From: a virus
Direction: 5' to 3' (one strand)
DNA length: 64,000 bases
IMG/VR virus record: IMGVR_UViG_3300042465_006773
Every line of letters begins with the position of its first letter. Position 1 is the stretch's first letter. A program made the translations under genes and the position numbers. Positions 1 through 64,000 of this stretch are shown here, one piece after another. The notes below the pieces were generated by a model that saw only the letters and a program-made list of their open reading frames with translations, was not told the DNA's origin and did not search any database.

Positions 1-408
1 TTGCATCGTAACACCCCAATCAGTTGTTACATATGTTACAGAAAAACTACCATCATCACCTTCTTTATAGTTTGGTCTTTTTGTTGAAAATTGTTCATCT
101 TCATAAACAATTAAAGAGCCGGTAGAAATTCTATCAATTAAAAAAGTTCTCCAACCGTGTTTTTGAAAACCTTTTTTAGATGTTGATGGTGGTTGTGTCC
201 AACCTCTAACCGCTAAATTTCCTTTTTTTGTTAATCCAGATGCGACCAATTCAACTTTAACTCGTCTACCAGCTAAGACATCTTTTGGTGGTCCTTTATA
301 ATAAAAGGAAACGGGGAATCTATTTTTTATCGCATATTCTAATCTTGCCCTAATGCTTGTTTTAGGATTGGCTTCTAAAATAGATGTGAAAAATAATTTA
401 TTAGACAT
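1..408 (-). CDS. WYL-domain protein (runs off the window's left edge)
   Basis: Manual translation: MSNKLFFTSILEANPKTSIRARLEYAIKNRFPVSFYYKGP...GRRVKVELVASGLTKKGNLAVRGW...HGWRTFLIDRI. This fits the WYL pattern (AI..V.F.Y..R.VE..G...GWRTF.xDRI). The ATG overlaps the upstream stop (TAATG). Not in the ORF track. Confidence 0.75.
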   Translation of the reverse strand, partial: MSNKLFFTSILEANPKTSIRARLEYAIKNRFPVSFYYKGPPKDVLAGRRVKVELVASGLTKKGNLAVRGWTQPPSTSKKGFQKHGWRTFLIDRISTGSLIVYEDEQFSTKRPNYKEGDDGSFSVTYVTTDWGVTMQ

Positions 409-785
409 TAAAAATCAGGATATGGTTTATTGTTCCCGTATTTATTTCTTGATTGTAGTCCAATTCGTTCTCCGATATCGGTTTTGGTCCCAACACTACC
501 ATTGTTTTCTCCTCTGCCTTTGTCATCACCATCAGAAATGGCATTTCTATTTACAGAAGAGTATTCGTTTTTTGGACCATACAAATTTCGAGCTTGTAAT
601 GTTTTTCTTTCTGAAATGTCTGTTTTTGTACCTATACTACCATTATTTTCACCTCTACCTCTATCATCACCATCCGATAGTGCGCCTGTATTGGATGAAT
701 CGTACAAATCACCATAGTTATATTCATTTCTGGCCAATAAAATGTTTCTTTCTCTATCGCCAATTGTTTCTAATTGTGTTGCCAT
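408..785 (-). CDS. Hypothetical protein made of ~2.5 copies of a ~47-aa repeat
   Basis: ARNxY...A(L/I)SDGDD(R/K)GRGENNGS(I/V)GTKTDI(S/G)ER occurs twice, plus a partial third copy. Abuts the flanking minus-strand genes. Confidence 0.75.
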   Translation of the reverse strand: MATQLETIGDRERNILLARNEYNYGDLYDSSNTGALSDGDDRGRGENNGSIGTKTDISERKTLQARNLYGPKNEYSSVNRNAISDGDDKGRGENNGSVGTKTDIGERIGLQSRNKYGNNKPYPDF

Positions 786-786
786 A

Positions 787-1284
787 TTAGTAAGTTATTA
801 ATTTTTTTATTTTATCAACTTCCTCATATAATTTTAAAGAGGATATTGGGGATACGCTTGTTTTATTAGAATTACTTTTTATTAAGTTTGTTGGTATTTT
901 AAAATTAAATCTTTTTTTGTGTTTTTTTAAATGTGAATTTTTTCTTTCGTTATTCATTCCGGTCATGTCATCGGATTTCATTTTTGATTTTTTTCTATTA
1001 GAAATTAAATCTCTTTCTCCTTTTAAAAACTGATTAGCCCATTTTTCCATTAACTCACCACCACACAAGTCATATTTTAATTTATCTTTTATTTTGTCAA
1101 TGTTTTGAAGGTCGTGTATTATTCTTTTTAGTTGTCCGTATTTTACTTTTTTATCCGATATAAGTTTTTTTGCGCGTTGAATTCCCCTTACATTTTTTCC
1201 ATTTAATCCAATAATCGTATGATTTATTGTTTTTAAAATGTCTTGAGGTATGTCAAATACTCTATCTTTTAGTTCCTTATTCAT
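787..1284 (-). CDS. Hypothetical basic protein, possibly head-associated
   Basis: 165-aa ORF in a minus-strand operon; C-terminal LYEEVDKIKKLI motif. Confidence 0.7.
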   Translation of the reverse strand: MNKELKDRVFDIPQDILKTINHTIIGLNGKNVRGIQRAKKLISDKKVKYGQLKRIIHDLQNIDKIKDKLKYDLCGGELMEKWANQFLKGERDLISNRKKSKMKSDDMTGMNNERKNSHLKKHKKRFNFKIPTNLIKSNSNKTSVSPISSLKLYEEVDKIKKLITY

Positions 1285-2026
1285 TGTCTTTATTTAGTAA
1301 TTTGATAACATCTTTTACTGAAAGATTATTTTTAACTAAAGTATTTTTAAGTGCTAAAATTTGTTTTTTTATTATAGGATTTAATTCTTTATCAATATCT
1401 TCTGTTTGGTCTTTTTTTACTAAATCACTATTTTGTGTTTTTTTTGATAAAACACTTTCAACATAATCTTCCACATATTTTTTAGGGTTTTCAATTAATC
1501 TGACTTTATCACCTTTTAAATCTTCATCATATCCGTATGATGACAATCTTTCTTCGGCTTCTTTATCATCTAACCCTAAATCCTTTTTAAAATAATCTTC
1601 AGCGTCTTCCCTATCTTCATCATTACCCAAAGTTTTTTCGTATCCCAACGCTTTACTTAAATCCGCTTCTGCCCAATATCTTAACGAAGTGTGTGTACCA
1701 TGAACACCATGTGTTCCCATAGAACCTGCACTTGTTTTTACAATTTCATCGGTAGTTTTTTTTGAACCACCTTTACTATCTTTTGTTGTTGGTATTTTAT
1801 TTACCGCAACATTTCCTTTTGTATCTACAATTTCATCAACATCTTTTTCTACCTCATCTGGTAATTTTTTAAAATCGGTGTCACTAGAAAATTCTTTAGC
1901 CCATTTTGACCATTTTTTTCTCTCCTTTTTTGGAATTGATTCATCAGAAGCCTTCGCATAAAAATATCTTTGTTGTTTTTTTGATGCAAATTTTTCTTCA
2001 ATTATTGATTTTATATAGTTATCCAT
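1277..2026 (-). CDS. Hypothetical protein, possibly an internal head protein
   Basis: 249-aa charged ORF with N-terminal IKSIIEE-KFASKKQQRYFYAKA. Preceded by TATTTATT on the minus strand (2044-2051). Confidence 0.7.
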   Translation of the reverse strand: MDNYIKSIIEEKFASKKQQRYFYAKASDESIPKKERKKWSKWAKEFSSDTDFKKLPDEVEKDVDEIVDTKGNVAVNKIPTTKDSKGGSKKTTDEIVKTSAGSMGTHGVHGTHTSLRYWAEADLSKALGYEKTLGNDEDREDAEDYFKKDLGLDDKEAEERLSSYGYDEDLKGDKVRLIENPKKYVEDYVESVLSKKTQNSDLVKKDQTEDIDKELNPIIKKQILALKNTLVKNNLSVKDVIKLLNKDNE

Positions 2027-2068
2027 GTAATTACTACTTTAGTAATAAATATCAAAAGAAAGGAAAGA

Positions 2069-2076
2069 TATTTATA
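2069..2076 (+). promoter_or_regulatory. Putative late promoter TATTTAT(A/T), representative copy
   Basis: Copies at 2069, 7496, 14705, 16591, 19749, 21674, 23641, 34631, 45530, 45933, 48267 and 56647 (+) and 2044-51 and 12629-36 (-), each upstream of a structural or putative late gene. Confidence 0.65.
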
Positions 2077-2081
2077 GTATA

Positions 2082-3479
2082 ATGAATACACAAAACATTC
2101 TCAAATATTGGGGTACCAAATTAGATTTGCAACTCGATTCATCAGAATATTATGATTATGAAATAGCAAAGACCGAGGTTGATTACGATGAATTGGTTTT
2201 GGATTTAGAAAATTCAATACCTTACACATCTTTAACTATTAATACTACAGGTTTAACAAATTCAGATTGTACAAGAGATACCATAAGTTTAGTTGAATAT
2301 AATAATACTGTAAATGATACTGGATATACTTATTCAGCGATTACTTGGACTTTATCGTATTCAGCGTTTACTAGTACATTTTCTAATTCTGATATTATAT
2401 TAAATAATGATGTGTATGAATTAAATTTTAGTGGTAACACACACTATTTGAAAATAGATGAATTTAATAACGCACTTTCAAATCCGTTTTCATTAAATCT
2501 TAGTGATTTTAAAACAGGTGTTACGGGATATTCTTATGCTTGTGTTCAAAAATTAACAGATAACGATAATTGTTGCCCACAAGACCCCCAACTAAACGCG
2601 AAACCATGGGCATATCAAATTAATCATGGGGGTGGTAATGACAATTGTTCATATAAAGTTAAGAGAAGAACAGAAAAGGGTTGGACCATTGATTTGGTAC
2701 TTAATAGAGATGATAATCCATGGTCAAGTGGTAAAACAATTTACTATTTAGGTGTTAGGGGTGAAACGGAAAATACAAAGTACTCAGATAATAATCTTTC
2801 TTTTTCTTTTACAAACGACGGTAGGATTCAATGGAGAGCATCGAGATATTCGGGAATATGTTTAACTGATAGTGGGTACACTGAATCATATTATACGTCA
2901 TCAGGACAAACACCGGTACTATGTACGAGTGGGACATCCGAAGATTTTAATATTACCATAACCTTTGAAAGAAATAAATATTTTACTGATTGTGGTATAG
3001 AAAACAATGGTGGTTGGAATGATTTAATTACAGGGAGAACATTAAACACTTCAATATCGGATTGGTTAACTGGTGCAACACCATCGTATGATGATGTAGA
3101 AATTTTAAACAAAAAATGGGCGGAAGAAAAAAATAGAAGGTTAGGGACATTAAAAATTTATCTAAATGGTAAAAAAATTTATAAATTAAATGATTGGGAA
3201 GAGGTGATACCTTCAACAAGGGGATATCAACCTATGATTCAATCTTGGGCTGGTGGAACTCAATATTCAGGAAGCCTACATAATTTGGGTATTTCTTGTT
3301 TTATTTTTAAAAGAATCCAATATTATGAGGAACCATTAAACTATGTTAGAGTTAATCATCATTATTTGGTTGACACTAAACCAAACTATAACATTGTAGA
3401 GTGTGATGAAGATTGCGTTGATTCTACAACGATTATTATAACGGCACCAGAAAATGATTTACAATATGAATATATATAA
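2082..3479 (+). CDS. Virion structural protein with a lectin/LamG-like C-terminal region
   Basis: Beta-rich, T/S/N/C-rich; WTIDLVL...LSFSFTNDGRIQW...ITITF...GTLKIYLNG...IQYYEEPL resembles a concanavalin/LamG fold. Late motif at 2069. Confidence 0.55.
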   Translation: MNTQNILKYWGTKLDLQLDSSEYYDYEIAKTEVDYDELVLDLENSIPYTSLTINTTGLTNSDCTRDTISLVEYNNTVNDTGYTYSAITWTLSYSAFTSTFSNSDIILNNDVYELNFSGNTHYLKIDEFNNALSNPFSLNLSDFKTGVTGYSYACVQKLTDNDNCCPQDPQLNAKPWAYQINHGGGNDNCSYKVKRRTEKGWTIDLVLNRDDNPWSSGKTIYYLGVRGETENTKYSDNNLSFSFTNDGRIQWRASRYSGICLTDSGYTESYYTSSGQTPVLCTSGTSEDFNITITFERNKYFTDCGIENNGGWNDLITGRTLNTSISDWLTGATPSYDDVEILNKKWAEEKNRRLGTLKIYLNGKKIYKLNDWEEVIPSTRGYQPMIQSWAGGTQYSGSLHNLGISCFIFKRIQYYEEPLNYVRVNHHYLVDTKPNYNIVECDEDCVDSTTIIITAPENDLQYEYI

Positions 3480-3494
3480 TAAAATAATAATATA

Positions 3495-5726
3495 ATGCCA
3501 TCAGGAATAAGAATATCGAGTATTAATTTAAGTGGTAAAACCGCCACTGTAACTTTCTTGCCATATACAGGTGGTACATTTAATTTAGGTGAAAAAACTT
3601 TACCATTTGAATATAATTCAAGTTATCCATATGGTGTATATGAACTATATTTTGAATTGTATAATAAAACATATGAGGTAAATGCTTTGTTTCCGTCTCC
3701 TTCTATTACGCCAACAATTACAAGAACACCTTCTATTACGCCAACAATTACAAGAACACCTTCCATAACACCGTCCCCAACACCTAGTGTAATTATAGAA
3801 GATTTAGATTTTGATGGGTTTATTAACTCCGGTTCTATTGTCATAACGTACATAGTATCAATACCAAGTGCGGTTGATTTCGATGTTACTATTGATTTTG
3901 TTCAAGAACTCCCCATAATAGGTGGTGGAAGACCTTTTTACATAAAGGGTAATATAATAATACCAAAAGGTTCTACTCAAGTTGGTACAAAATATTCGTC
4001 ATCAGAAGAGTGGGCTGATTATAGTAAATTATCAGGTGTTAGTGTTTTAACGACAACAGTAACAACACCAGGAGGTTCTAATCGATACACGGTAAAAGAA
4101 CTTATAAAATTTGGGGAGGAACCTCCTGACATTGGACCTATTCCTGATAATCAAATACCCGACCCAAATTCAATATCAATCACACCAACACCAAGTAGAA
4201 CAATTACACCAACACCGACAAGGACGATAACACCAAGTATTACACCAACACCGAGTCAATTACCTTGTGTTTGTAACGGTCCTGTGGGTATTCCTTTTGC
4301 GAACACACCTGGAAACCCAATACCAATAACAATACGAGAAAGTATTGATGGTAACTCAACGGGTTTATACCGTTATTTTCAAGGATGGTTGTCTAATTTA
4401 GTGGATGTTTGTGGTTATCCAAATGGAAACATAAGAGAAGTTTTCAATTACAGACCGAACACGTTTTCTTCAGGTCAAGGTAGTATGTATAGAACGGTAA
4501 CGGATAGTTTTTATACTAAATCTTATTCGTACATGTTGGCAATTAAAACAATACCAAGTGCAGCGCATCTTACAATTCCAAATTTTAAAATAACTGTAGG
4601 TACGGGTGTTAAAGGTGATTGTTCTTTTGGAACATATATCATTAATAACCCATCTTTTAATACGTGGTATGTTATTAGAGTAGATGTAAGAGACATTACT
4701 TTATATGGTAACGAAATTTGGGCACACGTGGTTCAAGAAGGTAATTCAAGTTATTATTTATGTACAAATCCAGGTAATGACTCATGTTGTTATGTAACCA
4801 CATCAGGTGTTGATGTTGGTCAAAACGATTTACCATATAATCATCCCTGTCCGTGTTCTGTAACAAGTTGTCTTGATTTAGGTGTTGTTCCTCCATATCC
4901 TATAAATTTTTGGTGTCCAAATCCTTGGGACACACCGATTTGTACTTTAACACCAACACCATCAAGAACAATTACACCAACCGTAACACCATCAAGAACA
5001 CCAACACTAACACCATCCATCACACCAAGTAGAACTCCATCAGTAACACCATCAAGAACAATTACACCAACACCAACACCATCCATTACACCGAGTATTA
5101 CTCTATCGGTAACACCAACATCCACCAATAGTTCAACACCATCTGTTACACCAAGTGTCACACCATCAGTAACACCAACATCTTCTATTACACCAACACC
5201 ATCCATCACATCGAGTATTACTCCATCGGTAACACCAACATCTTCTATTACACCAACACCATCCATCACATCGAGTATTACTCCATCGGTAACACCAACA
5301 CCATCTATTACACCAAGTATTACACCATCAATAACACCAACATCTTCTATTACACCAACACCAAGTATTACACCAAGTATTACTTCATCAGTAACACCAA
5401 CATCTTCTATCACCCCAAGTGTAACTCCAACAAGAACAATCACACCAACACCAACTCCTTCACCACAATACGTTCCATATTTATTTTGTAATTGTCTTGA
5501 CCCTTATAACAATTCGGGAATTGTTCCACCGTTAGAAGTTGGTGTAAGTGTTAATTTTACAATACAATCTGGTGTACAATATGGATTTATTCATACGGAT
5601 GGTTATTGTTATTTTAACTGTGACCAATGGTCTGGATATACAATGACAAAAGATACATTAACAGTCAATCAATGTAGTACTCCATATTGTGTATCATTAC
5701 CATATCCTCAACCACCAAATCCTTAA
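3495..5726 (+). CDS. Modular appendage/fibre protein: shared N-module, T/P/S stalks, Ig-like and Cys-rich domains
   Basis: N-terminal ~63 aa are homologous to those of 5736 and 62812; three (TPSI/V)n tracts; Cys-rich central domain and tip. Confidence 0.7.
4945..5465 (+). repeat. Low-complexity Thr-Pro-Ser coding repeat (ACACCA-rich), including a 60-bp tandem duplication
   Basis: Repeated acacca/tc(t/c)att/gtaaca units; near-identical 60-nt units at about 5163-5282. Confidence 0.9.
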
Positions 5727-5735
5727 ATAAATTAA

Positions 5736-7487
5736 ATGGATACTTTAAGAATCGTCTCAACAAACTACAATGGTCAATCGGCCGTAATTACGTTTTATCC
5801 CGACACGGGTGGGACAATTAATCTTGGTACTCAAGTTTTACCCTATGATTATGTTGCTCCATATTTTTATGGGACATATTCTTTATTCTTTCCTGCTTTT
5901 GGTAGTACATGTACTTTGTATGTTGAAGACACTTCGGGTAATTTCTTATTACAAGAAAATGGTGATTATATTTTTCAAGAAAATTATTATAAAATTATAA
6001 TAGAGTCTTTACCAAGCCCAACACCAACACCTTCTATTACACCAAGTATAACACCAACTCGTTCAGTAACACCAACACCATCTATTACTACGTCTATAAC
6101 ACCAAGTAGAACTCCATCAGTAACACCAACACCATCAAGAACACCATCTATAACACCGAGTAGAACTCCATCAGTAACACCAACACCTTCTATTACACCA
6201 AGTATAACACCAACTCGTTCAGTAACACCAACACCAACTTTAACACCGACATCAACATCTTATGGTCAATCTTTTATATATTATAGGTGGCAAATAACTG
6301 AATCTAAAACAACACCACCAAATGCAAACTGTGTTCAATCTTCTGAATTTGTTTTTCAAAAAAATGGTGTAGACCAAAGTATGTCCGGTGTTGTGGTAAC
6401 AAACCCTAGTGGAAATAACCCTGTGGGTGAAGAACCATCCAAATTAATTGACGGTAGTTTAACAACAAAAGCATTAGATTTAAATTTTGTTACTAATGGT
6501 AATGTAACGAATTTTATATTTCAATTCCCAACCGGTCAGTCGTTTGATGGGTATAGATGGGGAACCGCAAATGATGAAGAAAGTAGAGACCCAAAATCTT
6601 GGACCATATCAGGAAGTAACGATGGTGTAAATTGGAGTTTGTTACATACGGTAAGCGGATTTAATTCCACAACAACTAGAAATACGTACCAAACTCCTCA
6701 AACTTATTTACCACCAGCAGTAAGTCCTACACCTACAGTTACAAATACACCAACACCAACAAGAACACCGTCAGTAACACCAACACCATCAACAAGTTCT
6801 ATTGTTAATTTTGTTACAGATAGTTTATTTATGAAATTAGATGCCACAAACTATACGAGTGGTACATGGTCGGATGAAACGGGTAATGGTAATAACGCAA
6901 CAATAAATGGCGCGACTTGGTTATCAACCGATGGTGGTATTTTTGATTTAGATGGAACGAATGATACCATTAGTGTTCCTCACGTATCTCAATTAAGTTT
7001 AACCACAACGGGTCAAAAGACCGTGCAAGTTTGGGTTAAATTTGACGCACTACCATCGTCAGGTCAACAAATACCCGTATTTGGGAAGTTGTCAAGTGCA
7101 TCAGGATTTGACGGTTATTGGGGTGGTTTGTTTTCAAATACGGGTACTGTTAGATGTGTAACAAATGGTACCGGTGTCCAACAAATCAGTACTTCAACTT
7201 TAACAATCACAACAAATACTTGGTATTTGTTTACATTTATTTCACAAATAACCTCAACCGCCAATACCACAAAAGTCTATATAAATAATACTGAGTATAT
7301 AACTACAGCACATGGTGCTGATTCATATGGTGAAACAAATCCATTTTATTTAGGATGGATTGGTTCAGGTGTGTCGTCACTATATTTGAATGGTAAAATA
7401 GGTGCATGTTATTTCTATACCAAAGGTTTAAACACCACAGAGATATCAAATAATTATAATTCAACCAAATCAAAATACGGTTTGTAA
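5736..7487 (+). CDS. Modular appendage protein: N-module, TPS stalk, F5/8 (discoidin)-like domain, LamG domain
   Basis: [10 protein letters not shown]...[25 protein letters not shown] is discoidin/CBM32-like; [18 protein letters not shown]...FDLDGTND...VWVK...KVYIN...LNGKIG is LamG-3-like. Confidence 0.75.
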
Positions 7488-7510
7488 AGTTTTAATATTT
7501 ATAAAATAAG

Positions 7511-8134
7511 ATGGCTAATTTACCAATATCACAACTACCGGAAATTACAACAGGACTAACTCCAAATGCGGAGTTCGCGGTTGCACAAGGTGGCACCACA
7601 TACAAAGTAAAAAAAACTTATTTAAAAGAAGGATTTTTTGCTCAAACAAGTGACGGTACAACTGTGAGTGGTACGACATCTGAAACAACAATTATAGGTA
7701 GTGGTGTTGGGTCCTTATCAGTACCGGCGAGTGGATTTTCTGTTGGTGATTCTTTTAGATGTATCGTAAGTGGTGACTTGGGTGCAAATAATAATGACAC
7801 TTTAACTTTAAAAGTAAAATCGGGTTCTGTGGTGTTAGGGACTACCGGTGCAATTAATCTACCTGGCGTAACCAATAAACACTTTAATTTTGATATTCAT
7901 TTTACAATAAGAGAAATTGGGGGTACTGGTGTTGCATCAATAATATCCGTTGGTTTTTTTACATTCAACAAAGACGCGTCCGCTGGTTTTGAAGGTGGTA
8001 GTTTTAGTACATTAAACAATAGTACATTTGATACAACCATTTCAAATACATTAGATATAACCGCACAGTTTAGTTCAACTAATGCTGCTAATTTCATAAG
8101 AACCGAACTTTTAGTTTTAAGTAGAGAATATTAA
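7511..8134 (+). CDS. Putative tail fibre-associated structural protein
   Basis: The MANLPISQLP...VAQGGTTYKV N-terminus is typical of phage fibre/spike proteins; beta-rich C-terminus; late motif at 7496. Confidence 0.55.
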   Translation: MANLPISQLPEITTGLTPNAEFAVAQGGTTYKVKKTYLKEGFFAQTSDGTTVSGTTSETTIIGSGVGSLSVPASGFSVGDSFRCIVSGDLGANNNDTLTLKVKSGSVVLGTTGAINLPGVTNKHFNFDIHFTIREIGGTGVASIISVGFFTFNKDASAGFEGGSFSTLNNSTFDTTISNTLDITAQFSSTNAANFIRTELLVLSREY

Positions 8135-8146
8135 ATAAAATAAAAC

Positions 8147-8515
8147 ATGGAATTTTTTATAAGACAAGGAGCTTCGGAACCAATATTAAAAATGAGACTT
8201 ATCGATGACGGAAAAAACGATAAGTCGGGTTTTAACGATATGTTAGAAAGTTGCGATATTACTTTTGATATGTATGATGTTGAAACAGGTGAACCTGAAA
8301 TATTAAATTCGAATTGTCAAATTACCACAAGAGATAAAAAATATAATCAAACAACTGATGAGTATTATATTGTTCATCAATTTACGGAGTCTCAAACCGA
8401 AAAATTGGGAAAATACGAAGGTAAAATAACCATTCAATTTTTAGATACAAATTTAAATCCAACAACCAAACTAATATTACCGGTAAAGGAAAAACTTTAC
8501 ATTACAATATTTTGA
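8147..8515 (+). CDS. BppU-N/Ig-like small baseplate or fibre-attachment protein
   Basis: FFIRQG..PIL.M.L.D...F.M...Y..QFT..T..G.YEG...I.F....LILP pattern. Confidence 0.55.
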   Translation: MEFFIRQGASEPILKMRLIDDGKNDKSGFNDMLESCDITFDMYDVETGEPEILNSNCQITTRDKKYNQTTDEYYIVHQFTESQTEKLGKYEGKITIQFLDTNLNPTTKLILPVKEKLYITIF

Positions 8516-8541
8516 TTTTTAAATTTTGTTTCTTATATTTT
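8511..8541 (+). promoter_or_regulatory. Bacteroidota-type sigma promoter for the DNA polymerase gene
   Basis: TTTG (8511-14), 19-nt spacer, TATATTTT (8534-41). The Bacteroides consensus is TTTG-N19-21-TAnnTTTG. Confidence 0.55.
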
Positions 8542-8601
8542 AAATAAGACAAACTACAATGTTACATTGTAAGCTAATGTGTCAAACTAAAATTATAAGA
8601 A

Positions 8602-11499
8602 ATGTCAAAAATAATTTCACAAGAGATAATCGAGAACTTTTTAAATGGTTCAGATTCGGAGCAGTACATTGTTGGAGTCGAATATGATTACCAAACAAAC
8701 AAAATTTTTAAAATAATACAGGACCCCGAAAGAGGTAAAATTGTAAAATCAGACACATTAATACCATTTTTATGGGTTGGTGATTTGAGTGAACATAATT
8801 TTTATAGTGGAAATAAGTCACTTCAAAAAAGGAAGATGGCTGAGTTTGGTATCGTAATTGAAAAATTACAGACACATGGTAACGAAAGATTAGAAAACGG
8901 TCAGTGTTTTTTAGTAAAAAGTTTAAAAAATTACACGTCTTTAGTTTCATTTTTTAGATACGGAGGCATTGACCCTTGGAATGAAAAATTCAAACATTTA
9001 TTTACAATATTGTCACCGGTTGAACAGTTTTTAGTTCAAAAGAAAAAAAGACTCTTTAAGGGTATTGACGATTATTCAGGTGTCTATCGTTTTGTTTTTG
9101 ACATCGAGACAACAGGTCTTGAACCTGAAAAAAATAGAATAATCCTTATTGGTGTTAAAGATAATCGTGGTTTTAAAAAAACCATATCGGCATTTGGTGA
9201 TGATGGTGAAAAAAAATGTATAGAAGAATTTTTTGAAATAATAAAAGAATTAAAACCAACAATAATTGGTGGATATAACTCGGCTTCCTTTGATTTTCCA
9301 TTTATTTTAAAAAGGGCAGAAATATTGGGTATAGATATTAAAGAGTGTACTTCAATTTTCACAAACGAAGGTATAAAACAAAAAGAAGGTCTATTAAAGT
9401 TAGCAAATGAAGTGGAACCCTATACCCAACATGTAATATGGGGTCACAATATTGTAGATATATCACACTCGGTTAGAAGAGCACAAGCGATTAATTCGGA
9501 AATTAAATCTTGGGGGTTGAAATACATTACCCAATACTTAGAAAAAGAAAAACCAAATCGTGTTTATGTTGAGGGTTCTATTATTTCTAAGATATATTTA
9601 GAAAACGATAGTTATTATATTAATCCGAAAACGGGTAAATACAAAAAAATTGGTGAACCGGGTACTGAGAACTTATTAGACAAGTATCCTGGTAAATATG
9701 AAATATGGCCGGGTCAAAGAATAGTTGAACAATATCTTGACGATGACTTGTACGAAACAATGATTGTCGATGATTCGTTTTCACAATCAACATTTTTGTT
9801 ATCTAAACTGGTACCAACCACTTATGAAAGAATTGCAACTATGGGTACCGCCACTCTTTGGAAAATTATCATGTTGGCTTGGTCTTACGAAAATGGATTA
9901 GCAATCCCCTCTAAAGATGAAAAGAGAGCCATTACAGGGGGTCTATCAAGATTACTAAATGTGGGATACTCCAAAAATATTGTAAAATTTGACTATGCGT
10001 CCCTTTACCCATCAATTCAATTGGTTTACGATGTTTTTCCTGAATGTGATGTGATGGGTGTTCAGAAATCTATGTTAAAGTATTTTCGAAATATTCGTAT
10101 TAAATATAAAAGATTGGCCGGTGAACTCGCTAAAACAAATCCTGTTGAAGCAGAAATGTACGACCGTAAACAATTACCGATTAAAATTTTTATTAACGCA
10201 TATTTTGGTTCATTATCTGCCCCTCAAGTGTTTCCGTGGGGTGATATGAACATGGGTGAAACAATCACCTGTACGGGTCGACAATGTCTTCGTATGATGA
10301 TTATGTTTTTTGAGAAAAAGGGTTATGTTCCGTTGGTTATGGATACTGATGGTGTTAATTTTTCAACTCCTGAAGACATTGATACTCATGTTTACATCGG
10401 TAAAGGTTTAAATGAATTGGTAGAAAAAGATAAAGAATATAAAGGAATTGAGGCGGACACCGCAGAATTTAATGATATCTTTATGAGAAACGAAATGGGT
10501 CTTGATATTGATTATACCGCACCTGCTTGTATTAATGTATCAAGAAAAAACTATATTATTAAACTCCTTAAAAAAGGAAAAGAAAAAATTAAATTAACGG
10601 GGAACACCATCAAATCTAAAAAACTACAACAATACATTGTAGAATTTTTAGATGAAGGTTTGAAACATTTACTAAATGGTGATGGGTTATCGTTTATTGA
10701 ATTATATTACAAATATGCTGAAAACATTTATAATCAAAAGATACCTCTATCAAAAATTGCAAATAAATCAAGAGTAAAACAATCGGTTGAAGATTATAAA
10801 AAACATATTAAAAAAATAACAAAATCAGGTTCTTTGATGTCTCGTCAGGCTCACATGGAATTAGTTATTCAAAATAATTATCCCGCCGGTTTAGGTGAAA
10901 CGATATACTACATTAATAATGGTAAAAAGAAATCTGATGGTGATGTTCAAAAAATAACAAAACCAACTAAAAAACAACAAGAAGAATATTTTCAAAAACA
11001 TGGAGAACAAATACCATCTGATTATTTGGAGATAAATTGTTACATGATTTCAGAGAGGGAATTGAGTAATAATCCCGAAATGACAGGTGATTATAATGTT
11101 GCCAGATATTTGAATAATTTTAATAAAAGAATTGAACCACTACTGGTTGTTTTTAACCCTGAAATTCGTCATGATATTTTAATCGAAAATCCCGAGAAAA
11201 GACAATATTTTACTAGGGCACAATGTCAATTGGTTAGTGGTTATCCATTGAAAGAAGATGGTCAAGATAAGTATGAAGAAGTGATGACATTATCAGACAG
11301 TGAAGTATTGTTTTGGAATAGAGTTAATAGAGACCCGTTCTTTATGTATGTAGAAGATAGTTTAGAACTTGTAAATCCACATTGGGTTGAATTAAATAGA
11401 AGAGTCGTAAATTTAGAATCTGAAAGTATTAAGAACAATGAGGACGAATACATCGAAAATAACGGAAACGATTTCGCATTCCACGCGGTGGAATCTTAA
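8602..11499 (+). CDS. Family B DNA polymerase with 3'-5' exonuclease
   Basis: ExoI FDIETTG, ExoII GYNSASFDFPFI, ExoIII YLDDD; motif A FDYASLYPS; motif B KIFINAYFG; motif C MDTDG. Confidence 0.95.
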   Translation: MSKIISQEIIENFLNGSDSEQYIVGVEYDYQTNKIFKIIQDPERGKIVKSDTLIPFLWVGDLSEHNFYSGNKSLQKRKMAEFGIVIEKLQTHGNERLENGQCFLVKSLKNYTSLVSFFRYGGIDPWNEKFKHLFTILSPVEQFLVQKKKRLFKGIDDYSGVYRFVFDIETTGLEPEKNRIILIGVKDNRGFKKTISAFGDDGEKKCIEEFFEIIKELKPTIIGGYNSASFDFPFILKRAEILGIDIKECTSIFTNEGIKQKEGLLKLANEVEPYTQHVIWGHNIVDISHSVRRAQAINSEIKSWGLKYITQYLEKEKPNRVYVEGSIISKIYLENDSYYINPKTGKYKKIGEPGTENLLDKYPGKYEIWPGQRIVEQYLDDDLYETMIVDDSFSQSTFLLSKLVPTTYERIATMGTATLWKIIMLAWSYENGLAIPSKDEKRAITGGLSRLLNVGYSKNIVKFDYASLYPSIQLVYDVFPECDVMGVQKSMLKYFRNIRIKYKRLAGELAKTNPVEAEMYDRKQLPIKIFINAYFGSLSAPQVFPWGDMNMGETITCTGRQCLRMMIMFFEKKGYVPLVMDTDGVNFSTPEDIDTHVYIGKGLNELVEKDKEYKGIEADTAEFNDIFMRNEMGLDIDYTAPACINVSRKNYIIKLLKKGKEKIKLTGNTIKSKKLQQYIVEFLDEGLKHLLNGDGLSFIELYYKYAENIYNQKIPLSKIANKSRVKQSVEDYKKHIKKITKSGSLMSRQAHMELVIQNNYPAGLGETIYYINNGKKKSDGDVQKITKPTKKQQEEYFQKHGEQIPSDYLEINCYMISERELSNNPEMTGDYNVARYLNNFNKRIEPLLVVFNPEIRHDILIENPEKRQYFTRAQCQLVSGYPLKEDGQDKYEEVMTLSDSEVLFWNRVNRDPFFMYVEDSLELVNPHWVELNRRVVNLESESIKNNEDEYIENNGNDFAFHAVES

Positions 11500-12614
11500 A
11501 TTACGTTATATGGTGATTGGAAAGGTCTATATTTAAGAGCCTTGTTTAAATTTTCAGCTTCTGCTCCCTTTCGCTCCAATAATTTATCTGGTCTAAGTCT
11601 TTCTAAACGATTCATTAATTCTTCAATTAGTTTTAATTTTTCGTCTTTACCTTCGGTCAACAATGTACTATAGTCTAATTTTATTGTACTATCAGGTACT
11701 TGTAAATCACCTGAAAATTTACCCCATATTCTACCTAATCCTTCTTTTGAATAGGCAATAAGATACTTTCTAACCCAATTTTGTGCGGGTTTATTTAACA
11801 TATCCCATGTTAATTCTTCAACCTCCACATCTGATGGTAATTTAACGATACCACTGTTTTTATCTAAACAAGTGTCACTTGATGTGGTGTCATAGTACCA
11901 ATACCAAACTCTACTTCTATTATTTTGTATCGAACCAAAATCGAATCTACCACCAGGTACGTTTGATAAATGAACTATTTTAGTACCATTTGGACCTGCT
12001 GTTATTCGATATGTGAGTTCACCACCTATAAGTCTATTTTTTAAATTTCTGTCCTGCATTCTCAATAAAAGGTCGTATGCTGGTAACAAGAAATATGACC
12101 CCGATGCACCTTGTTGAGCAAAACCACCGACACCCCCAAAAGCAACACCACCTAATCCACCAAACCCACCCAAAAATGGGTCAACAATAGAATCAGTTAA
12201 TTCTGCTCTGGTAAACCATAATAATTCGTTTATTTCTCTACCAGCAGGAATTACATAGGTTTGGGTGTTGGCTGACAACGTTATATAGTCTTTTTTCAGT
12301 TCACTATCACCACCGGCTTGTAATCCAACAATCTTAGAGTACGAGTGACTATATTGTGTTTCATAATCCAAACTTCTTGTTGTGAATGCTCTTGTTAAGG
12401 ATTGTGTATCCACATCTAAACCAACTAATGCCGACCATTGAGATTCGATTAACCAATCATTAACATACTGTTCATACTCTGATACCGATAACTCTAAAAA
12501 GGTGTCCATTTGTTCTTCGGTTAATTCGACACCTCTAACAGGTAAACCTAATAAATGAAAAACTTGTGTATATAGTTTTTGTTTTTCGGTATTTGAAATT
12601 ATTGTTATACTCAT
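11496..12614 (-). CDS. Neck/head-tail adaptor protein (T4 gp13-like)
   Basis: LGLPVRGVELTEEQMD at the N-terminus and WVRKY..A..KE.LGRIWGKFSG...L....L..EG..E at the C-terminus are typical gp13-like signatures. Confidence 0.75.
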   Translation of the reverse strand: MSITIISNTEKQKLYTQVFHLLGLPVRGVELTEEQMDTFLELSVSEYEQYVNDWLIESQWSALVGLDVDTQSLTRAFTTRSLDYETQYSHSYSKIVGLQAGGDSELKKDYITLSANTQTYVIPAGREINELLWFTRAELTDSIVDPFLGGFGGLGGVAFGGVGGFAQQGASGSYFLLPAYDLLLRMQDRNLKNRLIGGELTYRITAGPNGTKIVHLSNVPGGRFDFGSIQNNRSRVWYWYYDTTSSDTCLDKNSGIVKLPSDVEVEELTWDMLNKPAQNWVRKYLIAYSKEGLGRIWGKFSGDLQVPDSTIKLDYSTLLTEGKDEKLKLIEELMNRLERLRPDKLLERKGAEAENLNKALKYRPFQSPYNVI

Positions 12615-12655
12615 GAATTTACTTTATTTATAAATACTCGTATATTCAGTACACT

Positions 12656-12934
12656 ATGTCTAACAATAATATATTTAATTCTAAAATATTTTATGAGTTT
12701 TTTCTTTTTTGTACAAAAAAAAACATTGATTTTGTTTTAGAAATTAGTGAAAAAAGTAAAATAAAATATAATTCTAATGAAAATAAACTCACTGCGAGTT
12801 TATCAAAAAAAGATGATGAATTCAAACCGCAAATGATTTACAGTGTTTGGAATAAAATTATTGATAATAATATTGTGGATATGGATGAAAAAGAAAAAAT
12901 AAAAAAAGAATTAAATAATTTGTTTGAGAAGTGA
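12656..12934 (+). CDS. Hypothetical protein
   Basis: 92-aa ORF filling the gap; preceded by TTTA-N19-TATATTCA. Confidence 0.55.
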   Translation: MSNNNIFNSKIFYEFFLFCTKKNIDFVLEISEKSKIKYNSNENKLTASLSKKDDEFKPQMIYSVWNKIIDNNIVDMDEKEKIKKELNNLFEK

Positions 12935-14665
12935 TTGTGCGAAGTTTTCACCAAAATCACCGTCACCCATAACTTGGTCTATTATATTTTTCTTTTTTTG
13001 CAAAATATTATAAACTATTTTTTCTATTGTGTTTTCAAAAATTGGATAGTAGACAACTACGTTTTTTTTCTGACCATATCTAAATGCCCTATCTTCCGCC
13101 TGACTGTGATGTGCGGGAACGAAAGATAAATCGTTCATGATAACAACTTCGGCTTCTGTTAGGGTAATACCAACACCACCAGCAACAATATTTGATATGA
13201 AAATTTTTATTTTATCTTCGGTTTGAAATCTATCAACGGATTTTTGTCTTTTTTCTTTAGACATTCTACCATCTAAGACAACCGAATTTTTTTTATATTT
13301 TTCATGTAACATATCCAATGCCATTGTAAAATTAGTAAAAACAATAATTTTTTTTCCTTGCTCCAAACACCTATCAATTATCTCACAAGTATAATCTACT
13401 TTTTGTTCTGAAATTATTTTTCTAATTTTCATTAACCTGTTAATTGTCACAGATAACGACTCTTTATTTTTGTTTTCTTGAGCGATTTGAATAAACTCTT
13501 CCAATCCACTATCATATTCAGTACTTGATAAGGTTAAAAATACAGGACTAATTATTTTATCTGGTAAATCTAAAATATCTGTTTTTAATCTTCGTAATAT
13601 AGTGTTTTTTGTTTTTAATCTTAATTCATCTAAATTTGTTGCTCCACCTGTATTCCAAATTTTTCTACCGTTTACTGTAAACTGATACCCACCACAATAT
13701 CTTCTAACATATGAAGACCAATCCAAAGTCACATTTGAATTTACAATTCTTAATAGGTTAAAATAATTTATCGGTCTCGATGTCATAGGTGTACCTGTAA
13801 GTAACCAAACTTTAGGTATCTTTGATAAGATATCATTTATTAACTTTGTTCTTTGTGCTGTTGTATTTGAAATATAATGGGCCTCATCAACTATTGCTAG
13901 GTCAAAATTAGTATCTGAAATCTGTGTGTTTTTTTGTTCACCAATTTCGGGTTCACCAATTGTGTGATAATTTTTTATAATGTCATAATTTATTATGTAA
14001 TAATCAAATGTTGAACCCCATTTACCTCCTTCCACAATTAGAGTTTTTTTGTTTGAATAAATTTCAATTTCTCTTTGCCAATTTATTTTTAAAGAGGCTG
14101 GACATATTATAAGAATTTTTTTTGATTGACTTTCTAATGAAGCAATTATTGTTGATGTCGTTTTACCCAAACCCATATCATCTGCTAATATAAATCTATC
14201 GTTCGATAGTAATTTTTCAATAGCTATTTTTTGATGAGGTAATGGTGGTCTATTATCATATGGGGAATAATCTATTTCTCTATTTAATTTTTTTTCTTCT
14301 TGTATAATTGCTGATTTTGGAATCCACATCGCATGATTTTTTTGGTTTTCATAAATCTTACCCCATATATGGTACGCCTTATCTGTTTCACACAATAATT
14401 TTTCACACCATATTTTTTCGGGAACAAAATCTAATTCCTTTGTTTCTTTTAGTTTTTCTCCAAAGTTCTCAACTATAACAATATTTTTTCTTGCTACTTT
14501 AGGTACAACTTCATGATATTTGATAACATATTCAGATTGAGGTCTTGTTAATTTAAAACTTTTATTTGTTTCAAATTTTTTTTTCCAATCGAGCATTTGG
14601 TTATTGTAACCCTCGTAGGTCTCTAAAATATTTTTTGCAACAATTTCCGGTACTTTATCAAGCAT
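12911..14665 (-). CDS. SNF2-family helicase/translocase (SMARCAL1/HARP-like)
   Basis: ILADDMGLGKT, IICPASLKINW, DEAH, LLTGTP, GGVGITLT, QAEDRAFRYGQ. Confidence 0.92.
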   Translation of the reverse strand: MLDKVPEIVAKNILETYEGYNNQMLDWKKKFETNKSFKLTRPQSEYVIKYHEVVPKVARKNIVIVENFGEKLKETKELDFVPEKIWCEKLLCETDKAYHIWGKIYENQKNHAMWIPKSAIIQEEKKLNREIDYSPYDNRPPLPHQKIAIEKLLSNDRFILADDMGLGKTTSTIIASLESQSKKILIICPASLKINWQREIEIYSNKKTLIVEGGKWGSTFDYYIINYDIIKNYHTIGEPEIGEQKNTQISDTNFDLAIVDEAHYISNTTAQRTKLINDILSKIPKVWLLTGTPMTSRPINYFNLLRIVNSNVTLDWSSYVRRYCGGYQFTVNGRKIWNTGGATNLDELRLKTKNTILRRLKTDILDLPDKIISPVFLTLSSTEYDSGLEEFIQIAQENKNKESLSVTINRLMKIRKIISEQKVDYTCEIIDRCLEQGKKIIVFTNFTMALDMLHEKYKKNSVVLDGRMSKEKRQKSVDRFQTEDKIKIFISNIVAGGVGITLTEAEVVIMNDLSFVPAHHSQAEDRAFRYGQKKNVVVYYPIFENTIEKIVYNILQKKKNIIDQVMGDGDFGENFAQSLLKQII

Positions 14666-14716
14666 CTTTAATAAATAATAATAAATAAGATTGATAATAT
14701 AAACTATTTATTATAT

Positions 14717-15229
14717 ATGAAAAACAAATTACCCATTACAAGAATTTCAAAATTTTTTTCCCAAACAGATATGGATTTAAATGTTCAATTGGGTGAAGAG
14801 TATCTACACGGTGATTTAGGTATGAGATTGGTTCTTTTTAGAGTTGATAGACAAAAAACGGATACCGATAACGTATATGGTGAAGTGGGTAAAGATGGGA
14901 TAAAATTTTACCCACCTGTTGAATTTTATGGTTTGGTAAAAATAGAAGAACCAAAAAACAATAGTTATACAAAAGGAGTAAACAGATATTTGGAACCGGG
15001 AAATATGTCGGTATCTGTCTATTTAAAACATTTAGAAGAAATGCAGATAGATATCAAATATGGTGACTTTATTGGGTATCCTGAATCTGAAGAAAAAATT
15101 AGATACTATACTGTTACAAATGATGGTAAAGTTGTATCAGACAATAAACATAATATGTTTGGTTTTAAACCATATTATAGAACTATTCTTTGCGTACCAG
15201 CACAAGAATTTGAATTTAGAGGAATTTAA
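14717..15229 (+). CDS. Head-closure/neck protein (gp14-like)
   Basis: Located before the tail terminator; D.VYGE...F.PP.E and I.YGDFI.Y..YYTV motifs. Confidence 0.6.
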   Translation: MKNKLPITRISKFFSQTDMDLNVQLGEEYLHGDLGMRLVLFRVDRQKTDTDNVYGEVGKDGIKFYPPVEFYGLVKIEEPKNNSYTKGVNRYLEPGNMSVSVYLKHLEEMQIDIKYGDFIGYPESEEKIRYYTVTNDGKVVSDNKHNMFGFKPYYRTILCVPAQEFEFRGI

Positions 15230-15231
15230 TT

Positions 15232-16326
15232 ATGGGATTACCTAAAAGAAAAACAGATATAAAAGTTTTTGGTGTTAGTCAAAATACAGACAATGCCGTT
15301 ATTGGTAGAAGAAAAGAATTGTTAGAAGAAATAACAAAATCAGATACTTTTTTACCTGATTCAATTATGCATGATGACATGGATTTGGGTATGCTTGAAT
15401 TTGTAAAAGAAAATTTTAAAATAATGTCTGATGGTGAAGAGTTACCTATAATACCAAAAATACTAACGATTCAAAGATGGTCAGAATTTAAAAATAATTG
15501 GAACTTTTCAGATGAAGATGGTAATATAAAATTACCATTTATTGCGGTTGTCAGAAAACCTGATGTTCAATTGGGTACTAATCCATCAATTCAAAGAACC
15601 ATACCCGATAGAAGAGATTTTTTCTATGCCTCGGTACCAACTTGGGATGGGAATCAAATGGGTGCCGATGTGTATAAGATACCTCAACCTGTACCTGTTG
15701 ACATTGGATTTGATGTAACAATTGTTTGTACAAAATTTAGAGATATTAACACTTTCAATAAAAAAGTTTTACAAAAATTTTCATCAAGACAAGCCTATAC
15801 TAAAATTAAAGGACATTATATACCAATAATTTTAGATAGAATAGAAAACGATAACACCGCAATGGATACAATGGATGGTAGAAGATTCTATGTTCAAAAT
15901 TATTCTTTTACGATGTTAGGGTTTTTGATTGATGAAGAAGAGTTTGAAGTTTCACCAGCGATTTCAAGAGCAATATTGATGAGTGAAGTTGATAGTAGAA
16001 AATTAAAAAGTAGTAATAAAAGTAATTTAATAACTTTAAATTCTTCATATAGTAGTGGTTCAGTTATTGCCACTTATACCGCAACCTCACAATATAAAGT
16101 AGATAAAACAATAGAGATTGTTTTTAATGATGTAATTAACACTATAACAGGTGATTCAATAAATCAAACCGTAAGATTGTTTATTGACACAAATCAAACA
16201 TCGGGAACAACACAATACACAATTAATGAAAATTATTCAAATATTACAGGTAATAATACATTTTCAGGGGTTACCATTAATTCAATTGGTAAATCAAAGT
16301 ATTCATATTCATATGAACTAACTTAA
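15232..16326 (+). CDS. Tail terminator/sheath stabiliser (gp15-like) with a C-terminal Ig-like extension
   Basis: LPFIAV.R, IPQPVPVDI.FDV and F.M.GFL motifs; lies upstream of the sheath gene; ~100-aa beta-rich extension. Confidence 0.65.
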   Translation: MGLPKRKTDIKVFGVSQNTDNAVIGRRKELLEEITKSDTFLPDSIMHDDMDLGMLEFVKENFKIMSDGEELPIIPKILTIQRWSEFKNNWNFSDEDGNIKLPFIAVVRKPDVQLGTNPSIQRTIPDRRDFFYASVPTWDGNQMGADVYKIPQPVPVDIGFDVTIVCTKFRDINTFNKKVLQKFSSRQAYTKIKGHYIPIILDRIENDNTAMDTMDGRRFYVQNYSFTMLGFLIDEEEFEVSPAISRAILMSEVDSRKLKSSNKSNLITLNSSYSSGSVIATYTATSQYKVDKTIEIVFNDVINTITGDSINQTVRLFIDTNQTSGTTQYTINENYSNITGNNTFSGVTINSIGKSKYSYSYELT

Positions 16327-16502
16327 TCCCCATAAATGTCTCTTTTTTGTTGTTGTATTTGTTTTGTGTTATTTTTACAAATTTCTTCAATACTTTTTTG
16401 AATTACTTTGTGAATTTTTAATCCGTTAATTTCACAATATTCTTTCAGTATTTTGTGATGATATTCACTTATTTTTATATTTTTAGAAGTGTTATCTTTC
16501 AT
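16323..16502 (-). CDS. Small ribbon-helix-helix-like DNA-binding protein (59 aa)
   Basis: Manual translation MKDNTSKNIKISEYHHKILKEYCEINGLKIHKVIQKSIEEICKNNTKQIQQQKRDIYGD shows a beta strand, helix, G turn and helix. Absent from the ORF track (shorter than any listed ORF). Confidence 0.65.
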   Translation of the reverse strand: MKDNTSKNIKISEYHHKILKEYCEINGLKIHKVIQKSIEEICKNNTKQIQQQKRDIYGD

Positions 16503-16504
16503 AA

Positions 16505-16531
16505 AGATAAATATAGATAAAAAAAGATAAA
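16505..16531. promoter_or_regulatory. Three AGATAAA direct repeats at 10-bp period (candidate RHH operator)
   Basis: AGATAAA at 16505, 16515 and 16525, immediately upstream of the RHH start codon. Confidence 0.4.
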
Positions 16532-16637
16532 TTTATATATATAACTATTTTTTTTTATAAAATAAAGGGAATCTTTGGTAAATGTGATAATATTTATTAT
16601 AAAAAGAAATAAAATAATATAACCAAACAATATAAAA

Positions 16638-19493
16638 ATGGCAAATTCAAATAGAGTTTTTGTATCTCCTGGTGTATACACATCAGAAAAAGATTTAACT
16701 TTTGTAGCTCAAAGTGTGGGTGTAAGTACACTTGGTTTAGTAGGTGAGACCTTAAAAGGTCCTGCGTTTGAGCCGATTTTAATAACTGATTTCGACGAGT
16801 TTAAGTCCTATTTTGGAACAACGTCTCCACTTAAAGATGGGAATGGTAACCCAAAATTTGAATTGCCATATTTTGCTAAATCATACTTAGAAGAATCAAA
16901 CCAATTATTTGTTACAAGGATATTAGGTTTAACAGGATATATGCCAAGTAAAAGTTTTGGAATACAAACTATTGGTGGTGTTACTTTGGGAACTTTAAGT
17001 GGAACAACATCTGGTTTAACCATGTCCGCAACTACCAGTACAATTACAGGTAGTACAATATATTCGGAATTGTCCGATAAAATTTCAGTAGATGGAAATT
17101 ACATTACCGATTATATTGTATCTAATTTTAGTGGTAATACTTCTTCAAACCATGGTCAATGGTTTGTTATGGGAAATGTACCATCTTCAGGTACAACATC
17201 ATTAACCACCTCTTTGGAGGAAGTTTCTCCTTTGACAGGTTTAGATAACGCAAACAATAACAATAATAAAGAGTGGTATAACGTTTTAGTTAACACAGGT
17301 AATACCGAAGTTTATTCATACTTATTTGTTTACAATAGTGGTACTTCAAGGTTTGATGTAACAAGATATACCTATAACGCAACTTTGAATAGTGACTACG
17401 ATGGAAAGATAATTTTATCTTTTAGACCGAGAGGTTCGTATGTTGGACAAACATTGAATCTTGAAGTAACTACCGATTCCAATTTTAATATCAGTGGTAC
17501 TGGTTTAACATCAAATCCTTTATCTGAGTTTACTGTAAATGTAACAGGTGCAACAAGTGGAGCAAAATCTTTTACATGTAGTATGGACAGTACTTCATCA
17601 AAATACGTAACCAAAGTATTTGGTACAGACGTTTATGATAGATTAAAAGGTGATGTTCCAATTTATGTTTTCGAGTCATACCCTAACTATCTTTTAGAGG
17701 CCTACAAACAAGGTTATATCAGAGGTTTAAGTTTAACAGAAATCTATGAAAGTGAAACAAATTCTTTTAGAACAAAATGGGACACACCTGTTTCTCCAAC
17801 AATTGTTTCAGAAGTTCGTGGTGGTGAAGTTGTTGATTTATTTGACATAATCACTATTTCAGATGGAGACAGTGCTAATTTTGAAGTAAAAATATCGATA
17901 ATAAACATTAACATTGAAACAGGTGAATTTGATTTGATTGTTAGGGATTTTAATGATACCGATGATAACATTGTTGTACTTGAAAAATTCTCAAGATGTT
18001 CAATGAATCCAGATTTACCTGGATACGTTGCAAGAAAGATTGGAACCTCCGATGGAGAATATGAATTACGTTCAAGATATATTATGTTATCGATGAGTAG
18101 TAGTGCACCATCAGACGCATATCCCGCAGGATTTAAAGGGTTCGTATCAAATAGTACGTTCGGTTCAAAAACTTTGGGTTCTGTTATGTACAAAACGGAG
18201 TTCTACGATGCTGGTGATATTATGGGTTATGAATCAGATGGTACTCCTATTTTATCTTCAGGTGATAAACTAAGAAGAACATATTTCGGTTTAGGTAATC
18301 AAGTTAGTCAAGTTACATTTGATAGAGATTTATTTAAATTTAAAGGAATAAATGCAACTTCATCAACTGAAGGATTTCACTTATCAACAAACGCTTCAAC
18401 TTTGACAGGTACGACGTATTTAACAACACCATATGATTTAGAAGGTCAAACAGATGCAACAAACAATAAATTAACAAATATTAACTATAGAAAGTTTACA
18501 TTAGCGGTATGTGGTGGATTTGATGGGTGGGACATTTATAGAAACGTAAGAACATATGGTGACAATTATATCTTTGGTAAACCAACATATGTAAGTGGTA
18601 ACACTTCAAATGGGGGTGTATTTAGTACTCTTTCAGGAAATTCTGATTATTACTCATACATACAAGGTATTGACACTTTTTCAAATCCAGAAGCGGTTGA
18701 TATCAATATATTTGCGACACCAGGTATAAACTTTTTTGACCACAGTTCATTGACAGCTTACGCAATTGAAATGGTTGAAGAAGATAGAGCAGACTCTTTA
18801 TACGTAATATCAAGTCCAAATCAAACAACAACTGATGAAATTATTGATTCATTGGATTTAGTATCAATTGATAGTAACTATTCGTCAACATATTGGCCGT
18901 GGATTCAAGTGAGAGATGTGGATAATGCAACACAATTGTTTTTACCACCAACAGGTGAAGTATTAAGGAACATTGCGTTAACCGATAATGTTTCTTTTCC
19001 ATGGTTTGCTGTGGCCGGGTATTCAAGAGGTTTAGTTAATTCAATTAAAGCATATAAGAAATTAACATTGGATGAAAGAGATGATTTGTATAAGAATAGA
19101 ATTAATCCAATCGCAACTTTTGCTGATACAGGTACTATAATTTGGGGTAACAAAACTTTACAAGTTAGAGAATCCGCTTTGGATAGAATAAACGTAAGAA
19201 GACTTTTGTTGAGAACGAGAAAATTAATATCAGCAGTTGCGGTTAGACTTTTATTTGAACAAAATGATGAACAAGTTCGTAATGAGTTCTTAAGATTAGT
19301 TAATCCAATATTAGAATCGATAAAAAGAGAAAGAGGTGTTTACGAATTCAGAGTAACAGTATCAAACGACCCAGAGGATATTGATGCAAACACTTTGAGA
19401 GGTAAAATATATATTAAACCAACCCGCTCATTGGAATTCATTGATTTGGAATTTATAATTACACCTACAGGTGCATCTTTCGAAAATGTTTAA
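16638..19493 (+). CDS. Contractile tail sheath protein (gp18-like)
   Basis: VSPGVYTSEKDL, GETLKGPAFEP, YWPW, PWFAVAGYSRG, INPI, WGNKTL, RINVRRLL, LFEQND, IKPTRSLEFI. Confidence 0.97.
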   Translation: MANSNRVFVSPGVYTSEKDLTFVAQSVGVSTLGLVGETLKGPAFEPILITDFDEFKSYFGTTSPLKDGNGNPKFELPYFAKSYLEESNQLFVTRILGLTGYMPSKSFGIQTIGGVTLGTLSGTTSGLTMSATTSTITGSTIYSELSDKISVDGNYITDYIVSNFSGNTSSNHGQWFVMGNVPSSGTTSLTTSLEEVSPLTGLDNANNNNNKEWYNVLVNTGNTEVYSYLFVYNSGTSRFDVTRYTYNATLNSDYDGKIILSFRPRGSYVGQTLNLEVTTDSNFNISGTGLTSNPLSEFTVNVTGATSGAKSFTCSMDSTSSKYVTKVFGTDVYDRLKGDVPIYVFESYPNYLLEAYKQGYIRGLSLTEIYESETNSFRTKWDTPVSPTIVSEVRGGEVVDLFDIITISDGDSANFEVKISIININIETGEFDLIVRDFNDTDDNIVVLEKFSRCSMNPDLPGYVARKIGTSDGEYELRSRYIMLSMSSSAPSDAYPAGFKGFVSNSTFGSKTLGSVMYKTEFYDAGDIMGYESDGTPILSSGDKLRRTYFGLGNQVSQVTFDRDLFKFKGINATSSTEGFHLSTNASTLTGTTYLTTPYDLEGQTDATNNKLTNINYRKFTLAVCGGFDGWDIYRNVRTYGDNYIFGKPTYVSGNTSNGGVFSTLSGNSDYYSYIQGIDTFSNPEAVDINIFATPGINFFDHSSLTAYAIEMVEEDRADSLYVISSPNQTTTDEIIDSLDLVSIDSNYSSTYWPWIQVRDVDNATQLFLPPTGEVLRNIALTDNVSFPWFAVAGYSRGLVNSIKAYKKLTLDERDDLYKNRINPIATFADTGTIIWGNKTLQVRESALDRINVRRLLLRTRKLISAVAVRLLFEQNDEQVRNEFLRLVNPILESIKRERGVYEFRVTVSNDPEDIDANTLRGKIYIKPTRSLEFIDLEFIITPTGASFENV

Positions 19494-19498
19494 AAATT

Positions 19499-19644
19499 GC
19501 CCAGTATATTACACCAGTATATAAAACTAGTAGATAATAAATGTTAAATAGACTAGAAATAATAAATACTAGATAATAAAAACTAGAAATAATAAATACT
19601 AGATAATAAAAACTAGAAATAATAAATACTAGTATATACTGGGC
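19499..19644. repeat. 30-bp tandem repeat array enclosed by 11-bp inverted repeats (candidate origin/iterons)
   Basis: GCCCAGTATAT (19499-509) ... ATATACTGGGC (19634-44). ACTAGAAATAATAAATACTAGATAATAAAA x2.7 at 19552-19632. Confidence 0.85.
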
Positions 19645-19802
19645 TAATAAAAGATAAATAAAAAAAAAGAAAAAACCAAGTAATTATATAATTTTTTTGC
19701 CTTTATAACAAATTTTTCTTTTTTTATTAAACTTTTCCATTATATAGATATTTATAAACATACAAATAGAAGTATAAAAATAAATGCATAAAAAAAAATA
19801 AA

Positions 19803-20291
19803 ATGGCAGATTTATTAATGAAAATGCCGGTTCCATACGAACCGAAACGTCAGAATAGATTCATTTTGAGGTTCCCATCTTCATTGGGAATCAATGAATG
19901 GTATGTATCATCCGCGGCTAGACCTTCGGCAAAAATAAACTCGGTAGCAATACCATTTTTAAATACTTCAACGTATGTTGCTGGTAGATTTGAATGGGCT
20001 GAAATGAGAGTAACTTTCAGAGACCCAATTGGTCCATCGGCAGCACAGGCTTTAATGGAATGGTTTAGATTACACGCAGAATCTGTTACAGGTAGAATGG
20101 GTTATGCTGCCGGTTATAAAAAAGACATTGAACTAGAAATGTTAGACCCAACGGGTGTGGTTGTTGAGAAATGGATTATGCAAGGTACATTTATCACCGA
20201 TTTAAACTTCAATGAATTGGATTATTCAAGGGATGAAATCGCAACAATTACTTGTTCTTTACGTCCAGATAGATGTATTTTGGTGTACTAA
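19803..20291 (+). CDS. Tail tube protein (gp19-like)
   Basis: YEPKRQNRF, AGRFEW..M.VTFRDPI, MEW, GYKKDIEL..LDPTG..VEKW...G.F, LDYS. Follows the sheath gene. Confidence 0.93.
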   Translation: MADLLMKMPVPYEPKRQNRFILRFPSSLGINEWYVSSAARPSAKINSVAIPFLNTSTYVAGRFEWAEMRVTFRDPIGPSAAQALMEWFRLHAESVTGRMGYAAGYKKDIELEMLDPTGVVVEKWIMQGTFITDLNFNELDYSRDEIATITCSLRPDRCILVY

Positions 20292-20319
20292 TTTAAAAAA
20301 AATAATTATCTCAATAAAA

Positions 20320-20354
20320 AAAGGTCTTCTCAAAAGGAAGACCTTTACTTTTTT
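20320..20354 (+). terminator. Intrinsic terminator after the tube gene
   Basis: AAAGGTCTTC-TCAAAAG-GAAGACCTTT followed by a T-rich tail; A-run on the 5' side, so possibly bidirectional. Confidence 0.7.
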
Positions 20355-20399
20355 ATATAGTTTTGTATTTTATAATAGTTATAGTTAAAAGATAAATTT

Positions 20400-20789
20400 A
20401 TGAAAGACATATTTAAATTTGAACCAATTGAACCATTAATTGAAAATAGATATCTAATCAATATAATTGGTGCATATGTTCCTCAATTCCTTTTTAAGAA
20501 ATATAAAATCTATAACGAAGGTGATGATTTAATTTTTACCACTGAATTTTATGAGACAATAAACTTCATATTTAACCCAAAAGATTTTTTTGAAATTACT
20601 GGTGTTAAAATAGATTATCTTTCACCTATTGGTGAAATAATAGGTTCGTTAGAATTTAAAATAAAAGGTTCAAATTTTGAAAAAGAACAATCTTATTCAA
20701 ATAGTGAATTACAAACAAATAAATTTAAATTTATAATAGATAAAGAATCGATGATGTTAACATTTAAATCGGACGAAGAAAATAAATAA
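20400..20789 (+). CDS. Diverged, shortened tail-tube paralogue
   Basis: EPLIENRYLI matches EPKRQNRFIL; IDYLSPIGEII matches LEMLDPTGVVV; SYSNSELQT matches DYSRDEIAT. Confidence 0.55.
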   Translation: MKDIFKFEPIEPLIENRYLINIIGAYVPQFLFKKYKIYNEGDDLIFTTEFYETINFIFNPKDFFEITGVKIDYLSPIGEIIGSLEFKIKGSNFEKEQSYSNSELQTNKFKFIIDKESMMLTFKSDEENK

Positions 20790-20790
20790 A

Positions 20791-21540
20791 ATGGAAGAAT
20801 TTAAAATTGACCCCAACATTGCTTATGATGTTGTTGAATTACCTTCAAGAGGTATTTTTTATAAAAATAAAAAAAAATCAGTAAGAGTTGCATATTTAAC
20901 TGCTGCAGATGAAAACATATTATCTTCATCAAACTTAATCCAAAACAATACTGTTATTGATGAGTTGTTAAAAAGAAAAATAATCGATAAAGATATTGAA
21001 TTAGATGAATTAGTGGATGAGGATAGAATGGCGGTTTTAATATTTTTAAGAAACACTGCTTTTGGTTCTGAATACAGTTATAAAATAACTGACGGAAAAA
21101 CAGGTAAAGAATTTGATGTCACTTTTGATTTAAGTGAGTTGTCCTTTAAAAATTTTAATCTCGAACCAAATGAAAACGGTGAATTTAAATATACCACCAA
21201 CGTTTCAAAAATCGATATTACTTTTAAATTTTTAACAAAAAAACAAGAAAAAGAAATTGAACAAATTGAAAAAAGTTGGAATGGAGTTGGTGTACCACCA
21301 ATTGTAACAAAACAACTTGAATTTATGATTAAATCGGTAGCTGGTAATAAAGACCCAATGAACATTAGAAATTTCATTGAAAATCTACCAATTAAAGATT
21401 CTCAAGACTTTAGAAAATATATTAGAGAGAATAGACCCGCAATTGACCTAAAAAAAGAAGTAACGACCCCATCAGGAGAGAATATCCAAATTGTTATTGG
21501 ATTCGGGGTCGAATTTTTTCGCCCTTTCTACGGACTATAG
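20791..21540 (+). CDS. Tail assembly chaperone/baseplate hub assembly protein (gp26-like)
   Basis: VELPSRGIFY, LTAADENIL, DR.A.LIFLR..AFG..Y, FKFLT, FFRP. Sits between the tube and tape measure genes. Confidence 0.75.
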   Translation: MEEFKIDPNIAYDVVELPSRGIFYKNKKKSVRVAYLTAADENILSSSNLIQNNTVIDELLKRKIIDKDIELDELVDEDRMAVLIFLRNTAFGSEYSYKITDGKTGKEFDVTFDLSELSFKNFNLEPNENGEFKYTTNVSKIDITFKFLTKKQEKEIEQIEKSWNGVGVPPIVTKQLEFMIKSVAGNKDPMNIRNFIENLPIKDSQDFRKYIRENRPAIDLKKEVTTPSGENIQIVIGFGVEFFRPFYGL

Positions 21541-21667
21541 AAAGTCTCAATTAGACGAAATATTATATCTAATAAGAAGAGGATTCTCCTACGGGGATAT
21601 TCTTTCAATGCCAATATCGATTAGACGATATTATGTTAACTATATTCAGGAATTGGAAAATAAATAA
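21521..21667 (+). CDS. Frameshift extension of the tail assembly chaperone (GT-like/gp51-like segment)
   Basis: The +1 frame after GAA TTT TTT CGC reads ALSTDYRKSQLDEILYLIRRGFSYGDILSMPISIRRYYVNYIQELENK and has no ATG at its start. Confidence 0.65.
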   Translation, partial: ALSTDYRKSQLDEILYLIRRGFSYGDILSMPISIRRYYVNYIQELENK

Positions 21668-21694
21668 AATTGATATTTATATGTAAACAATTTT

Positions 21695-23623
21695 ATGAGG
21701 AATCTTGGAGATTTTAGAAGATTAGCCAATCAAAGCGGAGGTAATCTTCAAATATATATAAGTGCGTGTGGGGCAATTGACCCGTCCGAGTCAACCGCAT
21801 TTCTACAAGCTTGGAATGAATATACATCATCACAAAATAAAATAAACACACCGTCTCAATCATCATCGGGTTCTGTTGATATTGAACCTTTAAAAAAAAT
21901 ACAAAATTTAAGCCAAAGTGTTCAATCGTATAAAGTACAAAGTTCAGAAATGATTCAGGCATCTGAAATTATTGACGGTGTACAATCATTAATAAGTGGA
22001 ACATTTGGTGACGGTGGTCTTTTTGGAAAAGGTAATTTTGGTGAAAATTTAAAAAATGCAGGTTCGAATTTTTTAAAATCCATGTTAGATACGGTGGTAT
22101 CGGCGGGTGCGGAAATACTACAACAAGAAGTGAATTTACACAATCAGATAAACTCAAAAATTGGTATTTCAGGAGAACTATCTAGAGGGTTAAGAAACGA
22201 AATTATTGAAACTTTACCTCAAATGATATCTATGGGTTATGGATTTGAGGATGTTAAGGATACAATTACGGGAATGATAGAAGAACAGGGTAAATTTACT
22301 TTATATAATAGAGAAGTAATTGGAGACATGGCTGTAACATCAAGAGCATTTGTTGGTGATTTAGATACTCTTGGGAAGATGATTGGAACATACGAAAAAA
22401 CAGGTTTTGGCGCTGCAGATGCTTTAGACAAAATAAATCAAGCTGGTAAAAGTTCAATTAGTTTAGGTTTAAATGCGAGAAAAGTTGTTTCAGAAATCGA
22501 AACAAACATGAAAAATTTAAACCAATACGGTTTTAAAAATGGATTTGATGGATTAAATAGAATGGTTCAAAAATCTATTGAATTTAAAATGAGTATGCAA
22601 AGTGTTTTTACTTTAGCCGAAAAACTATTTGACCCTGACCAAGCAATTGGATTATCCGCGAATTTACAGGCAATAGGTGGGGCTATCGGAGACTTTAACG
22701 ACCCTTTAAAACTGATGTATATGGCAACAAACGATGCTGGTGGATTACAAGAAGCAATGATTGGTGTTGCGGGTTCTTTAGCGACATATAATTCAGAATT
22801 GGGTAAATTTGAAATCACTGGTGTTAATTTAAGAAAAGCAAGGGCGTTAGCTGGTGAATTAGGTGTGAGTATGGACGAATTATCAACCACCGCGATAAAA
22901 GCCGCTGAAAGAACATCAGCGTCTGCAGATTTATTGGCAGGAGGATTTAATCTTGACGAAAAACAACAAGAGTTTATTACGAACTTAGCGAGAATGGAGG
23001 GAGGTAAAATGGTTATCGACGTTCCACAGGGATTATTTACAGAATTTGGTAATCAAACAAGAGTTGCTTTGGATGAATTAAATAGTGAACAAGTACAAGT
23101 TTTATTGAATAATCAAGAAGTATTCGAAAAAATGAGTGCCAAAGATATTGCGTTAGAACAATATACTGAAATGCAAAAAATAGGTCTTAATGTTTCAGAA
23201 ATAGTTACAATGATGAAAGTTGATTTCGCTAGTGGTGTTCGAGGTGGTCTTTCAAAAGTGGATGAATATTTAAAAAATGCTAATGAAATTTTAAATGAAA
23301 CAAAAAGTGGTCAAAATGAGATAGGTCAACTTTTAACGGGTAAAAAGGGAGAGATTAAGGGTATGGGATATGATTTTGTTACAAAAAAAGTGGAAGATGC
23401 CATTATTAGACCAAATCAAAAAGATATTATTATTCCAAGTATAAACGACACTATTTACGCAATAGATGAAACCAAAAACAGAGGTGGTAACGTTGTTGGT
23501 GAAAATAAAAAATTAGAAATTTCAATTAATAGTAATGTCAATGCAGATGCAATAAGAAACGAAATTATGAATCAAATAGCGATGACATCAGATTATAGAG
23601 AATATATTGGAACATTTAGTTAA
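21695..23623 (+). CDS. Tape measure protein
   Basis: Helical, A/G/L/M-rich; FDPDQAI.L.A.LQ.IGG..DPLKLMY, KARALAGELGVS.DEL. Lies after the chaperone. Confidence 0.8.
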   Translation: MRNLGDFRRLANQSGGNLQIYISACGAIDPSESTAFLQAWNEYTSSQNKINTPSQSSSGSVDIEPLKKIQNLSQSVQSYKVQSSEMIQASEIIDGVQSLISGTFGDGGLFGKGNFGENLKNAGSNFLKSMLDTVVSAGAEILQQEVNLHNQINSKIGISGELSRGLRNEIIETLPQMISMGYGFEDVKDTITGMIEEQGKFTLYNREVIGDMAVTSRAFVGDLDTLGKMIGTYEKTGFGAADALDKINQAGKSSISLGLNARKVVSEIETNMKNLNQYGFKNGFDGLNRMVQKSIEFKMSMQSVFTLAEKLFDPDQAIGLSANLQAIGGAIGDFNDPLKLMYMATNDAGGLQEAMIGVAGSLATYNSELGKFEITGVNLRKARALAGELGVSMDELSTTAIKAAERTSASADLLAGGFNLDEKQQEFITNLARMEGGKMVIDVPQGLFTEFGNQTRVALDELNSEQVQVLLNNQEVFEKMSAKDIALEQYTEMQKIGLNVSEIVTMMKVDFASGVRGGLSKVDEYLKNANEILNETKSGQNEIGQLLTGKKGEIKGMGYDFVTKKVEDAIIRPNQKDIIIPSINDTIYAIDETKNRGGNVVGENKKLEISINSNVNADAIRNEIMNQIAMTSDYREYIGTFS

Positions 23624-23654
23624 AAAAATCAAAAAATATCTATTTATATAATAG

Positions 23655-26600
23655 ATGCCAACATACTTAGATTTTAATAACACCAAGGTTTTTAGAGATT
23701 ATTTAATTTCAAAAACTTTAAATAGACCGAACGGACCACAAACGTTTACGGACACCAATTATGTTGTTCAAAATTTAAATAATTTTGCAAATGTTGACCC
23801 CGGTGATGTAAAAACAAATTGGTCTGTGTTTTTTGCAAATACTTTTGGTCAAAATTTATACAGTGTACCTGATAATACGATAGAAGAATATACCAATACA
23901 ACATTACCAATGTTAGCTTGGATTAATAATGGTATTATTTCTGATGGTTATCTTGATTCATTTACAATGACACAGTCCCCCAATTTGATTGGGATAATGG
24001 GTGGTCAAAACTTTGAAAACGATTCAAGATTAATGAAATTCGCGACTCAAAATATTCGAGAAAATAAATTAGGTCCCGTTTTTGCGAGAATTGAACAAAA
24101 TTTAACATCAGCAACTTTAGGTAGAGTTAGATTAATTGATGCGTTGGAGGGTAATACCGCGACTGCAATAAATCTCATTACAGGTAGAGAACCTTTAGTT
24201 CAAAAAAACTATAAAATCACTGTTGATAGAACTTTAATAGGTAAGGGTGTTGATTTCCTTCAAACAGTTGCGGGACTTGAATTCCCATTTAGTGAAATAC
24301 CTGGTGATTATTTAACAAATCCAAGAAACCCAATAGAAAATAGACCAACACCAAGAACAGAGGCGGGTGCCATTTTACAAGATGTTACAGGTGTTTTGGG
24401 GAGTTTAATTGGAATAGAAAGAAGACCGAAATTGGGGAGAAAACCTTCCGATTTATTTGTTGAATACATGGGGGAAGGACAAAGACAAACACTATATGAC
24501 CAACTGTCATATTCAAAATATGCCCCAAATTATACAACCACCGCCCGTTCACAACAATCATCAAAATTATTTAATTTTACTGATAGAGTTGGTGCCGGTG
24601 TAAGAAATTTATTAGGTTTAGAAGCACCAAAAGGGGTTGCTTATATTGGTGATGATAGAGGTGAGGACGTTAAATATACAATGTCAGATTTTAATGACAG
24701 AGTTGTAAAAAGTAGTTACTATTTAAGTTTAATGTTTGACCCTGTTCAATCAAATTTATTTGAAAAACAAAGAAATATAACTCAGGGTGGTCAAATTAGC
24801 GGTAAATTAACGTGGATAAGTAAAAACTCTCAAAATAAAATCGGGTTATATAATAATGAATTTCAATCACAAGAGGCTAATGGATATAACGATTCAAAGT
24901 CAACGAACTACGATTTTAGAGAAGATTCTATTCTTGGTTTAACACAAGAAATTTTGAATTCAATGCCTAAAGACGGTATTGCATCGAGAACGCACGTCGG
25001 TAACGTTATTGACCAAACAAGTAGAATTTTCAAAGAAGGGGACTCAATGTTATCTAGAGGTTCGGCAATAAAATTTGTCGATAAATTTAATCAAGAAACA
25101 GGAGCAGAATATTGTAGAGTATGGACAAAAGATAGGTCATACATGAATTACACCGACACAATGAAAAAAACGGCAAACCTTAGAAAATTTGACGATAGTG
25201 TTATGGGTGGTGACAGTAGACCATGGAACATTAATATTGCACCAATGTCTAGTGGTAATTATGACTCAACGGGAAATAATTCATTTGGGGCAAAAAATTC
25301 AACAAATATATTTCAAGGACCACCTGGTGATGGGTTTTATGCTAAAAAATATATGTTTTCAATTGAAAACTTGGCATGGAAAACTTCAAACACAATGGGG
25401 TTCACATATAACGATTTACCATATTGTGAAAGAGGTAACAATGGAGGTAGGGTTATGTGGTTTCCTCCTTATGATTTGAAAGTAAATGAGAATAATGCGG
25501 CTAGATGGCAAGACAATACCTTTTTAGGTAGACCTGAACCAATTTACACATATCAAGACACAAGTAGAACGGGGACAATAAGTTTTAAAGTCATTGTTGA
25601 CCACCCAAGTATTTTAAATTTGTTGGTCAGAGAACACTTTAAAGGGATGAGCGATGATGAAGCGGAAAACTACATTAATGCGTTTTTTGCTGGTTGTGAA
25701 GAATTAGATTTTTATGATTTAGTTAGAAGATACACACAATTAGATTCTAACGATATAAAACTATTACAAAATTTTTTAGACAAAGGAAAAGACCCCGAAT
25801 TTATTCAACAATATAAAGTAACAACAGAACCGCCGGTTGTAGAAACACCGGTAACACCTACTGTTAAAGATGAATGTGGTCCACCAACTCAAAAAACTTT
25901 CAATTTAAAATTTGATAATGATAGGCCCGACCCAAATAGCAAATCATTAGAAACATCACGAAATTATTCAGAATTATATAATTCTTATATACCAACAAGA
26001 AAAACAACATATATTAATCAGTTAGATACTCTTATCAAACAATTAACAGGATTTTCACAAAACGATGTTCAAGTTAAAAAAGAAAAAAGTTATATTTTTG
26101 GTAATGAAAATGTAACAATTACTCAATCGTTAATCGATGAGCAAAAAACAAAAATCGGAGACTATTTCGATAAAGCGACTTCGGGATATTCCGATTACCA
26201 ATCTTCTCTTAATGAATTAAAATCAAAACTATCTGGTAAAACAGCGGAGGATATTCGTATTAAAATTTCATCTTCAGCATCTTCCTCGGCTTCATCTGAC
26301 TATAACGAAAGATTAGCGATTAGAAGAAGTCATAGTGTTTTACAAGATATATTTGATACCATATCGAATGGAGGAAAGAAACCAAATATGATATGGATAA
26401 GTGATTTAACACCAACAAATAAAAATCTTGGGGATAATGATAAATTAATTATCGAAAGAGGAAAACCAATTGAGATAATAAAAGAATATAAAATCAGTGA
26501 CTTTGGATATGAATATGATGGTAAAATTATTGTTGAATCAGTTAATTACGGTGAAAATTTTACTGGTGGGCAACCCGAAACAAACTGTATAGGTAAAGAT

Positions 26601-28502
26601 TTCATAAAAGTTAGGGAACTTGGAACATATTCACCAATATCGTTTTATTGTAGACAAACGACATTCGAATTAAAATATGAAAATCGTTCAAGAACCGAAC
26701 AACCTGCATCTTTACCAAAAAATAATCCAACTAATCCAGTTACGACAGTAGAACCAAATGGTAAAATACCAATTTCACAACCATCCAAAAAACCACCAAT
26801 TGACCCAATAAAAAGAGTCATTGCAAAAACTCTTTCAGAATGTTTTTATTTTAAAAAATTAGAAGAAACCGACCCCATATCTTTTAAGTCCCTTAAAGAC
26901 AAATTAAAATATTTCCATCCCGCTTTTCACTCGATGACACCTGAAGGTTTAAATAGTAGGTTAACATTTTTATTACAGTGTGTTAGACCTGGTGACACAA
27001 TACCGATAAAAGGTATATCTGAAGATTCAGATTTAAACGCAAGAAACACATCTTTTGGTCCACCACCAATTTGTGTAATTAGAATTGGTGATTTTTATCA
27101 TTCAAAGGTGGTAATAAGAGATGTTCAAATTAGTTACGATGATGGTGGTCAAATACTTTGGGATTTAAATCCCGAAGGTATTGGTATTCAACCGATGGTT
27201 GCAAGTGTTACTTTACAAGTTTCATTCATTGGTGGTCATGGATTATCTAAACCCGTTGAAAGACTTCAAAACGCATTGTCGTCTAATTTCTTTGCGAATA
27301 CCGAAATGTACGATGAAAGGTCAATTTCAACAAATGAAACAATTGGTGGAATGACACCTGAAGAATTTACAAAAGACTTTTTAGATAAACTAAATCAATC
27401 ATACTATAATATTATACCAAATGCAGATTTAATAAAAAACAATAAAAATATTACCCAAAATAATTATATGGGTATACCCGTTGGGGACACAACGAACGTC
27501 GAAGAGATAAGTTATACAGAACTAGTAACAAACCTTTTTGATTTAACAAAAAACTATTTTGAAAAATATGTTTCAATATACAATCAAATATATACAAAAT
27601 ACGGGAAAGACATAACAACAATGTTATTAAAAAATGATTATAGACCAATATCCCAATATGATGTTTATACTTCAACGTCGCCAACACCTGGTAAAGTATT
27701 AGAATTGTTTGGTTTACATGAAAAAAGAAAGGAATTATCTGTTTATTCTGAAGGTTTGGAATTGGCACTAAATAATTTTATCGATAATTCATCAACAACA
27801 TATTTATCGAATTTGTTTACTTTTGATAAAGTAATCACAGGTTCTTTGTTAATAGATACAAATGAAAAAATAATAAAACCATTTATTAAAAAAGTAATTC
27901 AGGAAAAAGTGGATGGGATTTCTGATGGTAATATATTAAAAGAATTAGAAGAATCGAGAAACAATTTAATAAAAACGTTAGATAAATTAAACTTTGTTAT
28001 AAAAAATGCGAAAGATTCTACCGTCAACGATGATACAGTAAAAAGTCTTCAGTTTTCGGGATTTACTTCAGATTTATTATATAACGAATATGAGTCATGT
28101 ATAACGTATATTGAAGAAAATCATTCAAAATTAACTGTTGATTTATCGACAAACATTACTTTTTTAAATCCAACAATACAATCTTCTGATTTTGATTTTA
28201 TTATTAGTCAATTATTATTTGATAAAATAGACTCATTCATGAATCTTTTTATTGATACATCTTTATATCCTGAAAAAGTAAAGAACAAGTTAAGAACAAG
28301 ATTACAAAGTTTTATTAATGTACCGAATAAAAAGGATTTTAAATTTACAAAATTTAAAGACAGAAAAAATGGTAAAGAAATAAACTTTGATGTTATAACC
28401 ATATCGGATGAAACAAATGGAACAATTATAAATGAATCAACTCAAATATTTTCAGAATCAAATGAAGTAACAAATAAATTAAATTTTTATAGAAAAAAAT
28501 AA
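23655..28502 (+). CDS. Baseplate tube-initiator-like protein (gp48/gp54-like) with an inserted OmpA-like domain
   Basis: Tube-fold motifs W....FLGRPEPIYTY..TSR...ISF and PPICVIRIGDFY..V.I..V.I.Y; OmpA-like FDND...SAS...YNERLAIRRS.SV...YGE. Confidence 0.65.
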   Translation: MPTYLDFNNTKVFRDYLISKTLNRPNGPQTFTDTNYVVQNLNNFANVDPGDVKTNWSVFFANTFGQNLYSVPDNTIEEYTNTTLPMLAWINNGIISDGYLDSFTMTQSPNLIGIMGGQNFENDSRLMKFATQNIRENKLGPVFARIEQNLTSATLGRVRLIDALEGNTATAINLITGREPLVQKNYKITVDRTLIGKGVDFLQTVAGLEFPFSEIPGDYLTNPRNPIENRPTPRTEAGAILQDVTGVLGSLIGIERRPKLGRKPSDLFVEYMGEGQRQTLYDQLSYSKYAPNYTTTARSQQSSKLFNFTDRVGAGVRNLLGLEAPKGVAYIGDDRGEDVKYTMSDFNDRVVKSSYYLSLMFDPVQSNLFEKQRNITQGGQISGKLTWISKNSQNKIGLYNNEFQSQEANGYNDSKSTNYDFREDSILGLTQEILNSMPKDGIASRTHVGNVIDQTSRIFKEGDSMLSRGSAIKFVDKFNQETGAEYCRVWTKDRSYMNYTDTMKKTANLRKFDDSVMGGDSRPWNINIAPMSSGNYDSTGNNSFGAKNSTNIFQGPPGDGFYAKKYMFSIENLAWKTSNTMGFTYNDLPYCERGNNGGRVMWFPPYDLKVNENNAARWQDNTFLGRPEPIYTYQDTSRTGTISFKVIVDHPSILNLLVREHFKGMSDDEAENYINAFFAGCEELDFYDLVRRYTQLDSNDIKLLQNFLDKGKDPEFIQQYKVTTEPPVVETPVTPTVKDECGPPTQKTFNLKFDNDRPDPNSKSLETSRNYSELYNSYIPTRKTTYINQLDTLIKQLTGFSQNDVQVKKEKSYIFGNENVTITQSLIDEQKTKIGDYFDKATSGYSDYQSSLNELKSKLSGKTAEDIRIKISSSASSSASSDYNERLAIRRSHSVLQDIFDTISNGGKKPNMIWISDLTPTNKNLGDNDKLIIERGKPIEIIKEYKISDFGYEYDGKIIVESVNYGENFTGGQPETNCIGKDFIKVRELGTYSPISFYCRQTTFELKYENRSRTEQPASLPKNNPTNPVTTVEPNGKIPISQPSKKPPIDPIKRVIAKTLSECFYFKKLEETDPISFKSLKDKLKYFHPAFHSMTPEGLNSRLTFLLQCVRPGDTIPIKGISEDSDLNARNTSFGPPPICVIRIGDFYHSKVVIRDVQISYDDGGQILWDLNPEGIGIQPMVASVTLQVSFIGGHGLSKPVERLQNALSSNFFANTEMYDERSISTNETIGGMTPEEFTKDFLDKLNQSYYNIIPNADLIKNNKNITQNNYMGIPVGDTTNVEEISYTELVTNLFDLTKNYFEKYVSIYNQIYTKYGKDITTMLLKNDYRPISQYDVYTSTSPTPGKVLELFGLHEKRKELSVYSEGLELALNNFIDNSSTTYLSNLFTFDKVITGSLLIDTNEKIIKPFIKKVIQEKVDGISDGNILKELEESRNNLIKTLDKLNFVIKNAKDSTVNDDTVKSLQFSGFTSDLLYNEYESCITYIEENHSKLTVDLSTNITFLNPTIQSSDFDFIISQLLFDKIDSFMNLFIDTSLYPEKVKNKLRTRLQSFINVPNKKDFKFTKFKDRKNGKEINFDVITISDETNGTIINESTQIFSESNEVTNKLNFYRKK

Positions 28503-28828
28503 TGAGTAGGCAGTATTTTGATAGATATCAGTTTTTTATAGAAGATGGTTCTTTTAGAGTTGTTCCCGGTATTGAAATACCAATAAAAACAACAGACAAG
28601 TATATGTTCTTTAAAAAAGGTAGAGACAGATTAGATAGATTATCTTTGGAACATTATGGTTCACCCGTCTTTGGTTGGTTAATTCTCCAAGCTAATCCAA
28701 CTGTTGGTGGATTGGAGTTTGAGATACCTGATAATTTTGTTTTACGTATTCCTTTTCCATTAGTTATTTCTTTACAAGACTACAAAAGAAATGTAGAATT
28801 ATATAACTTGTATTATGGCGAACAATAG
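28502..28828 (+). CDS. LysM-like baseplate wedge protein (gp53/tail X-like)
   Basis: DRLDRLSLEHYGSP.FGWLILQANP...LRIP. Confidence 0.8.
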   Translation: MSRQYFDRYQFFIEDGSFRVVPGIEIPIKTTDKYMFFKKGRDRLDRLSLEHYGSPVFGWLILQANPTVGGLEFEIPDNFVLRIPFPLVISLQDYKRNVELYNLYYGEQ

Positions 28829-31800
28829 AGATTACACGAATAGTGAAAATATTTTAGTAAAAGTTGACCAAAATAATCTTGTTTATGTTGACCCAAATAG
28901 TGTTGTAGATTCTAATGGAGAAATACAACCAAGAGGACATAAACAAGAGAACTTGGTTATGTATGTAAACTTGGAAGCCGATTTAGTACCTAGAACAGTA
29001 TTAATATCTGATAACGATAAGGGAAACACATTGACACAAATTGCTGGTGGTAATTTAAATTTTTTAAAAAATGCAACCGGAGACGGTAATTTTGATGCGA
29101 CTTGGACAGACTCATTTGTTCCAAAACCAATACAAGGTCAAGAATCGAACTATAAAGACGGTTACGATGTGACGTTTGGTGAAAATCAATTTAAAGATAC
29201 TAGTGGTCAAAGTTTTGGTATTGATTCAATTAGTATTTCAATTAAAGGAGCGAATTTTGTTCCAACTGTTAATATAAGTTTTATAGATGTTAGAGGTAAA
29301 ACATTATTCGAATCGAGTGACAATTCACCGTATAGGGCATTTTTTCATTTACCGTGGCCAATATTTTATCTAACTGTAAAAGGATATTATGGGAAAGCAA
29401 TAAGGTATAGGTTACACATGACAAAATTTTCATCAAGATTCAATGAATCAAATGGAAATTTTGAAATATCAACCATTTTCGTGGGTTCAACATATGCTTG
29501 GATGAACGACATTACATTATCTCAAATAATAACATGTCCTTACATGTTTTTAGTTGAAGAAAACAAAAACACAAGTTTTAATGAAAAAACAGGATTATAT
29601 GAAAAAACAGTATCTCACTCTTCAAGAGGATATCAAATATTAAAATCTGTTTACAGACAGTACGAACAAAAGGGATTAATACCAAAAGGATTTCCTGTAA
29701 GAACATTAACAGAAATGGGTTACATAGCAGAAAGTTTGGATAAAATTTTAGAACAACAAATTTTTAGTAGTGTTGATATGGGTGTTTTTCAAGGAGTTAA
29801 AGAATTGGATGAAACAATAAATAATTACGAAAATTCCTTTAAAGCTTGGGCAAAAAAGAATTTATCCAATGAATCTGAAAAGATAAGTGAGGATGAATTT
29901 TGGTATTATACTTCATTAAAAGATAAAACAAAATTGGACACCGTAGTTGGTGATAAAAATGGAACGTTAGAATTGTTAATAAAAAATTTTAATGAAACCA
30001 TCGAAAAAAATAGATTGTTTACTCAAACACTTTCTAACAATACTACTGGTGATTTTAAAAAAATATCAATAAAAAAATTGAAAAGTGCGTCAACATATTA
30101 TAAAATACTAACTGACAAAAAAGTGGTAATTAATATTGATGGTATTTTTAACGATATCTTTCAGATAAGAAAATCATTCGAAGAACAAAGAAAAAAATTG
30201 GAAGATGATGTTGAGTTTAGAATGAATGAAATAATCAAAGGAAAAGAAGGATTTGGGTTTGAACCAACAATTAGAAATATGTTCGCTGTTTTATTAGCAA
30301 ATGCCGAAGTTTATATCAGATTAATGAAAGATGTACACAACAAAGCATTTACTGCTTCTTTAAGTAGAAAAAATTCAGTCAAAAATCTTTCAAAAGAATC
30401 CAAAGGCGAGAGTATTTATCCGTGGCCTGAAATTTCAAAACCACAACAGGGTGGTAAAATAAATGTCATGGCGTATCCTGGTGATGAACAACTTATTCAT
30501 AAATTAGAATCATATGATAGTACTAAATGGCCTGAAGTTGATTTTGTGGAAGAGTACATTAAAATTAACACAAATAGAGTTGAAACAAATGTAAATAACG
30601 AACCAACGAGAAATGATGTTAATTATGTATTTGATTCTAATGTAGACTTAAACACTATTTCACCAATATCGACGACCGATTTTATTATAAGTAGAGTGCC
30701 TTATATTGATAAAGATTATGCGTCATTTTTATATGAAATATATGAAAGAGCTAGATTTTTAACAATGTTTGATTCATTTACTAATGAAATGTTAACTGAG
30801 TTGGCAAATGAAGAGTTTAATAATATTAAAAATTCAATAGAAGAAGATGGTGATTTGATAGAAATCGCTAAAAGAATAAAATCGATAGATGATTTTATTA
30901 GGGTCGAATATCAACAAACAAAAAAAGACGAAAACGGTAAAATCGAATTAGACGAAAATAATAACCCTAAAACACAAACCGAATACAGTGGTTATTTGTT
31001 TATCTCATCACCTTATGATAAATTTTCAAAATACAAAGACACTTTACCTACAACCAATTATTTGGTTGAAATATTAGAGGAACCTTTCAAGTTTGAAAGT
31101 TATAATTTAAACGTTACAATAAAAGACGGTGGATTAGACAGTGATAAAATAAATAACTATTTGTTAAATTATCAACCAGAATCGTATAGAAAAAACATAT
31201 ACCCATTTAATTCAAATACATATTTGGGATACATAAACAAAACAACCTTTAGTGATGATAATTTTAAATTTAACGGAATATTAAAATATGAATCATCTAA
31301 TGGTTTTATATCGTCACCAATTAATCCAAACTCATGGGTAAAATCGGGAGGAAATAATTTAACTAATTTCTTTTCAAATACGGTTAACGTGACAGGAAAT
31401 ACTGTTTCAATTTTAAACACACCATATTTTCACAATCAACTTTACTATGATTTTAATAAATCCACAGTAAATGGTAAATATGCCGGTTCGGCATATCTTT
31501 TACTTAATTCTTTACCTTTTATTGACTTAGATGACCAGATTACATTTGAAAATACTTCAATATTAACATCATCATTATTTAGAGAAATTGGTTCTACACA
31601 TTTCATTCCATATCATTTATTGTTAAAATGGGGGTCTATTTATCACAGATACAAAACACATCTTATTGACGGATATGACATTTTAGAAGGTGCAATAAAT
31701 TCAAGTTATGTCACTAAACCATTGTCAGGTCAAACATTCTTTGATAATAATTCAGGATATACTTTTACAATAACCCCCAAAGTATCAACAACAACCGGTT

Positions 31801-34607
31801 CAACTCTTAATGTATCGTACACTGGTTACACAAGTGTAGGGTTGAGTCCCTTTTATCAATCAATATATAGTCAAATTGTTAATGGTTATGCTCATTACAA
31901 TAATTCATTGGGTAATTCATCATATTCTGCAAATACTTTGAATAATGGTATAATACATAGAGTTAGGACAAAAACACAAATGAACTATTGGGACGTGATA
32001 GTTGACAATACAAAGTATAAAACGGACGAAAAAACATACACTCTTTTACCATCTATTGGTGATTATTCTAGCTCAAAAATATTTGTTTATAGTAATGGTT
32101 CATTTGATTTTGTACAACAAATTGGTTTTAGAACCTTATGGTTTTTAGATGATACTATAACTAATTCATTTACTGGTCAAACTTTTCCAACACCTTATGA
32201 ATATTTTAGAACAACAGGAAACACTTATTCTATATCCACAAATTATAAAAAAGCAATTGATTTAATTGGTACATTTAGTCCAACAATCCTCGAATATTTT
32301 GAAAGTTATTTTTTAGATTTTGCAAGTCAAAAAATGAACGACGAATTACCATATAAACCATTTAATAATTTGAATTTTCAAAAATTCCAAGATATATTAA
32401 CAAGATTAAGCGTTATCGATAAAACCAATTTACCACAAGACCCCGCATCATTGTCCAACATTGATTTACTAATTGATAATTTGAAACGAAAACAAAAAGA
32501 AGCTGCAGAAAGTATAACCAATAGTATTTTAGGTAGTAACAATCTAATACAGTTTAGTTTATCAAATCCAAAAGAAATTGACCCTTTTATATTGTATGGA
32601 ATGACAAAATCAAATCCTGATACAACATATTTAACACAATCATTTAGTTCTTCTGATATTAACTCAACAAATCAGAATTTTATAAAATTATATATTGGAG
32701 AAGATATTGACGGATATTATTTAGAGTTTTTTAGTGTTAATAATATCAAATTAACTGAAGACAATATAAAAACACATAGACCACTTGCTCAAATTTATGG
32801 TGGATATAGAAAAAATGGGGGTACAACAAGTAGGTCTTCTTTTTTAAACTACCTTAAAAACGAAATCATTATTAAAAATACCGGTGGAGATATAACCTCT
32901 AAAGGTTCTGACATTAGATTCAAACATTTTTTAACTCAACTTTTAATTAATTTTCCAAAATTAGATAGTAAAAAATCAAAAAATCCCGCGTCAAGAATTG
33001 ATATGTTTAGAGGGTATAATAGTGATAACACAAAATTAGAATTATATAACACATTCAAATCATTTAATGATAAGTGGACTTCAGGGAATTCGATTGGACA
33101 AAGATTATTGTTAGAAGAATTTTTATTTTTAGATAAAGCAAATCGGGATATTGGTGATAAATTATATCTTAACATTGATAGGTTTACGAACCTTTTGCAT
33201 CCAAAAAATGTAAAACAATCGTTGTATGGGGCAATATCCATGTTAATCCAAGGTACGGGATTAGATATGAGGGCATTACCAGCATACATAAATTTTTATG
33301 GAAACAATGTTAATGTAAAAAATAAAATAAGACCCTCAAAAAAAGTTGCGTCAGATTTGTTCGGAACGTTTTTAGAAGTTGATTACCAAGAATCGACACC
33401 AAAAATCATTATTCAATTAGTTGGAAATAATTCAAAAAGATTGGATATGTCAAACAGTAAACCATATAAGTTTACAGATGATGGTTTTTATATTGGGAGT
33501 CAAAACAATAATCCTTTGTTGATAACCTCCTTAGAGAACTTTTCAAGAAATGACCTATCAAAGTCTAATCGGGTCGTTGCTTTTGAAGTTAGTTTTGGAG
33601 ACCAAAATCAAGGAATATTTAAAGGACTGACACTTGACCAATCAAGTTTAAAAAACACATCCGAATCGTTTCTTGTTTTGGAGAATTTAGCTAGGTCCGC
33701 TTCAGGTGCAGGTGTATACAATGTTGACGTTTCGTTATTTGATTACTATAAACAAGCTTCTTACAAATGCGACATAACTTCTATGGGTAATGTTATGATA
33801 CAACCAACAATGTTTTTTTATTTAAAAAATGTACCTATGTTTAGAGGTTCATATTGGATAACTGAAGTAACACATACAATAAAATCAAATAATATATCTA
33901 CAACGTTTTCTGGTACGAGAATACCGTATACATCTCTACCCGACCCAACAGATTCCTTTGTGGCCAGTTATAGAATATTATTTGATAAGATACAATCCAA
34001 AGCATCTAGAATAATAAAACAAAGAGAATCCAATAAAACTGATACACAAGAAACGGTTGTGTACCAGAAAATAAATTATATTACAGATAGGGGAGGTAAA
34101 ATTATTCAGGGTGAGCAAATAATTGACAAATTAGAAGATGTTGGTATCAATAAGTTTGGCGTACCATTTAACGGATTTAATGAACAAAGAACCATTCAAA
34201 AGGTAAGAAATAATAACCAAGTTTGGTTAAGAGGATTGGTCGTACAAATGGGTGGAACAGGGTATACAATTAATGATACAACAAGTATGAATATTGCAAA
34301 TGGTATTAAATTTTCAGACATTCAAAATACCGATTATAAGTATTTTATGGTTAATTTTCAATTATCAAGACAAATCACTGCAGAATTAATTAGAACAGCA
34401 AAAACAACTTTTAAAAATCCAAATAATAATAAAACGGTCGTTGTTAACCCAAATTATCAATTGGATTCATCTTCAGGAACGATTGTTGCTGAAGGTCCTG
34501 TTGCGATAGGTCCTATAAGTAGCACTTACGGAATTGCATTATCAAAGAAATTAATGAGTGAACTTAAACTATTTGATGGTGACGTTGTTTATTTTAATAT
34601 GGAATAA
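28815..34607 (+). CDS. Large baseplate hub protein (gp27/VgrG-like), 1930 aa
   Basis: N-terminal FGIDSI.I...P.V.I.F.DVRG..LF...PWP.FYL..KGYYG; C-terminal SY.C.I..MGN.MIQP.MFF.L.NVPMF.G.YWITEV.H.I....T.F.G.R hub motif. Confidence 0.7.
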   Translation: MANNRDYTNSENILVKVDQNNLVYVDPNSVVDSNGEIQPRGHKQENLVMYVNLEADLVPRTVLISDNDKGNTLTQIAGGNLNFLKNATGDGNFDATWTDSFVPKPIQGQESNYKDGYDVTFGENQFKDTSGQSFGIDSISISIKGANFVPTVNISFIDVRGKTLFESSDNSPYRAFFHLPWPIFYLTVKGYYGKAIRYRLHMTKFSSRFNESNGNFEISTIFVGSTYAWMNDITLSQIITCPYMFLVEENKNTSFNEKTGLYEKTVSHSSRGYQILKSVYRQYEQKGLIPKGFPVRTLTEMGYIAESLDKILEQQIFSSVDMGVFQGVKELDETINNYENSFKAWAKKNLSNESEKISEDEFWYYTSLKDKTKLDTVVGDKNGTLELLIKNFNETIEKNRLFTQTLSNNTTGDFKKISIKKLKSASTYYKILTDKKVVINIDGIFNDIFQIRKSFEEQRKKLEDDVEFRMNEIIKGKEGFGFEPTIRNMFAVLLANAEVYIRLMKDVHNKAFTASLSRKNSVKNLSKESKGESIYPWPEISKPQQGGKINVMAYPGDEQLIHKLESYDSTKWPEVDFVEEYIKINTNRVETNVNNEPTRNDVNYVFDSNVDLNTISPISTTDFIISRVPYIDKDYASFLYEIYERARFLTMFDSFTNEMLTELANEEFNNIKNSIEEDGDLIEIAKRIKSIDDFIRVEYQQTKKDENGKIELDENNNPKTQTEYSGYLFISSPYDKFSKYKDTLPTTNYLVEILEEPFKFESYNLNVTIKDGGLDSDKINNYLLNYQPESYRKNIYPFNSNTYLGYINKTTFSDDNFKFNGILKYESSNGFISSPINPNSWVKSGGNNLTNFFSNTVNVTGNTVSILNTPYFHNQLYYDFNKSTVNGKYAGSAYLLLNSLPFIDLDDQITFENTSILTSSLFREIGSTHFIPYHLLLKWGSIYHRYKTHLIDGYDILEGAINSSYVTKPLSGQTFFDNNSGYTFTITPKVSTTTGSTLNVSYTGYTSVGLSPFYQSIYSQIVNGYAHYNNSLGNSSYSANTLNNGIIHRVRTKTQMNYWDVIVDNTKYKTDEKTYTLLPSIGDYSSSKIFVYSNGSFDFVQQIGFRTLWFLDDTITNSFTGQTFPTPYEYFRTTGNTYSISTNYKKAIDLIGTFSPTILEYFESYFLDFASQKMNDELPYKPFNNLNFQKFQDILTRLSVIDKTNLPQDPASLSNIDLLIDNLKRKQKEAAESITNSILGSNNLIQFSLSNPKEIDPFILYGMTKSNPDTTYLTQSFSSSDINSTNQNFIKLYIGEDIDGYYLEFFSVNNIKLTEDNIKTHRPLAQIYGGYRKNGGTTSRSSFLNYLKNEIIIKNTGGDITSKGSDIRFKHFLTQLLINFPKLDSKKSKNPASRIDMFRGYNSDNTKLELYNTFKSFNDKWTSGNSIGQRLLLEEFLFLDKANRDIGDKLYLNIDRFTNLLHPKNVKQSLYGAISMLIQGTGLDMRALPAYINFYGNNVNVKNKIRPSKKVASDLFGTFLEVDYQESTPKIIIQLVGNNSKRLDMSNSKPYKFTDDGFYIGSQNNNPLLITSLENFSRNDLSKSNRVVAFEVSFGDQNQGIFKGLTLDQSSLKNTSESFLVLENLARSASGAGVYNVDVSLFDYYKQASYKCDITSMGNVMIQPTMFFYLKNVPMFRGSYWITEVTHTIKSNNISTTFSGTRIPYTSLPDPTDSFVASYRILFDKIQSKASRIIKQRESNKTDTQETVVYQKINYITDRGGKIIQGEQIIDKLEDVGINKFGVPFNGFNEQRTIQKVRNNNQVWLRGLVVQMGGTGYTINDTTSMNIANGIKFSDIQNTDYKYFMVNFQLSRQITAELIRTAKTTFKNPNNNKTVVVNPNYQLDSSSGTIVAEGPVAIGPISSTYGIALSKKLMSELKLFDGDVVYFNME

Positions 34608-34652
34608 TTAGATATTTTATTTTTTTTGGATATTTATATAAAAAAAAGAAAA

Positions 34653-34853
34653 ATGAATAGTGAAAAATTTAATAAGTCTTTAGATAGTTTTATGAATAAA
34701 ACAAAGACAACTAAAAAATTAAACAACACCGAGACAGAGGAATGTGATTTACAAACAGGTGAGTGTTATGTGATAAGGTCTAAAGATGGTATTGTTGAAA
34801 GAATAAATAAAAAATTCATAACTGAAGACGGTAGACAACTTTTACAAGATTAA
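34653..34853 (+). CDS. Small hypothetical protein with a Cx6C motif
   Basis: The ATG at 34653 is preferred over the TTG at 34626 because it lies downstream of the late motif at 34631; EECDLQTGECY. Confidence 0.6.
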   Translation: MNSEKFNKSLDSFMNKTKTTKKLNNTETEECDLQTGECYVIRSKDGIVERINKKFITEDGRQLLQD

Positions 34854-34854
34854 T

Positions 34855-35496
34855 ATGAAAAATTTAGAAAAAAAATTAATGGAAGAAATTGCTCGACACA
34901 GAGCGATTAACAATTACACTAAACGTTTAATGGAACAAGCGGAATTACCACCACCCGACGCACCCATTGACCCTGCGGTTGCTCCACCAGCCGACACCAC
35001 AATGGACCCCGCATCTGAACCACTAGCCGACACCACCACACCACCAGCATCTGATGCACCTGTTGAACCTGAGACAGAAGAAATAGATATAACTGATTTG
35101 GTTAATATGACCAAATCGATTAAGAAAGATTTAGATGATAAAAATACAGAAAACATGGAAGTGGTAAATAAAATGGATAGTGTTTTCACCAAGTTAAATG
35201 ATTTGGAACAAAAATTATCTCAAATGGACTCTGTTATTAGTAAGATAGATGAATTGGGTAATAAAGTCGAAACTATGAAAGAAAAAACTCCACAAGAAAA
35301 ATTGGAGTTAAGGTCATTAGATTCGTATCCATTTAATTTAAATCCTCAAGAATTTTTTACTCAAAAACAAACAGAAATGCAAAAATCTGGTAAAAACGAA
35401 TATGTTTTAACTAAACAAGATATTGATGACTATTCCTTAGATACCATAAGAAATAGTTTTAACCCAGAACAAGAAGAAGATGAATTTAAGTTCTAA
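34855..35496 (+). CDS. Hypothetical acidic coiled-coil protein (scaffold/internal head-like)
   Basis: LMEEIARH...RLMEQ, Pro/Ala/Asp linker, EEIDITDLV, coiled coil, LRSLDSYPFN. Confidence 0.6.
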   Translation: MKNLEKKLMEEIARHRAINNYTKRLMEQAELPPPDAPIDPAVAPPADTTMDPASEPLADTTTPPASDAPVEPETEEIDITDLVNMTKSIKKDLDDKNTENMEVVNKMDSVFTKLNDLEQKLSQMDSVISKIDELGNKVETMKEKTPQEKLELRSLDSYPFNLNPQEFFTQKQTEMQKSGKNEYVLTKQDIDDYSLDTIRNSFNPEQEEDEFKF

Positions 35497-35854
35497 AGTA
35501 AACCTTTTAATAGGATTACAATTACAATTAAAAATAAATCATTGGCAAACCAAAGGTGTTGCTAGACATGAAGCATTTGGTAAAACATATGACGCATTAT
35601 CGGATTTAATTGATGATTTTGTTGAAATAGCGATGGGTAAATATGGTAGATTTATTTTAGATGAAGAAACAAAAACAATTAAGTTAATTAATTTATCAGA
35701 AATGAACCCGTCTGATATGATAAAAACATGTACAGAAGGTTTAATACAATTCTCCGAAGACTTAGATAGAACCGCGGATACAGATTTATTAAATATAAGA
35801 GACGAAATACTTGGAAATTTAAATAAATTATTGTATCTTTTAACTTTAGAATAA
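35480..35854 (+). CDS. Ferritin/Dps-like four-helix protein (DUF5856-like)
   Basis: HWQTKG.ARHEAFG..YD.L..LIDDFVE...G.YGR; LLNIRDE.L..LNKL.YLLTL. Confidence 0.8.
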   Translation: MNLSSKVNLLIGLQLQLKINHWQTKGVARHEAFGKTYDALSDLIDDFVEIAMGKYGRFILDEETKTIKLINLSEMNPSDMIKTCTEGLIQFSEDLDRTADTDLLNIRDEILGNLNKLLYLLTLE

Positions 35855-35858
35855 GTTA

Positions 35859-35932
35859 GGTTCGTTAGTAGAGTTGGTTACAATATCGCACTGTCACTGC
35901 GAAGGTCATGGGTTCGATTCCCATACGAACCG
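35859..35932 (+). tRNA. trnD: tRNA-Asp (GTC), CCA not encoded
   Basis: Acceptor GGTTCGT/ACGAACC + G73; anticodon arm TCGCA-CTGTCAC-TGCGA; T arm ATGGG-TTCGATT-CCCAT. Confidence 0.92.
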
Positions 35933-35940
35933 CGTTTTAT

Positions 35941-36017
35941 AGGGGAATATATCAATTGGTTAGATTACGTGCTTTGGGAGCACGAGGTTGTGGGTTCGAG
36001 TCCCGCTTCTCCTACCA
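35941..36017 (+). tRNA. trnP: tRNA-Pro (TGG) with encoded CCA
   Basis: Acceptor AGGGGAA/TTCTCCT + ACCA; anticodon arm CGTGC-TTTGGGA-GCACG; T arm GTGGG-TTCGAGT-CCCGC. Confidence 0.92.
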
Positions 36018-36040
36018 ATACAAAAAAAAATTGATAACGT

Positions 36041-36071
36041 TTTGAAATTTGATTTTTATTACGTATATTTT
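36041..36071 (+). promoter_or_regulatory. Bacteroidota-type promoter for the ssb-recA replication cluster
   Basis: TTTG (36041-44), 19-nt spacer, TATATTTT (36064-71); same architecture as 8511-8541. Confidence 0.55.
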
Positions 36072-36095
36072 AGATACAATTAAAAACAAAAAATT

Positions 36096-36953
36096 ATGTC
36101 AACATTAGAAGCAGTACTAGCACAGTACGAAAAAAACAAACAAGCCACAAGTGGCACCGTTGGAATGTCTCAAGAAGACAGGATGAAAAAATACTTCACT
36201 ACCGTTTTACCTAAAGGTATTCGTAGTCAAGAAAAAAGAATTAGGATTCTTCCCGCGAAAGATGGTTCACCTTTTGTAGAGGTCTTTTTTCATGAAATCC
36301 AAGTAAATGGAGACTGGGTTAAACTTTATGACCCAAAACAAGAAGGAAAACGTTCTCCATTGGATGAAGTTCGTGAAGGTTTAATGGCATCAGGAGTTGA
36401 ATCCGATAAAGTACTTGCTCGTCAATATCGTTCTCGCAAATTCTTTATCGTTAAATTGATTGATAGAGATAATGAACAGGATGGTGTAAAATTTTGGCGT
36501 TTTAAGTATAACACAAAAAGTGAAGGTGTTTATGATAAATTGATTCCTTTATTTAGGAACAAAGGTGATATTACCGACCCATTAAAAGGACGAGATTTGA
36601 TTTTGAATCTGAACCTTTCAAAAGCAGGTAATGGTAGGGATTATACCACAATTACTCAGATTATCCCCGAGGACCCAAGTCCATTGCATGAAGATAAATC
36701 AGTTGCGGATTCTTGGATTAACGACCCTTTGATTTGGTCTGATGTTTACTCCAAAAAACCAGAAGAATATTTGGAAATGGTCGCAACTGACCAAAACCCG
36801 AAATGGGACAGCGTTACAGGTAAGTGGGTGTCCACATCTTCAGGTGAAGAAAAAATCGGGGGTTCTAATAAAACAGAACAACCACAAACACAAGAGTCTG
36901 ATTATGTTGACCCACAAGAAGGTTTTACTGAAGACGACGAACTACCATTTTAA
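36096..36953 (+). CDS. Single-stranded DNA-binding protein (T4 gp32-like)
   Basis: IRILP...PF.E.FFH, VK.WRF, DITDP.KGRDL, acidic tail ending EDDELPF. Confidence 0.85.
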   Translation: MSTLEAVLAQYEKNKQATSGTVGMSQEDRMKKYFTTVLPKGIRSQEKRIRILPAKDGSPFVEVFFHEIQVNGDWVKLYDPKQEGKRSPLDEVREGLMASGVESDKVLARQYRSRKFFIVKLIDRDNEQDGVKFWRFKYNTKSEGVYDKLIPLFRNKGDITDPLKGRDLILNLNLSKAGNGRDYTTITQIIPEDPSPLHEDKSVADSWINDPLIWSDVYSKKPEEYLEMVATDQNPKWDSVTGKWVSTSSGEEKIGGSNKTEQPQTQESDYVDPQEGFTEDDELPF

Positions 36954-36969
36954 TTAAAATCACTAATAT

Positions 36970-37004
36970 GATGCCCACACAATTGTCGTGTGGGCATCTT
37001 TTTT
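36970..37004 (+). terminator. Intrinsic terminator after ssb
   Basis: GATGCCCACAC-AATTGTC-GTGTGGGCATC-TTTTTT (11-bp stem). Confidence 0.85.
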
Positions 37005-37015
37005 AAAAAAAAATT

Positions 37016-38017
37016 ATGCCAATTAAGAAAAAAGAATTCGATTATATTTCAAAATTTTCTTCTAAAACAAAATACAAAGAAGAGAAATTTTATTATTGTG
37101 GTGAAACCTTCAATGACGCGTGTGGTTTACCGGGTCCTGTTATGGGTAATATAAACATGTTTTTAGGTCACACTAATTCATCAAAGACAACCGCAATGAT
37201 ATTGTCCGCGGTTGATGCTCAAAGAAGAGGTGATTTGGTTGTTTTTGTCATCACTGAAAGAAAATGGAAATGGGAACACGCTGTTGAATTGGGACTTCAA
37301 GCGGAAAAAGATAAAAACGGTGAATGGTCGGGAGATTTCATTTTTAATGATTCTTTTGAGTATATTGAACAAGCAACTGATTTTGTTAATGAGATTATAG
37401 ATGCTCATGAAAATGGTGATATCCCAAGAAATATATTATTTTGTTGGGATTCGATAGGTTCGATTCCATGTAAAATGACCTTTGAAGGTAAAGGAGGAAA
37501 ACAACATAACGCCAGTGTATTGTCAGATAAAATTGGAATGGGAATACATGCGAGAATTACTAAGTCAAAAAAAGAAGACTATCCTTCCTCAGAAAATTCA
37601 TATTATATAACAATGGTTGTGGTTAACCAACCATGGGTTGAATTACCTGATAATCCTTTTGGTCAACCAGAAATTAAAGCAAAAGGTGGAGAGGCTCTTT
37701 GGTTGGCATCTGCGTTGGTTTTCTTGTTTGGTAATCAGAAAAAATCGGGAATCAATCATATTGATGCGGTAAAAGACGGTAGAAAAATTACATATGCCAT
37801 TAGAACAAAGATATCAATAATTAAGAATCACGTTAATGGTTTGGGATTTAAAGATGGAAAAGTAATTGTTGTCCATAATGGATATATCCCTGATACTAAA
37901 GAATCGTTAGAAAAATATAAAAAAGAATATTCTAACTTTTGGAAAGAAAAAATTGGTGGGGTCGATTTTGAGTTAAAAGACTCAGTTACTTTTGAAGAAG
38001 ATTCAGATGAATCTTGA
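37016..38017 (+). CDS. RecA/UvsX-like recombinase
   Basis: Walker A-like GHTNSSKTT, FVITE, WDSIGS, VVNQ, KGGEAL, KNHV. Confidence 0.85.
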   Translation: MPIKKKEFDYISKFSSKTKYKEEKFYYCGETFNDACGLPGPVMGNINMFLGHTNSSKTTAMILSAVDAQRRGDLVVFVITERKWKWEHAVELGLQAEKDKNGEWSGDFIFNDSFEYIEQATDFVNEIIDAHENGDIPRNILFCWDSIGSIPCKMTFEGKGGKQHNASVLSDKIGMGIHARITKSKKEDYPSSENSYYITMVVVNQPWVELPDNPFGQPEIKAKGGEALWLASALVFLFGNQKKSGINHIDAVKDGRKITYAIRTKISIIKNHVNGLGFKDGKVIVVHNGYIPDTKESLEKYKKEYSNFWKEKIGGVDFELKDSVTFEEDSDES

Positions 38018-38043
38018 TTGTTTAACAATTAGAATAATGATAA

Positions 38044-39066
38044 ATGTCTAATGTATTATTAGTAGATGGTGATAATTTACTAACAATCGGGTTTTTTGCA
38101 CTAAAAAATCATTTTCATAAAGGGGAACATATTGGTGGAATATATCATTTCATCAATACTATCCGTATCTTTATTGATAAACATCATTTAGATAAAGTAG
38201 TTGTTTTTTGGGATGGAGAAAACGGCTCACAAACTAGAAGAGGTTTTTATCACCAATATAAACAAAATAGAAGGATTAGAATTAGGACAGAAGAAGAATT
38301 AAATTCATACACAAGAGAAAGGAATAGGATAAAACAATATTTAGAAGACCTATATGTTAGACAAGGTGAATATGAATATTGTGAAAGTGATGATTCGATT
38401 GCGTATTATGTTCAAAATTCACCAAATGAAAATAAGATTATTTTTTCAGGGGATGGTGACCTTACTCAATTAGTTTCTGAAAAAACAAGGATATATAATC
38501 CATCGTATAGTAAATTTTATCAACAAAATGATATGTTTACATACGAACAAGAAGAAATTTTGATTGAAAATGTTAAATTTGTTAAAATGATATGTGGTGA
38601 TAAATCCGATAATATCGCGGGAATAAAAAGTTTAGGAATCACAAAATTGGTAAATGCTGTTCCTGAATTAAAAGAAAGACAATTAACATTAGAATACATA
38701 AGAAATAAATTTAATGATTTGTTTGAAAATGATAAACATAACAAGTCAATAACTAATTTTATAACTGGTGTCACTAAATACGGTGTTTTGGGAGAGGAGT
38801 TTTTTCAAGTTAATGAAAAAATAGTTAGTCTTGATTCCCCATTTTTAACCGAAGACGCTAAAGAATCAATATCTTTATTAGTGGATGATTATATGGATTC
38901 AGAGGGTCGTTCATATAAAAACACAATGAAGATGATGATTGAGGATGGATTATTTTTACTACTACCAAAATCGGATGATGCATGGATAAAATTTTTAAAC
39001 CCATTTTTAAGATTAACAAGAAAAGAAAAAAATAAAAAAACAATTAAAATCAAAACAAATGAATAA
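38044..39066 (+). CDS. 5'-3' exonuclease/RNase H (FEN-like)
   Basis: LLVDGDNL, VFWDG, YKQNR, ESDD.IA, SGDGDLTQL, GDKSDNIAGI. Confidence 0.92.
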   Translation: MSNVLLVDGDNLLTIGFFALKNHFHKGEHIGGIYHFINTIRIFIDKHHLDKVVVFWDGENGSQTRRGFYHQYKQNRRIRIRTEEELNSYTRERNRIKQYLEDLYVRQGEYEYCESDDSIAYYVQNSPNENKIIFSGDGDLTQLVSEKTRIYNPSYSKFYQQNDMFTYEQEEILIENVKFVKMICGDKSDNIAGIKSLGITKLVNAVPELKERQLTLEYIRNKFNDLFENDKHNKSITNFITGVTKYGVLGEEFFQVNEKIVSLDSPFLTEDAKESISLLVDDYMDSEGRSYKNTMKMMIEDGLFLLLPKSDDAWIKFLNPFLRLTRKEKNKKTIKIKTNE

Positions 39067-39502
39067 TCAAGAACTATTAAAATTCGAATTTCTACTTACA
39101 CTTGAAAACAATATCGTATGTCAAAGGTTTTTCAACGTAAGAGAATACAATCCACAGATTCGCCATTCTATGGATTTATACTACATTGTAAAAAATATTT
39201 GCGATGAAATTGGTGAAGATTTAAAAATAAAAACTATGGATTATCTATACGATAACATGGATTTTTTTTACGATTCGGATGACTCCGAAACTAAATTAGA
39301 CAGTACTCAAGAGTACTTTGTTTTGGAAATTAAGTTAGGTGATGAAGTATTTATCAGAAGTATGTTTCCGGCTAACTATTATCACCCGAAGGTAAGGTAT
39401 ACTGTGGATATTCGTCCATATCTTAAAAGATATTTATCAGAACTAACAAACGTATTATCTTCTAAAGATTTGGAAACAACGTATTTAAATTATGAATTAT
39501 AA
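39059..39502 (+). CDS. Hypothetical protein in the replication cluster
   Basis: 147-aa ORF overlapping the exonuclease stop and directly upstream of the helicase. Confidence 0.7.
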   Translation: MNNQELLKFEFLLTLENNIVCQRFFNVREYNPQIRHSMDLYYIVKNICDEIGEDLKIKTMDYLYDNMDFFYDSDDSETKLDSTQEYFVLEIKLGDEVFIRSMFPANYYHPKVRYTVDIRPYLKRYLSELTNVLSSKDLETTYLNYEL

Positions 39503-39515
39503 AAAATAAAAAAAC

Positions 39516-40892
39516 ATGTCAGAAAAAAATTTTGGATTTCTAGGAGCATCATTTCAACAAACACTTTTAAAAGCAATTATCGAAAACAAAAAATATGGAG
39601 AACAAATTATTGATGTAATTGAAAGCAAATACTTTGACAATCAATCATTTAAATACATTACCCAACACATTAAAGAGTATTATCAAAAATATAATAAAAT
39701 TCCTGATTATCAGAGTTTATCACAGACAATTGTGATGGAGTATGGTTCTCAAGAATCTGCTAGAGTCCATCTTGATACGATACAAGATTTAATGGATAAC
39801 ACCAAAGAGGACCCTATGGTCCAAGAAGAGGCGTTAAATTTTTGTAAACAACAAAATCTCAAAAAAGAGATTAAACATGTCAATACTATTATTGAAAACG
39901 GGGCATTTCAAGAATATCATAAAATTGAGGGGATAATACAGAAAGCACTTAGAGTTGGTCTACCGCCCGATGAGACCGTCGATGTTTTTCAAAACATTGA
40001 CCAAGCGTTAGAAAAGGATAATAGGTGCCCCATACCAACTGGTATCAGTGGTTTAGACAGTGTACTTAAAGGTGGTTTAGGTATAGGTGAATTAGGTGTA
40101 GTATTAGCACCAACAGGTACAGGGAAATCGACATTATTAACTTTATTTGCTAACACTGCATATAACTACGGTTTCAATGTACTTCAAGTATTTTTTGAGG
40201 ATAGTACAGATGTCATTAAACGTAAACATTATACCATATGGTCGGGTGTTTCACCAGATGAACAACCGGATAATAAAGAATTGGTAAAAAATGCTGTTTT
40301 AGAAAAAAGTACAAACAGTAAGGGGAGTCTTGATTTGTTAAAATTACCAAGTGATTCTGTTACCATTTCTGAAATAAAAACAAGAATTAGAAAAAGATTA
40401 TCTGAAGGAAAAAAAATAGACTTATTGATAATTGATTACGTTGATTGTATATCACCAGAAAAATCACAATATGGGGATGAATGGAAAGGTGAGGGTTCCG
40501 TAATGAGAAGTTTAGAATCTATGACAAATGAATTTAATTTAGTAATATGGACCGCTACTCAAGGTAATAGGGAATCTATTTCATCAGAAGTGGTTAATAG
40601 TGACCAAATGGGTGGTTCAATTAAAAAAGCTCAAATTGCTCACGTGATTCTATCGATAGGTAAAACTATTGAACAAAAAGACCACAAAATGGCAACTATG
40701 ACCCTTCTTAAATCAAGAATAGGTAAGGACGGTATTATATGGCAAAACTGTAAATTTGATAATGAATATTTGATTATTGATACCGAATCTCAAACAACTC
40801 TTCTCGGACACAAAGAGGAGAAACAAAAAGACAACGCTACGAGAGCAAAAGAAGCTTTTATCCGTAGAAATCAAATGTTGAACACAAATTAA
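39516..40892 (+). CDS. Replicative DnaB-like helicase (gp41-like)
   Basis: IPTGI.GLD.VL.GG...GEL, APTGTGKS, IIDYVD, WTATQGNR, KSR.G. Confidence 0.93.
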   Translation: MSEKNFGFLGASFQQTLLKAIIENKKYGEQIIDVIESKYFDNQSFKYITQHIKEYYQKYNKIPDYQSLSQTIVMEYGSQESARVHLDTIQDLMDNTKEDPMVQEEALNFCKQQNLKKEIKHVNTIIENGAFQEYHKIEGIIQKALRVGLPPDETVDVFQNIDQALEKDNRCPIPTGISGLDSVLKGGLGIGELGVVLAPTGTGKSTLLTLFANTAYNYGFNVLQVFFEDSTDVIKRKHYTIWSGVSPDEQPDNKELVKNAVLEKSTNSKGSLDLLKLPSDSVTISEIKTRIRKRLSEGKKIDLLIIDYVDCISPEKSQYGDEWKGEGSVMRSLESMTNEFNLVIWTATQGNRESISSEVVNSDQMGGSIKKAQIAHVILSIGKTIEQKDHKMATMTLLKSRIGKDGIIWQNCKFDNEYLIIDTESQTTLLGHKEEKQKDNATRAKEAFIRRNQMLNTN

Positions 40893-40907
40893 AAAAAAAT
40901 TATAATT

Positions 40908-41885
40908 ATGAAAGAAAAGATTTTACAAGAAAATCCGGGCCGCTTTGTCCTTTTTCCAATTGAATATCATGACATTTGGAGGCTTTATAAACAACAACAG
41001 GCTTGTTTTTGGACCGCGGAAGAAATAGATTTAAAGGATGATATCTATGATTGGGAAAATAAATTAAACGAAGATGAACAACATTTCGTAAAACATGTTT
41101 TGGCGTTTTTTGCTGCATCTGATGGTATTGTTAATGAAAATTTAGCGATGAATTTTGTTAATGAAGTTCAATACACTGAAGCGAAAATGTTTTATGGTTT
41201 TCAAATTATGATGGAAAATATTCATAGTGAAACCTATTCGTTGTTAATTGACACTTATATTAAAGACAAACAGGAACAAAATAAATTATTCAATGCGATT
41301 GAAACTATTCCGGCAATTAAAAAGAAAGCGGAATGGGCAATAAAGTGGATTAACTCCGATTCGTTTGTTGAAAGATTAATTGCTTTTGCCGCTGTTGAAG
41401 GTATATTCTTTTCGGGTTCATTTTGTTCAATTTTTTGGTTGAAAAAACGTGGATTAATGCCCGGTCTAACTTTCTCAAATGAATTAATCTCAAGAGACGA
41501 AGGTATGCACTGTGACTTTGCTTGTCATCTATACAATCAACATATTCAAAATAAATTGTCTGAAAAGAAAATAAAAGAAATCATATGTGGTGCTTTAGAA
41601 GTAGAAAAAGAATTTATTCTTGAGGCATTACCTGTTAGATTAATTGGGATGAATTCTGACCTAATGTCTCAATATTTGGAATTTGTTACAGATAGACTAT
41701 TAGTTTCTTTAAATTGTTCTAAAGTATATAATGTTGAGAACCCTTTTGATTTTATGCAAAATATCGCACTTCAAGGTAAAACTAATTTCTTTGAAAAAAG
41801 AGTTGCTGAATATCAAAAAGCGGGTGTGAATACTGTTACATCCATTGAGGATATGAGTGGTTCATTTGATGATGTTGATTTTTAA
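40908..41885 (+). CDS. nrdB: Ribonucleotide reductase class Ia beta subunit
   Basis: [58 protein letters not shown]. Confidence 0.97.
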
Positions 41886-41896
41886 AATTTAAAGAT

Positions 41897-44800
41897 ATGA
41901 AAGTTAAAAAAAGAGATGGCTCATTGGAAGAAATGAGATATGACAAAATTACAAGAAGAATTCAAAATTTTTGCGATGATTTAAATCTTGAATATGTTGA
42001 CCCAACATTGATAACCCTTAAAGTGACACAAGGTATTTATGACGGTATATCAACAACAGAGTTAGATATTTTAGCAGCAGAAACCGCTGCATCTCTTGTC
42101 ACCTCTCACTCAGATTACGCAAAATTAGCCGGTAGATTGGCAGTATCTAATTTACATAAAACTACACCAAAAAAATTCTCACATTCAATCAAGGAATTAC
42201 ATTCATTTGTTGAACCGAAAACAAATAAGGAATCTTCATTAATTTCAAATGAAACCTATAATTTTGTTCAACAATATAAGGATGTTTTAGATGGTGCGAT
42301 TATTCAAGAAAGAGATTTTGATTTTGATTATTTTGGGTTTAAAACATTAGAACGTTCATATCTACTAAAGATTGGTAATCGTATTGTTGAAAGACCACAA
42401 TACATGTACATGAGAGTTGCTGTTGGTATTTGTAATAATGACATAGAGACCGCTTTAAGAATTTATGATGATTTATCACAACATTATTACACACACGCAA
42501 CACCTACTTTATTTAACGCAGGAACACACAGACCACAAATGTCGTCCTGTTTCTTGATTGGTAATAAAGGTGATGACATTGATGGTTTATTTGACACAAT
42601 AAAAGATGTTGCGAAGATATCTAAATGGGCTGGTGGTATTGGTTTACATGTTCATGATGTAAGAGGTAAAGGTGCGTATATCAAAGGTACTGGTGGAGAA
42701 TCAGATGGTTTGTTACCAATGATGAAAACATATAATGAAGTTGCTCGTTGGATTAACCAAGGGGGTCGCCGCCGCGGTTCATTCGCTGTTTATCTTGAAC
42801 CATGGCACTCAGATGTATTTGAGTTTATTGAATTAAGAAAAAACCATGGAAAAGAAGAATTAAGGGCCAGAGATTTGTTTTTAGCGATGTGGGTCCCTGA
42901 CTTATTTATGAAAAGAGTAGAACAAGATTTAGAATGGTCATTATTTTCACCAGATGAGGCGCCTGGATTATCTGACGTATATGATGACCCATACAAATTT
43001 ACACAAGATTTTACTGAACTTTATGAAAGATATGAGAAGGAAGGTAAGGCAAGAAAAGTCGTAAAAGCTAGAAAATTAATGGATGCCATTTTGACCGCAC
43101 AAATTGAAACGGGGGTACCTTATATGTTATATAAAGATGCTGCTAATTACAAGTCAAACCAAAAGAACTTAGGTACAATTAAATCATCTAATTTGTGTAT
43201 AACAGGTGACCAAAGAGTGGTGACAACAAAGGGTTACTTAACAGCCAAAGAATTGTGTGAAATGGATGTGGAATTAGAACTTTTTAATGGTTCTGAAATT
43301 GTCAAATCATCCAAAATGATTAAACGAGGTGAAAATGAAGATGTTTATAAAATAACATTAGAAAATGGTATGGAACATAAAGTAACACCATATCATGGAA
43401 TACCTGTAATTGACTCAAGAAATAATATAACACGTATTGAATGTAAGGATTTAAAAATAGGTGATAAAATAGCAGTACAAACTAATAAAGGATTGTTTGG
43501 TTCAAAAGAAATGGTAGATGAGGCCTTTTTATTGGGTTTATATCAATCAGATGGTACACAAAACAAATCATCAATTTTATTTGATTTATGGGAAAATGAT
43601 TTTGATTTAGTTGAAGAGATTGAAAACAAAATTCAAAAATTATATTCAAAATACGAGTATAAACCTAGATATTCAACTAAAGGTTGTAAATTTATAGATT
43701 GTGTTGTTTCATTTTCTAAAGTAAAGAAAAAAAGATTATCTAGTGAATTTTTTAAAAAAGAATTACTCTTTGAAAAGGGATATGTACCCGAATGGATTTG
43801 GTCTTCAAATGAAGAAACGCAATGGTCTTATTTGCGGGGTTTATTATTTGCTGATGGAACAGCTAATAAAAATAAATCAAAAGGGGAGCCAACACAAATA
43901 AGTTATGCCGACATAAATATTGATTTTTTAAAAGAGCTTCAATTAATTTTTCAAAATTTAGGTCTTCAAACATCTATTAGATTGTTAAGAAATGGAGGTC
44001 AACGGTCATTACCAAATGGTAAAGGTGGATATTCACTATACAAAACAAAAGATTGTTATAGATTAATTGTTGGTAATAAAAATGACTCACAAAAAATAAA
44101 TGAAAAAATAGGGTTTCTTGATAGAAAAAACATAATCATTGACAATCGTGAATTTCGGGATAATACGAAAAAGGGATATAAAGTAAAATCCATAGAATAT
44201 GTGGGTAAAGAAGATGTTTATTGTCCAACAATTTATAATGATGAACATATTTTTATTTCACAAGGATTAAAAACATTTAATTGCACTGAAATTCTAGAAT
44301 TTTCTTCTCCAGAAGAACAAGCGGTTTGTAATTTAGCATCAATTGCTTTACCAAAATACGTAGTCAACAAAGAATTTAATCACGATTTACTATATGAATA
44401 TGTGTATCAAGTTGTAAAAAACCTAAACAACGTTATTGATTTAAATTTTTATCCTACTGAGGAAACAAAACTTTCAAACATGAAACACAGACCAGTTGGT
44501 TTAGGTGTTCAAGGATTGGCAGATGTATTTTGTATGTTAAAATTACCTTTTGAAAGTGAGGATGCAGACAAATTACAAGTAGAAATATTTGAAACAATTT
44601 ATTTCGCTGCTCTCACATCGTCTAAAGACTTGGCTATTGAAAATGGTGCATACTCTTCATTTGATGGTTCCCCATTATCTAAGGGTCAATTCCAATACGA
44701 GTTATGGGGTAAAACAGACAAGGACACAAGTGGAAGATGGGATTGGAAATCGCTAAGAAAAGATGTTGTCAAATATGGTGTAAGAAACTCTTTATTAGTT

Positions 44801-45406
44801 GCACCTATGCCAACAGCATCTACCGCTCAAATTTTAGGTAACAACGAAGCCTTTGAACCTTTTACTTCTAATCTCTATTCAAGAAGAACATTGGGTGGTG
44901 AATTTATTGTAATCAATAAACATTTGGTTAATGAATTGTTGGAAAGAGGTTTGTGGTCTGATGAAATAAAGAAAAAATTAATAATGGAAAACGGTTCGGT
45001 TCAAAACATACCCGAGATACCTGTTGATGTAAAAGAAATTTATAAGACAGTTTGGGAAATGTCACAAAAAAGAATTCTAACAATGGCGGCAAATAGGTCA
45101 ATTTATATCGACCAATCTCAGTCATTAAATTTATTTATTGATAACGCAAATAAAACAAAAGTTATGGCGGCTCATTTATACGGGTGGAAACTTGGTTTAA
45201 AAACCGGAATGTACTATCTTAGAACTAAGGCTGCTGTTGACCCAATTAAAGGGTTGGGTATTGATATAACAACTTCTAAACCAAATGTTGAAAATCAAAT
45301 AAGTAATGTTAAAGAATCAAACTTAACAAGTAATTATGTTGAAGAAATGGTTTTATCAATTAAACCAAATGATTCACCATTTGAATGTGAAGGATGTGGT
45401 TCATAA
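41897..45406 (+). CDS. nrdA: Ribonucleotide reductase class Ia alpha subunit with ATP cone and an intein
   Basis: VKKRDG ATP cone, ATPTLFNAG, SSCF, SNL[intein]CTEI, CNLAS, APMPTAST, KTGMYYLR, C-terminal CEGCGS. Confidence 0.97.
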   Translation: MKVKKRDGSLEEMRYDKITRRIQNFCDDLNLEYVDPTLITLKVTQGIYDGISTTELDILAAETAASLVTSHSDYAKLAGRLAVSNLHKTTPKKFSHSIKELHSFVEPKTNKESSLISNETYNFVQQYKDVLDGAIIQERDFDFDYFGFKTLERSYLLKIGNRIVERPQYMYMRVAVGICNNDIETALRIYDDLSQHYYTHATPTLFNAGTHRPQMSSCFLIGNKGDDIDGLFDTIKDVAKISKWAGGIGLHVHDVRGKGAYIKGTGGESDGLLPMMKTYNEVARWINQGGRRRGSFAVYLEPWHSDVFEFIELRKNHGKEELRARDLFLAMWVPDLFMKRVEQDLEWSLFSPDEAPGLSDVYDDPYKFTQDFTELYERYEKEGKARKVVKARKLMDAILTAQIETGVPYMLYKDAANYKSNQKNLGTIKSSNLCITGDQRVVTTKGYLTAKELCEMDVELELFNGSEIVKSSKMIKRGENEDVYKITLENGMEHKVTPYHGIPVIDSRNNITRIECKDLKIGDKIAVQTNKGLFGSKEMVDEAFLLGLYQSDGTQNKSSILFDLWENDFDLVEEIENKIQKLYSKYEYKPRYSTKGCKFIDCVVSFSKVKKKRLSSEFFKKELLFEKGYVPEWIWSSNEETQWSYLRGLLFADGTANKNKSKGEPTQISYADINIDFLKELQLIFQNLGLQTSIRLLRNGGQRSLPNGKGGYSLYKTKDCYRLIVGNKNDSQKINEKIGFLDRKNIIIDNREFRDNTKKGYKVKSIEYVGKEDVYCPTIYNDEHIFISQGLKTFNCTEILEFSSPEEQAVCNLASIALPKYVVNKEFNHDLLYEYVYQVVKNLNNVIDLNFYPTEETKLSNMKHRPVGLGVQGLADVFCMLKLPFESEDADKLQVEIFETIYFAALTSSKDLAIENGAYSSFDGSPLSKGQFQYELWGKTDKDTSGRWDWKSLRKDVVKYGVRNSLLVAPMPTASTAQILGNNEAFEPFTSNLYSRRTLGGEFIVINKHLVNELLERGLWSDEIKKKLIMENGSVQNIPEIPVDVKEIYKTVWEMSQKRILTMAANRSIYIDQSQSLNLFIDNANKTKVMAAHLYGWKLGLKTGMYYLRTKAAVDPIKGLGIDITTSKPNVENQISNVKESNLTSNYVEEMVLSIKPNDSPFECEGCGS
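43196..44281 (+). mobile_element. Intein with LAGLIDADG homing endonuclease (362 aa)
   Basis: Starts CITGDQRV; block B VTPYH; LAGLIDADG motifs LLGLYQSDG and YLRGLLFADG; ends VYCPT...KTFN before CTEI. Removing it restores SNLCTEI. Confidence 0.95.
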
Positions 45407-45414
45407 CAACAATT

Positions 45415-45493
45415 TTGGGTGACTCCCTTAATAGTCAAGGTTAACCTTGAACATCTAATCGTTTGGTCATACAGGGGGTGAAAACTAAACGAT
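45415..45493 (+). ncRNA. Candidate structured RNA with a pseudoknot
   Basis: P1 TTGGGTG/CATCTAA; inner hairpin TCAAGG-TTAA-CCTTGA; P3 ATCGTTTGG/CTAAACGAT; ACTCCCT can pair with AGGGGGT in the P3 loop. Confidence 0.4.
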
Positions 45494-45497
45494 ATAC

Positions 45498-45528
45498 AAT
45501 CCCATCGAATACTCGATGGGATTTTTTT
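45498..45528 (+). terminator. Intrinsic terminator after nrdA/ncRNA
   Basis: AATCCCATCGA-ATAC-TCGATGGGATT-TTTTT. Confidence 0.85.
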
Positions 45529-45541
45529 ATATTTATAATAT

Positions 45542-45910
45542 ATGAAAAAGATTATTTTTAACCACGAACACGTTGACCATTATGATGGACAAGATAACTA
45601 CGAACTGGGTATTTACGAAGATGATGACGAAAACCCAATTGGATTTGAATCTGAAACTATTATAGGTTATGTTGCATACACGGTTTACAATAATGAAATA
45701 ACAGTTAGTGATATTATAGTTAGACCGAATAGAAGAAGGGAAGGTTTTGGTTCAATGTTGATAAAAAAGATGAAAAGTTTACATCCCGATGCTGTTTATA
45801 AACCTTCATTAAAAACAGATTTAGGTTCAAAATTTATTCACAAAAATGTTGATATAATGGAAGAAAGGAATAAAATAAAAACACTAATGAACATATTAAT
45901 GAAAATGTAA
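45542..45910 (+). CDS. GNAT-family acetyltransferase-like protein
   Basis: IIGYV.Y...I.VSDI.VRP..RREGFGS.LI acetyl-CoA-binding motif; T.LG..F. Confidence 0.8.
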   Translation: MKKIIFNHEHVDHYDGQDNYELGIYEDDDENPIGFESETIIGYVAYTVYNNEITVSDIIVRPNRRREGFGSMLIKKMKSLHPDAVYKPSLKTDLGSKFIHKNVDIMEERNKIKTLMNILMKM

Positions 45911-45943
45911 ACTTAGATTTATTGTTTTACTATATTTATAAAC

Positions 45944-46396
45944 ATGGCGGGAACATATGGTATAGATTTTCCATTTAGACAAAGTCTTAAAGGTGATTTT
46001 TTAATAATGACAGAAACACCTGAAAGAGAAATTCGTGCAAATTTGATACACCTTTTGTTAACAAGAAAAGGTAGTAGATATTATTTACCTGATTTTGGTA
46101 CTAGGTTATTTGAATTTATTTTTGAACCAAACGATGCGGTTACGTGGGGACAAATAGAAGATGAAATAAGAACATCGGTAAGAACATTCATTCCTAATTT
46201 AGAAATAAAATCCATAAGAGTAACTGCCGCAGACCAAGACGAAGAAGAACCCGCTAGTCCACAAGAAGATGAAGACTCGAGATTATTTAGAGTTTCAGAC
46301 TATTCAACTAAACCATACACGGCTAAAGTTAGGGTAGATTATGATATTAATAATGAACCATTTGTTTCTTCTGATTTTATAATTATAAACATTTAA
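45944..46396 (+). CDS. Baseplate wedge protein (gp25-like)
   Basis: GIDFPF, IRANL..LLLTRKGSRY.LPDFGT.L.EFIFEP, I...IP. Confidence 0.92.
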   Translation: MAGTYGIDFPFRQSLKGDFLIMTETPEREIRANLIHLLLTRKGSRYYLPDFGTRLFEFIFEPNDAVTWGQIEDEIRTSVRTFIPNLEIKSIRVTAADQDEEEPASPQEDEDSRLFRVSDYSTKPYTAKVRVDYDINNEPFVSSDFIIINI

Positions 46397-46397
46397 T

Positions 46398-48230
46398 ATG
46401 AGTAAAAAAATATCATACGCTGTTAGAGATTTTGCCGGTCTAAGACAAGAATTAGTTAATTTAACTAGAGAATATTATCCCGATTTAATTAAAAATACAA
46501 ACGACGCATCTATTTTTTCAGTACTGTTGGATTTAAATGCTGCGGTTGCTGACAATTTACATTTTCACATTGATAGGGTTTGGCAAGAAACAATTTTAGA
46601 TTTTGCACAACAAAGACAATCTTTGTATCATATTGCTAAAACTTATGGATTAAAAATACCGGGAAATAGACCATCTGTTGCTTTGTGTGATTTTACAATA
46701 CAAGTACCGGTAAGAGGAGACAAAGAAGATACGAGATATTTGGGTACAATCAAAACAGGTGCGCAAGTTTCAGGTGGTGGTCAAGTTTTTGAAACGGTAG
46801 ATGATATTGATTTTTCAAATCCATTTAATAGTAGAGGGGAACCAAATAGGTTAAAAATACCAAATTTTGATGGAAACAATAGACTAATATCGTATTCTAT
46901 TGTAAAAAGAGAAGCCGTTATCAATGGTGTTACAAGAATATATAGACGAGTAATAACTGAATTAGACCAAAAACCATTTTTAAAAATATTTTTACCTGAA
47001 CAAAACATTTTGGGTGTTTCTTCAATTATACACAAAGAAGGCACATCTTTTGCTAGTAACCCCACTGATTCAGAATTTTTATCTTCGACAAATAAATGGT
47101 ACGAAGTAAAAACTTTAATGCAAGATAAAGTTTTTATACCTGACCCAACATCATCATCAGATTCGGATAACTTTATTTCTGGTGCATATCTATCGGTTTC
47201 AAATAAATTTATAACAGAATACACCCCCGAGAATTATTTCTCAATAACGTTTGGTTCGGGTAATGTAAATCCAATGGATAATTTGGATGATTATAATACG
47301 GGTAATTTAAAAGTTAATTTGGGGGTATATCTAAATAACACGTCTTTAGGCGCTTTACCTAAGTCGAATACGACTTTATTTGTAAAATATAGAATTGGGG
47401 GTGGTAGAGATAGTAATTTAGGAATTAATATTATTACAAGTACCGATGATATCGATTTTGTTATTAACGGACCAAATTCAAATATAAACACTCAAGTTCA
47501 AAATTCATTGACGGTAACAAACGTAACACCAGCGATTGGTGGTGCGGACCAACCGACAATTGAAGAAATTAGAAACATGATATCTTATAATTTTGCAGCA
47601 CAAAACAGAGCGGTTACATTAAATGATTATAAATCAATGATTGAAACAATGCCAGCATTATATGGTGCACCTGCAAAAGTTAATGTAATGGAAGAAGATA
47701 ATAAAATAAAAATCAAATTACTATCGTATGATGAAAATGGTAATTTGATTGATACTGTTTCAACGACCTTAAAGAATAATATTATAAATTATTTGTCAGA
47801 ATATAGAATGGTAAATGATTTTTTAGAAATCGAAAGTGGGGAAGTTGTTGATTTTTCATTAGAGTTAGATGTTGTAATAGACAAAAACGGTAATCAAACA
47901 GAAATAGTTAGAACGGTGATTCAAGATGTTGTTGAATATTTTTCAATAGATAAAAGAAAAATGGGTGACCCTCTTTTAGTTGGTGATTTATATAGAATGA
48001 TTGGTGATGTTACGGGTGTAGTAAATGCTGTTGATGTTAGAGTTTTTAATAACATTGGTGGAGAATATTCATCATCAGAAGTTGCCCAATCTTATGTTAA
48101 TGAATCCACAAAAGAAATTGCACAATCAGACATGACAATTTACATGAAATCAAATCAAATATATCAAATTAGATTTCCTGAAAAAGATATTAAAGTCAGA
48201 GTTAAAACATTAGGAACAACCACATTTTAA
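46398..48230 (+). CDS. Baseplate wedge protein (gp6/baseplate J-like)
   Basis: RDF..LR..L, AQQR.SL..IA..YG, ITFG.G, YRIGGG..SN, GGAD..TIEEIR, QNRAVT..DY. Confidence 0.92.
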   Translation: MSKKISYAVRDFAGLRQELVNLTREYYPDLIKNTNDASIFSVLLDLNAAVADNLHFHIDRVWQETILDFAQQRQSLYHIAKTYGLKIPGNRPSVALCDFTIQVPVRGDKEDTRYLGTIKTGAQVSGGGQVFETVDDIDFSNPFNSRGEPNRLKIPNFDGNNRLISYSIVKREAVINGVTRIYRRVITELDQKPFLKIFLPEQNILGVSSIIHKEGTSFASNPTDSEFLSSTNKWYEVKTLMQDKVFIPDPTSSSDSDNFISGAYLSVSNKFITEYTPENYFSITFGSGNVNPMDNLDDYNTGNLKVNLGVYLNNTSLGALPKSNTTLFVKYRIGGGRDSNLGINIITSTDDIDFVINGPNSNINTQVQNSLTVTNVTPAIGGADQPTIEEIRNMISYNFAAQNRAVTLNDYKSMIETMPALYGAPAKVNVMEEDNKIKIKLLSYDENGNLIDTVSTTLKNNIINYLSEYRMVNDFLEIESGEVVDFSLELDVVIDKNGNQTEIVRTVIQDVVEYFSIDKRKMGDPLLVGDLYRMIGDVTGVVNAVDVRVFNNIGGEYSSSEVAQSYVNESTKEIAQSDMTIYMKSNQIYQIRFPEKDIKVRVKTLGTTTF

Positions 48231-48279
48231 ATTGGATTTATTTTAATTAGAAAATTGTTTATTTTCTATTTATATAGAA

Positions 48280-51200
48280 ATGCAAAAACATAGAATTTCT
48301 ACAAACATTGGGAGAGACCAAAAGGTTGTCGTTGAATTAAAAAATGATTTCGACCTTTTAGAGATATTGTCTTTAAAATTTACACAGACAGAAGCATATA
48401 CTTCCATGTGTTCTGATTATGGGGTTGTATGTGGTAGAATATTCGTAAACAATGGTTTTGGTGTACCAAATGCTAGAGTTTCTATTTTTATACCCATTTT
48501 AGATGATGATGTGAACGACCCGGTAATATCCTCATTGTACCCATATACATCTGTAACCGATAGAAATGAAAACGGTTATCGATACAACTTACTTCCAAGT
48601 AGAAAACAACACGGTGGACACGAACCAACAGGAACTTTTCCTGACCAATTAGATATTTTAACAAGAGAAGAGATTTTAGAAGTTTATGAAAAATATTATA
48701 AGTATACCGTAAAAACAAATGATGCTGGTGATTTTATGATATGGGGTGTACCTGTTGGTACACAAATCATACATGTTGATGTTGATTTATCTGATATTGG
48801 TTGTTTTTCATTGAGACCCGATGATTTTATAAGACAAGGTAGAGGTGTTGATAGTTTTAAAAATACATATTCATATAAATCATCTGATGATTTAGATTCA
48901 TTACCTCAAATAGTATCTTTTAATCAAACAATTGAAGTTTTTCCTTTTTGGGGAAATGAAGATTTATGTGAAATTGGAATAACAAGAACAGATTTTGATT
49001 TATCAAGTCAAGGGGTAAAAGTGGAACCCAAAGCATATTTATTGGGTTCAATATATTCTGACCAAGGTAAAAACACGTTAAACAAAAATTGTCGACCAAG
49101 AAGTGCTATGGGTAGAAAGTGTGATTTAACAACTTTTGCTGCGGAGATTGAAATGATAAGATTTACTTCTTTAAAAGATTCATTGGGTAGACCAATATTA
49201 GAGACGTATCAAATAGAAGAAGATATAGACGAAGACGGTTCGTTTGTGATTCCGTTACCCATGAACATGGAATATCAGTACACAAACGAATTTGGTGAAA
49301 CAGAAATTACAAATGACCCAAATAAAGGTATACCAACATCAGCGTGTTATAGATTTAGAATTTCAGGTAAAAACAATACACTAGGTAGAGTTAGATTTAC
49401 TGGTAGTTATTTGTTACCAAATATACGAGAATATGATTCTGACGTTGATGGTTCTTACGCTTTTTCTTTAGATTGGAACGATTATCCAACTGGTTCTACA
49501 ACAAACTCTGTGATTTTTAATCAAACATACGGTAGTTATTATCCTGAAGATTATTTTTTTAGGTTTACATATAATAAAGTATATACGGTAAGTTCGTATA
49601 TGGGGAGTCATTTTAAAGGTGGTAAAGACAATTATGTTGGTATAAAAGACATATCACCAAAAGAGGAAGAAGACTGTGAATCAAGTATAGTGACACCACC
49701 AATTAATTATGGATGGAGACGATTTAGTTTTCCAATATTGTTAGCAACTGTAATTAGTATATTTGAAAGAATAATATACGGAGCATTTATTGGCGCAATA
49801 CAAGTATTAATAATTCCGTTTCAATTTCTTTATAGTATTAGAATATATATTAGGGCGTTTGGTTCAACCATTATTGACTGGAGACCTTTTGAAGTTTTTG
49901 ATTCATTAGTTATTGAACCATTACAACGATTTGGTACTGTTAATTTATCAATTGTTGTTTATCCTGAGTGTGAAACTTGTGAAGATTTTTCAAGTGAACA
50001 GATACTTATTCCAACTCAAAGACCTGATGAACTATATTGTAAAGTCGGGGAAGGGGTTGCGGTTAGAGATACTTTAAATATTAATGGTTCTCCATATTCA
50101 CCAATATGTGACCCCGATAATACAATTGACGAGTTCATTATGTCTTCAAGTGGCTCAACGTTACCCACTTATAATTTTACGGGAATAACTTGTAACGGTA
50201 ATTCGACTGGTGAATCATTGGACCTAATATATAGTGCGAGTAATTTACCAATTAGTGGTAAAACGTATTATATTGTTTTAAAAAGTTATTTACCACATGG
50301 AAGTGCAAATGCATATGAACTTAATAGATTAAATAGTTTAGAGGTAAACACATATTCACAGTTAACAATTGACCAATTTTCTTGTGGTTCACCCACTACT
50401 CAATCCGGTTATAGGGGATATGATAATAATAATTTTGGTTGGTTAGTGTATCGATTAGGTAATAATGGAATACCCCCACAATATGATTATCCATCCCCGT
50501 GTCCAACAAATAGTTGTTTTGAAGGTCGATGGTCCATTAGTGACTTATATGTAACACCTTTTTCTCAACCGGCTTGTGCGTCTGGACAAACCCCAAACGG
50601 AACGTGTGATTGTACCGACCCAACTTCTTCACAAAATACTTCATCAAGTATTACGTTTACTGATGGTATTTGTACAACAGTATATGATTACGTTTTATAT
50701 TATCACTCTAGTATAAGAACATGTGGCGGAAATATTGAAACAATATTAGACGACCCTAGTACTATGACATTATCAATTGATTGGTCAAATGCAGTAACAA
50801 AAAGTGCGGGAACGATAACTAGAGGATTATCCTATATGGTTGCCTTTTATTATTCAATACCCTCCGGTAACACTGCATTATCTAATGTAAGAATATCTAT
50901 TGGTGATGCGACATTAGGTGAATGTTCCTATGGTGTTTATGATATACCAACACCGGTAAACAATAAGTGGTATGTATTGCGTGTTGATATATCTGATATT
51001 GAGTCTTATGGTAATTTAACATCTTATATTTCAACATCAAGTTGTATGAATTATTCTATAGGTTGTTCTGGACCATCGTCAGTAACCAATTCTTGTTGTT
51101 ATAGTTCAATAAGTGGTGATAGTGTTGGTAATTCTTCTTTAAGTGATTTTCAATGGACAGGGTTCACTTATGAAATATATGATTCTTCTCTTAAACTAAC

Positions 51201-52884
51201 TCAACAATCTTTAACAGGTTCTACCGGTGATTTGTCTTTAGGTTGCGATACACAGAACACAATATATGACGAAACGATTGTTAAACAAACGTATTGTGCC
51301 TCAAATATTAATGATGATTATAACAATACAGCTTTAGTCACGGTTCAAAACGGAACATCGTGTACAAGTCTGTTACCTGTTGGACAAATATCATATAATA
51401 CGAATAGCAATCCTTGTTCGACGTGTAGTACTAGAAGTGGTTTTTCTGAATTTAGAAAAGGGACTTATACAATAATACCGGCTGCGTCTATAAATAATTG
51501 GGAATACAATTTTAAATTAATTAGAGAATATGCTAGAAGAAAACTAATCAATAAAGTTTTTTGTGAAGGTGTTGTAAATTATTCATTTATTGAAAATTGG
51601 TTAGGTGGTTCTCTTTATCTGTTTGCCTTTAAAGCAAGGGTTAGATGGGATAATGAGGAAACATTAGATTTGAACGTTAGAGGAACAAATTATTGTGAGG
51701 ATTTATTGTATTATAAGGTAAGTGAAAAAACATCTGGCGAACCCGTTAAAAGGTTTTATTATAGGTCCACTAAGTGGGATGGTTCGTCTTTTCAATCTAC
51801 AGTAAGTAACGGAACAACATTCAGTACACTAAGACACCCAACAACAATTATGGATTTGGGACCAAGAGATGAATTTATAAAAGAAATATGTGTCGACCCA
51901 TCTTTAGACCCTAATTGTTCGGTTGTTCGAAGTATTGGACCAACATCTTTTCAAAACTTTAAGGAAATTTTCGGGCTTTACATTAACTATAGATTAGATA
52001 CTAATAACACATTTGAATATAGAGATTTTTTTCAAAATAATGGATTTAATTCGTATCTCCCATTTAATACAACAAAAGAAATATTAAATGGAGACGTTTT
52101 ACAATTAATATCAATAAACAACGAAGTTGGTGTTGAAGAATTTGATTTACAAAATAGATATTACGGACAATATAGTCCATTAATTTTAGACCCTGACACA
52201 TATCCTCAATTATTTAGTTCACAAGCCGGAACATCAAATGGACCTATACCAATAAATTTTGTTTTGGATGATGATGGTTATAGAGTGAGGGTTTGTTTAA
52301 ATGAACCTGGTAGGTTGACTGAATCATCACAGATTGTTCCGTTTTTTTATTGGGACAAACAAGGACAAGGTTTTGGGGAAGGTTATAATCAATCGTGGGA
52401 TTACAACACCATAAGGACACATAGACTACAGGGAATGACATTTAGTTATACGTTTACGGGTGACACAACATACAATTATGTTTTGTTTCCAATGACAAAG
52501 GATTATTCCGGTAACACCTTTAATATAGTTGGTGCAGATGTAAACGATGGTTCATTTGATGTTGAGGACACAACTGATGTTCATTTACAATACGATAATC
52601 AAGAAGAAGGGTTTACTGTGTTACATATTACTTCGGGAACAACTCAAACTCCATTAGCGGGTACTTTATGGGTTAGAAAAGGTAGTATTGGTGTATGGGA
52701 TTCTCAATCGTGGAACACCAATATTGATTACATATTAAAACCAACATTAAAAAATTATACGGGTAATTTACAAATATTATCCACACCATTTTTATTTTAT
52801 TTTGGAATTAGACCAGGTAAAACCGCGGTAGATAAGTTTGTTCAACTATTTGGACCTAAAGGAGCGTTTCCAACATCTGAATAA
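48280..52884 (+). CDS. Large baseplate-associated structural protein with an N-terminal carboxypeptidase-regulatory-like fold, a hydrophobic segment and a Cys-rich insert
   Basis: GVVCGRI..NNGFGVPNARVSIF, TNDAGDFMI.GVP.G.Q; hydrophobic stretch near residues 482-525; PF.FYFG..PGKTA.DKF at the C-terminus. Confidence 0.65.
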   Translation: MQKHRISTNIGRDQKVVVELKNDFDLLEILSLKFTQTEAYTSMCSDYGVVCGRIFVNNGFGVPNARVSIFIPILDDDVNDPVISSLYPYTSVTDRNENGYRYNLLPSRKQHGGHEPTGTFPDQLDILTREEILEVYEKYYKYTVKTNDAGDFMIWGVPVGTQIIHVDVDLSDIGCFSLRPDDFIRQGRGVDSFKNTYSYKSSDDLDSLPQIVSFNQTIEVFPFWGNEDLCEIGITRTDFDLSSQGVKVEPKAYLLGSIYSDQGKNTLNKNCRPRSAMGRKCDLTTFAAEIEMIRFTSLKDSLGRPILETYQIEEDIDEDGSFVIPLPMNMEYQYTNEFGETEITNDPNKGIPTSACYRFRISGKNNTLGRVRFTGSYLLPNIREYDSDVDGSYAFSLDWNDYPTGSTTNSVIFNQTYGSYYPEDYFFRFTYNKVYTVSSYMGSHFKGGKDNYVGIKDISPKEEEDCESSIVTPPINYGWRRFSFPILLATVISIFERIIYGAFIGAIQVLIIPFQFLYSIRIYIRAFGSTIIDWRPFEVFDSLVIEPLQRFGTVNLSIVVYPECETCEDFSSEQILIPTQRPDELYCKVGEGVAVRDTLNINGSPYSPICDPDNTIDEFIMSSSGSTLPTYNFTGITCNGNSTGESLDLIYSASNLPISGKTYYIVLKSYLPHGSANAYELNRLNSLEVNTYSQLTIDQFSCGSPTTQSGYRGYDNNNFGWLVYRLGNNGIPPQYDYPSPCPTNSCFEGRWSISDLYVTPFSQPACASGQTPNGTCDCTDPTSSQNTSSSITFTDGICTTVYDYVLYYHSSIRTCGGNIETILDDPSTMTLSIDWSNAVTKSAGTITRGLSYMVAFYYSIPSGNTALSNVRISIGDATLGECSYGVYDIPTPVNNKWYVLRVDISDIESYGNLTSYISTSSCMNYSIGCSGPSSVTNSCCYSSISGDSVGNSSLSDFQWTGFTYEIYDSSLKLTQQSLTGSTGDLSLGCDTQNTIYDETIVKQTYCASNINDDYNNTALVTVQNGTSCTSLLPVGQISYNTNSNPCSTCSTRSGFSEFRKGTYTIIPAASINNWEYNFKLIREYARRKLINKVFCEGVVNYSFIENWLGGSLYLFAFKARVRWDNEETLDLNVRGTNYCEDLLYYKVSEKTSGEPVKRFYYRSTKWDGSSFQSTVSNGTTFSTLRHPTTIMDLGPRDEFIKEICVDPSLDPNCSVVRSIGPTSFQNFKEIFGLYINYRLDTNNTFEYRDFFQNNGFNSYLPFNTTKEILNGDVLQLISINNEVGVEEFDLQNRYYGQYSPLILDPDTYPQLFSSQAGTSNGPIPINFVLDDDGYRVRVCLNEPGRLTESSQIVPFFYWDKQGQGFGEGYNQSWDYNTIRTHRLQGMTFSYTFTGDTTYNYVLFPMTKDYSGNTFNIVGADVNDGSFDVEDTTDVHLQYDNQEEGFTVLHITSGTTQTPLAGTLWVRKGSIGVWDSQSWNTNIDYILKPTLKNYTGNLQILSTPFLFYFGIRPGKTAVDKFVQLFGPKGAFPTSE

Positions 52885-54644
52885 TGGATAAGAAAAAAAT
52901 AATATTACCATCTAAAAAATTTTTTGGTTCAACAAATGTTGACCAAAATATTAGAATTGGATTGGATGAAACACAAAACCTTTTAAGAGAAGGGGATAGA
53001 AACGTCATATTAAATAATGTTGAATTATTTAATAAAGAAAGAAACGAAAGTAGTTCTTACAAAATACACGGAAAACTAAAAATGGTTTTCAGAAATTTGT
53101 ATAGTGGTGACACCGACTATGAACCACTTTTAAAGAATTTGTATTTGGTTGGTGATGGTGGAGACAATAATTTTGATGGATTTATACCATACAACGAATT
53201 TGCTTTTCTTAGAAAAGATGTGTTAAGACAATCTAATTCAGTACAAACACTTTCTTCAATAACCACATATACCCCATCAATATCTTACAGTGGGGAGTCA
53301 AGTCACGTTTCAATATCGAGTATAATGGCACCATATCATAATTGGAATATTCATTTGTCTTATGTTTATGACCATGATACAACTTATCCGATGAAATATA
53401 CTTTAAGTGGTAATACTGTGTTTAATTTTGTTTCAGGAGACGGAATACCGTTTAGAGTTGAAGATAATGGTAGAACATATAAATTGACAAGTCCCGTTGA
53501 ACACGGAATATTGGCTGGTGAATATATAACAATTAGTGGGGGGACTTTAAATAGTTCAGTTAGTGTGAGTGGTAGGACATTTTCTGTTATTTCTGTTGGA
53601 GATTCTATTTTTAGGTCCGAAAAATTTGTTTTAGACATTTCAAAATCTGAATTACCTTCGGGTACAACATTGTCAACTGTTGTGTTTGGTAAGAGGTGTA
53701 TTGATAGAGATAATTTAACTGGAACAACGTCCACATATTATGTTCACAAACATAAAACACTTACAGAAAGAGGTGATTATATTTTGGATAAAGCGGGTTT
53801 TGAATCATCCATTTGGGAAAATGAAAAAAAATTATTATTAGAAAATAGTGAAGGTATTAGTGATTATTTGGTGGAAAGAAATATGATGGAGTCTTTAATT
53901 TACGATTTTAAAGAACCATTTATTTTAACAGGTTTAACAAATAATTTAAAATATTTACCAACTGAAATTTATGTAACAACATTATTATCAAATAGAAATG
54001 GGTATTTTGATTATCCACCAAAAGTTGGATGGAAATTTAATTTCCATGACACATGGGTTGACCAACATTTTGACGGCTCAACAACTATTGAAACTTCAAT
54101 TCCAACAACTGCATTTACTAAAACAATAAATTCGGTAACATACAATTTTACCGGTGGTACTGATGTTCCCATTAACACTATATTACATGGTGCCTTTGTT
54201 GAATATAATGTTTCCGAACTAAAGGAAAGGATTATTAGTGAAGCATACCATAGATTCTCAAACCCTCTTTTTGTTTTTGATTATGGTCAAACAGGGTCAA
54301 CTGTCACCTTTTCTGGTGCATCTGCAACAAACAAATTTGGTTTGTTTTATCAACCACATCATAGGGTTAAATTAAGACAACTTTCACCATATATCGAAAC
54401 ATCAACGACTAATCAAATATACGGATTACCACAAAACGCAAAATATTTTCAAAACGATGGGTTGTGGAAATGGAGAGATTTATATGACCATGGGTTTATT
54501 GACTCGGACGGTTTAGGTACAAATTTTTCATTTATTAATGGTATTCATTATGTAAAAAGTGATATTGATTTCTATTTAAGAAATGAGAACATATACAGAA
54601 ACAAACAAGATTTAATTAAAAATATAGAAAGTTTTAAGTGTTAA
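52884..54644 (+). CDS. Virion structural protein (baseplate periphery)
   Basis: Coupled by TAATG; S/T/G-rich; PVEHGILAGEYITI beta-barrel-like motif. Confidence 0.6.
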   Translation: MDKKKIILPSKKFFGSTNVDQNIRIGLDETQNLLREGDRNVILNNVELFNKERNESSSYKIHGKLKMVFRNLYSGDTDYEPLLKNLYLVGDGGDNNFDGFIPYNEFAFLRKDVLRQSNSVQTLSSITTYTPSISYSGESSHVSISSIMAPYHNWNIHLSYVYDHDTTYPMKYTLSGNTVFNFVSGDGIPFRVEDNGRTYKLTSPVEHGILAGEYITISGGTLNSSVSVSGRTFSVISVGDSIFRSEKFVLDISKSELPSGTTLSTVVFGKRCIDRDNLTGTTSTYYVHKHKTLTERGDYILDKAGFESSIWENEKKLLLENSEGISDYLVERNMMESLIYDFKEPFILTGLTNNLKYLPTEIYVTTLLSNRNGYFDYPPKVGWKFNFHDTWVDQHFDGSTTIETSIPTTAFTKTINSVTYNFTGGTDVPINTILHGAFVEYNVSELKERIISEAYHRFSNPLFVFDYGQTGSTVTFSGASATNKFGLFYQPHHRVKLRQLSPYIETSTTNQIYGLPQNAKYFQNDGLWKWRDLYDHGFIDSDGLGTNFSFINGIHYVKSDIDFYLRNENIYRNKQDLIKNIESFKC

Positions 54645-55468
54645 TGAAATTTATAGTAAAAGATACCGACCAAAAAATATTGTTATCGTCAAATCAAACA
54701 TTTAAGTCAGATTTGGGGTGGACGGATAGTGCACAACAAATGGAACAAGAAATTTTATATGACATAATAAATCCGGCTGAAAACTATGAAACAACAAGAT
54801 ACATTCATTCACCGTATTCAGTAACATCTAATAGTGGAACTACATTTACACAAGTTGATATTTGGTATAATTTTTATTTTCTAAACACCTCAAGTGTATA
54901 TAATCAGAATTATGAGTCAGTTGGTATAACATTGAGAGAAAATGCAAAAATGTTAAGACAATCAACTGAAAGTTTTTTTCGTTTAGAGTTTTACAAAACA
55001 ACCAACGATGATTCACCAAATCAAACAAATAGACGATTGGTCTTTTCAAAAAATTTAATATTACCATTGGGTGAAAAAGTTTATTTTACAGGAACACCAT
55101 CTGGTTCAACGTTACCGTTGAATGATTTTGTTTTTCTTCCGGTTTTTACGGGTTCAAATTATAGAAATACCGAAAATATGTATTTCTTTTGGTTTTTGGA
55201 TGATTCACCTTTTAGTGGAACAAACATTACAGGAAATACTTTTTATATGACCGCAAAATTTTATAACGCAAAAGATGGGACAATTATTGATTTTGTTAAT
55301 AAATCAAAGTCTATTGGTCAAGAAATTATTGAAGAAGAAGATGTTTATTATAAAGTAATTATTAATAGAACTGAATACTCATATATTGTTTATCAATATA
55401 ATGGTTCATTAGGTTCACGAAAAGGTCAACTTAGTGCTCCGATAAATTTTTATGAAAGAAGACAATAA
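54644..55468 (+). CDS. Virion structural protein
   Basis: The ATG at 54644 (TAATG overlap) is preferred over the GTG at 54638; SFFRLEFY and FYMTAKFYNAKDG. Confidence 0.6.
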   Translation: MKFIVKDTDQKILLSSNQTFKSDLGWTDSAQQMEQEILYDIINPAENYETTRYIHSPYSVTSNSGTTFTQVDIWYNFYFLNTSSVYNQNYESVGITLRENAKMLRQSTESFFRLEFYKTTNDDSPNQTNRRLVFSKNLILPLGEKVYFTGTPSGSTLPLNDFVFLPVFTGSNYRNTENMYFFWFLDDSPFSGTNITGNTFYMTAKFYNAKDGTIIDFVNKSKSIGQEIIEEEDVYYKVIINRTEYSYIVYQYNGSLGSRKGQLSAPINFYERRQ

Positions 55469-56640
55469 TGGATATTAAACCACCTCTAAAATACGAAATA
55501 CGTAGGAAATCAATTCCCAACTTAAAGTTGTATGCGGTTGATAAACCATATTGGTACAATAGTTTAGGTGGTTTACTTGAATTAACCAATACAAATATAA
55601 TTGATTCTTTAGATGGTTATATAATTTTTAATGTTACTGGTGGCACTGTTTCTTCAGGATATTATATTTGGTCGGGAACAACTTTAGATGGAACGTCATA
55701 TGGTGACACCGATTGTGATTTAAGTTTAAAATTATATGAATGGGAAAACATAAGTAAATCAGAGGCATACGATAACCATGATATTCCCATCTTTTTAGAA
55801 AGTTCAGTGGATGAAATGGGTGTGATGGTTGGGTTTGATGGACAAATTGAACAAGTTGAACAGATATGTAATTTTTCGTATACACAAACAGGTAATACTG
55901 TTTATGTTTATAACACCATTGACACATCAAAAGTATCTGAAATATATGATATAAATTTTACAGTTGATTGGGGAGATGGGACAACATCAATTTTAACTGC
56001 AACAGGTATAACCGCAAATAAAACATATTCTTCCACGGGTACAACCACGATTTCAATTTCGGTAAATACACCATGGACACAATTTGAAACAAAAAAAATA
56101 ATTCAAATACCTTCAAACATAACCATACCAAATCCTTTGGGGACTTTTTCAGGTTTTACGATTCCATATTCTAATGTTACCGGTCAAACACAAAATTATC
56201 TTAATGATTATGACAGTGATTGTGATGGAACATACACAGGTAATACTGTATTTTATTATGCTTCTATTGGTAGGAGTAGAATTAACGAAAAGAAACTTTA
56301 TGGTGCTAACACATATACAGGGGTAACTACGGGAATCACAAATAATTTAGTTTATAGTGCATATACTATTGATGATTTATACTATAGAGATTTTGAAGAT
56401 GGTGTAACAACAATTACAGGTGCAACATCTGGATTTACAAAAGAAGAAGTAATTAATTGTGTTATAACAAGAAATGAACATTTCTTAGGGTTTATTGATG
56501 AACCTGTAATATATTCAGACATATTTGTTGAAAGAGGTAAACAGGGTGTTCTTGAAAAAACATTTAGATTATCTGAAATTGAAAATACCGGAGAATTATC
56601 TTATTATGGTAATGGATATTTTAATATCAGAAAACAATAA
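55468..56640 (+). CDS. Virion structural protein with a PKD-like domain
   Basis: FTVDWGDGT...KTYSSTG..TISI is PKD-like; SDIFVERGKQ...LSEI..YGNGYF at the C-terminus. Confidence 0.65.
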   Translation: MDIKPPLKYEIRRKSIPNLKLYAVDKPYWYNSLGGLLELTNTNIIDSLDGYIIFNVTGGTVSSGYYIWSGTTLDGTSYGDTDCDLSLKLYEWENISKSEAYDNHDIPIFLESSVDEMGVMVGFDGQIEQVEQICNFSYTQTGNTVYVYNTIDTSKVSEIYDINFTVDWGDGTTSILTATGITANKTYSSTGTTTISISVNTPWTQFETKKIIQIPSNITIPNPLGTFSGFTIPYSNVTGQTQNYLNDYDSDCDGTYTGNTVFYYASIGRSRINEKKLYGANTYTGVTTGITNNLVYSAYTIDDLYYRDFEDGVTTITGATSGFTKEEVINCVITRNEHFLGFIDEPVIYSDIFVERGKQGVLEKTFRLSEIENTGELSYYGNGYFNIRKQ

Positions 56641-56665
56641 TTTTCATATTTATAAATAAAAACAA

Positions 56666-57586
56666 ATGGCAACGGGTTCTTACGGTATAATACGACCATC
56701 AGACATTTCACCAGAAGATGTTGAAATCTACTTTCATTACGTTTTAGATAGGAACGCAACTTCTGATGTAACATTTAAAAAATTAAATTCTGTTGATGTT
56801 TTAACACCTGTTTATCATAATTCTGATACAACAGATGATACATCCGCCCCAAATGTTGAAATATTGGGTGGTTTATATAATTTAAAACTTACATCTGATG
56901 ATTTTTCTGATTTAGGTATCTATACACTTCATATAAGACCAAAACAAATTAGAACAACGATTACCGATTGTGGAATTTTGGCATCCTTACCTTCAGTAAG
57001 GGGTTTAATTATTGATTTATCAAATGTTCCTTCAGATGATAGAAATAAATTTACACCTCAAGGATTGGTAGGGTATAGAATTGAATATATTAATTCATCA
57101 GATAATAAAAAAATACCTAATTTTTATAGAATCGTTACTTCGTCTTTTTATTGCACACCAATTGTTTCAAATTTGACAAGTACTTCTCAAAAAGCAATAA
57201 GATATCAGTACAGTGAACAAGTAACAAATTTGATGTTCTTAACTGTTACACCATCTTCAGCACCAACAAATAAACCAAATACGGTTCCGTTTATTGGCGT
57301 ACCATCTCAAAAAATAATTTTAACAAACACATATTTAAATCCCACAACAATAGAGATAGAAATGGTTGAGCATGATGCGTCAACTCTAGCATATGCATTG
57401 TATGGTAATCAAAGTAAGGCGGTTTCACAAGGTATTTACACCATTTATGACAATAACAACAACATATATAAACAATATAATCTTTACGAAGTTAAAGATG
57501 AATTTAATGAAACATTATATGAGGTTCGTGAAGAGAGAACTGACATTGACGAAACACTAAACTTTGATACTATTACAGAAACATAA
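56666..57586 (+). CDS. Virion structural protein
   Basis: Late motif at 56647; complex non-repetitive 306-aa ORF within the baseplate cluster. Confidence 0.6.
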   Translation: MATGSYGIIRPSDISPEDVEIYFHYVLDRNATSDVTFKKLNSVDVLTPVYHNSDTTDDTSAPNVEILGGLYNLKLTSDDFSDLGIYTLHIRPKQIRTTITDCGILASLPSVRGLIIDLSNVPSDDRNKFTPQGLVGYRIEYINSSDNKKIPNFYRIVTSSFYCTPIVSNLTSTSQKAIRYQYSEQVTNLMFLTVTPSSAPTNKPNTVPFIGVPSQKIILTNTYLNPTTIEIEMVEHDASTLAYALYGNQSKAVSQGIYTIYDNNNNIYKQYNLYEVKDEFNETLYEVREERTDIDETLNFDTITET

Positions 57587-60500
57587 TGGCAAAAAGAAAA
57601 GTACCAAGTCAAGCTGCGAGCGGTGCGGAAACATTTAATGATTTTTTAGTTGGTAGACAAATAACGGATGGAACATCTTCCTTAACCAACACGGTTTTCT
57701 CTTTGGATAAAGTGATACCCCAAAGAGATTCAAAGAGTTTTTCAACAACACCATTTTCAGAATTTTTAACTTTAGATTCGATAAAACAAGTTGATGGTAT
57801 TCAAACCACAACAAGAACAAAAACAAAAAAAACCAATGAGGTTAGTTTTAAATCGAATAAAAAATATGCGGATAAATCATTATTTGGTTCCTTATCTAGC
57901 CGTATTTTAGTTTCTCTAACGAGAATTATTAATAAATTTCCTGGCGCTATTAATATTGTTGCTGATAGTCCGATAAGTAGTTCACCATACAGTGTGTCGG
58001 GTTCAACATACGACGACAGTGCTCACACAACAATATTTTATACTGAAAGAAGTAAATTCTTCAACCCATTTGATTTGGTACTTATTGAACCAAATTCAGT
58101 AATAAAACCTGAAACAGAAAATGAATTAAGGAATTTTTATTCATCATATACCAAATATGTTATTGTTGTTAACAATGTCACATACCCAATTCTTGAATAT
58201 ACGGAACCAAATGTTGATAATGTTATTCAATTTAAAGTTTATGGTCAACCGTTTACCGGTTCTACTTATTTAGGTAATGTTTTAATTAGACCAAATGATG
58301 GACTCATAGAAGAATTTTTCTCAGGTCTTGATGATTTAGAACAATCATTATTAAATAGAGAAACAAATCCCATATATACGTCAAGTTTTAGAGTACCTAG
58401 AGATAGTCAAAATAACTCAAAAACCTCTTTAGTAAGTGTAACAACATCATGGCCTTTATCAAATGATGGGTATAACATTCAAATTACCGGTATAGATTAT
58501 GAACTTTACGTAACAAGATTAAGTGATATTGCAAACGAGATTGATGATTATAAATCAAATTTAATGGTTCGATTTTTATCTTCTCCTCAGTTATTTGAGT
58601 TTGATACGGAAGATAAAAGAGCGGAAAGTGTTTTTCAATTATATGGACAGAGTTTTGATAGTGTAAAAAAATATATCGATAATATTGCTTACATGAGAAA
58701 TGTGAGTTATGATTCGATTAATAATTTACCTGATGTATTATTAAAAAATTTATCTGAAAACCTTGGACTATCAACCACAAATTTATTTGATGAAAAAAAA
58801 TTAGAAGATGTTCTTTATACGAGAATAAACACAACGTATGCAGGTATTTCTACCGGTACAAATTTAGTCGAAGCAGAATATGAGTTTTATAGAAGACTTT
58901 TAGTTAATCTTATTGAGATATACAAATCAAAAGGAACAAGAAAGGCTTTAGAGTTTTTTTTAAAATTTCTTGGTGCACCTGAACCATTAATAAAAATTAA
59001 TGAATATATCTATCAAGTTACATCATTACCCGCGAGTTTTGATTTAGAAGAAGACATTTATGAGGCAATTCAAGGAAATAAAACATACACTTTTGCGGTT
59101 TTAAACGTTACTGGTTATACATATGAAAAGAAAACTTACACAGGAACAACTTCGTTTGATAGAGATGGGTATCCCGTTAATGAAATTAATGGGTTACCAA
59201 GAAGAGCGTACAGTGAAACTGAAGATGTTTTCTTTGAAAAAGGTGCGGGATGGTACGATATAACGTTATCACACCGTTCACCTTTAATATTGGATACCAC
59301 AAACTCCGTTTTAACTGGTAGAACAAAAACAATTATCACAAAAAATAAACCATACACCTATGGTGAAGACTATTTTAATGTTTTTAGAACATTACCAGGT
59401 TTAGATACAGGATATGATTTGGTTTCCGACATAGATAACACCAAAGCTAGACTTAAAGAAGATAATTCAGATTTAATTCTAAATAGAAAAAACATCGAGA
59501 TATATATTTCACCGGCTAGAGCTATTGATTACGATGTCTTTAGACGTAGTAAAGAATTGGAAATTTCTTTTGGAACAAACAACAATTTACCAACACAAAC
59601 AGGAAAAACGTTTGTTGAATTTTTAGATACATTTATTCATAATCTTGTAAAGAATTCAAATAAAATTCGATACAAAAAGAATTATATTCAATTGGAAGAT
59701 GTGTATCGTGATTATCTTTCACAAACCACGGGTTTTACACCATATCACCAAATTACTGTAACAGAATTTGTTGATAAAATTTCACCATATTGGGTTCAAT
59801 TAATTGAACAATTGGTACCAGCGTCCACACTTTGGACAGGTGGTAATTTAATTGAAAATAATGTATTCGGAAGACCAAAATATCCATATGTTTATGATTG
59901 TCAACCCCTTCAATTTATTGAAGAATTATATCCCGATTTTGAAACATATATCGAAGAAGATTTAGAAAACATATTAGGAGAAGAAATTAATTTTAGGTCT
60001 TTATTAAGATTGACGGGAGTTACTTTTTATCCGATAATTGAAATAGACGGAGTGATATATGGTGGGGCCGATTATAGTGGATTAACTTCAAATATGTACG
60101 TTGTTTTAAGTGGGACAACCAACACTTCAAATAGCGCGAAATTATTTGATTTACAACCTTTAACTGGTTGTACTAGTGGTGTTACAAGTAACGACCCAAT
60201 CAATTTATCATTGATTTGTGATTATAAAGATTATTTAGAACCCGATGTTGATAAAATCAAAGAATTGTGGTTAGATGCTTTAAGTGAATTAATTTCAGAT
60301 ATTACGATTACTCGAAATAGTGCAGGATACGAACCATATTCCCCATTTACAGGTACAACAGGACAAACATATTATTCTGAAACAATTCCATTAATAAAAT
60401 GGGAAACATTTACCGATGTAAATGGTGTCGAAAAGGTCAGATTTTCTTCCGTAAAATTAGGACCAAATGATTGTTCTGTTTCTGAATATTTTGATTATAG

Positions 60501-62742
60501 ATTTGAAACGGATTATAGTGTTAACAAGAATAGTAATTTAATGAGTGCACATGTATACGGTGACGGTACCGTATATTGTGAAACCCCAACTGGTTGTACT
60601 TTAGTTTCCGATTTATTTATTGAATTAATTGGTTATAAGACGGGTGTACAAGAAGGGACCGATTGGTCATTTTATTTTTATGCAAATTGTATAAGTGGAA
60701 CAAATGAAAATGCTGACGTTCATATCGAAAAGGTTAGTGATTGTATATACAAATTAACGGGTGTTTCCGAAAATGATGTTATAAATTTTAATGTTATTGA
60801 TTCAGCAAATAAAGAGGTTAAATTTAAAATTTTGGGGTTACAACCAAAATTTGAACATGACCCGTGTCCCGAACCTAGTGGTAAAACACACACGGAAATT
60901 TTTGAAATTGTTAGTTATCAAGGTACATCTGGAAACCCAATTTCATCATATTCTGAAGTCGTCTTTTGTGACAATTACACGGGATATACAATTCAACCAA
61001 AATTAGAATATAAAACGAATTTTGATTATGGTTTAAAATGTGATTCAATTGCTTTAAAAATCGATAATTCATTAACAATAGATGATAGTACGACATATCA
61101 AGACGTACAATCTTTTATTAGTGGGGGGACAATCACAAAAGTAAATGTATGTAATTTATCCGTTGGTGATTATATTTTATCAGCTGAAGTTAGACCATGT
61201 ACAACATATTCACATCAGAATATTTTAGATGGAATGATGTCAGGATTTTCTTTCACATATGGATATAGAAAAGTACAAATAACAAGTATCGAATGTTTAG
61301 GTTCTGTTAGGAGTAACTTAATAACAGGATTGACTCAAAATAATGATTATGAGGTTTTTGAAGTTCTTCCAACTACACAACTTAGGGTTTATACAAACAA
61401 GTCTGTTGAGAATTTTGGTGTTCCTGAAAATGGTCGTTATTTCTTTGATTTTAGATTTCCGGAAGAATTGCAAATAAAACCTTCGGATTTTATTGAACCA
61501 TGTTGTAATCATCCAAAAGAATTATATAATCATGGTGATTATTTGATAAACCAATACGGATTCCCAATTGAAGTTATAGATGTCGATTTGGATTACTGTA
61601 ATCCTAATCTGTATTTTAATTTAAATCTTGAAACTGATTGCGGACCATATAACGATACACTGTTAGTTGTTTTTAACGGCAACGTAGATGAACAACTTTT
61701 ACTTGGACATAAATATGAAAACCACCCTGGTCTTGGATTTGATTTGGGTCAATATTATGTCGACGATGAGTGGTGTCCGGACGTACCAACCGATTTTGAA
61801 TTATTAAATGACGTTTTTTGTCCTTCTCCACCACCAACACCTTCTATTACACCAACACCAACAAAAACACCTTCTATTACACCAACACTAACAAAAACAC
61901 CTTCGACTACACCAACGCCAACAAAAACACCATCGGTGACTCCATCTGTAACACCAACTAGTTCTTTAACACCGCAGTCAACACCTTCTACTACACCATC
62001 TGTAACACCAACTAGTTCTTTAACACCATCGGTGACTCCATCAAGAACACCTTCTACTACACCATCTGTAACACCAACTAGTTCTTTAACACCGCAGTCA
62101 ACACCTTCTACTACACCATCTGTAACATCAACTAGTTCTGTTACACCATCGGTGACTCCATCAAGAACACCATCTGTAACACCAACTAGTTCTTTAACAC
62201 CATCGGTGACCCCATCAAGAACACCATCGGTGACTCCATCTGTAACACCAACTAGTTCTTTAACACCGCAGTCAACACCTTCGACTACACCATCTGTAAC
62301 ATCAACTAGTTCTGTTACACCATCGGTGACTCCATCAAGAACACCATCTGTAACATCAACTAGTTCTGTTACACCATCGGTGACTCCATCAAGAACACCA
62401 TCTGTAACACCATCTGTAACACCAACTAATTCTTTAACACCTTCGGTCACCCCATCCATTACACCAACTAATTCCTTAACCCCATCATTAACACCAACTA
62501 ATTCCTTAACCCCATCATTAACACCAACACCGAGTTGTCCACCTTGTTATTTTTATTTAATTGAAGGAACAGGTGGAAATGAGGTTTCTTACATCCAGTG
62601 TAATGGCACTTTATCTGCATTTAGTGTATCTAATGGTTCGAGTGATACAATATGTGCCAGACCCGGTACAATCACGTTTTATCCAAGTCCAAATCCGGCA
62701 CCAAATGTAACACAACAATCACAATGCGGAAACCAATGTTAA
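57586..62742 (+). CDS. Baseplate wedge gp7/P2 gpI-like protein extended with Cys-rich domains and a TPS stalk
   Basis: NLPD.LL..L...LG, YRRLL.NL..IYKSKGTRKALEFFL..LG...I.INEY (gpI/gp7-like); ~240-aa TPS tract followed by a Cys-rich tip. Confidence 0.7.
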   Translation: MAKRKVPSQAASGAETFNDFLVGRQITDGTSSLTNTVFSLDKVIPQRDSKSFSTTPFSEFLTLDSIKQVDGIQTTTRTKTKKTNEVSFKSNKKYADKSLFGSLSSRILVSLTRIINKFPGAINIVADSPISSSPYSVSGSTYDDSAHTTIFYTERSKFFNPFDLVLIEPNSVIKPETENELRNFYSSYTKYVIVVNNVTYPILEYTEPNVDNVIQFKVYGQPFTGSTYLGNVLIRPNDGLIEEFFSGLDDLEQSLLNRETNPIYTSSFRVPRDSQNNSKTSLVSVTTSWPLSNDGYNIQITGIDYELYVTRLSDIANEIDDYKSNLMVRFLSSPQLFEFDTEDKRAESVFQLYGQSFDSVKKYIDNIAYMRNVSYDSINNLPDVLLKNLSENLGLSTTNLFDEKKLEDVLYTRINTTYAGISTGTNLVEAEYEFYRRLLVNLIEIYKSKGTRKALEFFLKFLGAPEPLIKINEYIYQVTSLPASFDLEEDIYEAIQGNKTYTFAVLNVTGYTYEKKTYTGTTSFDRDGYPVNEINGLPRRAYSETEDVFFEKGAGWYDITLSHRSPLILDTTNSVLTGRTKTIITKNKPYTYGEDYFNVFRTLPGLDTGYDLVSDIDNTKARLKEDNSDLILNRKNIEIYISPARAIDYDVFRRSKELEISFGTNNNLPTQTGKTFVEFLDTFIHNLVKNSNKIRYKKNYIQLEDVYRDYLSQTTGFTPYHQITVTEFVDKISPYWVQLIEQLVPASTLWTGGNLIENNVFGRPKYPYVYDCQPLQFIEELYPDFETYIEEDLENILGEEINFRSLLRLTGVTFYPIIEIDGVIYGGADYSGLTSNMYVVLSGTTNTSNSAKLFDLQPLTGCTSGVTSNDPINLSLICDYKDYLEPDVDKIKELWLDALSELISDITITRNSAGYEPYSPFTGTTGQTYYSETIPLIKWETFTDVNGVEKVRFSSVKLGPNDCSVSEYFDYRFETDYSVNKNSNLMSAHVYGDGTVYCETPTGCTLVSDLFIELIGYKTGVQEGTDWSFYFYANCISGTNENADVHIEKVSDCIYKLTGVSENDVINFNVIDSANKEVKFKILGLQPKFEHDPCPEPSGKTHTEIFEIVSYQGTSGNPISSYSEVVFCDNYTGYTIQPKLEYKTNFDYGLKCDSIALKIDNSLTIDDSTTYQDVQSFISGGTITKVNVCNLSVGDYILSAEVRPCTTYSHQNILDGMMSGFSFTYGYRKVQITSIECLGSVRSNLITGLTQNNDYEVFEVLPTTQLRVYTNKSVENFGVPENGRYFFDFRFPEELQIKPSDFIEPCCNHPKELYNHGDYLINQYGFPIEVIDVDLDYCNPNLYFNLNLETDCGPYNDTLLVVFNGNVDEQLLLGHKYENHPGLGFDLGQYYVDDEWCPDVPTDFELLNDVFCPSPPPTPSITPTPTKTPSITPTLTKTPSTTPTPTKTPSVTPSVTPTSSLTPQSTPSTTPSVTPTSSLTPSVTPSRTPSTTPSVTPTSSLTPQSTPSTTPSVTSTSSVTPSVTPSRTPSVTPTSSLTPSVTPSRTPSVTPSVTPTSSLTPQSTPSTTPSVTSTSSVTPSVTPSRTPSVTSTSSVTPSVTPSRTPSVTPSVTPTNSLTPSVTPSITPTNSLTPSLTPTNSLTPSLTPTPSCPPCYFYLIEGTGGNEVSYIQCNGTLSAFSVSNGSSDTICARPGTITFYPSPNPAPNVTQQSQCGNQC
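61822..62535 (+). repeat. TPS coding repeat with multiple identical 30-120-nt blocks
   Basis: For example ccatctgtaacaccaactagttctttaacaccgcagtcaacacc x3, and acaccatcggtgactccatcaagaacacc several times. Confidence 0.9.
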
Positions 62743-62811
62743 TAGATTTACATATGATTAAAAAATTAGTATAATATATAATTAAAAACAAAATAGAAAT
62801 TTGTATAATAA

Positions 62812-64000
62812 ATGGCGTTAATAAAAATAAACACAGGTAACTTTAAGGGTCAAACAGGTGTTTTAACTTTTTATCCTTGTAGTGGCGGTACCATAAATAT
62901 TGGTACCGTTGTCATGCCATATTATTATGATACTGATTATTATTTGGGGACTTATAGTGTGTATTTTCCATTAGAAGATAAAACTTGTTATGTTCAAATT
63001 TCATGTCCAACTCCTTCGGTAACACCAACACCATCCATAACACCGTCTATAACATCAACACCATCCATAACACCATCCATAACACCAACACCATCAGAGA
63101 CACCGTGCAAAACACCAACACCAACCAAAACACCGTCTATAACACCATCACCAAGTTTTAACCCAACAATTACACCAACTAGTTCCTTAACACCATCCAT
63201 TACACCAACTAGTTCTTTAACACCTTCTGTCACTCCATCGGTAACACCATCGGTGACTCCATCCATTACACCAACTAGTTCTTTGACACCGTCTGTTACA
63301 TCTTCTTTAACACCATCAGTTACACCTTCGGTCACACCTTCGGTGACTCCATCCATTACACCAACTAGTTCTGTAACACCATCAGTTACACCTTCTTTAA
63401 CACCATCAGTTACACCTTCGGTCACACCTTCGGTGACTCCATCCATTACACCGACTAGTTCTTTAACACCATCGGTGACTCCATCAAGAACACCTTCGGT
63501 TACACCATCTGTAACACCAACTAGTTCCTTAACACCTTCTGTCACATCTTCTTTGACACCTTCTGTCACTCCATCAAGAACACCTTCGGTGACTCCATCC
63601 ATTACACCAACTAGTTCTTTAACACCATCGGTGACTCCATCAAGAACACCTTCGGTCACCCCATCTATTACACTAACTAGTTCTTTAACACCATCTTTAA
63701 CACCATCTATTACACCATCTGTCACACCAACTAGTTCTTTAACACCATCACTCACACCATCACTCACACCATCTGTAACACCAACTGTTTCTGTTACACC
63801 CGCACCTTCTTGTGATATTGATTATACTAGACTTCCATCACCCACACCTTCAAGTACACCTACACCATCCATTACACCAACTAGTTCTGTTACACCATCG
63901 GTGACTCCATCAAGAACACCATCTGTAACACCATCTATTACACCAACTAGTTCTGTTACACCTTCTGTTACTCCATCTATAACACCATCTATCACACCAA
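62812..64000 (+). CDS. Third N-module/TPS-stalk appendage protein (runs off the window's right edge)
   Basis: Manual translation: MALIKINTGNFKGQTGVLTFYPCSGGTINIGTVVMPYYYDTDYYLGTYSVYFPLEDKTCYVQISCPTPSVTPT..., followed by more than 300 aa of TPS repeats, open to the window end. Confidence 0.85.
   Translation, partial: MALIKINTGNFKGQTGVLTFYPCSGGTINIGTVVMPYYYDTDYYLGTYSVYFPLEDKTCYVQISCPTPSVTPTPSITPSITSTPSITPSITPTPSETPCKTPTPTKTPSITPSPSFNPTITPTSSLTPSITPTSSLTPSVTPSVTPSVTPSITPTSSLTPSVTSSLTPSVTPSVTPSVTPSITPTSSVTPSVTPSLTPSVTPSVTPSVTPSITPTSSLTPSVTPSRTPSVTPSVTPTSSLTPSVTSSLTPSVTPSRTPSVTPSITPTSSLTPSVTPSRTPSVTPSITLTSSLTPSLTPSITPSVTPTSSLTPSLTPSLTPSVTPTVSVTPAPSCDIDYTRLPSPTPSSTPTPSITPTSSVTPSVTPSRTPSVTPSITPTSSVTPSVTPSITPSITP

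What the first reader, a model, noticed from the sequence alone, without database searches (positions are those of the whole stretch)
2082..62742. [S/T]-G-x-T motif saturates virion proteins but not enzymes: candidate modification (glycosylation) sequon
By-eye counts: about 12 in the 390-aa protein at 55468 (TGGT, SGTT, TGNT, TGIT, TGTT, SGFT, TGQT, TGVT, TGAT...), about 10 in the sheath, about 9 in 52884, and many in 2082, 28815, 48280 and 57586. By contrast there is about 1 in the 965-aa polymerase and none noticed in NrdA or SNF2. In the sheath they fall in the variable N-terminal and middle regions, not the conserved C-terminal core. Convergence of one short motif across unrelated folds suggests a recognition site for an enzyme that decorates the virion surface, e.g. 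a phage O-glycosyltransferase. It differs from the Bacteroidota D-(S/T)-(A/I/L/M/T/V) sequon. The enzyme is not in this window.
Basis: partly seen in the sequence, partly recalled or inferred. Interest (0 to 1): 0.75.

Follow-up and report, generated by a model that had tools for sequence, protein, structure and literature searches.

The report
Thr-Gly-x-Thr code on phage tail proteins
A group of uncultured freshwater jumbo phages writes the four-residue word Ser/Thr-Gly-x-Thr about eight times too often into the loops of its outer tail proteins, which looks like an address read by a phage enzyme (perhaps one that adds sugars), though no chemistry has been done.

Summary
In eight ORFs of the window, [ST]-G-x-T occurs 81 times against 9.8 expected (z 22). 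It survives local shuffles and is absent from permuted versions of the word, from the other five reading frames and from the rest of the window (14 vs 11.8).

It is not general to virion proteins. It marks the sheath's outer domains and ORFan proteins next to the baseplate, but not the tube, hub or wedge core, and not the capsid or portal of a complete relative.

It is specific to this clade: all 87 related viral loci show O/E 2.1-12.6, against 0.8-1.8 in six phages outside it. The carrier proteins have no detectable common ancestry. Sites sit at indel-prone loops with beta-strand-like flanks and turn over fast (53 sites across 53 homologues, 0-14 per protein). Their density co-varies between different proteins of one genome.

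Best reading (about 0.4): a site recognised by a trans-acting cytoplasmic enzyme, most likely a phage O-glycosyltransferase acting on strand-loop-strand tips. No enzyme could be assigned, and the GT60-like candidate does not predict the motif in phage XacN1. The main rival is a lineage-specific hairpin idiom.

Earlier notes from this scan flag the same motif in three other genomes.

The parts
2082..3479 (+). 465-aa ORFan with 9 motifs (expected 0.6). It lies next to the upstream glycosyltransferase genes and before the mucin-like fibre genes. There is a weak lead to a ConA/LamG-like fold.
   Evidence: z 11; no PHROG or Pfam family; ESM Atlas feature hits to Laminin_G_3 clusters, score 0.93-0.94, a lead only; no signal peptide seen by eye.
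16638..19493 (+). Tail sheath of 951 aa with 10 motifs (expected 1.6). All lie in the N-terminal and middle domains (residues 121-303, 590, 653), outside the conserved core 658-950.
   Evidence: phrog_23 tail sheath, 5e-63; the core aligns to T4 gp18 342-653; the five sites that can be aligned to the Mel-JY01 sheath carry no motif there.
28815..34607 (+). 1930-aa ORFan with 8 motifs (expected 1.5), clustered at residues 860-1134 plus one at 1815.
   Evidence: z 5.5; no family.
48280..52884 (+). 1534-aa ORFan directly after the gp6-like wedge gene, with 11 motifs (expected 1.9).
   Evidence: z 6.7; the neighbour 46398-48230 is a baseplate wedge; no PDB relative.
52884..54644 (+). 586-aa ORFan with 9 motifs (expected 0.63).
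   Evidence: z 10.9; no family.
54638..55468 (+). 276-aa ORF with 3 motifs (expected 0.25).
   Evidence: p 0.0015.
55468..56640 (+). 390-aa protein with a PKD-like core and 12 motifs (expected 0.92), the densest carrier. I used it as the anchor for the family analyses.
57586..62742 (+). 1718-aa ORF with 19 motifs (expected 2.4) in residues 138-1247. Its C-terminal part (about 1387-1654) is a T/S/P/V mucin-like repeat shared with 62812, 3495 and 5736.
   Evidence: z 10.7; repeat similarity.
15232..16326 (+). 364-aa ORF just before the sheath gene. It is a borderline carrier with 2 motifs (expected 0.27).
   Evidence: p 0.03. Not counted among the eight.

Best explanation
[ST]-G-x-T is a recognition site for a trans-acting factor, and selection keeps creating it anew at the tips of strand-loop-strand elements on the outward-facing tail proteins of this phage clade. 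The factor is most likely a soluble, phage-encoded O-glycosyltransferase working in the host cytoplasm before or during tail assembly.

In this model the Ser/Thr at position 0 ends a beta-strand and starts the loop, and it is the likely acceptor. Gly-x forms the tight turn, with a small residue required next to the acceptor. Thr at +3 starts the return strand and acts as a determinant or a second acceptor.

What is shown: the motif, its specificity, its restriction to certain proteins and to this clade, its loop location, its turnover, and its co-variation between proteins of one genome.

For: (1) Word specificity. Three coupled positions are involved: 81 of 139 [ST]G dipeptides are followed by xT, and 81 of 116 G.T are preceded by S/T. 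Permuted words sit at about 1.

(2) The level is protein, not DNA. The other five frames show no enrichment, and both Ser codon families and all Thr and Gly codons are used.

(3) Location.
- Position -1 is hydrophobic in 47 of 81 sites (expected 27.7), and +4 in 39 of 81. Position -2 is enriched in T/N, and hydrophobicity alternates upstream.
- 11 of 12 sites in the 390-aa protein lie at junctions where homologues have insertions (random expectation 5.2, P 0.001).
- One site is the conserved turn glycine of a PKD-like core.
- All sheath sites are outside the conserved core.

(4) The fold does not demand the motif. Homologues P0007, P0077 and P0106 have 0 motifs in 331, 353 and 330 aa. Sites of the Mel-JY01 sheath that can be aligned carry none. 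Motif glycines are less conserved than other glycines (0.60 vs 0.73).

(5) Recurrent gain. There are 53 distinct sites across 53 homologues; none is present in more than 20 sequences, 37 are present in 4 or fewer, and each protein has 0-14.

(6) No shared ancestry among carriers was detected (BLAST; hhalign best probability 9.4%, all others 1.4% or less).

(7) Trait of the whole genome. Motif density in the anchor protein correlates with the motif excess of its neighbours in 30 non-redundant loci (Spearman 0.69, p 3e-5).

(8) Clade specificity.
- All 87 related loci have O/E 2.09-12.59.
- The non-redundant clade set has 1299 vs 284 expected.
- Outside the clade: Mel-JY01 0.83, T4 0.97 and 1.8, immuto 1.8, XacN1 1.02, LR756508 1.57, NCTB 1.59.

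(9) Candidate enzymes exist.
- The complete clade genome G002 encodes a 505-aa double GT2, a 237-aa GT2_4/GT92-like protein, a methyltransferase, a weak GT-B match, and a 416-aa PF11397 (GT60-type polypeptide GlcNAc transferase, 7e-63). The last lies directly after two motif-carrying ORFs.
- The carrier proteins show no signal peptide by eye, so any modification would be cytoplasmic.

(10) Precedents, read as passages.
- Chlorovirus capsid glycans sit on the virus-specific word NTXT (PMC9614988).
- XacN1 virions contain at least two glycoproteins (PMC5852040).
Against: There is no direct evidence of any modification.

No enzyme could be tied to the motif.
- XacN1 has a 47%-identical homologue of the GT60-like protein and reported glycoproteins, but shows no enrichment (70 vs 68.9, 0 of 319 ORFs). 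What XacN1 shares with this clade is T/P-rich mucin-like repeats, a more natural GT60 substrate.
- GT2 genes also occur in Mel-JY01 and immuto, which lack the enrichment.
- The GT9 family of Aah/TibC is absent from 5 of 5 clade records.

The largest exposed surface, the capsid, is not enriched in G002 (MCP 2 vs 0.5).

Most known O-glycosyltransferases have no strict sequon.

Several features also fit a plain two-residue beta-hairpin with a cross-strand Ser/Thr-Thr pair: T far preferred over S at +3, Gly at +1, and amphipathic flanks. Other phage fibres show a mild enrichment too (T4 gp37 6 vs 2; immuto region 38 vs 21).

The co-variation test is not corrected for phylogeny.

Confidence: 0.4

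Rival explanations
1. Structural idiom. Phi-[ST]-G-x-T-Phi is simply a very stable two-residue beta-hairpin: Gly in the turn and a cross-strand Ser/Thr-Thr pair on the solvent face. This lineage reuses it when it builds or remodels fast-evolving beta-sandwich tail domains. Nothing reads it and nothing is attached.
For: - The flanks are amphipathic and strand-like.
- Sites lie at indel-prone turns.
- One site is the canonical PKD turn glycine.
- T is far preferred over S at +3, as expected for a strand residue.
- N/T/S are the commonest residues at x (33 of 81).
- Spacings of 7-12 residues are over-represented, as in beta-meanders.
- Fibres of unrelated phages show mild enrichment (T4 gp37 6 vs 2.04; immuto region 38 vs 21.1).
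Against: - An eight-fold excess is confined to one clade, while homologous folds elsewhere carry none.
- Motif glycines are less conserved than other glycines.
- There are 53 sites across 53 homologues, so the word keeps being re-invented at new positions.
- Density co-varies between unrelated proteins of one genome.
- Tandem doublets at spacing 3 and 4 are about 2 to 2.5 times over-represented (33 vs 17.5 and 42 vs 16.7). Two adjacent motifs cannot both be two-residue hairpin turns.
- At position +1, Ala is mildly enriched ([ST]A.T 10 vs 3.8) but Asn and Asp are not. This points to 'small residue' rather than 'positive phi angle'.
- Generic PKD-repeat proteins are not enriched.
Confidence: 0.3
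2. The motif is a site for a different covalent modification (for example phosphorylation, acylation or nucleotidylation of Ser/Thr), made by a phage or host enzyme rather than a glycosyltransferase.
For: The same evidence for a trans-acting reader applies. Two hydroxyl residues are fixed. No glycosyltransferase could be tied to the motif.
Against: No kinase or other protein-modifying enzyme turned up among the ORFs I searched. I ran PHROG or Pfam searches on most window ORFs and on 36 ORFs of G001 and G002, not on whole proteomes. Glycosyltransferases were the recurrent finding among the G001 and G002 ORFs that I searched.
Confidence: 0.1
3. The motif is a non-covalent address. The hairpin tips are bound by a phage assembly chaperone or decoration protein, or they themselves contact a repetitive host-surface polymer during adsorption.
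For: The motif is restricted to the outer tail and sheath proteins and is specific to the clade. According to earlier unchecked notes, the same genome encodes lectin and scaffold proteins.
Against: A four-residue word with a free x, present 81 times in eight proteins and turning over quickly, is a poor fit for a specific protein-protein or protein-glycan interface. No candidate partner was identified.
Confidence: 0.1
4. Artefact. The enrichment comes from composition, low-complexity sequence, hidden repeats or paralogy, or from a motif at the DNA level.
For: The eight proteins are rich in S, T and G. One of them carries a mucin-like repeat.
Against: - Global and local shuffles leave the enrichment in place.
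- Permuted words are not enriched.
- The other reading frames show nothing.
- BLAST and hhalign find no paralogy.
- The S/T-richest proteins, 3495, 5736 and 62812, are not enriched.
Confidence: 0.02

Closest known systems
Aah/TibC autotransporter O-heptosyltransferases of E. coli (AIDA-I, TibA, Ag43)
   Same: These are cytoplasmic enzymes that put many O-linked sugars on Ser/Thr of a beta-rich surface protein. [quoted passage not shown] The sequence statistics place the Ser/Thr of [ST]-G-x-T in exactly that position.
   Different: Aah has no sequence consensus, whereas here three positions are fixed. The GT9 family (PF01075) is absent from 5 of 5 clade records. The substrates here are phage tail proteins, not autotransporters. 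No modification has been shown here.
Virion glycosylation of mycobacteriophages by phage-encoded glycosyltransferases (Freeman et al. 2023)
   Same: Phage-encoded transferases decorate structural proteins of the virion in the cytoplasm. The clade studied here also carries several transferase genes and a methyltransferase.
   Different: According to the citing passage in PMC12619734, those glycans sit at the C-termini of the capsid and tail-tube subunits. Here the tube has 0 motifs and the G002 capsid is not enriched, and the word lies in internal loops. The original paper is not held, so I did not read it.
Chlorovirus PBCV-1 major capsid protein glycosylation at atypical sequons (NTXT, NIPG)
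   Same: A virus-specific short word with Thr at +3 from the acceptor is read by virus-encoded cytosolic machinery instead of the universal sequon (passages of PMC9614988).
   Different: That linkage is N-linked to Asn, on a capsid protein of a eukaryotic virus, with four sites per protein. Here the word is [ST]-G-x-T, the carriers are tail proteins of a bacteriophage, there are up to 19 sites per protein, and the chemistry is unknown.
Xanthomonas jumbo phage XacN1 (ORF334 glycosyltransferase; virion glycoproteins)
   Same: XacN1 is one of only 4 of 50,697 phage records with a homologue of the clade's GT60-like protein (47% identity; PF11397 at 4e-77). Its authors report at least two virion glycoproteins (passage of PMC5852040). 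Their Supplementary Fig. S4 could not be seen.
   Different: XacN1 shows no [ST]-G-x-T enrichment (70 vs 68.9). Its over-represented words are T/P mucin-like repeats (TPT 311 vs 37).
General O-glycosylation of Bacteroidota, sequon D-(S/T)-(A/I/L/M/T/V)
   Different: That word is not enriched in the carrier proteins (34 vs 33.1). By my recall that system acts on exported proteins, whereas the carriers show no signal peptide by eye.

Membership tests
Bacteroidota general O-glycosylation substrates | Presence or enrichment of the sequon D-(S/T)-(A/I/L/M/T/V) | tested here: not met
   34 observed vs 33.1 expected in the eight carrier proteins.
Bacteroidota general O-glycosylation substrates | Export to the periplasm (signal peptide) | tested here: not met
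   The N-termini of all eight carriers lack a charged n-region followed by a hydrophobic h-region. This was judged by eye only; no predictor was run.
Aah/TibC-type (BAHT) strand-loop-strand O-glycosylation | Acceptor Ser/Thr at the start of a short loop between two beta-strands | tested here: inconclusive
   The sequence statistics fit: -1 and +4 are hydrophobic, hydrophobicity alternates upstream, and 11 of 12 sites lie at indel junctions.
Aah/TibC-type (BAHT) strand-loop-strand O-glycosylation | A GT9-like heptosyltransferase gene | tested here: not met
   PF01075 was found in 0 of 5 clade records, including the complete genome G002.
Mycobacteriophage-type virion glycosylation | Phage-encoded glycosyltransferases in the genome | tested here: met
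   G002 encodes a double GT2 (PF13712 + PF00535), a PF13704/PF01697 protein, PF11397, and a weak GT-B match. G001, 98% identical to the window, has a borderline GT2 at 22.6 bits against a cut-off of 23.3.
Mycobacteriophage-type virion glycosylation | Glycan sites at the C-termini of the capsid and tail-tube subunits | tested here: not met
   The tube has 0 motifs. In G002 the capsid has 2 vs 0.5 and the tube 0. The motif sites are internal.
Substrates of GT60-type polypeptide GlcNAc transferases (PF11397) | Presence of the enzyme in the genome | tested here: inconclusive
It is present in G002 (7e-63). It was not found in the four partial records G001 and G003-G005.
Substrates of GT60-type polypeptide GlcNAc transferases (PF11397) | Enzyme presence predicts [ST]-G-x-T enrichment | tested here: not met
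   XacN1 has the homologue but O/E 1.02. Mel-JY01, immuto and T4 lack both the enzyme and a strong enrichment.
Cytoplasmic N-glycosylation (HMW1C/NGT type) | Enrichment of N-x-(S/T) | tested here: not met
   N[^P][ST] occurs 112 times vs 112.6 expected in the carriers.
PKD domain (for the 390-aa protein 55468-56640) | The WDFGDG...HxY...GxYxVxL core is recognised by family models | tested here: inconclusive
   Pfam gives no hit at E up to 0.1. A profile of 53 homologues hits PKD-domain chains in the PDB only weakly (4xed 0.0063, 1l0q 0.0083, ColH 0.014). PKD-repeat proteins do appear among the homologue hits with many matched stretches.
Generic two-residue beta-hairpin (type I'/II' turn) | Backbone geometry of the turn | not testable with these tools
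The carriers I searched against the PDB (48280 and the outer domains of the sheath) have no solved relative there.

The most novel reading that the evidence does not exclude
A clade of freshwater jumbo phages of Bacteroidota runs its own cytoplasmic O-glycosylation system with a strict four-residue sequon, [S/T]-G-x-T, displayed on beta-hairpin tips. Selection keeps writing new copies of the sequon into the sheath surface and the baseplate and fibre proteins, so the tail carries an evolving glycan coat. This would be the first defined O-sequon of a phage, and a bacterial-world counterpart of the chlorovirus NTXT sites.
Probability: 0.35. Interest if true: 0.85.

Novelty: new variant of a known kind. 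Interest (0 to 1): 0.7.

Why it matters
If the word is a sequon, it would be the first sequence rule for decorating phage particles with sugars.

- It would let one predict from sequence alone which virion surfaces are coated.
- It would offer a short portable tag for cytoplasmic glyco-engineering of proteins.
- It would show that tail surfaces, not only capsids, are shielded or tuned by glycans in environmental phages.

Even if nothing is attached, the case is unusual and testable. One tetrapeptide has been acquired convergently in unrelated proteins and co-varies across a genome, which is a clean statistical signature of an unknown reader. The signature can be scanned for in any phage genome.

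Tried and rejected
Explanations tested and rejected as the main cause:
- Composition and local S/T/G richness.
- A motif at the DNA level. The other frames are flat and codons are varied. The only oddity is that Ser at position 0 uses AGT in 18 of 33 cases against 25% in the background; part of this is a general AGT preference before Gly codons.
- Hidden paralogy or a shared domain (BLAST; hhalign; three of the eight profiles had only one homologue).
- A general beta-turn preference of phage tail proteins.
- A property of PKD or Ig-like domains (P0058 4 vs 7.9, P0112 12 vs 11.8, P0113 1 vs 7.5, P0145 2 vs 4.2, P0127 8 vs 3.8).
- Overlap with N-x-S/T or with the host sequon.

Enzyme hunt, which led nowhere decisive:
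- GT2 is present in the clade but also in Mel-JY01 and immuto.
- GT1 gives only weak matches.
- The double GT2 of G002 has no homologue covering more than half of it in 50,697 phage records; 10 records match its second domain only.
- The GT60-like protein is rare and sits next to motif carriers in G002, but it fails the XacN1 test.
- GT9 is absent.
- A planned internal control using exported beta-sandwich proteins of the same phage could not be done, because G002 has no clear cohesin or CsgG gene.

Other steps that failed:
- I could not find the contig of the motif-free homologue P0007. The best matches were 46-49% identical, so the test 'are its neighbours motif-free too?' remains undone.
- ESM Atlas gave only a weak LamG lead for 2082 and nothing for 56666.
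- Literature searches listed no paper describing this word in phage proteins. These were term searches of the held library, and I read only the listings and the passages cited. The supplementary files of PMC5852040 (Fig. S4, which shows which XacN1 proteins are glycosylated) were not available.

Full report
WHAT THE WINDOW IS. The window is part of an AT-rich (about 30% GC) jumbo myovirus. PHROG and Pfam searches name the following genes:
- tail sheath (16638-19493)
- tail tube (19803)
- baseplate hub (20791)
- gp25-like (45944) and gp6-like (46398) wedge proteins
- DNA polymerase, SNF2-type helicase, DnaB-type helicase, UvsX-like recombinase, NrdA and NrdB

The proteins that carry the motif are ORFans with no PHROG or Pfam family. 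No whole genome is held for the window. Three substitutes were available.
- G001, an IMG/VR record 98% identical to the window, covers window 1-49809 plus 16.7 kb upstream.
- G002 is a complete 310,542-bp genome of the same clade with terminal repeats.
- 105 related viral and metagenome loci were fetched.

Earlier unchecked notes of this scan describe the genome as a freshwater phage of Bacteroidota.

Against 2000 composition-preserving shuffles per ORF, the eight ORFs give these values:

| ORF start | observed | expected |
|---|---|---|
| 2082 | 9 | 0.6 |
| 16638 | 10 | 1.6 |
| 28815 | 8 | 1.5 |
| 48280 | 11 | 1.9 |
| 52884 | 9 | 0.63 |
| 54638 | 3 | 0.25 |
| 55468 | 12 | 0.92 |
| 57586 | 19 | 2.4 |

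Pooled, that is 81 vs 9.8 (z 22.4). The other 33 ORFs of the window (12668 aa) have 14 vs 11.8.

Several controls leave the result standing.
- Shuffling only within 10-50-residue windows leaves z at 3.7-13.3.
- The word is directional and exact. The reverse word, G[ST].T and [ST]G..T all sit at 0.5-1.0, and [ST]G.S reaches only 1.5. [ST]G followed by a non-S/T residue at +3 is depleted to 0.53.
- An unbiased scan of all words with three fixed positions ranks TG.T and SG.T first after the T/P/S/V repeats, both in the window's carriers and in those of G002. Nothing comparable appears in the other 354 ORFs of G002.
- The other five reading frames are flat, and codon use is varied. The signal is therefore at the protein level.

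WHICH PROTEINS CARRY IT. The motif does not mark 'virion proteins' as a class. The tube, hub, gp25-like and gp6-like proteins, ORF 21695 and the 1615-aa ORF 23655 are not enriched. In the complete genome G002, 9 of 363 ORFs (6817 aa) hold 89 of the 133 motifs (expected 10.2), and the other 354 ORFs hold 44 vs 30.9. The nine are the sheath, five ORFs after the wedge genes, and three others. The G002 capsid has 2 vs 0.5, the portal 0 in 924 aa and the tube 0. In the sheath, all ten sites lie outside the core that aligns to T4 gp18 residues 342-653. The S/T-richest, mucin-like proteins (3495, 5736, 62812) are not enriched either.

WHERE IN THE FOLD. The flanks look like beta-strands. Position -1 is hydrophobic in 47 of 81 sites (27.7 expected), and +4 in 39. 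Position -2 is T or N in 35. Upstream, hydrophobic and polar positions alternate. The x position is nearly free: N 12, T 12, S 9, and no P or E.

In the 390-aa protein, 11 of 12 sites coincide with junctions where homologues carry insertions, against 5.2 at random (P 0.001). One site is the turn glycine of a PKD-like core. The motif therefore sits at strand-loop-strand tips.

NOT A GENERAL TURN PREFERENCE, NOT INHERITED.
- Controls outside the clade show little: Microcystis phage Mel-JY01 6 vs 7.2 (sheath 0 in 776 aa; two giant ORFs 0 in 1348 and 0 in 2255 aa), the T4 structural region 11 vs 11.3 and its second region 12 vs 6.6, Flavobacterium phage immuto 38 vs 21.1, XacN1 70 vs 68.9, LR756508 5 vs 3.2 and phage NCTB 15 vs 9.4.
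- All 87 clade loci have O/E 2.09-12.59. The non-redundant clade set of 444 ORFs has 1299 vs 284.3, with 96 ORFs at p<1e-3 holding 1020 motifs.
- The eight carriers share no similarity by BLAST apart from the mucin-like repeat. Profile-profile comparison finds none either: the best probability is 9.4% and all others are 1.4% or less.
- The fold of the 390-aa protein exists without the word. Of 150 homologues, several nearly full-length ones have none: P0007 0 in 331 aa at 47% identity, P0077 0 in 353, P0106 0 in 330.
- Five sheath sites that can be aligned to Mel-JY01 have no motif there.

TURNOVER AND CO-VARIATION. Among close relatives the sites are conserved while x varies freely. Across 53 homologues, however, there are 53 distinct sites. 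None is present in more than 20 sequences, 37 are present in four or fewer, and each protein has 0-14. An ancestor carrying all of them is impossible, so sites are gained repeatedly.

Over homologue pairs of 30-85% identity, 873 of 2059 sites are retained. Motif glycines are less conserved than other glycines (0.60 vs 0.73), and motif threonines are somewhat more conserved than other threonines (0.59-0.60 vs 0.47).

Across 30 non-redundant loci, motif density in the anchor protein correlates with the motif excess of the neighbouring, unrelated proteins (Spearman 0.69, p 3e-5). This test is not corrected for shared ancestry. Tandem doublets are about 2 to 2.5 times over-represented (spacing 3: 33 vs 17.5; spacing 4: 42 vs 16.7).

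WHAT READS IT. The pattern is one exact word, acquired convergently in unrelated proteins, at exposed loops, in one lineage, rising and falling together across a genome. That is what a trans-acting reader would produce.

Glycosyltransferases are the obvious candidates. G002 encodes the following:
- a 505-aa double GT2
- a 237-aa GT2_4/GT92-like protein with a methyltransferase next to it
- a weak GT2 match and a weak GT-B match
- a 416-aa member of PF11397, the GT60-type polypeptide GlcNAc transferases (7e-63). None of the 14 control genomes has this family. The gene lies directly after two motif-carrying ORFs and before the DNA polymerase.

The window is syntenic with that stretch of G002. 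Where G002 has a 265-aa ORF and the GT60-like gene, the window has the mucin-like fibre genes.

In G001 the 16.7 kb upstream of the window hold a borderline GT2 next to a sigma-factor gene, and one more motif-rich ORF (7 vs 0.59). Earlier notes of this scan, which I could not check on the window's own DNA, report a 20-kb sugar-pathway island and tandem GT60-like genes further upstream. The carriers show no signal peptide by eye, so any modification would be cytoplasmic.

THE ENZYME LINK FAILS ITS ONE TEST. Only 4 of 50,697 phage records have a homologue of the GT60-like protein: XacN1, Xoo-sp13, CM1 and RAS14. The XacN1 paper reports at least two virion glycoproteins (passage read; the supplement was not available). 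Yet XacN1 has no [ST]-G-x-T excess in any of 319 ORFs.

What XacN1 does share with this clade is T/P-rich mucin-like repeats. If the GT60-like enzyme glycosylates virions, those repeats are the more likely target. GT2 genes are no guide either, since Mel-JY01 and immuto have them. GT9, the family of Aah/TibC, is absent.

COMPARISON WITH WHAT IS KNOWN.
- The nearest mechanistic analogue is Aah/TibC. [quoted passage not shown]
- The nearest viral analogue of a private sequon is the chlorovirus NTXT word (passages of PMC9614988).
- Phage virion glycosylation is known from mycobacteriophages, at the C-termini of capsid and tube proteins (citing passage in PMC12619734; the original is not held).
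- That same paper describes 'moraphages', large freshwater phages with predicted Bacteroidota hosts and four core glycosyltransferase groups. I did not test whether this window belongs to them.

The motif fails the membership tests for all these systems (see Membership tests). What it may share with them is the way of working. None of my literature searches listed a description of this word in phage proteins.

VERDICT. But glycosylation is unproven, no enzyme is assigned, and the category should be 'outer tail proteins', not 'virion proteins'. I put about 0.4 on an enzyme-read site (glycosylation being most likely), 0.3 on a lineage-specific hairpin idiom, and the rest on other modifications, non-covalent partners or something not yet thought of.

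The same motif has been flagged by this scan in three other genomes, and one follow-up there reached a similar reading. Those are AI notes, not independent evidence.

Noticed in passing
window 57586-62742 (residues about 1387-1654), 62812-63999, 3495-5726, 5736-7487; XacN1 loci L140-L155: Four window ORFs share T/S/P/V mucin-like repeats. XacN1, one of the four cultured phages with the GT60-like gene, is full of T/P words (TPT 311 vs 37), and G002's carrier ORFs also show TPT/PTP words. So, in the two lineages examined here, the GT60-like enzyme co-occurs with mucin-like repeats rather than with [ST]-G-x-T.
   Followed up: partly
G002 41127-48751 (L104, L136) compared with window 2082-11499: The two stretches are syntenic: a motif-rich ORF, then a variable insert, then DNA polymerase. 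The insert is a 265-aa ORF plus the GT60-like gene in G002, but two mucin-like fibre genes in the window.
   Followed up: partly
window 41897-45406: NrdA is 1169 aa long and matches ribonucleotide reductase families in two blocks (residues 1-440 and 707-1113). The roughly 270-residue gap between them is probably an intein or another insertion.
   Followed up: no
G002 44783-48751 (L104:4783-8751): The family-B DNA polymerase of G002 is 1323 aa long and contains a LAGLIDADG_3 match at residues 820-882, so it probably carries an intein. The window's polymerase is 965 aa.
   Followed up: no
window, Ser codons at motif position 0: Ser at position 0 is encoded by AGT in 18 of 33 motifs, against 25% of other Ser codons in the same proteins. 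Ser before Gly outside the motif uses AGT in 28 of 82 cases. Part of the bias is therefore a codon-pair effect and part is unexplained.
   Followed up: partly
window 55468-56640, residues about 155-235: This stretch has a PKD-like core (the WGDG...TY...G.T.I.I.V pattern) that Pfam does not recognise. It matches PKD chains in the PDB only weakly (E 0.006-0.02).
   Followed up: partly
window 3495-5726 residues 341-446 and 48280-52884 residues 847-954: A fibre protein and a baseplate-adjacent ORFan share a domain of about 110 aa (38% identity, E 6.5e-14).
   Followed up: no
G001 L164:3091-4464 (about 12-13.5 kb upstream of the window start, on the window's minus strand): This is a further motif-rich ORF outside the tail module: 457 aa, 7 motifs vs 0.59 expected. 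It has a weak CBM96-like match.
   Followed up: no
window 3495, 5736, 62812: residues about 24-28: The shared N-terminal module of the three mucin-like proteins keeps one [ST]-G-G-T site at the same position in all three paralogues.
   Followed up: no
L088 (Microcystis phage Mel-JY01) 10204-10431: The closest cultured phage by sheath similarity is annotated with a ribosomal protein bS21 gene. Earlier notes report the same gene for this window's genome. Mel-JY01 nevertheless lacks the motif completely.
   Followed up: no
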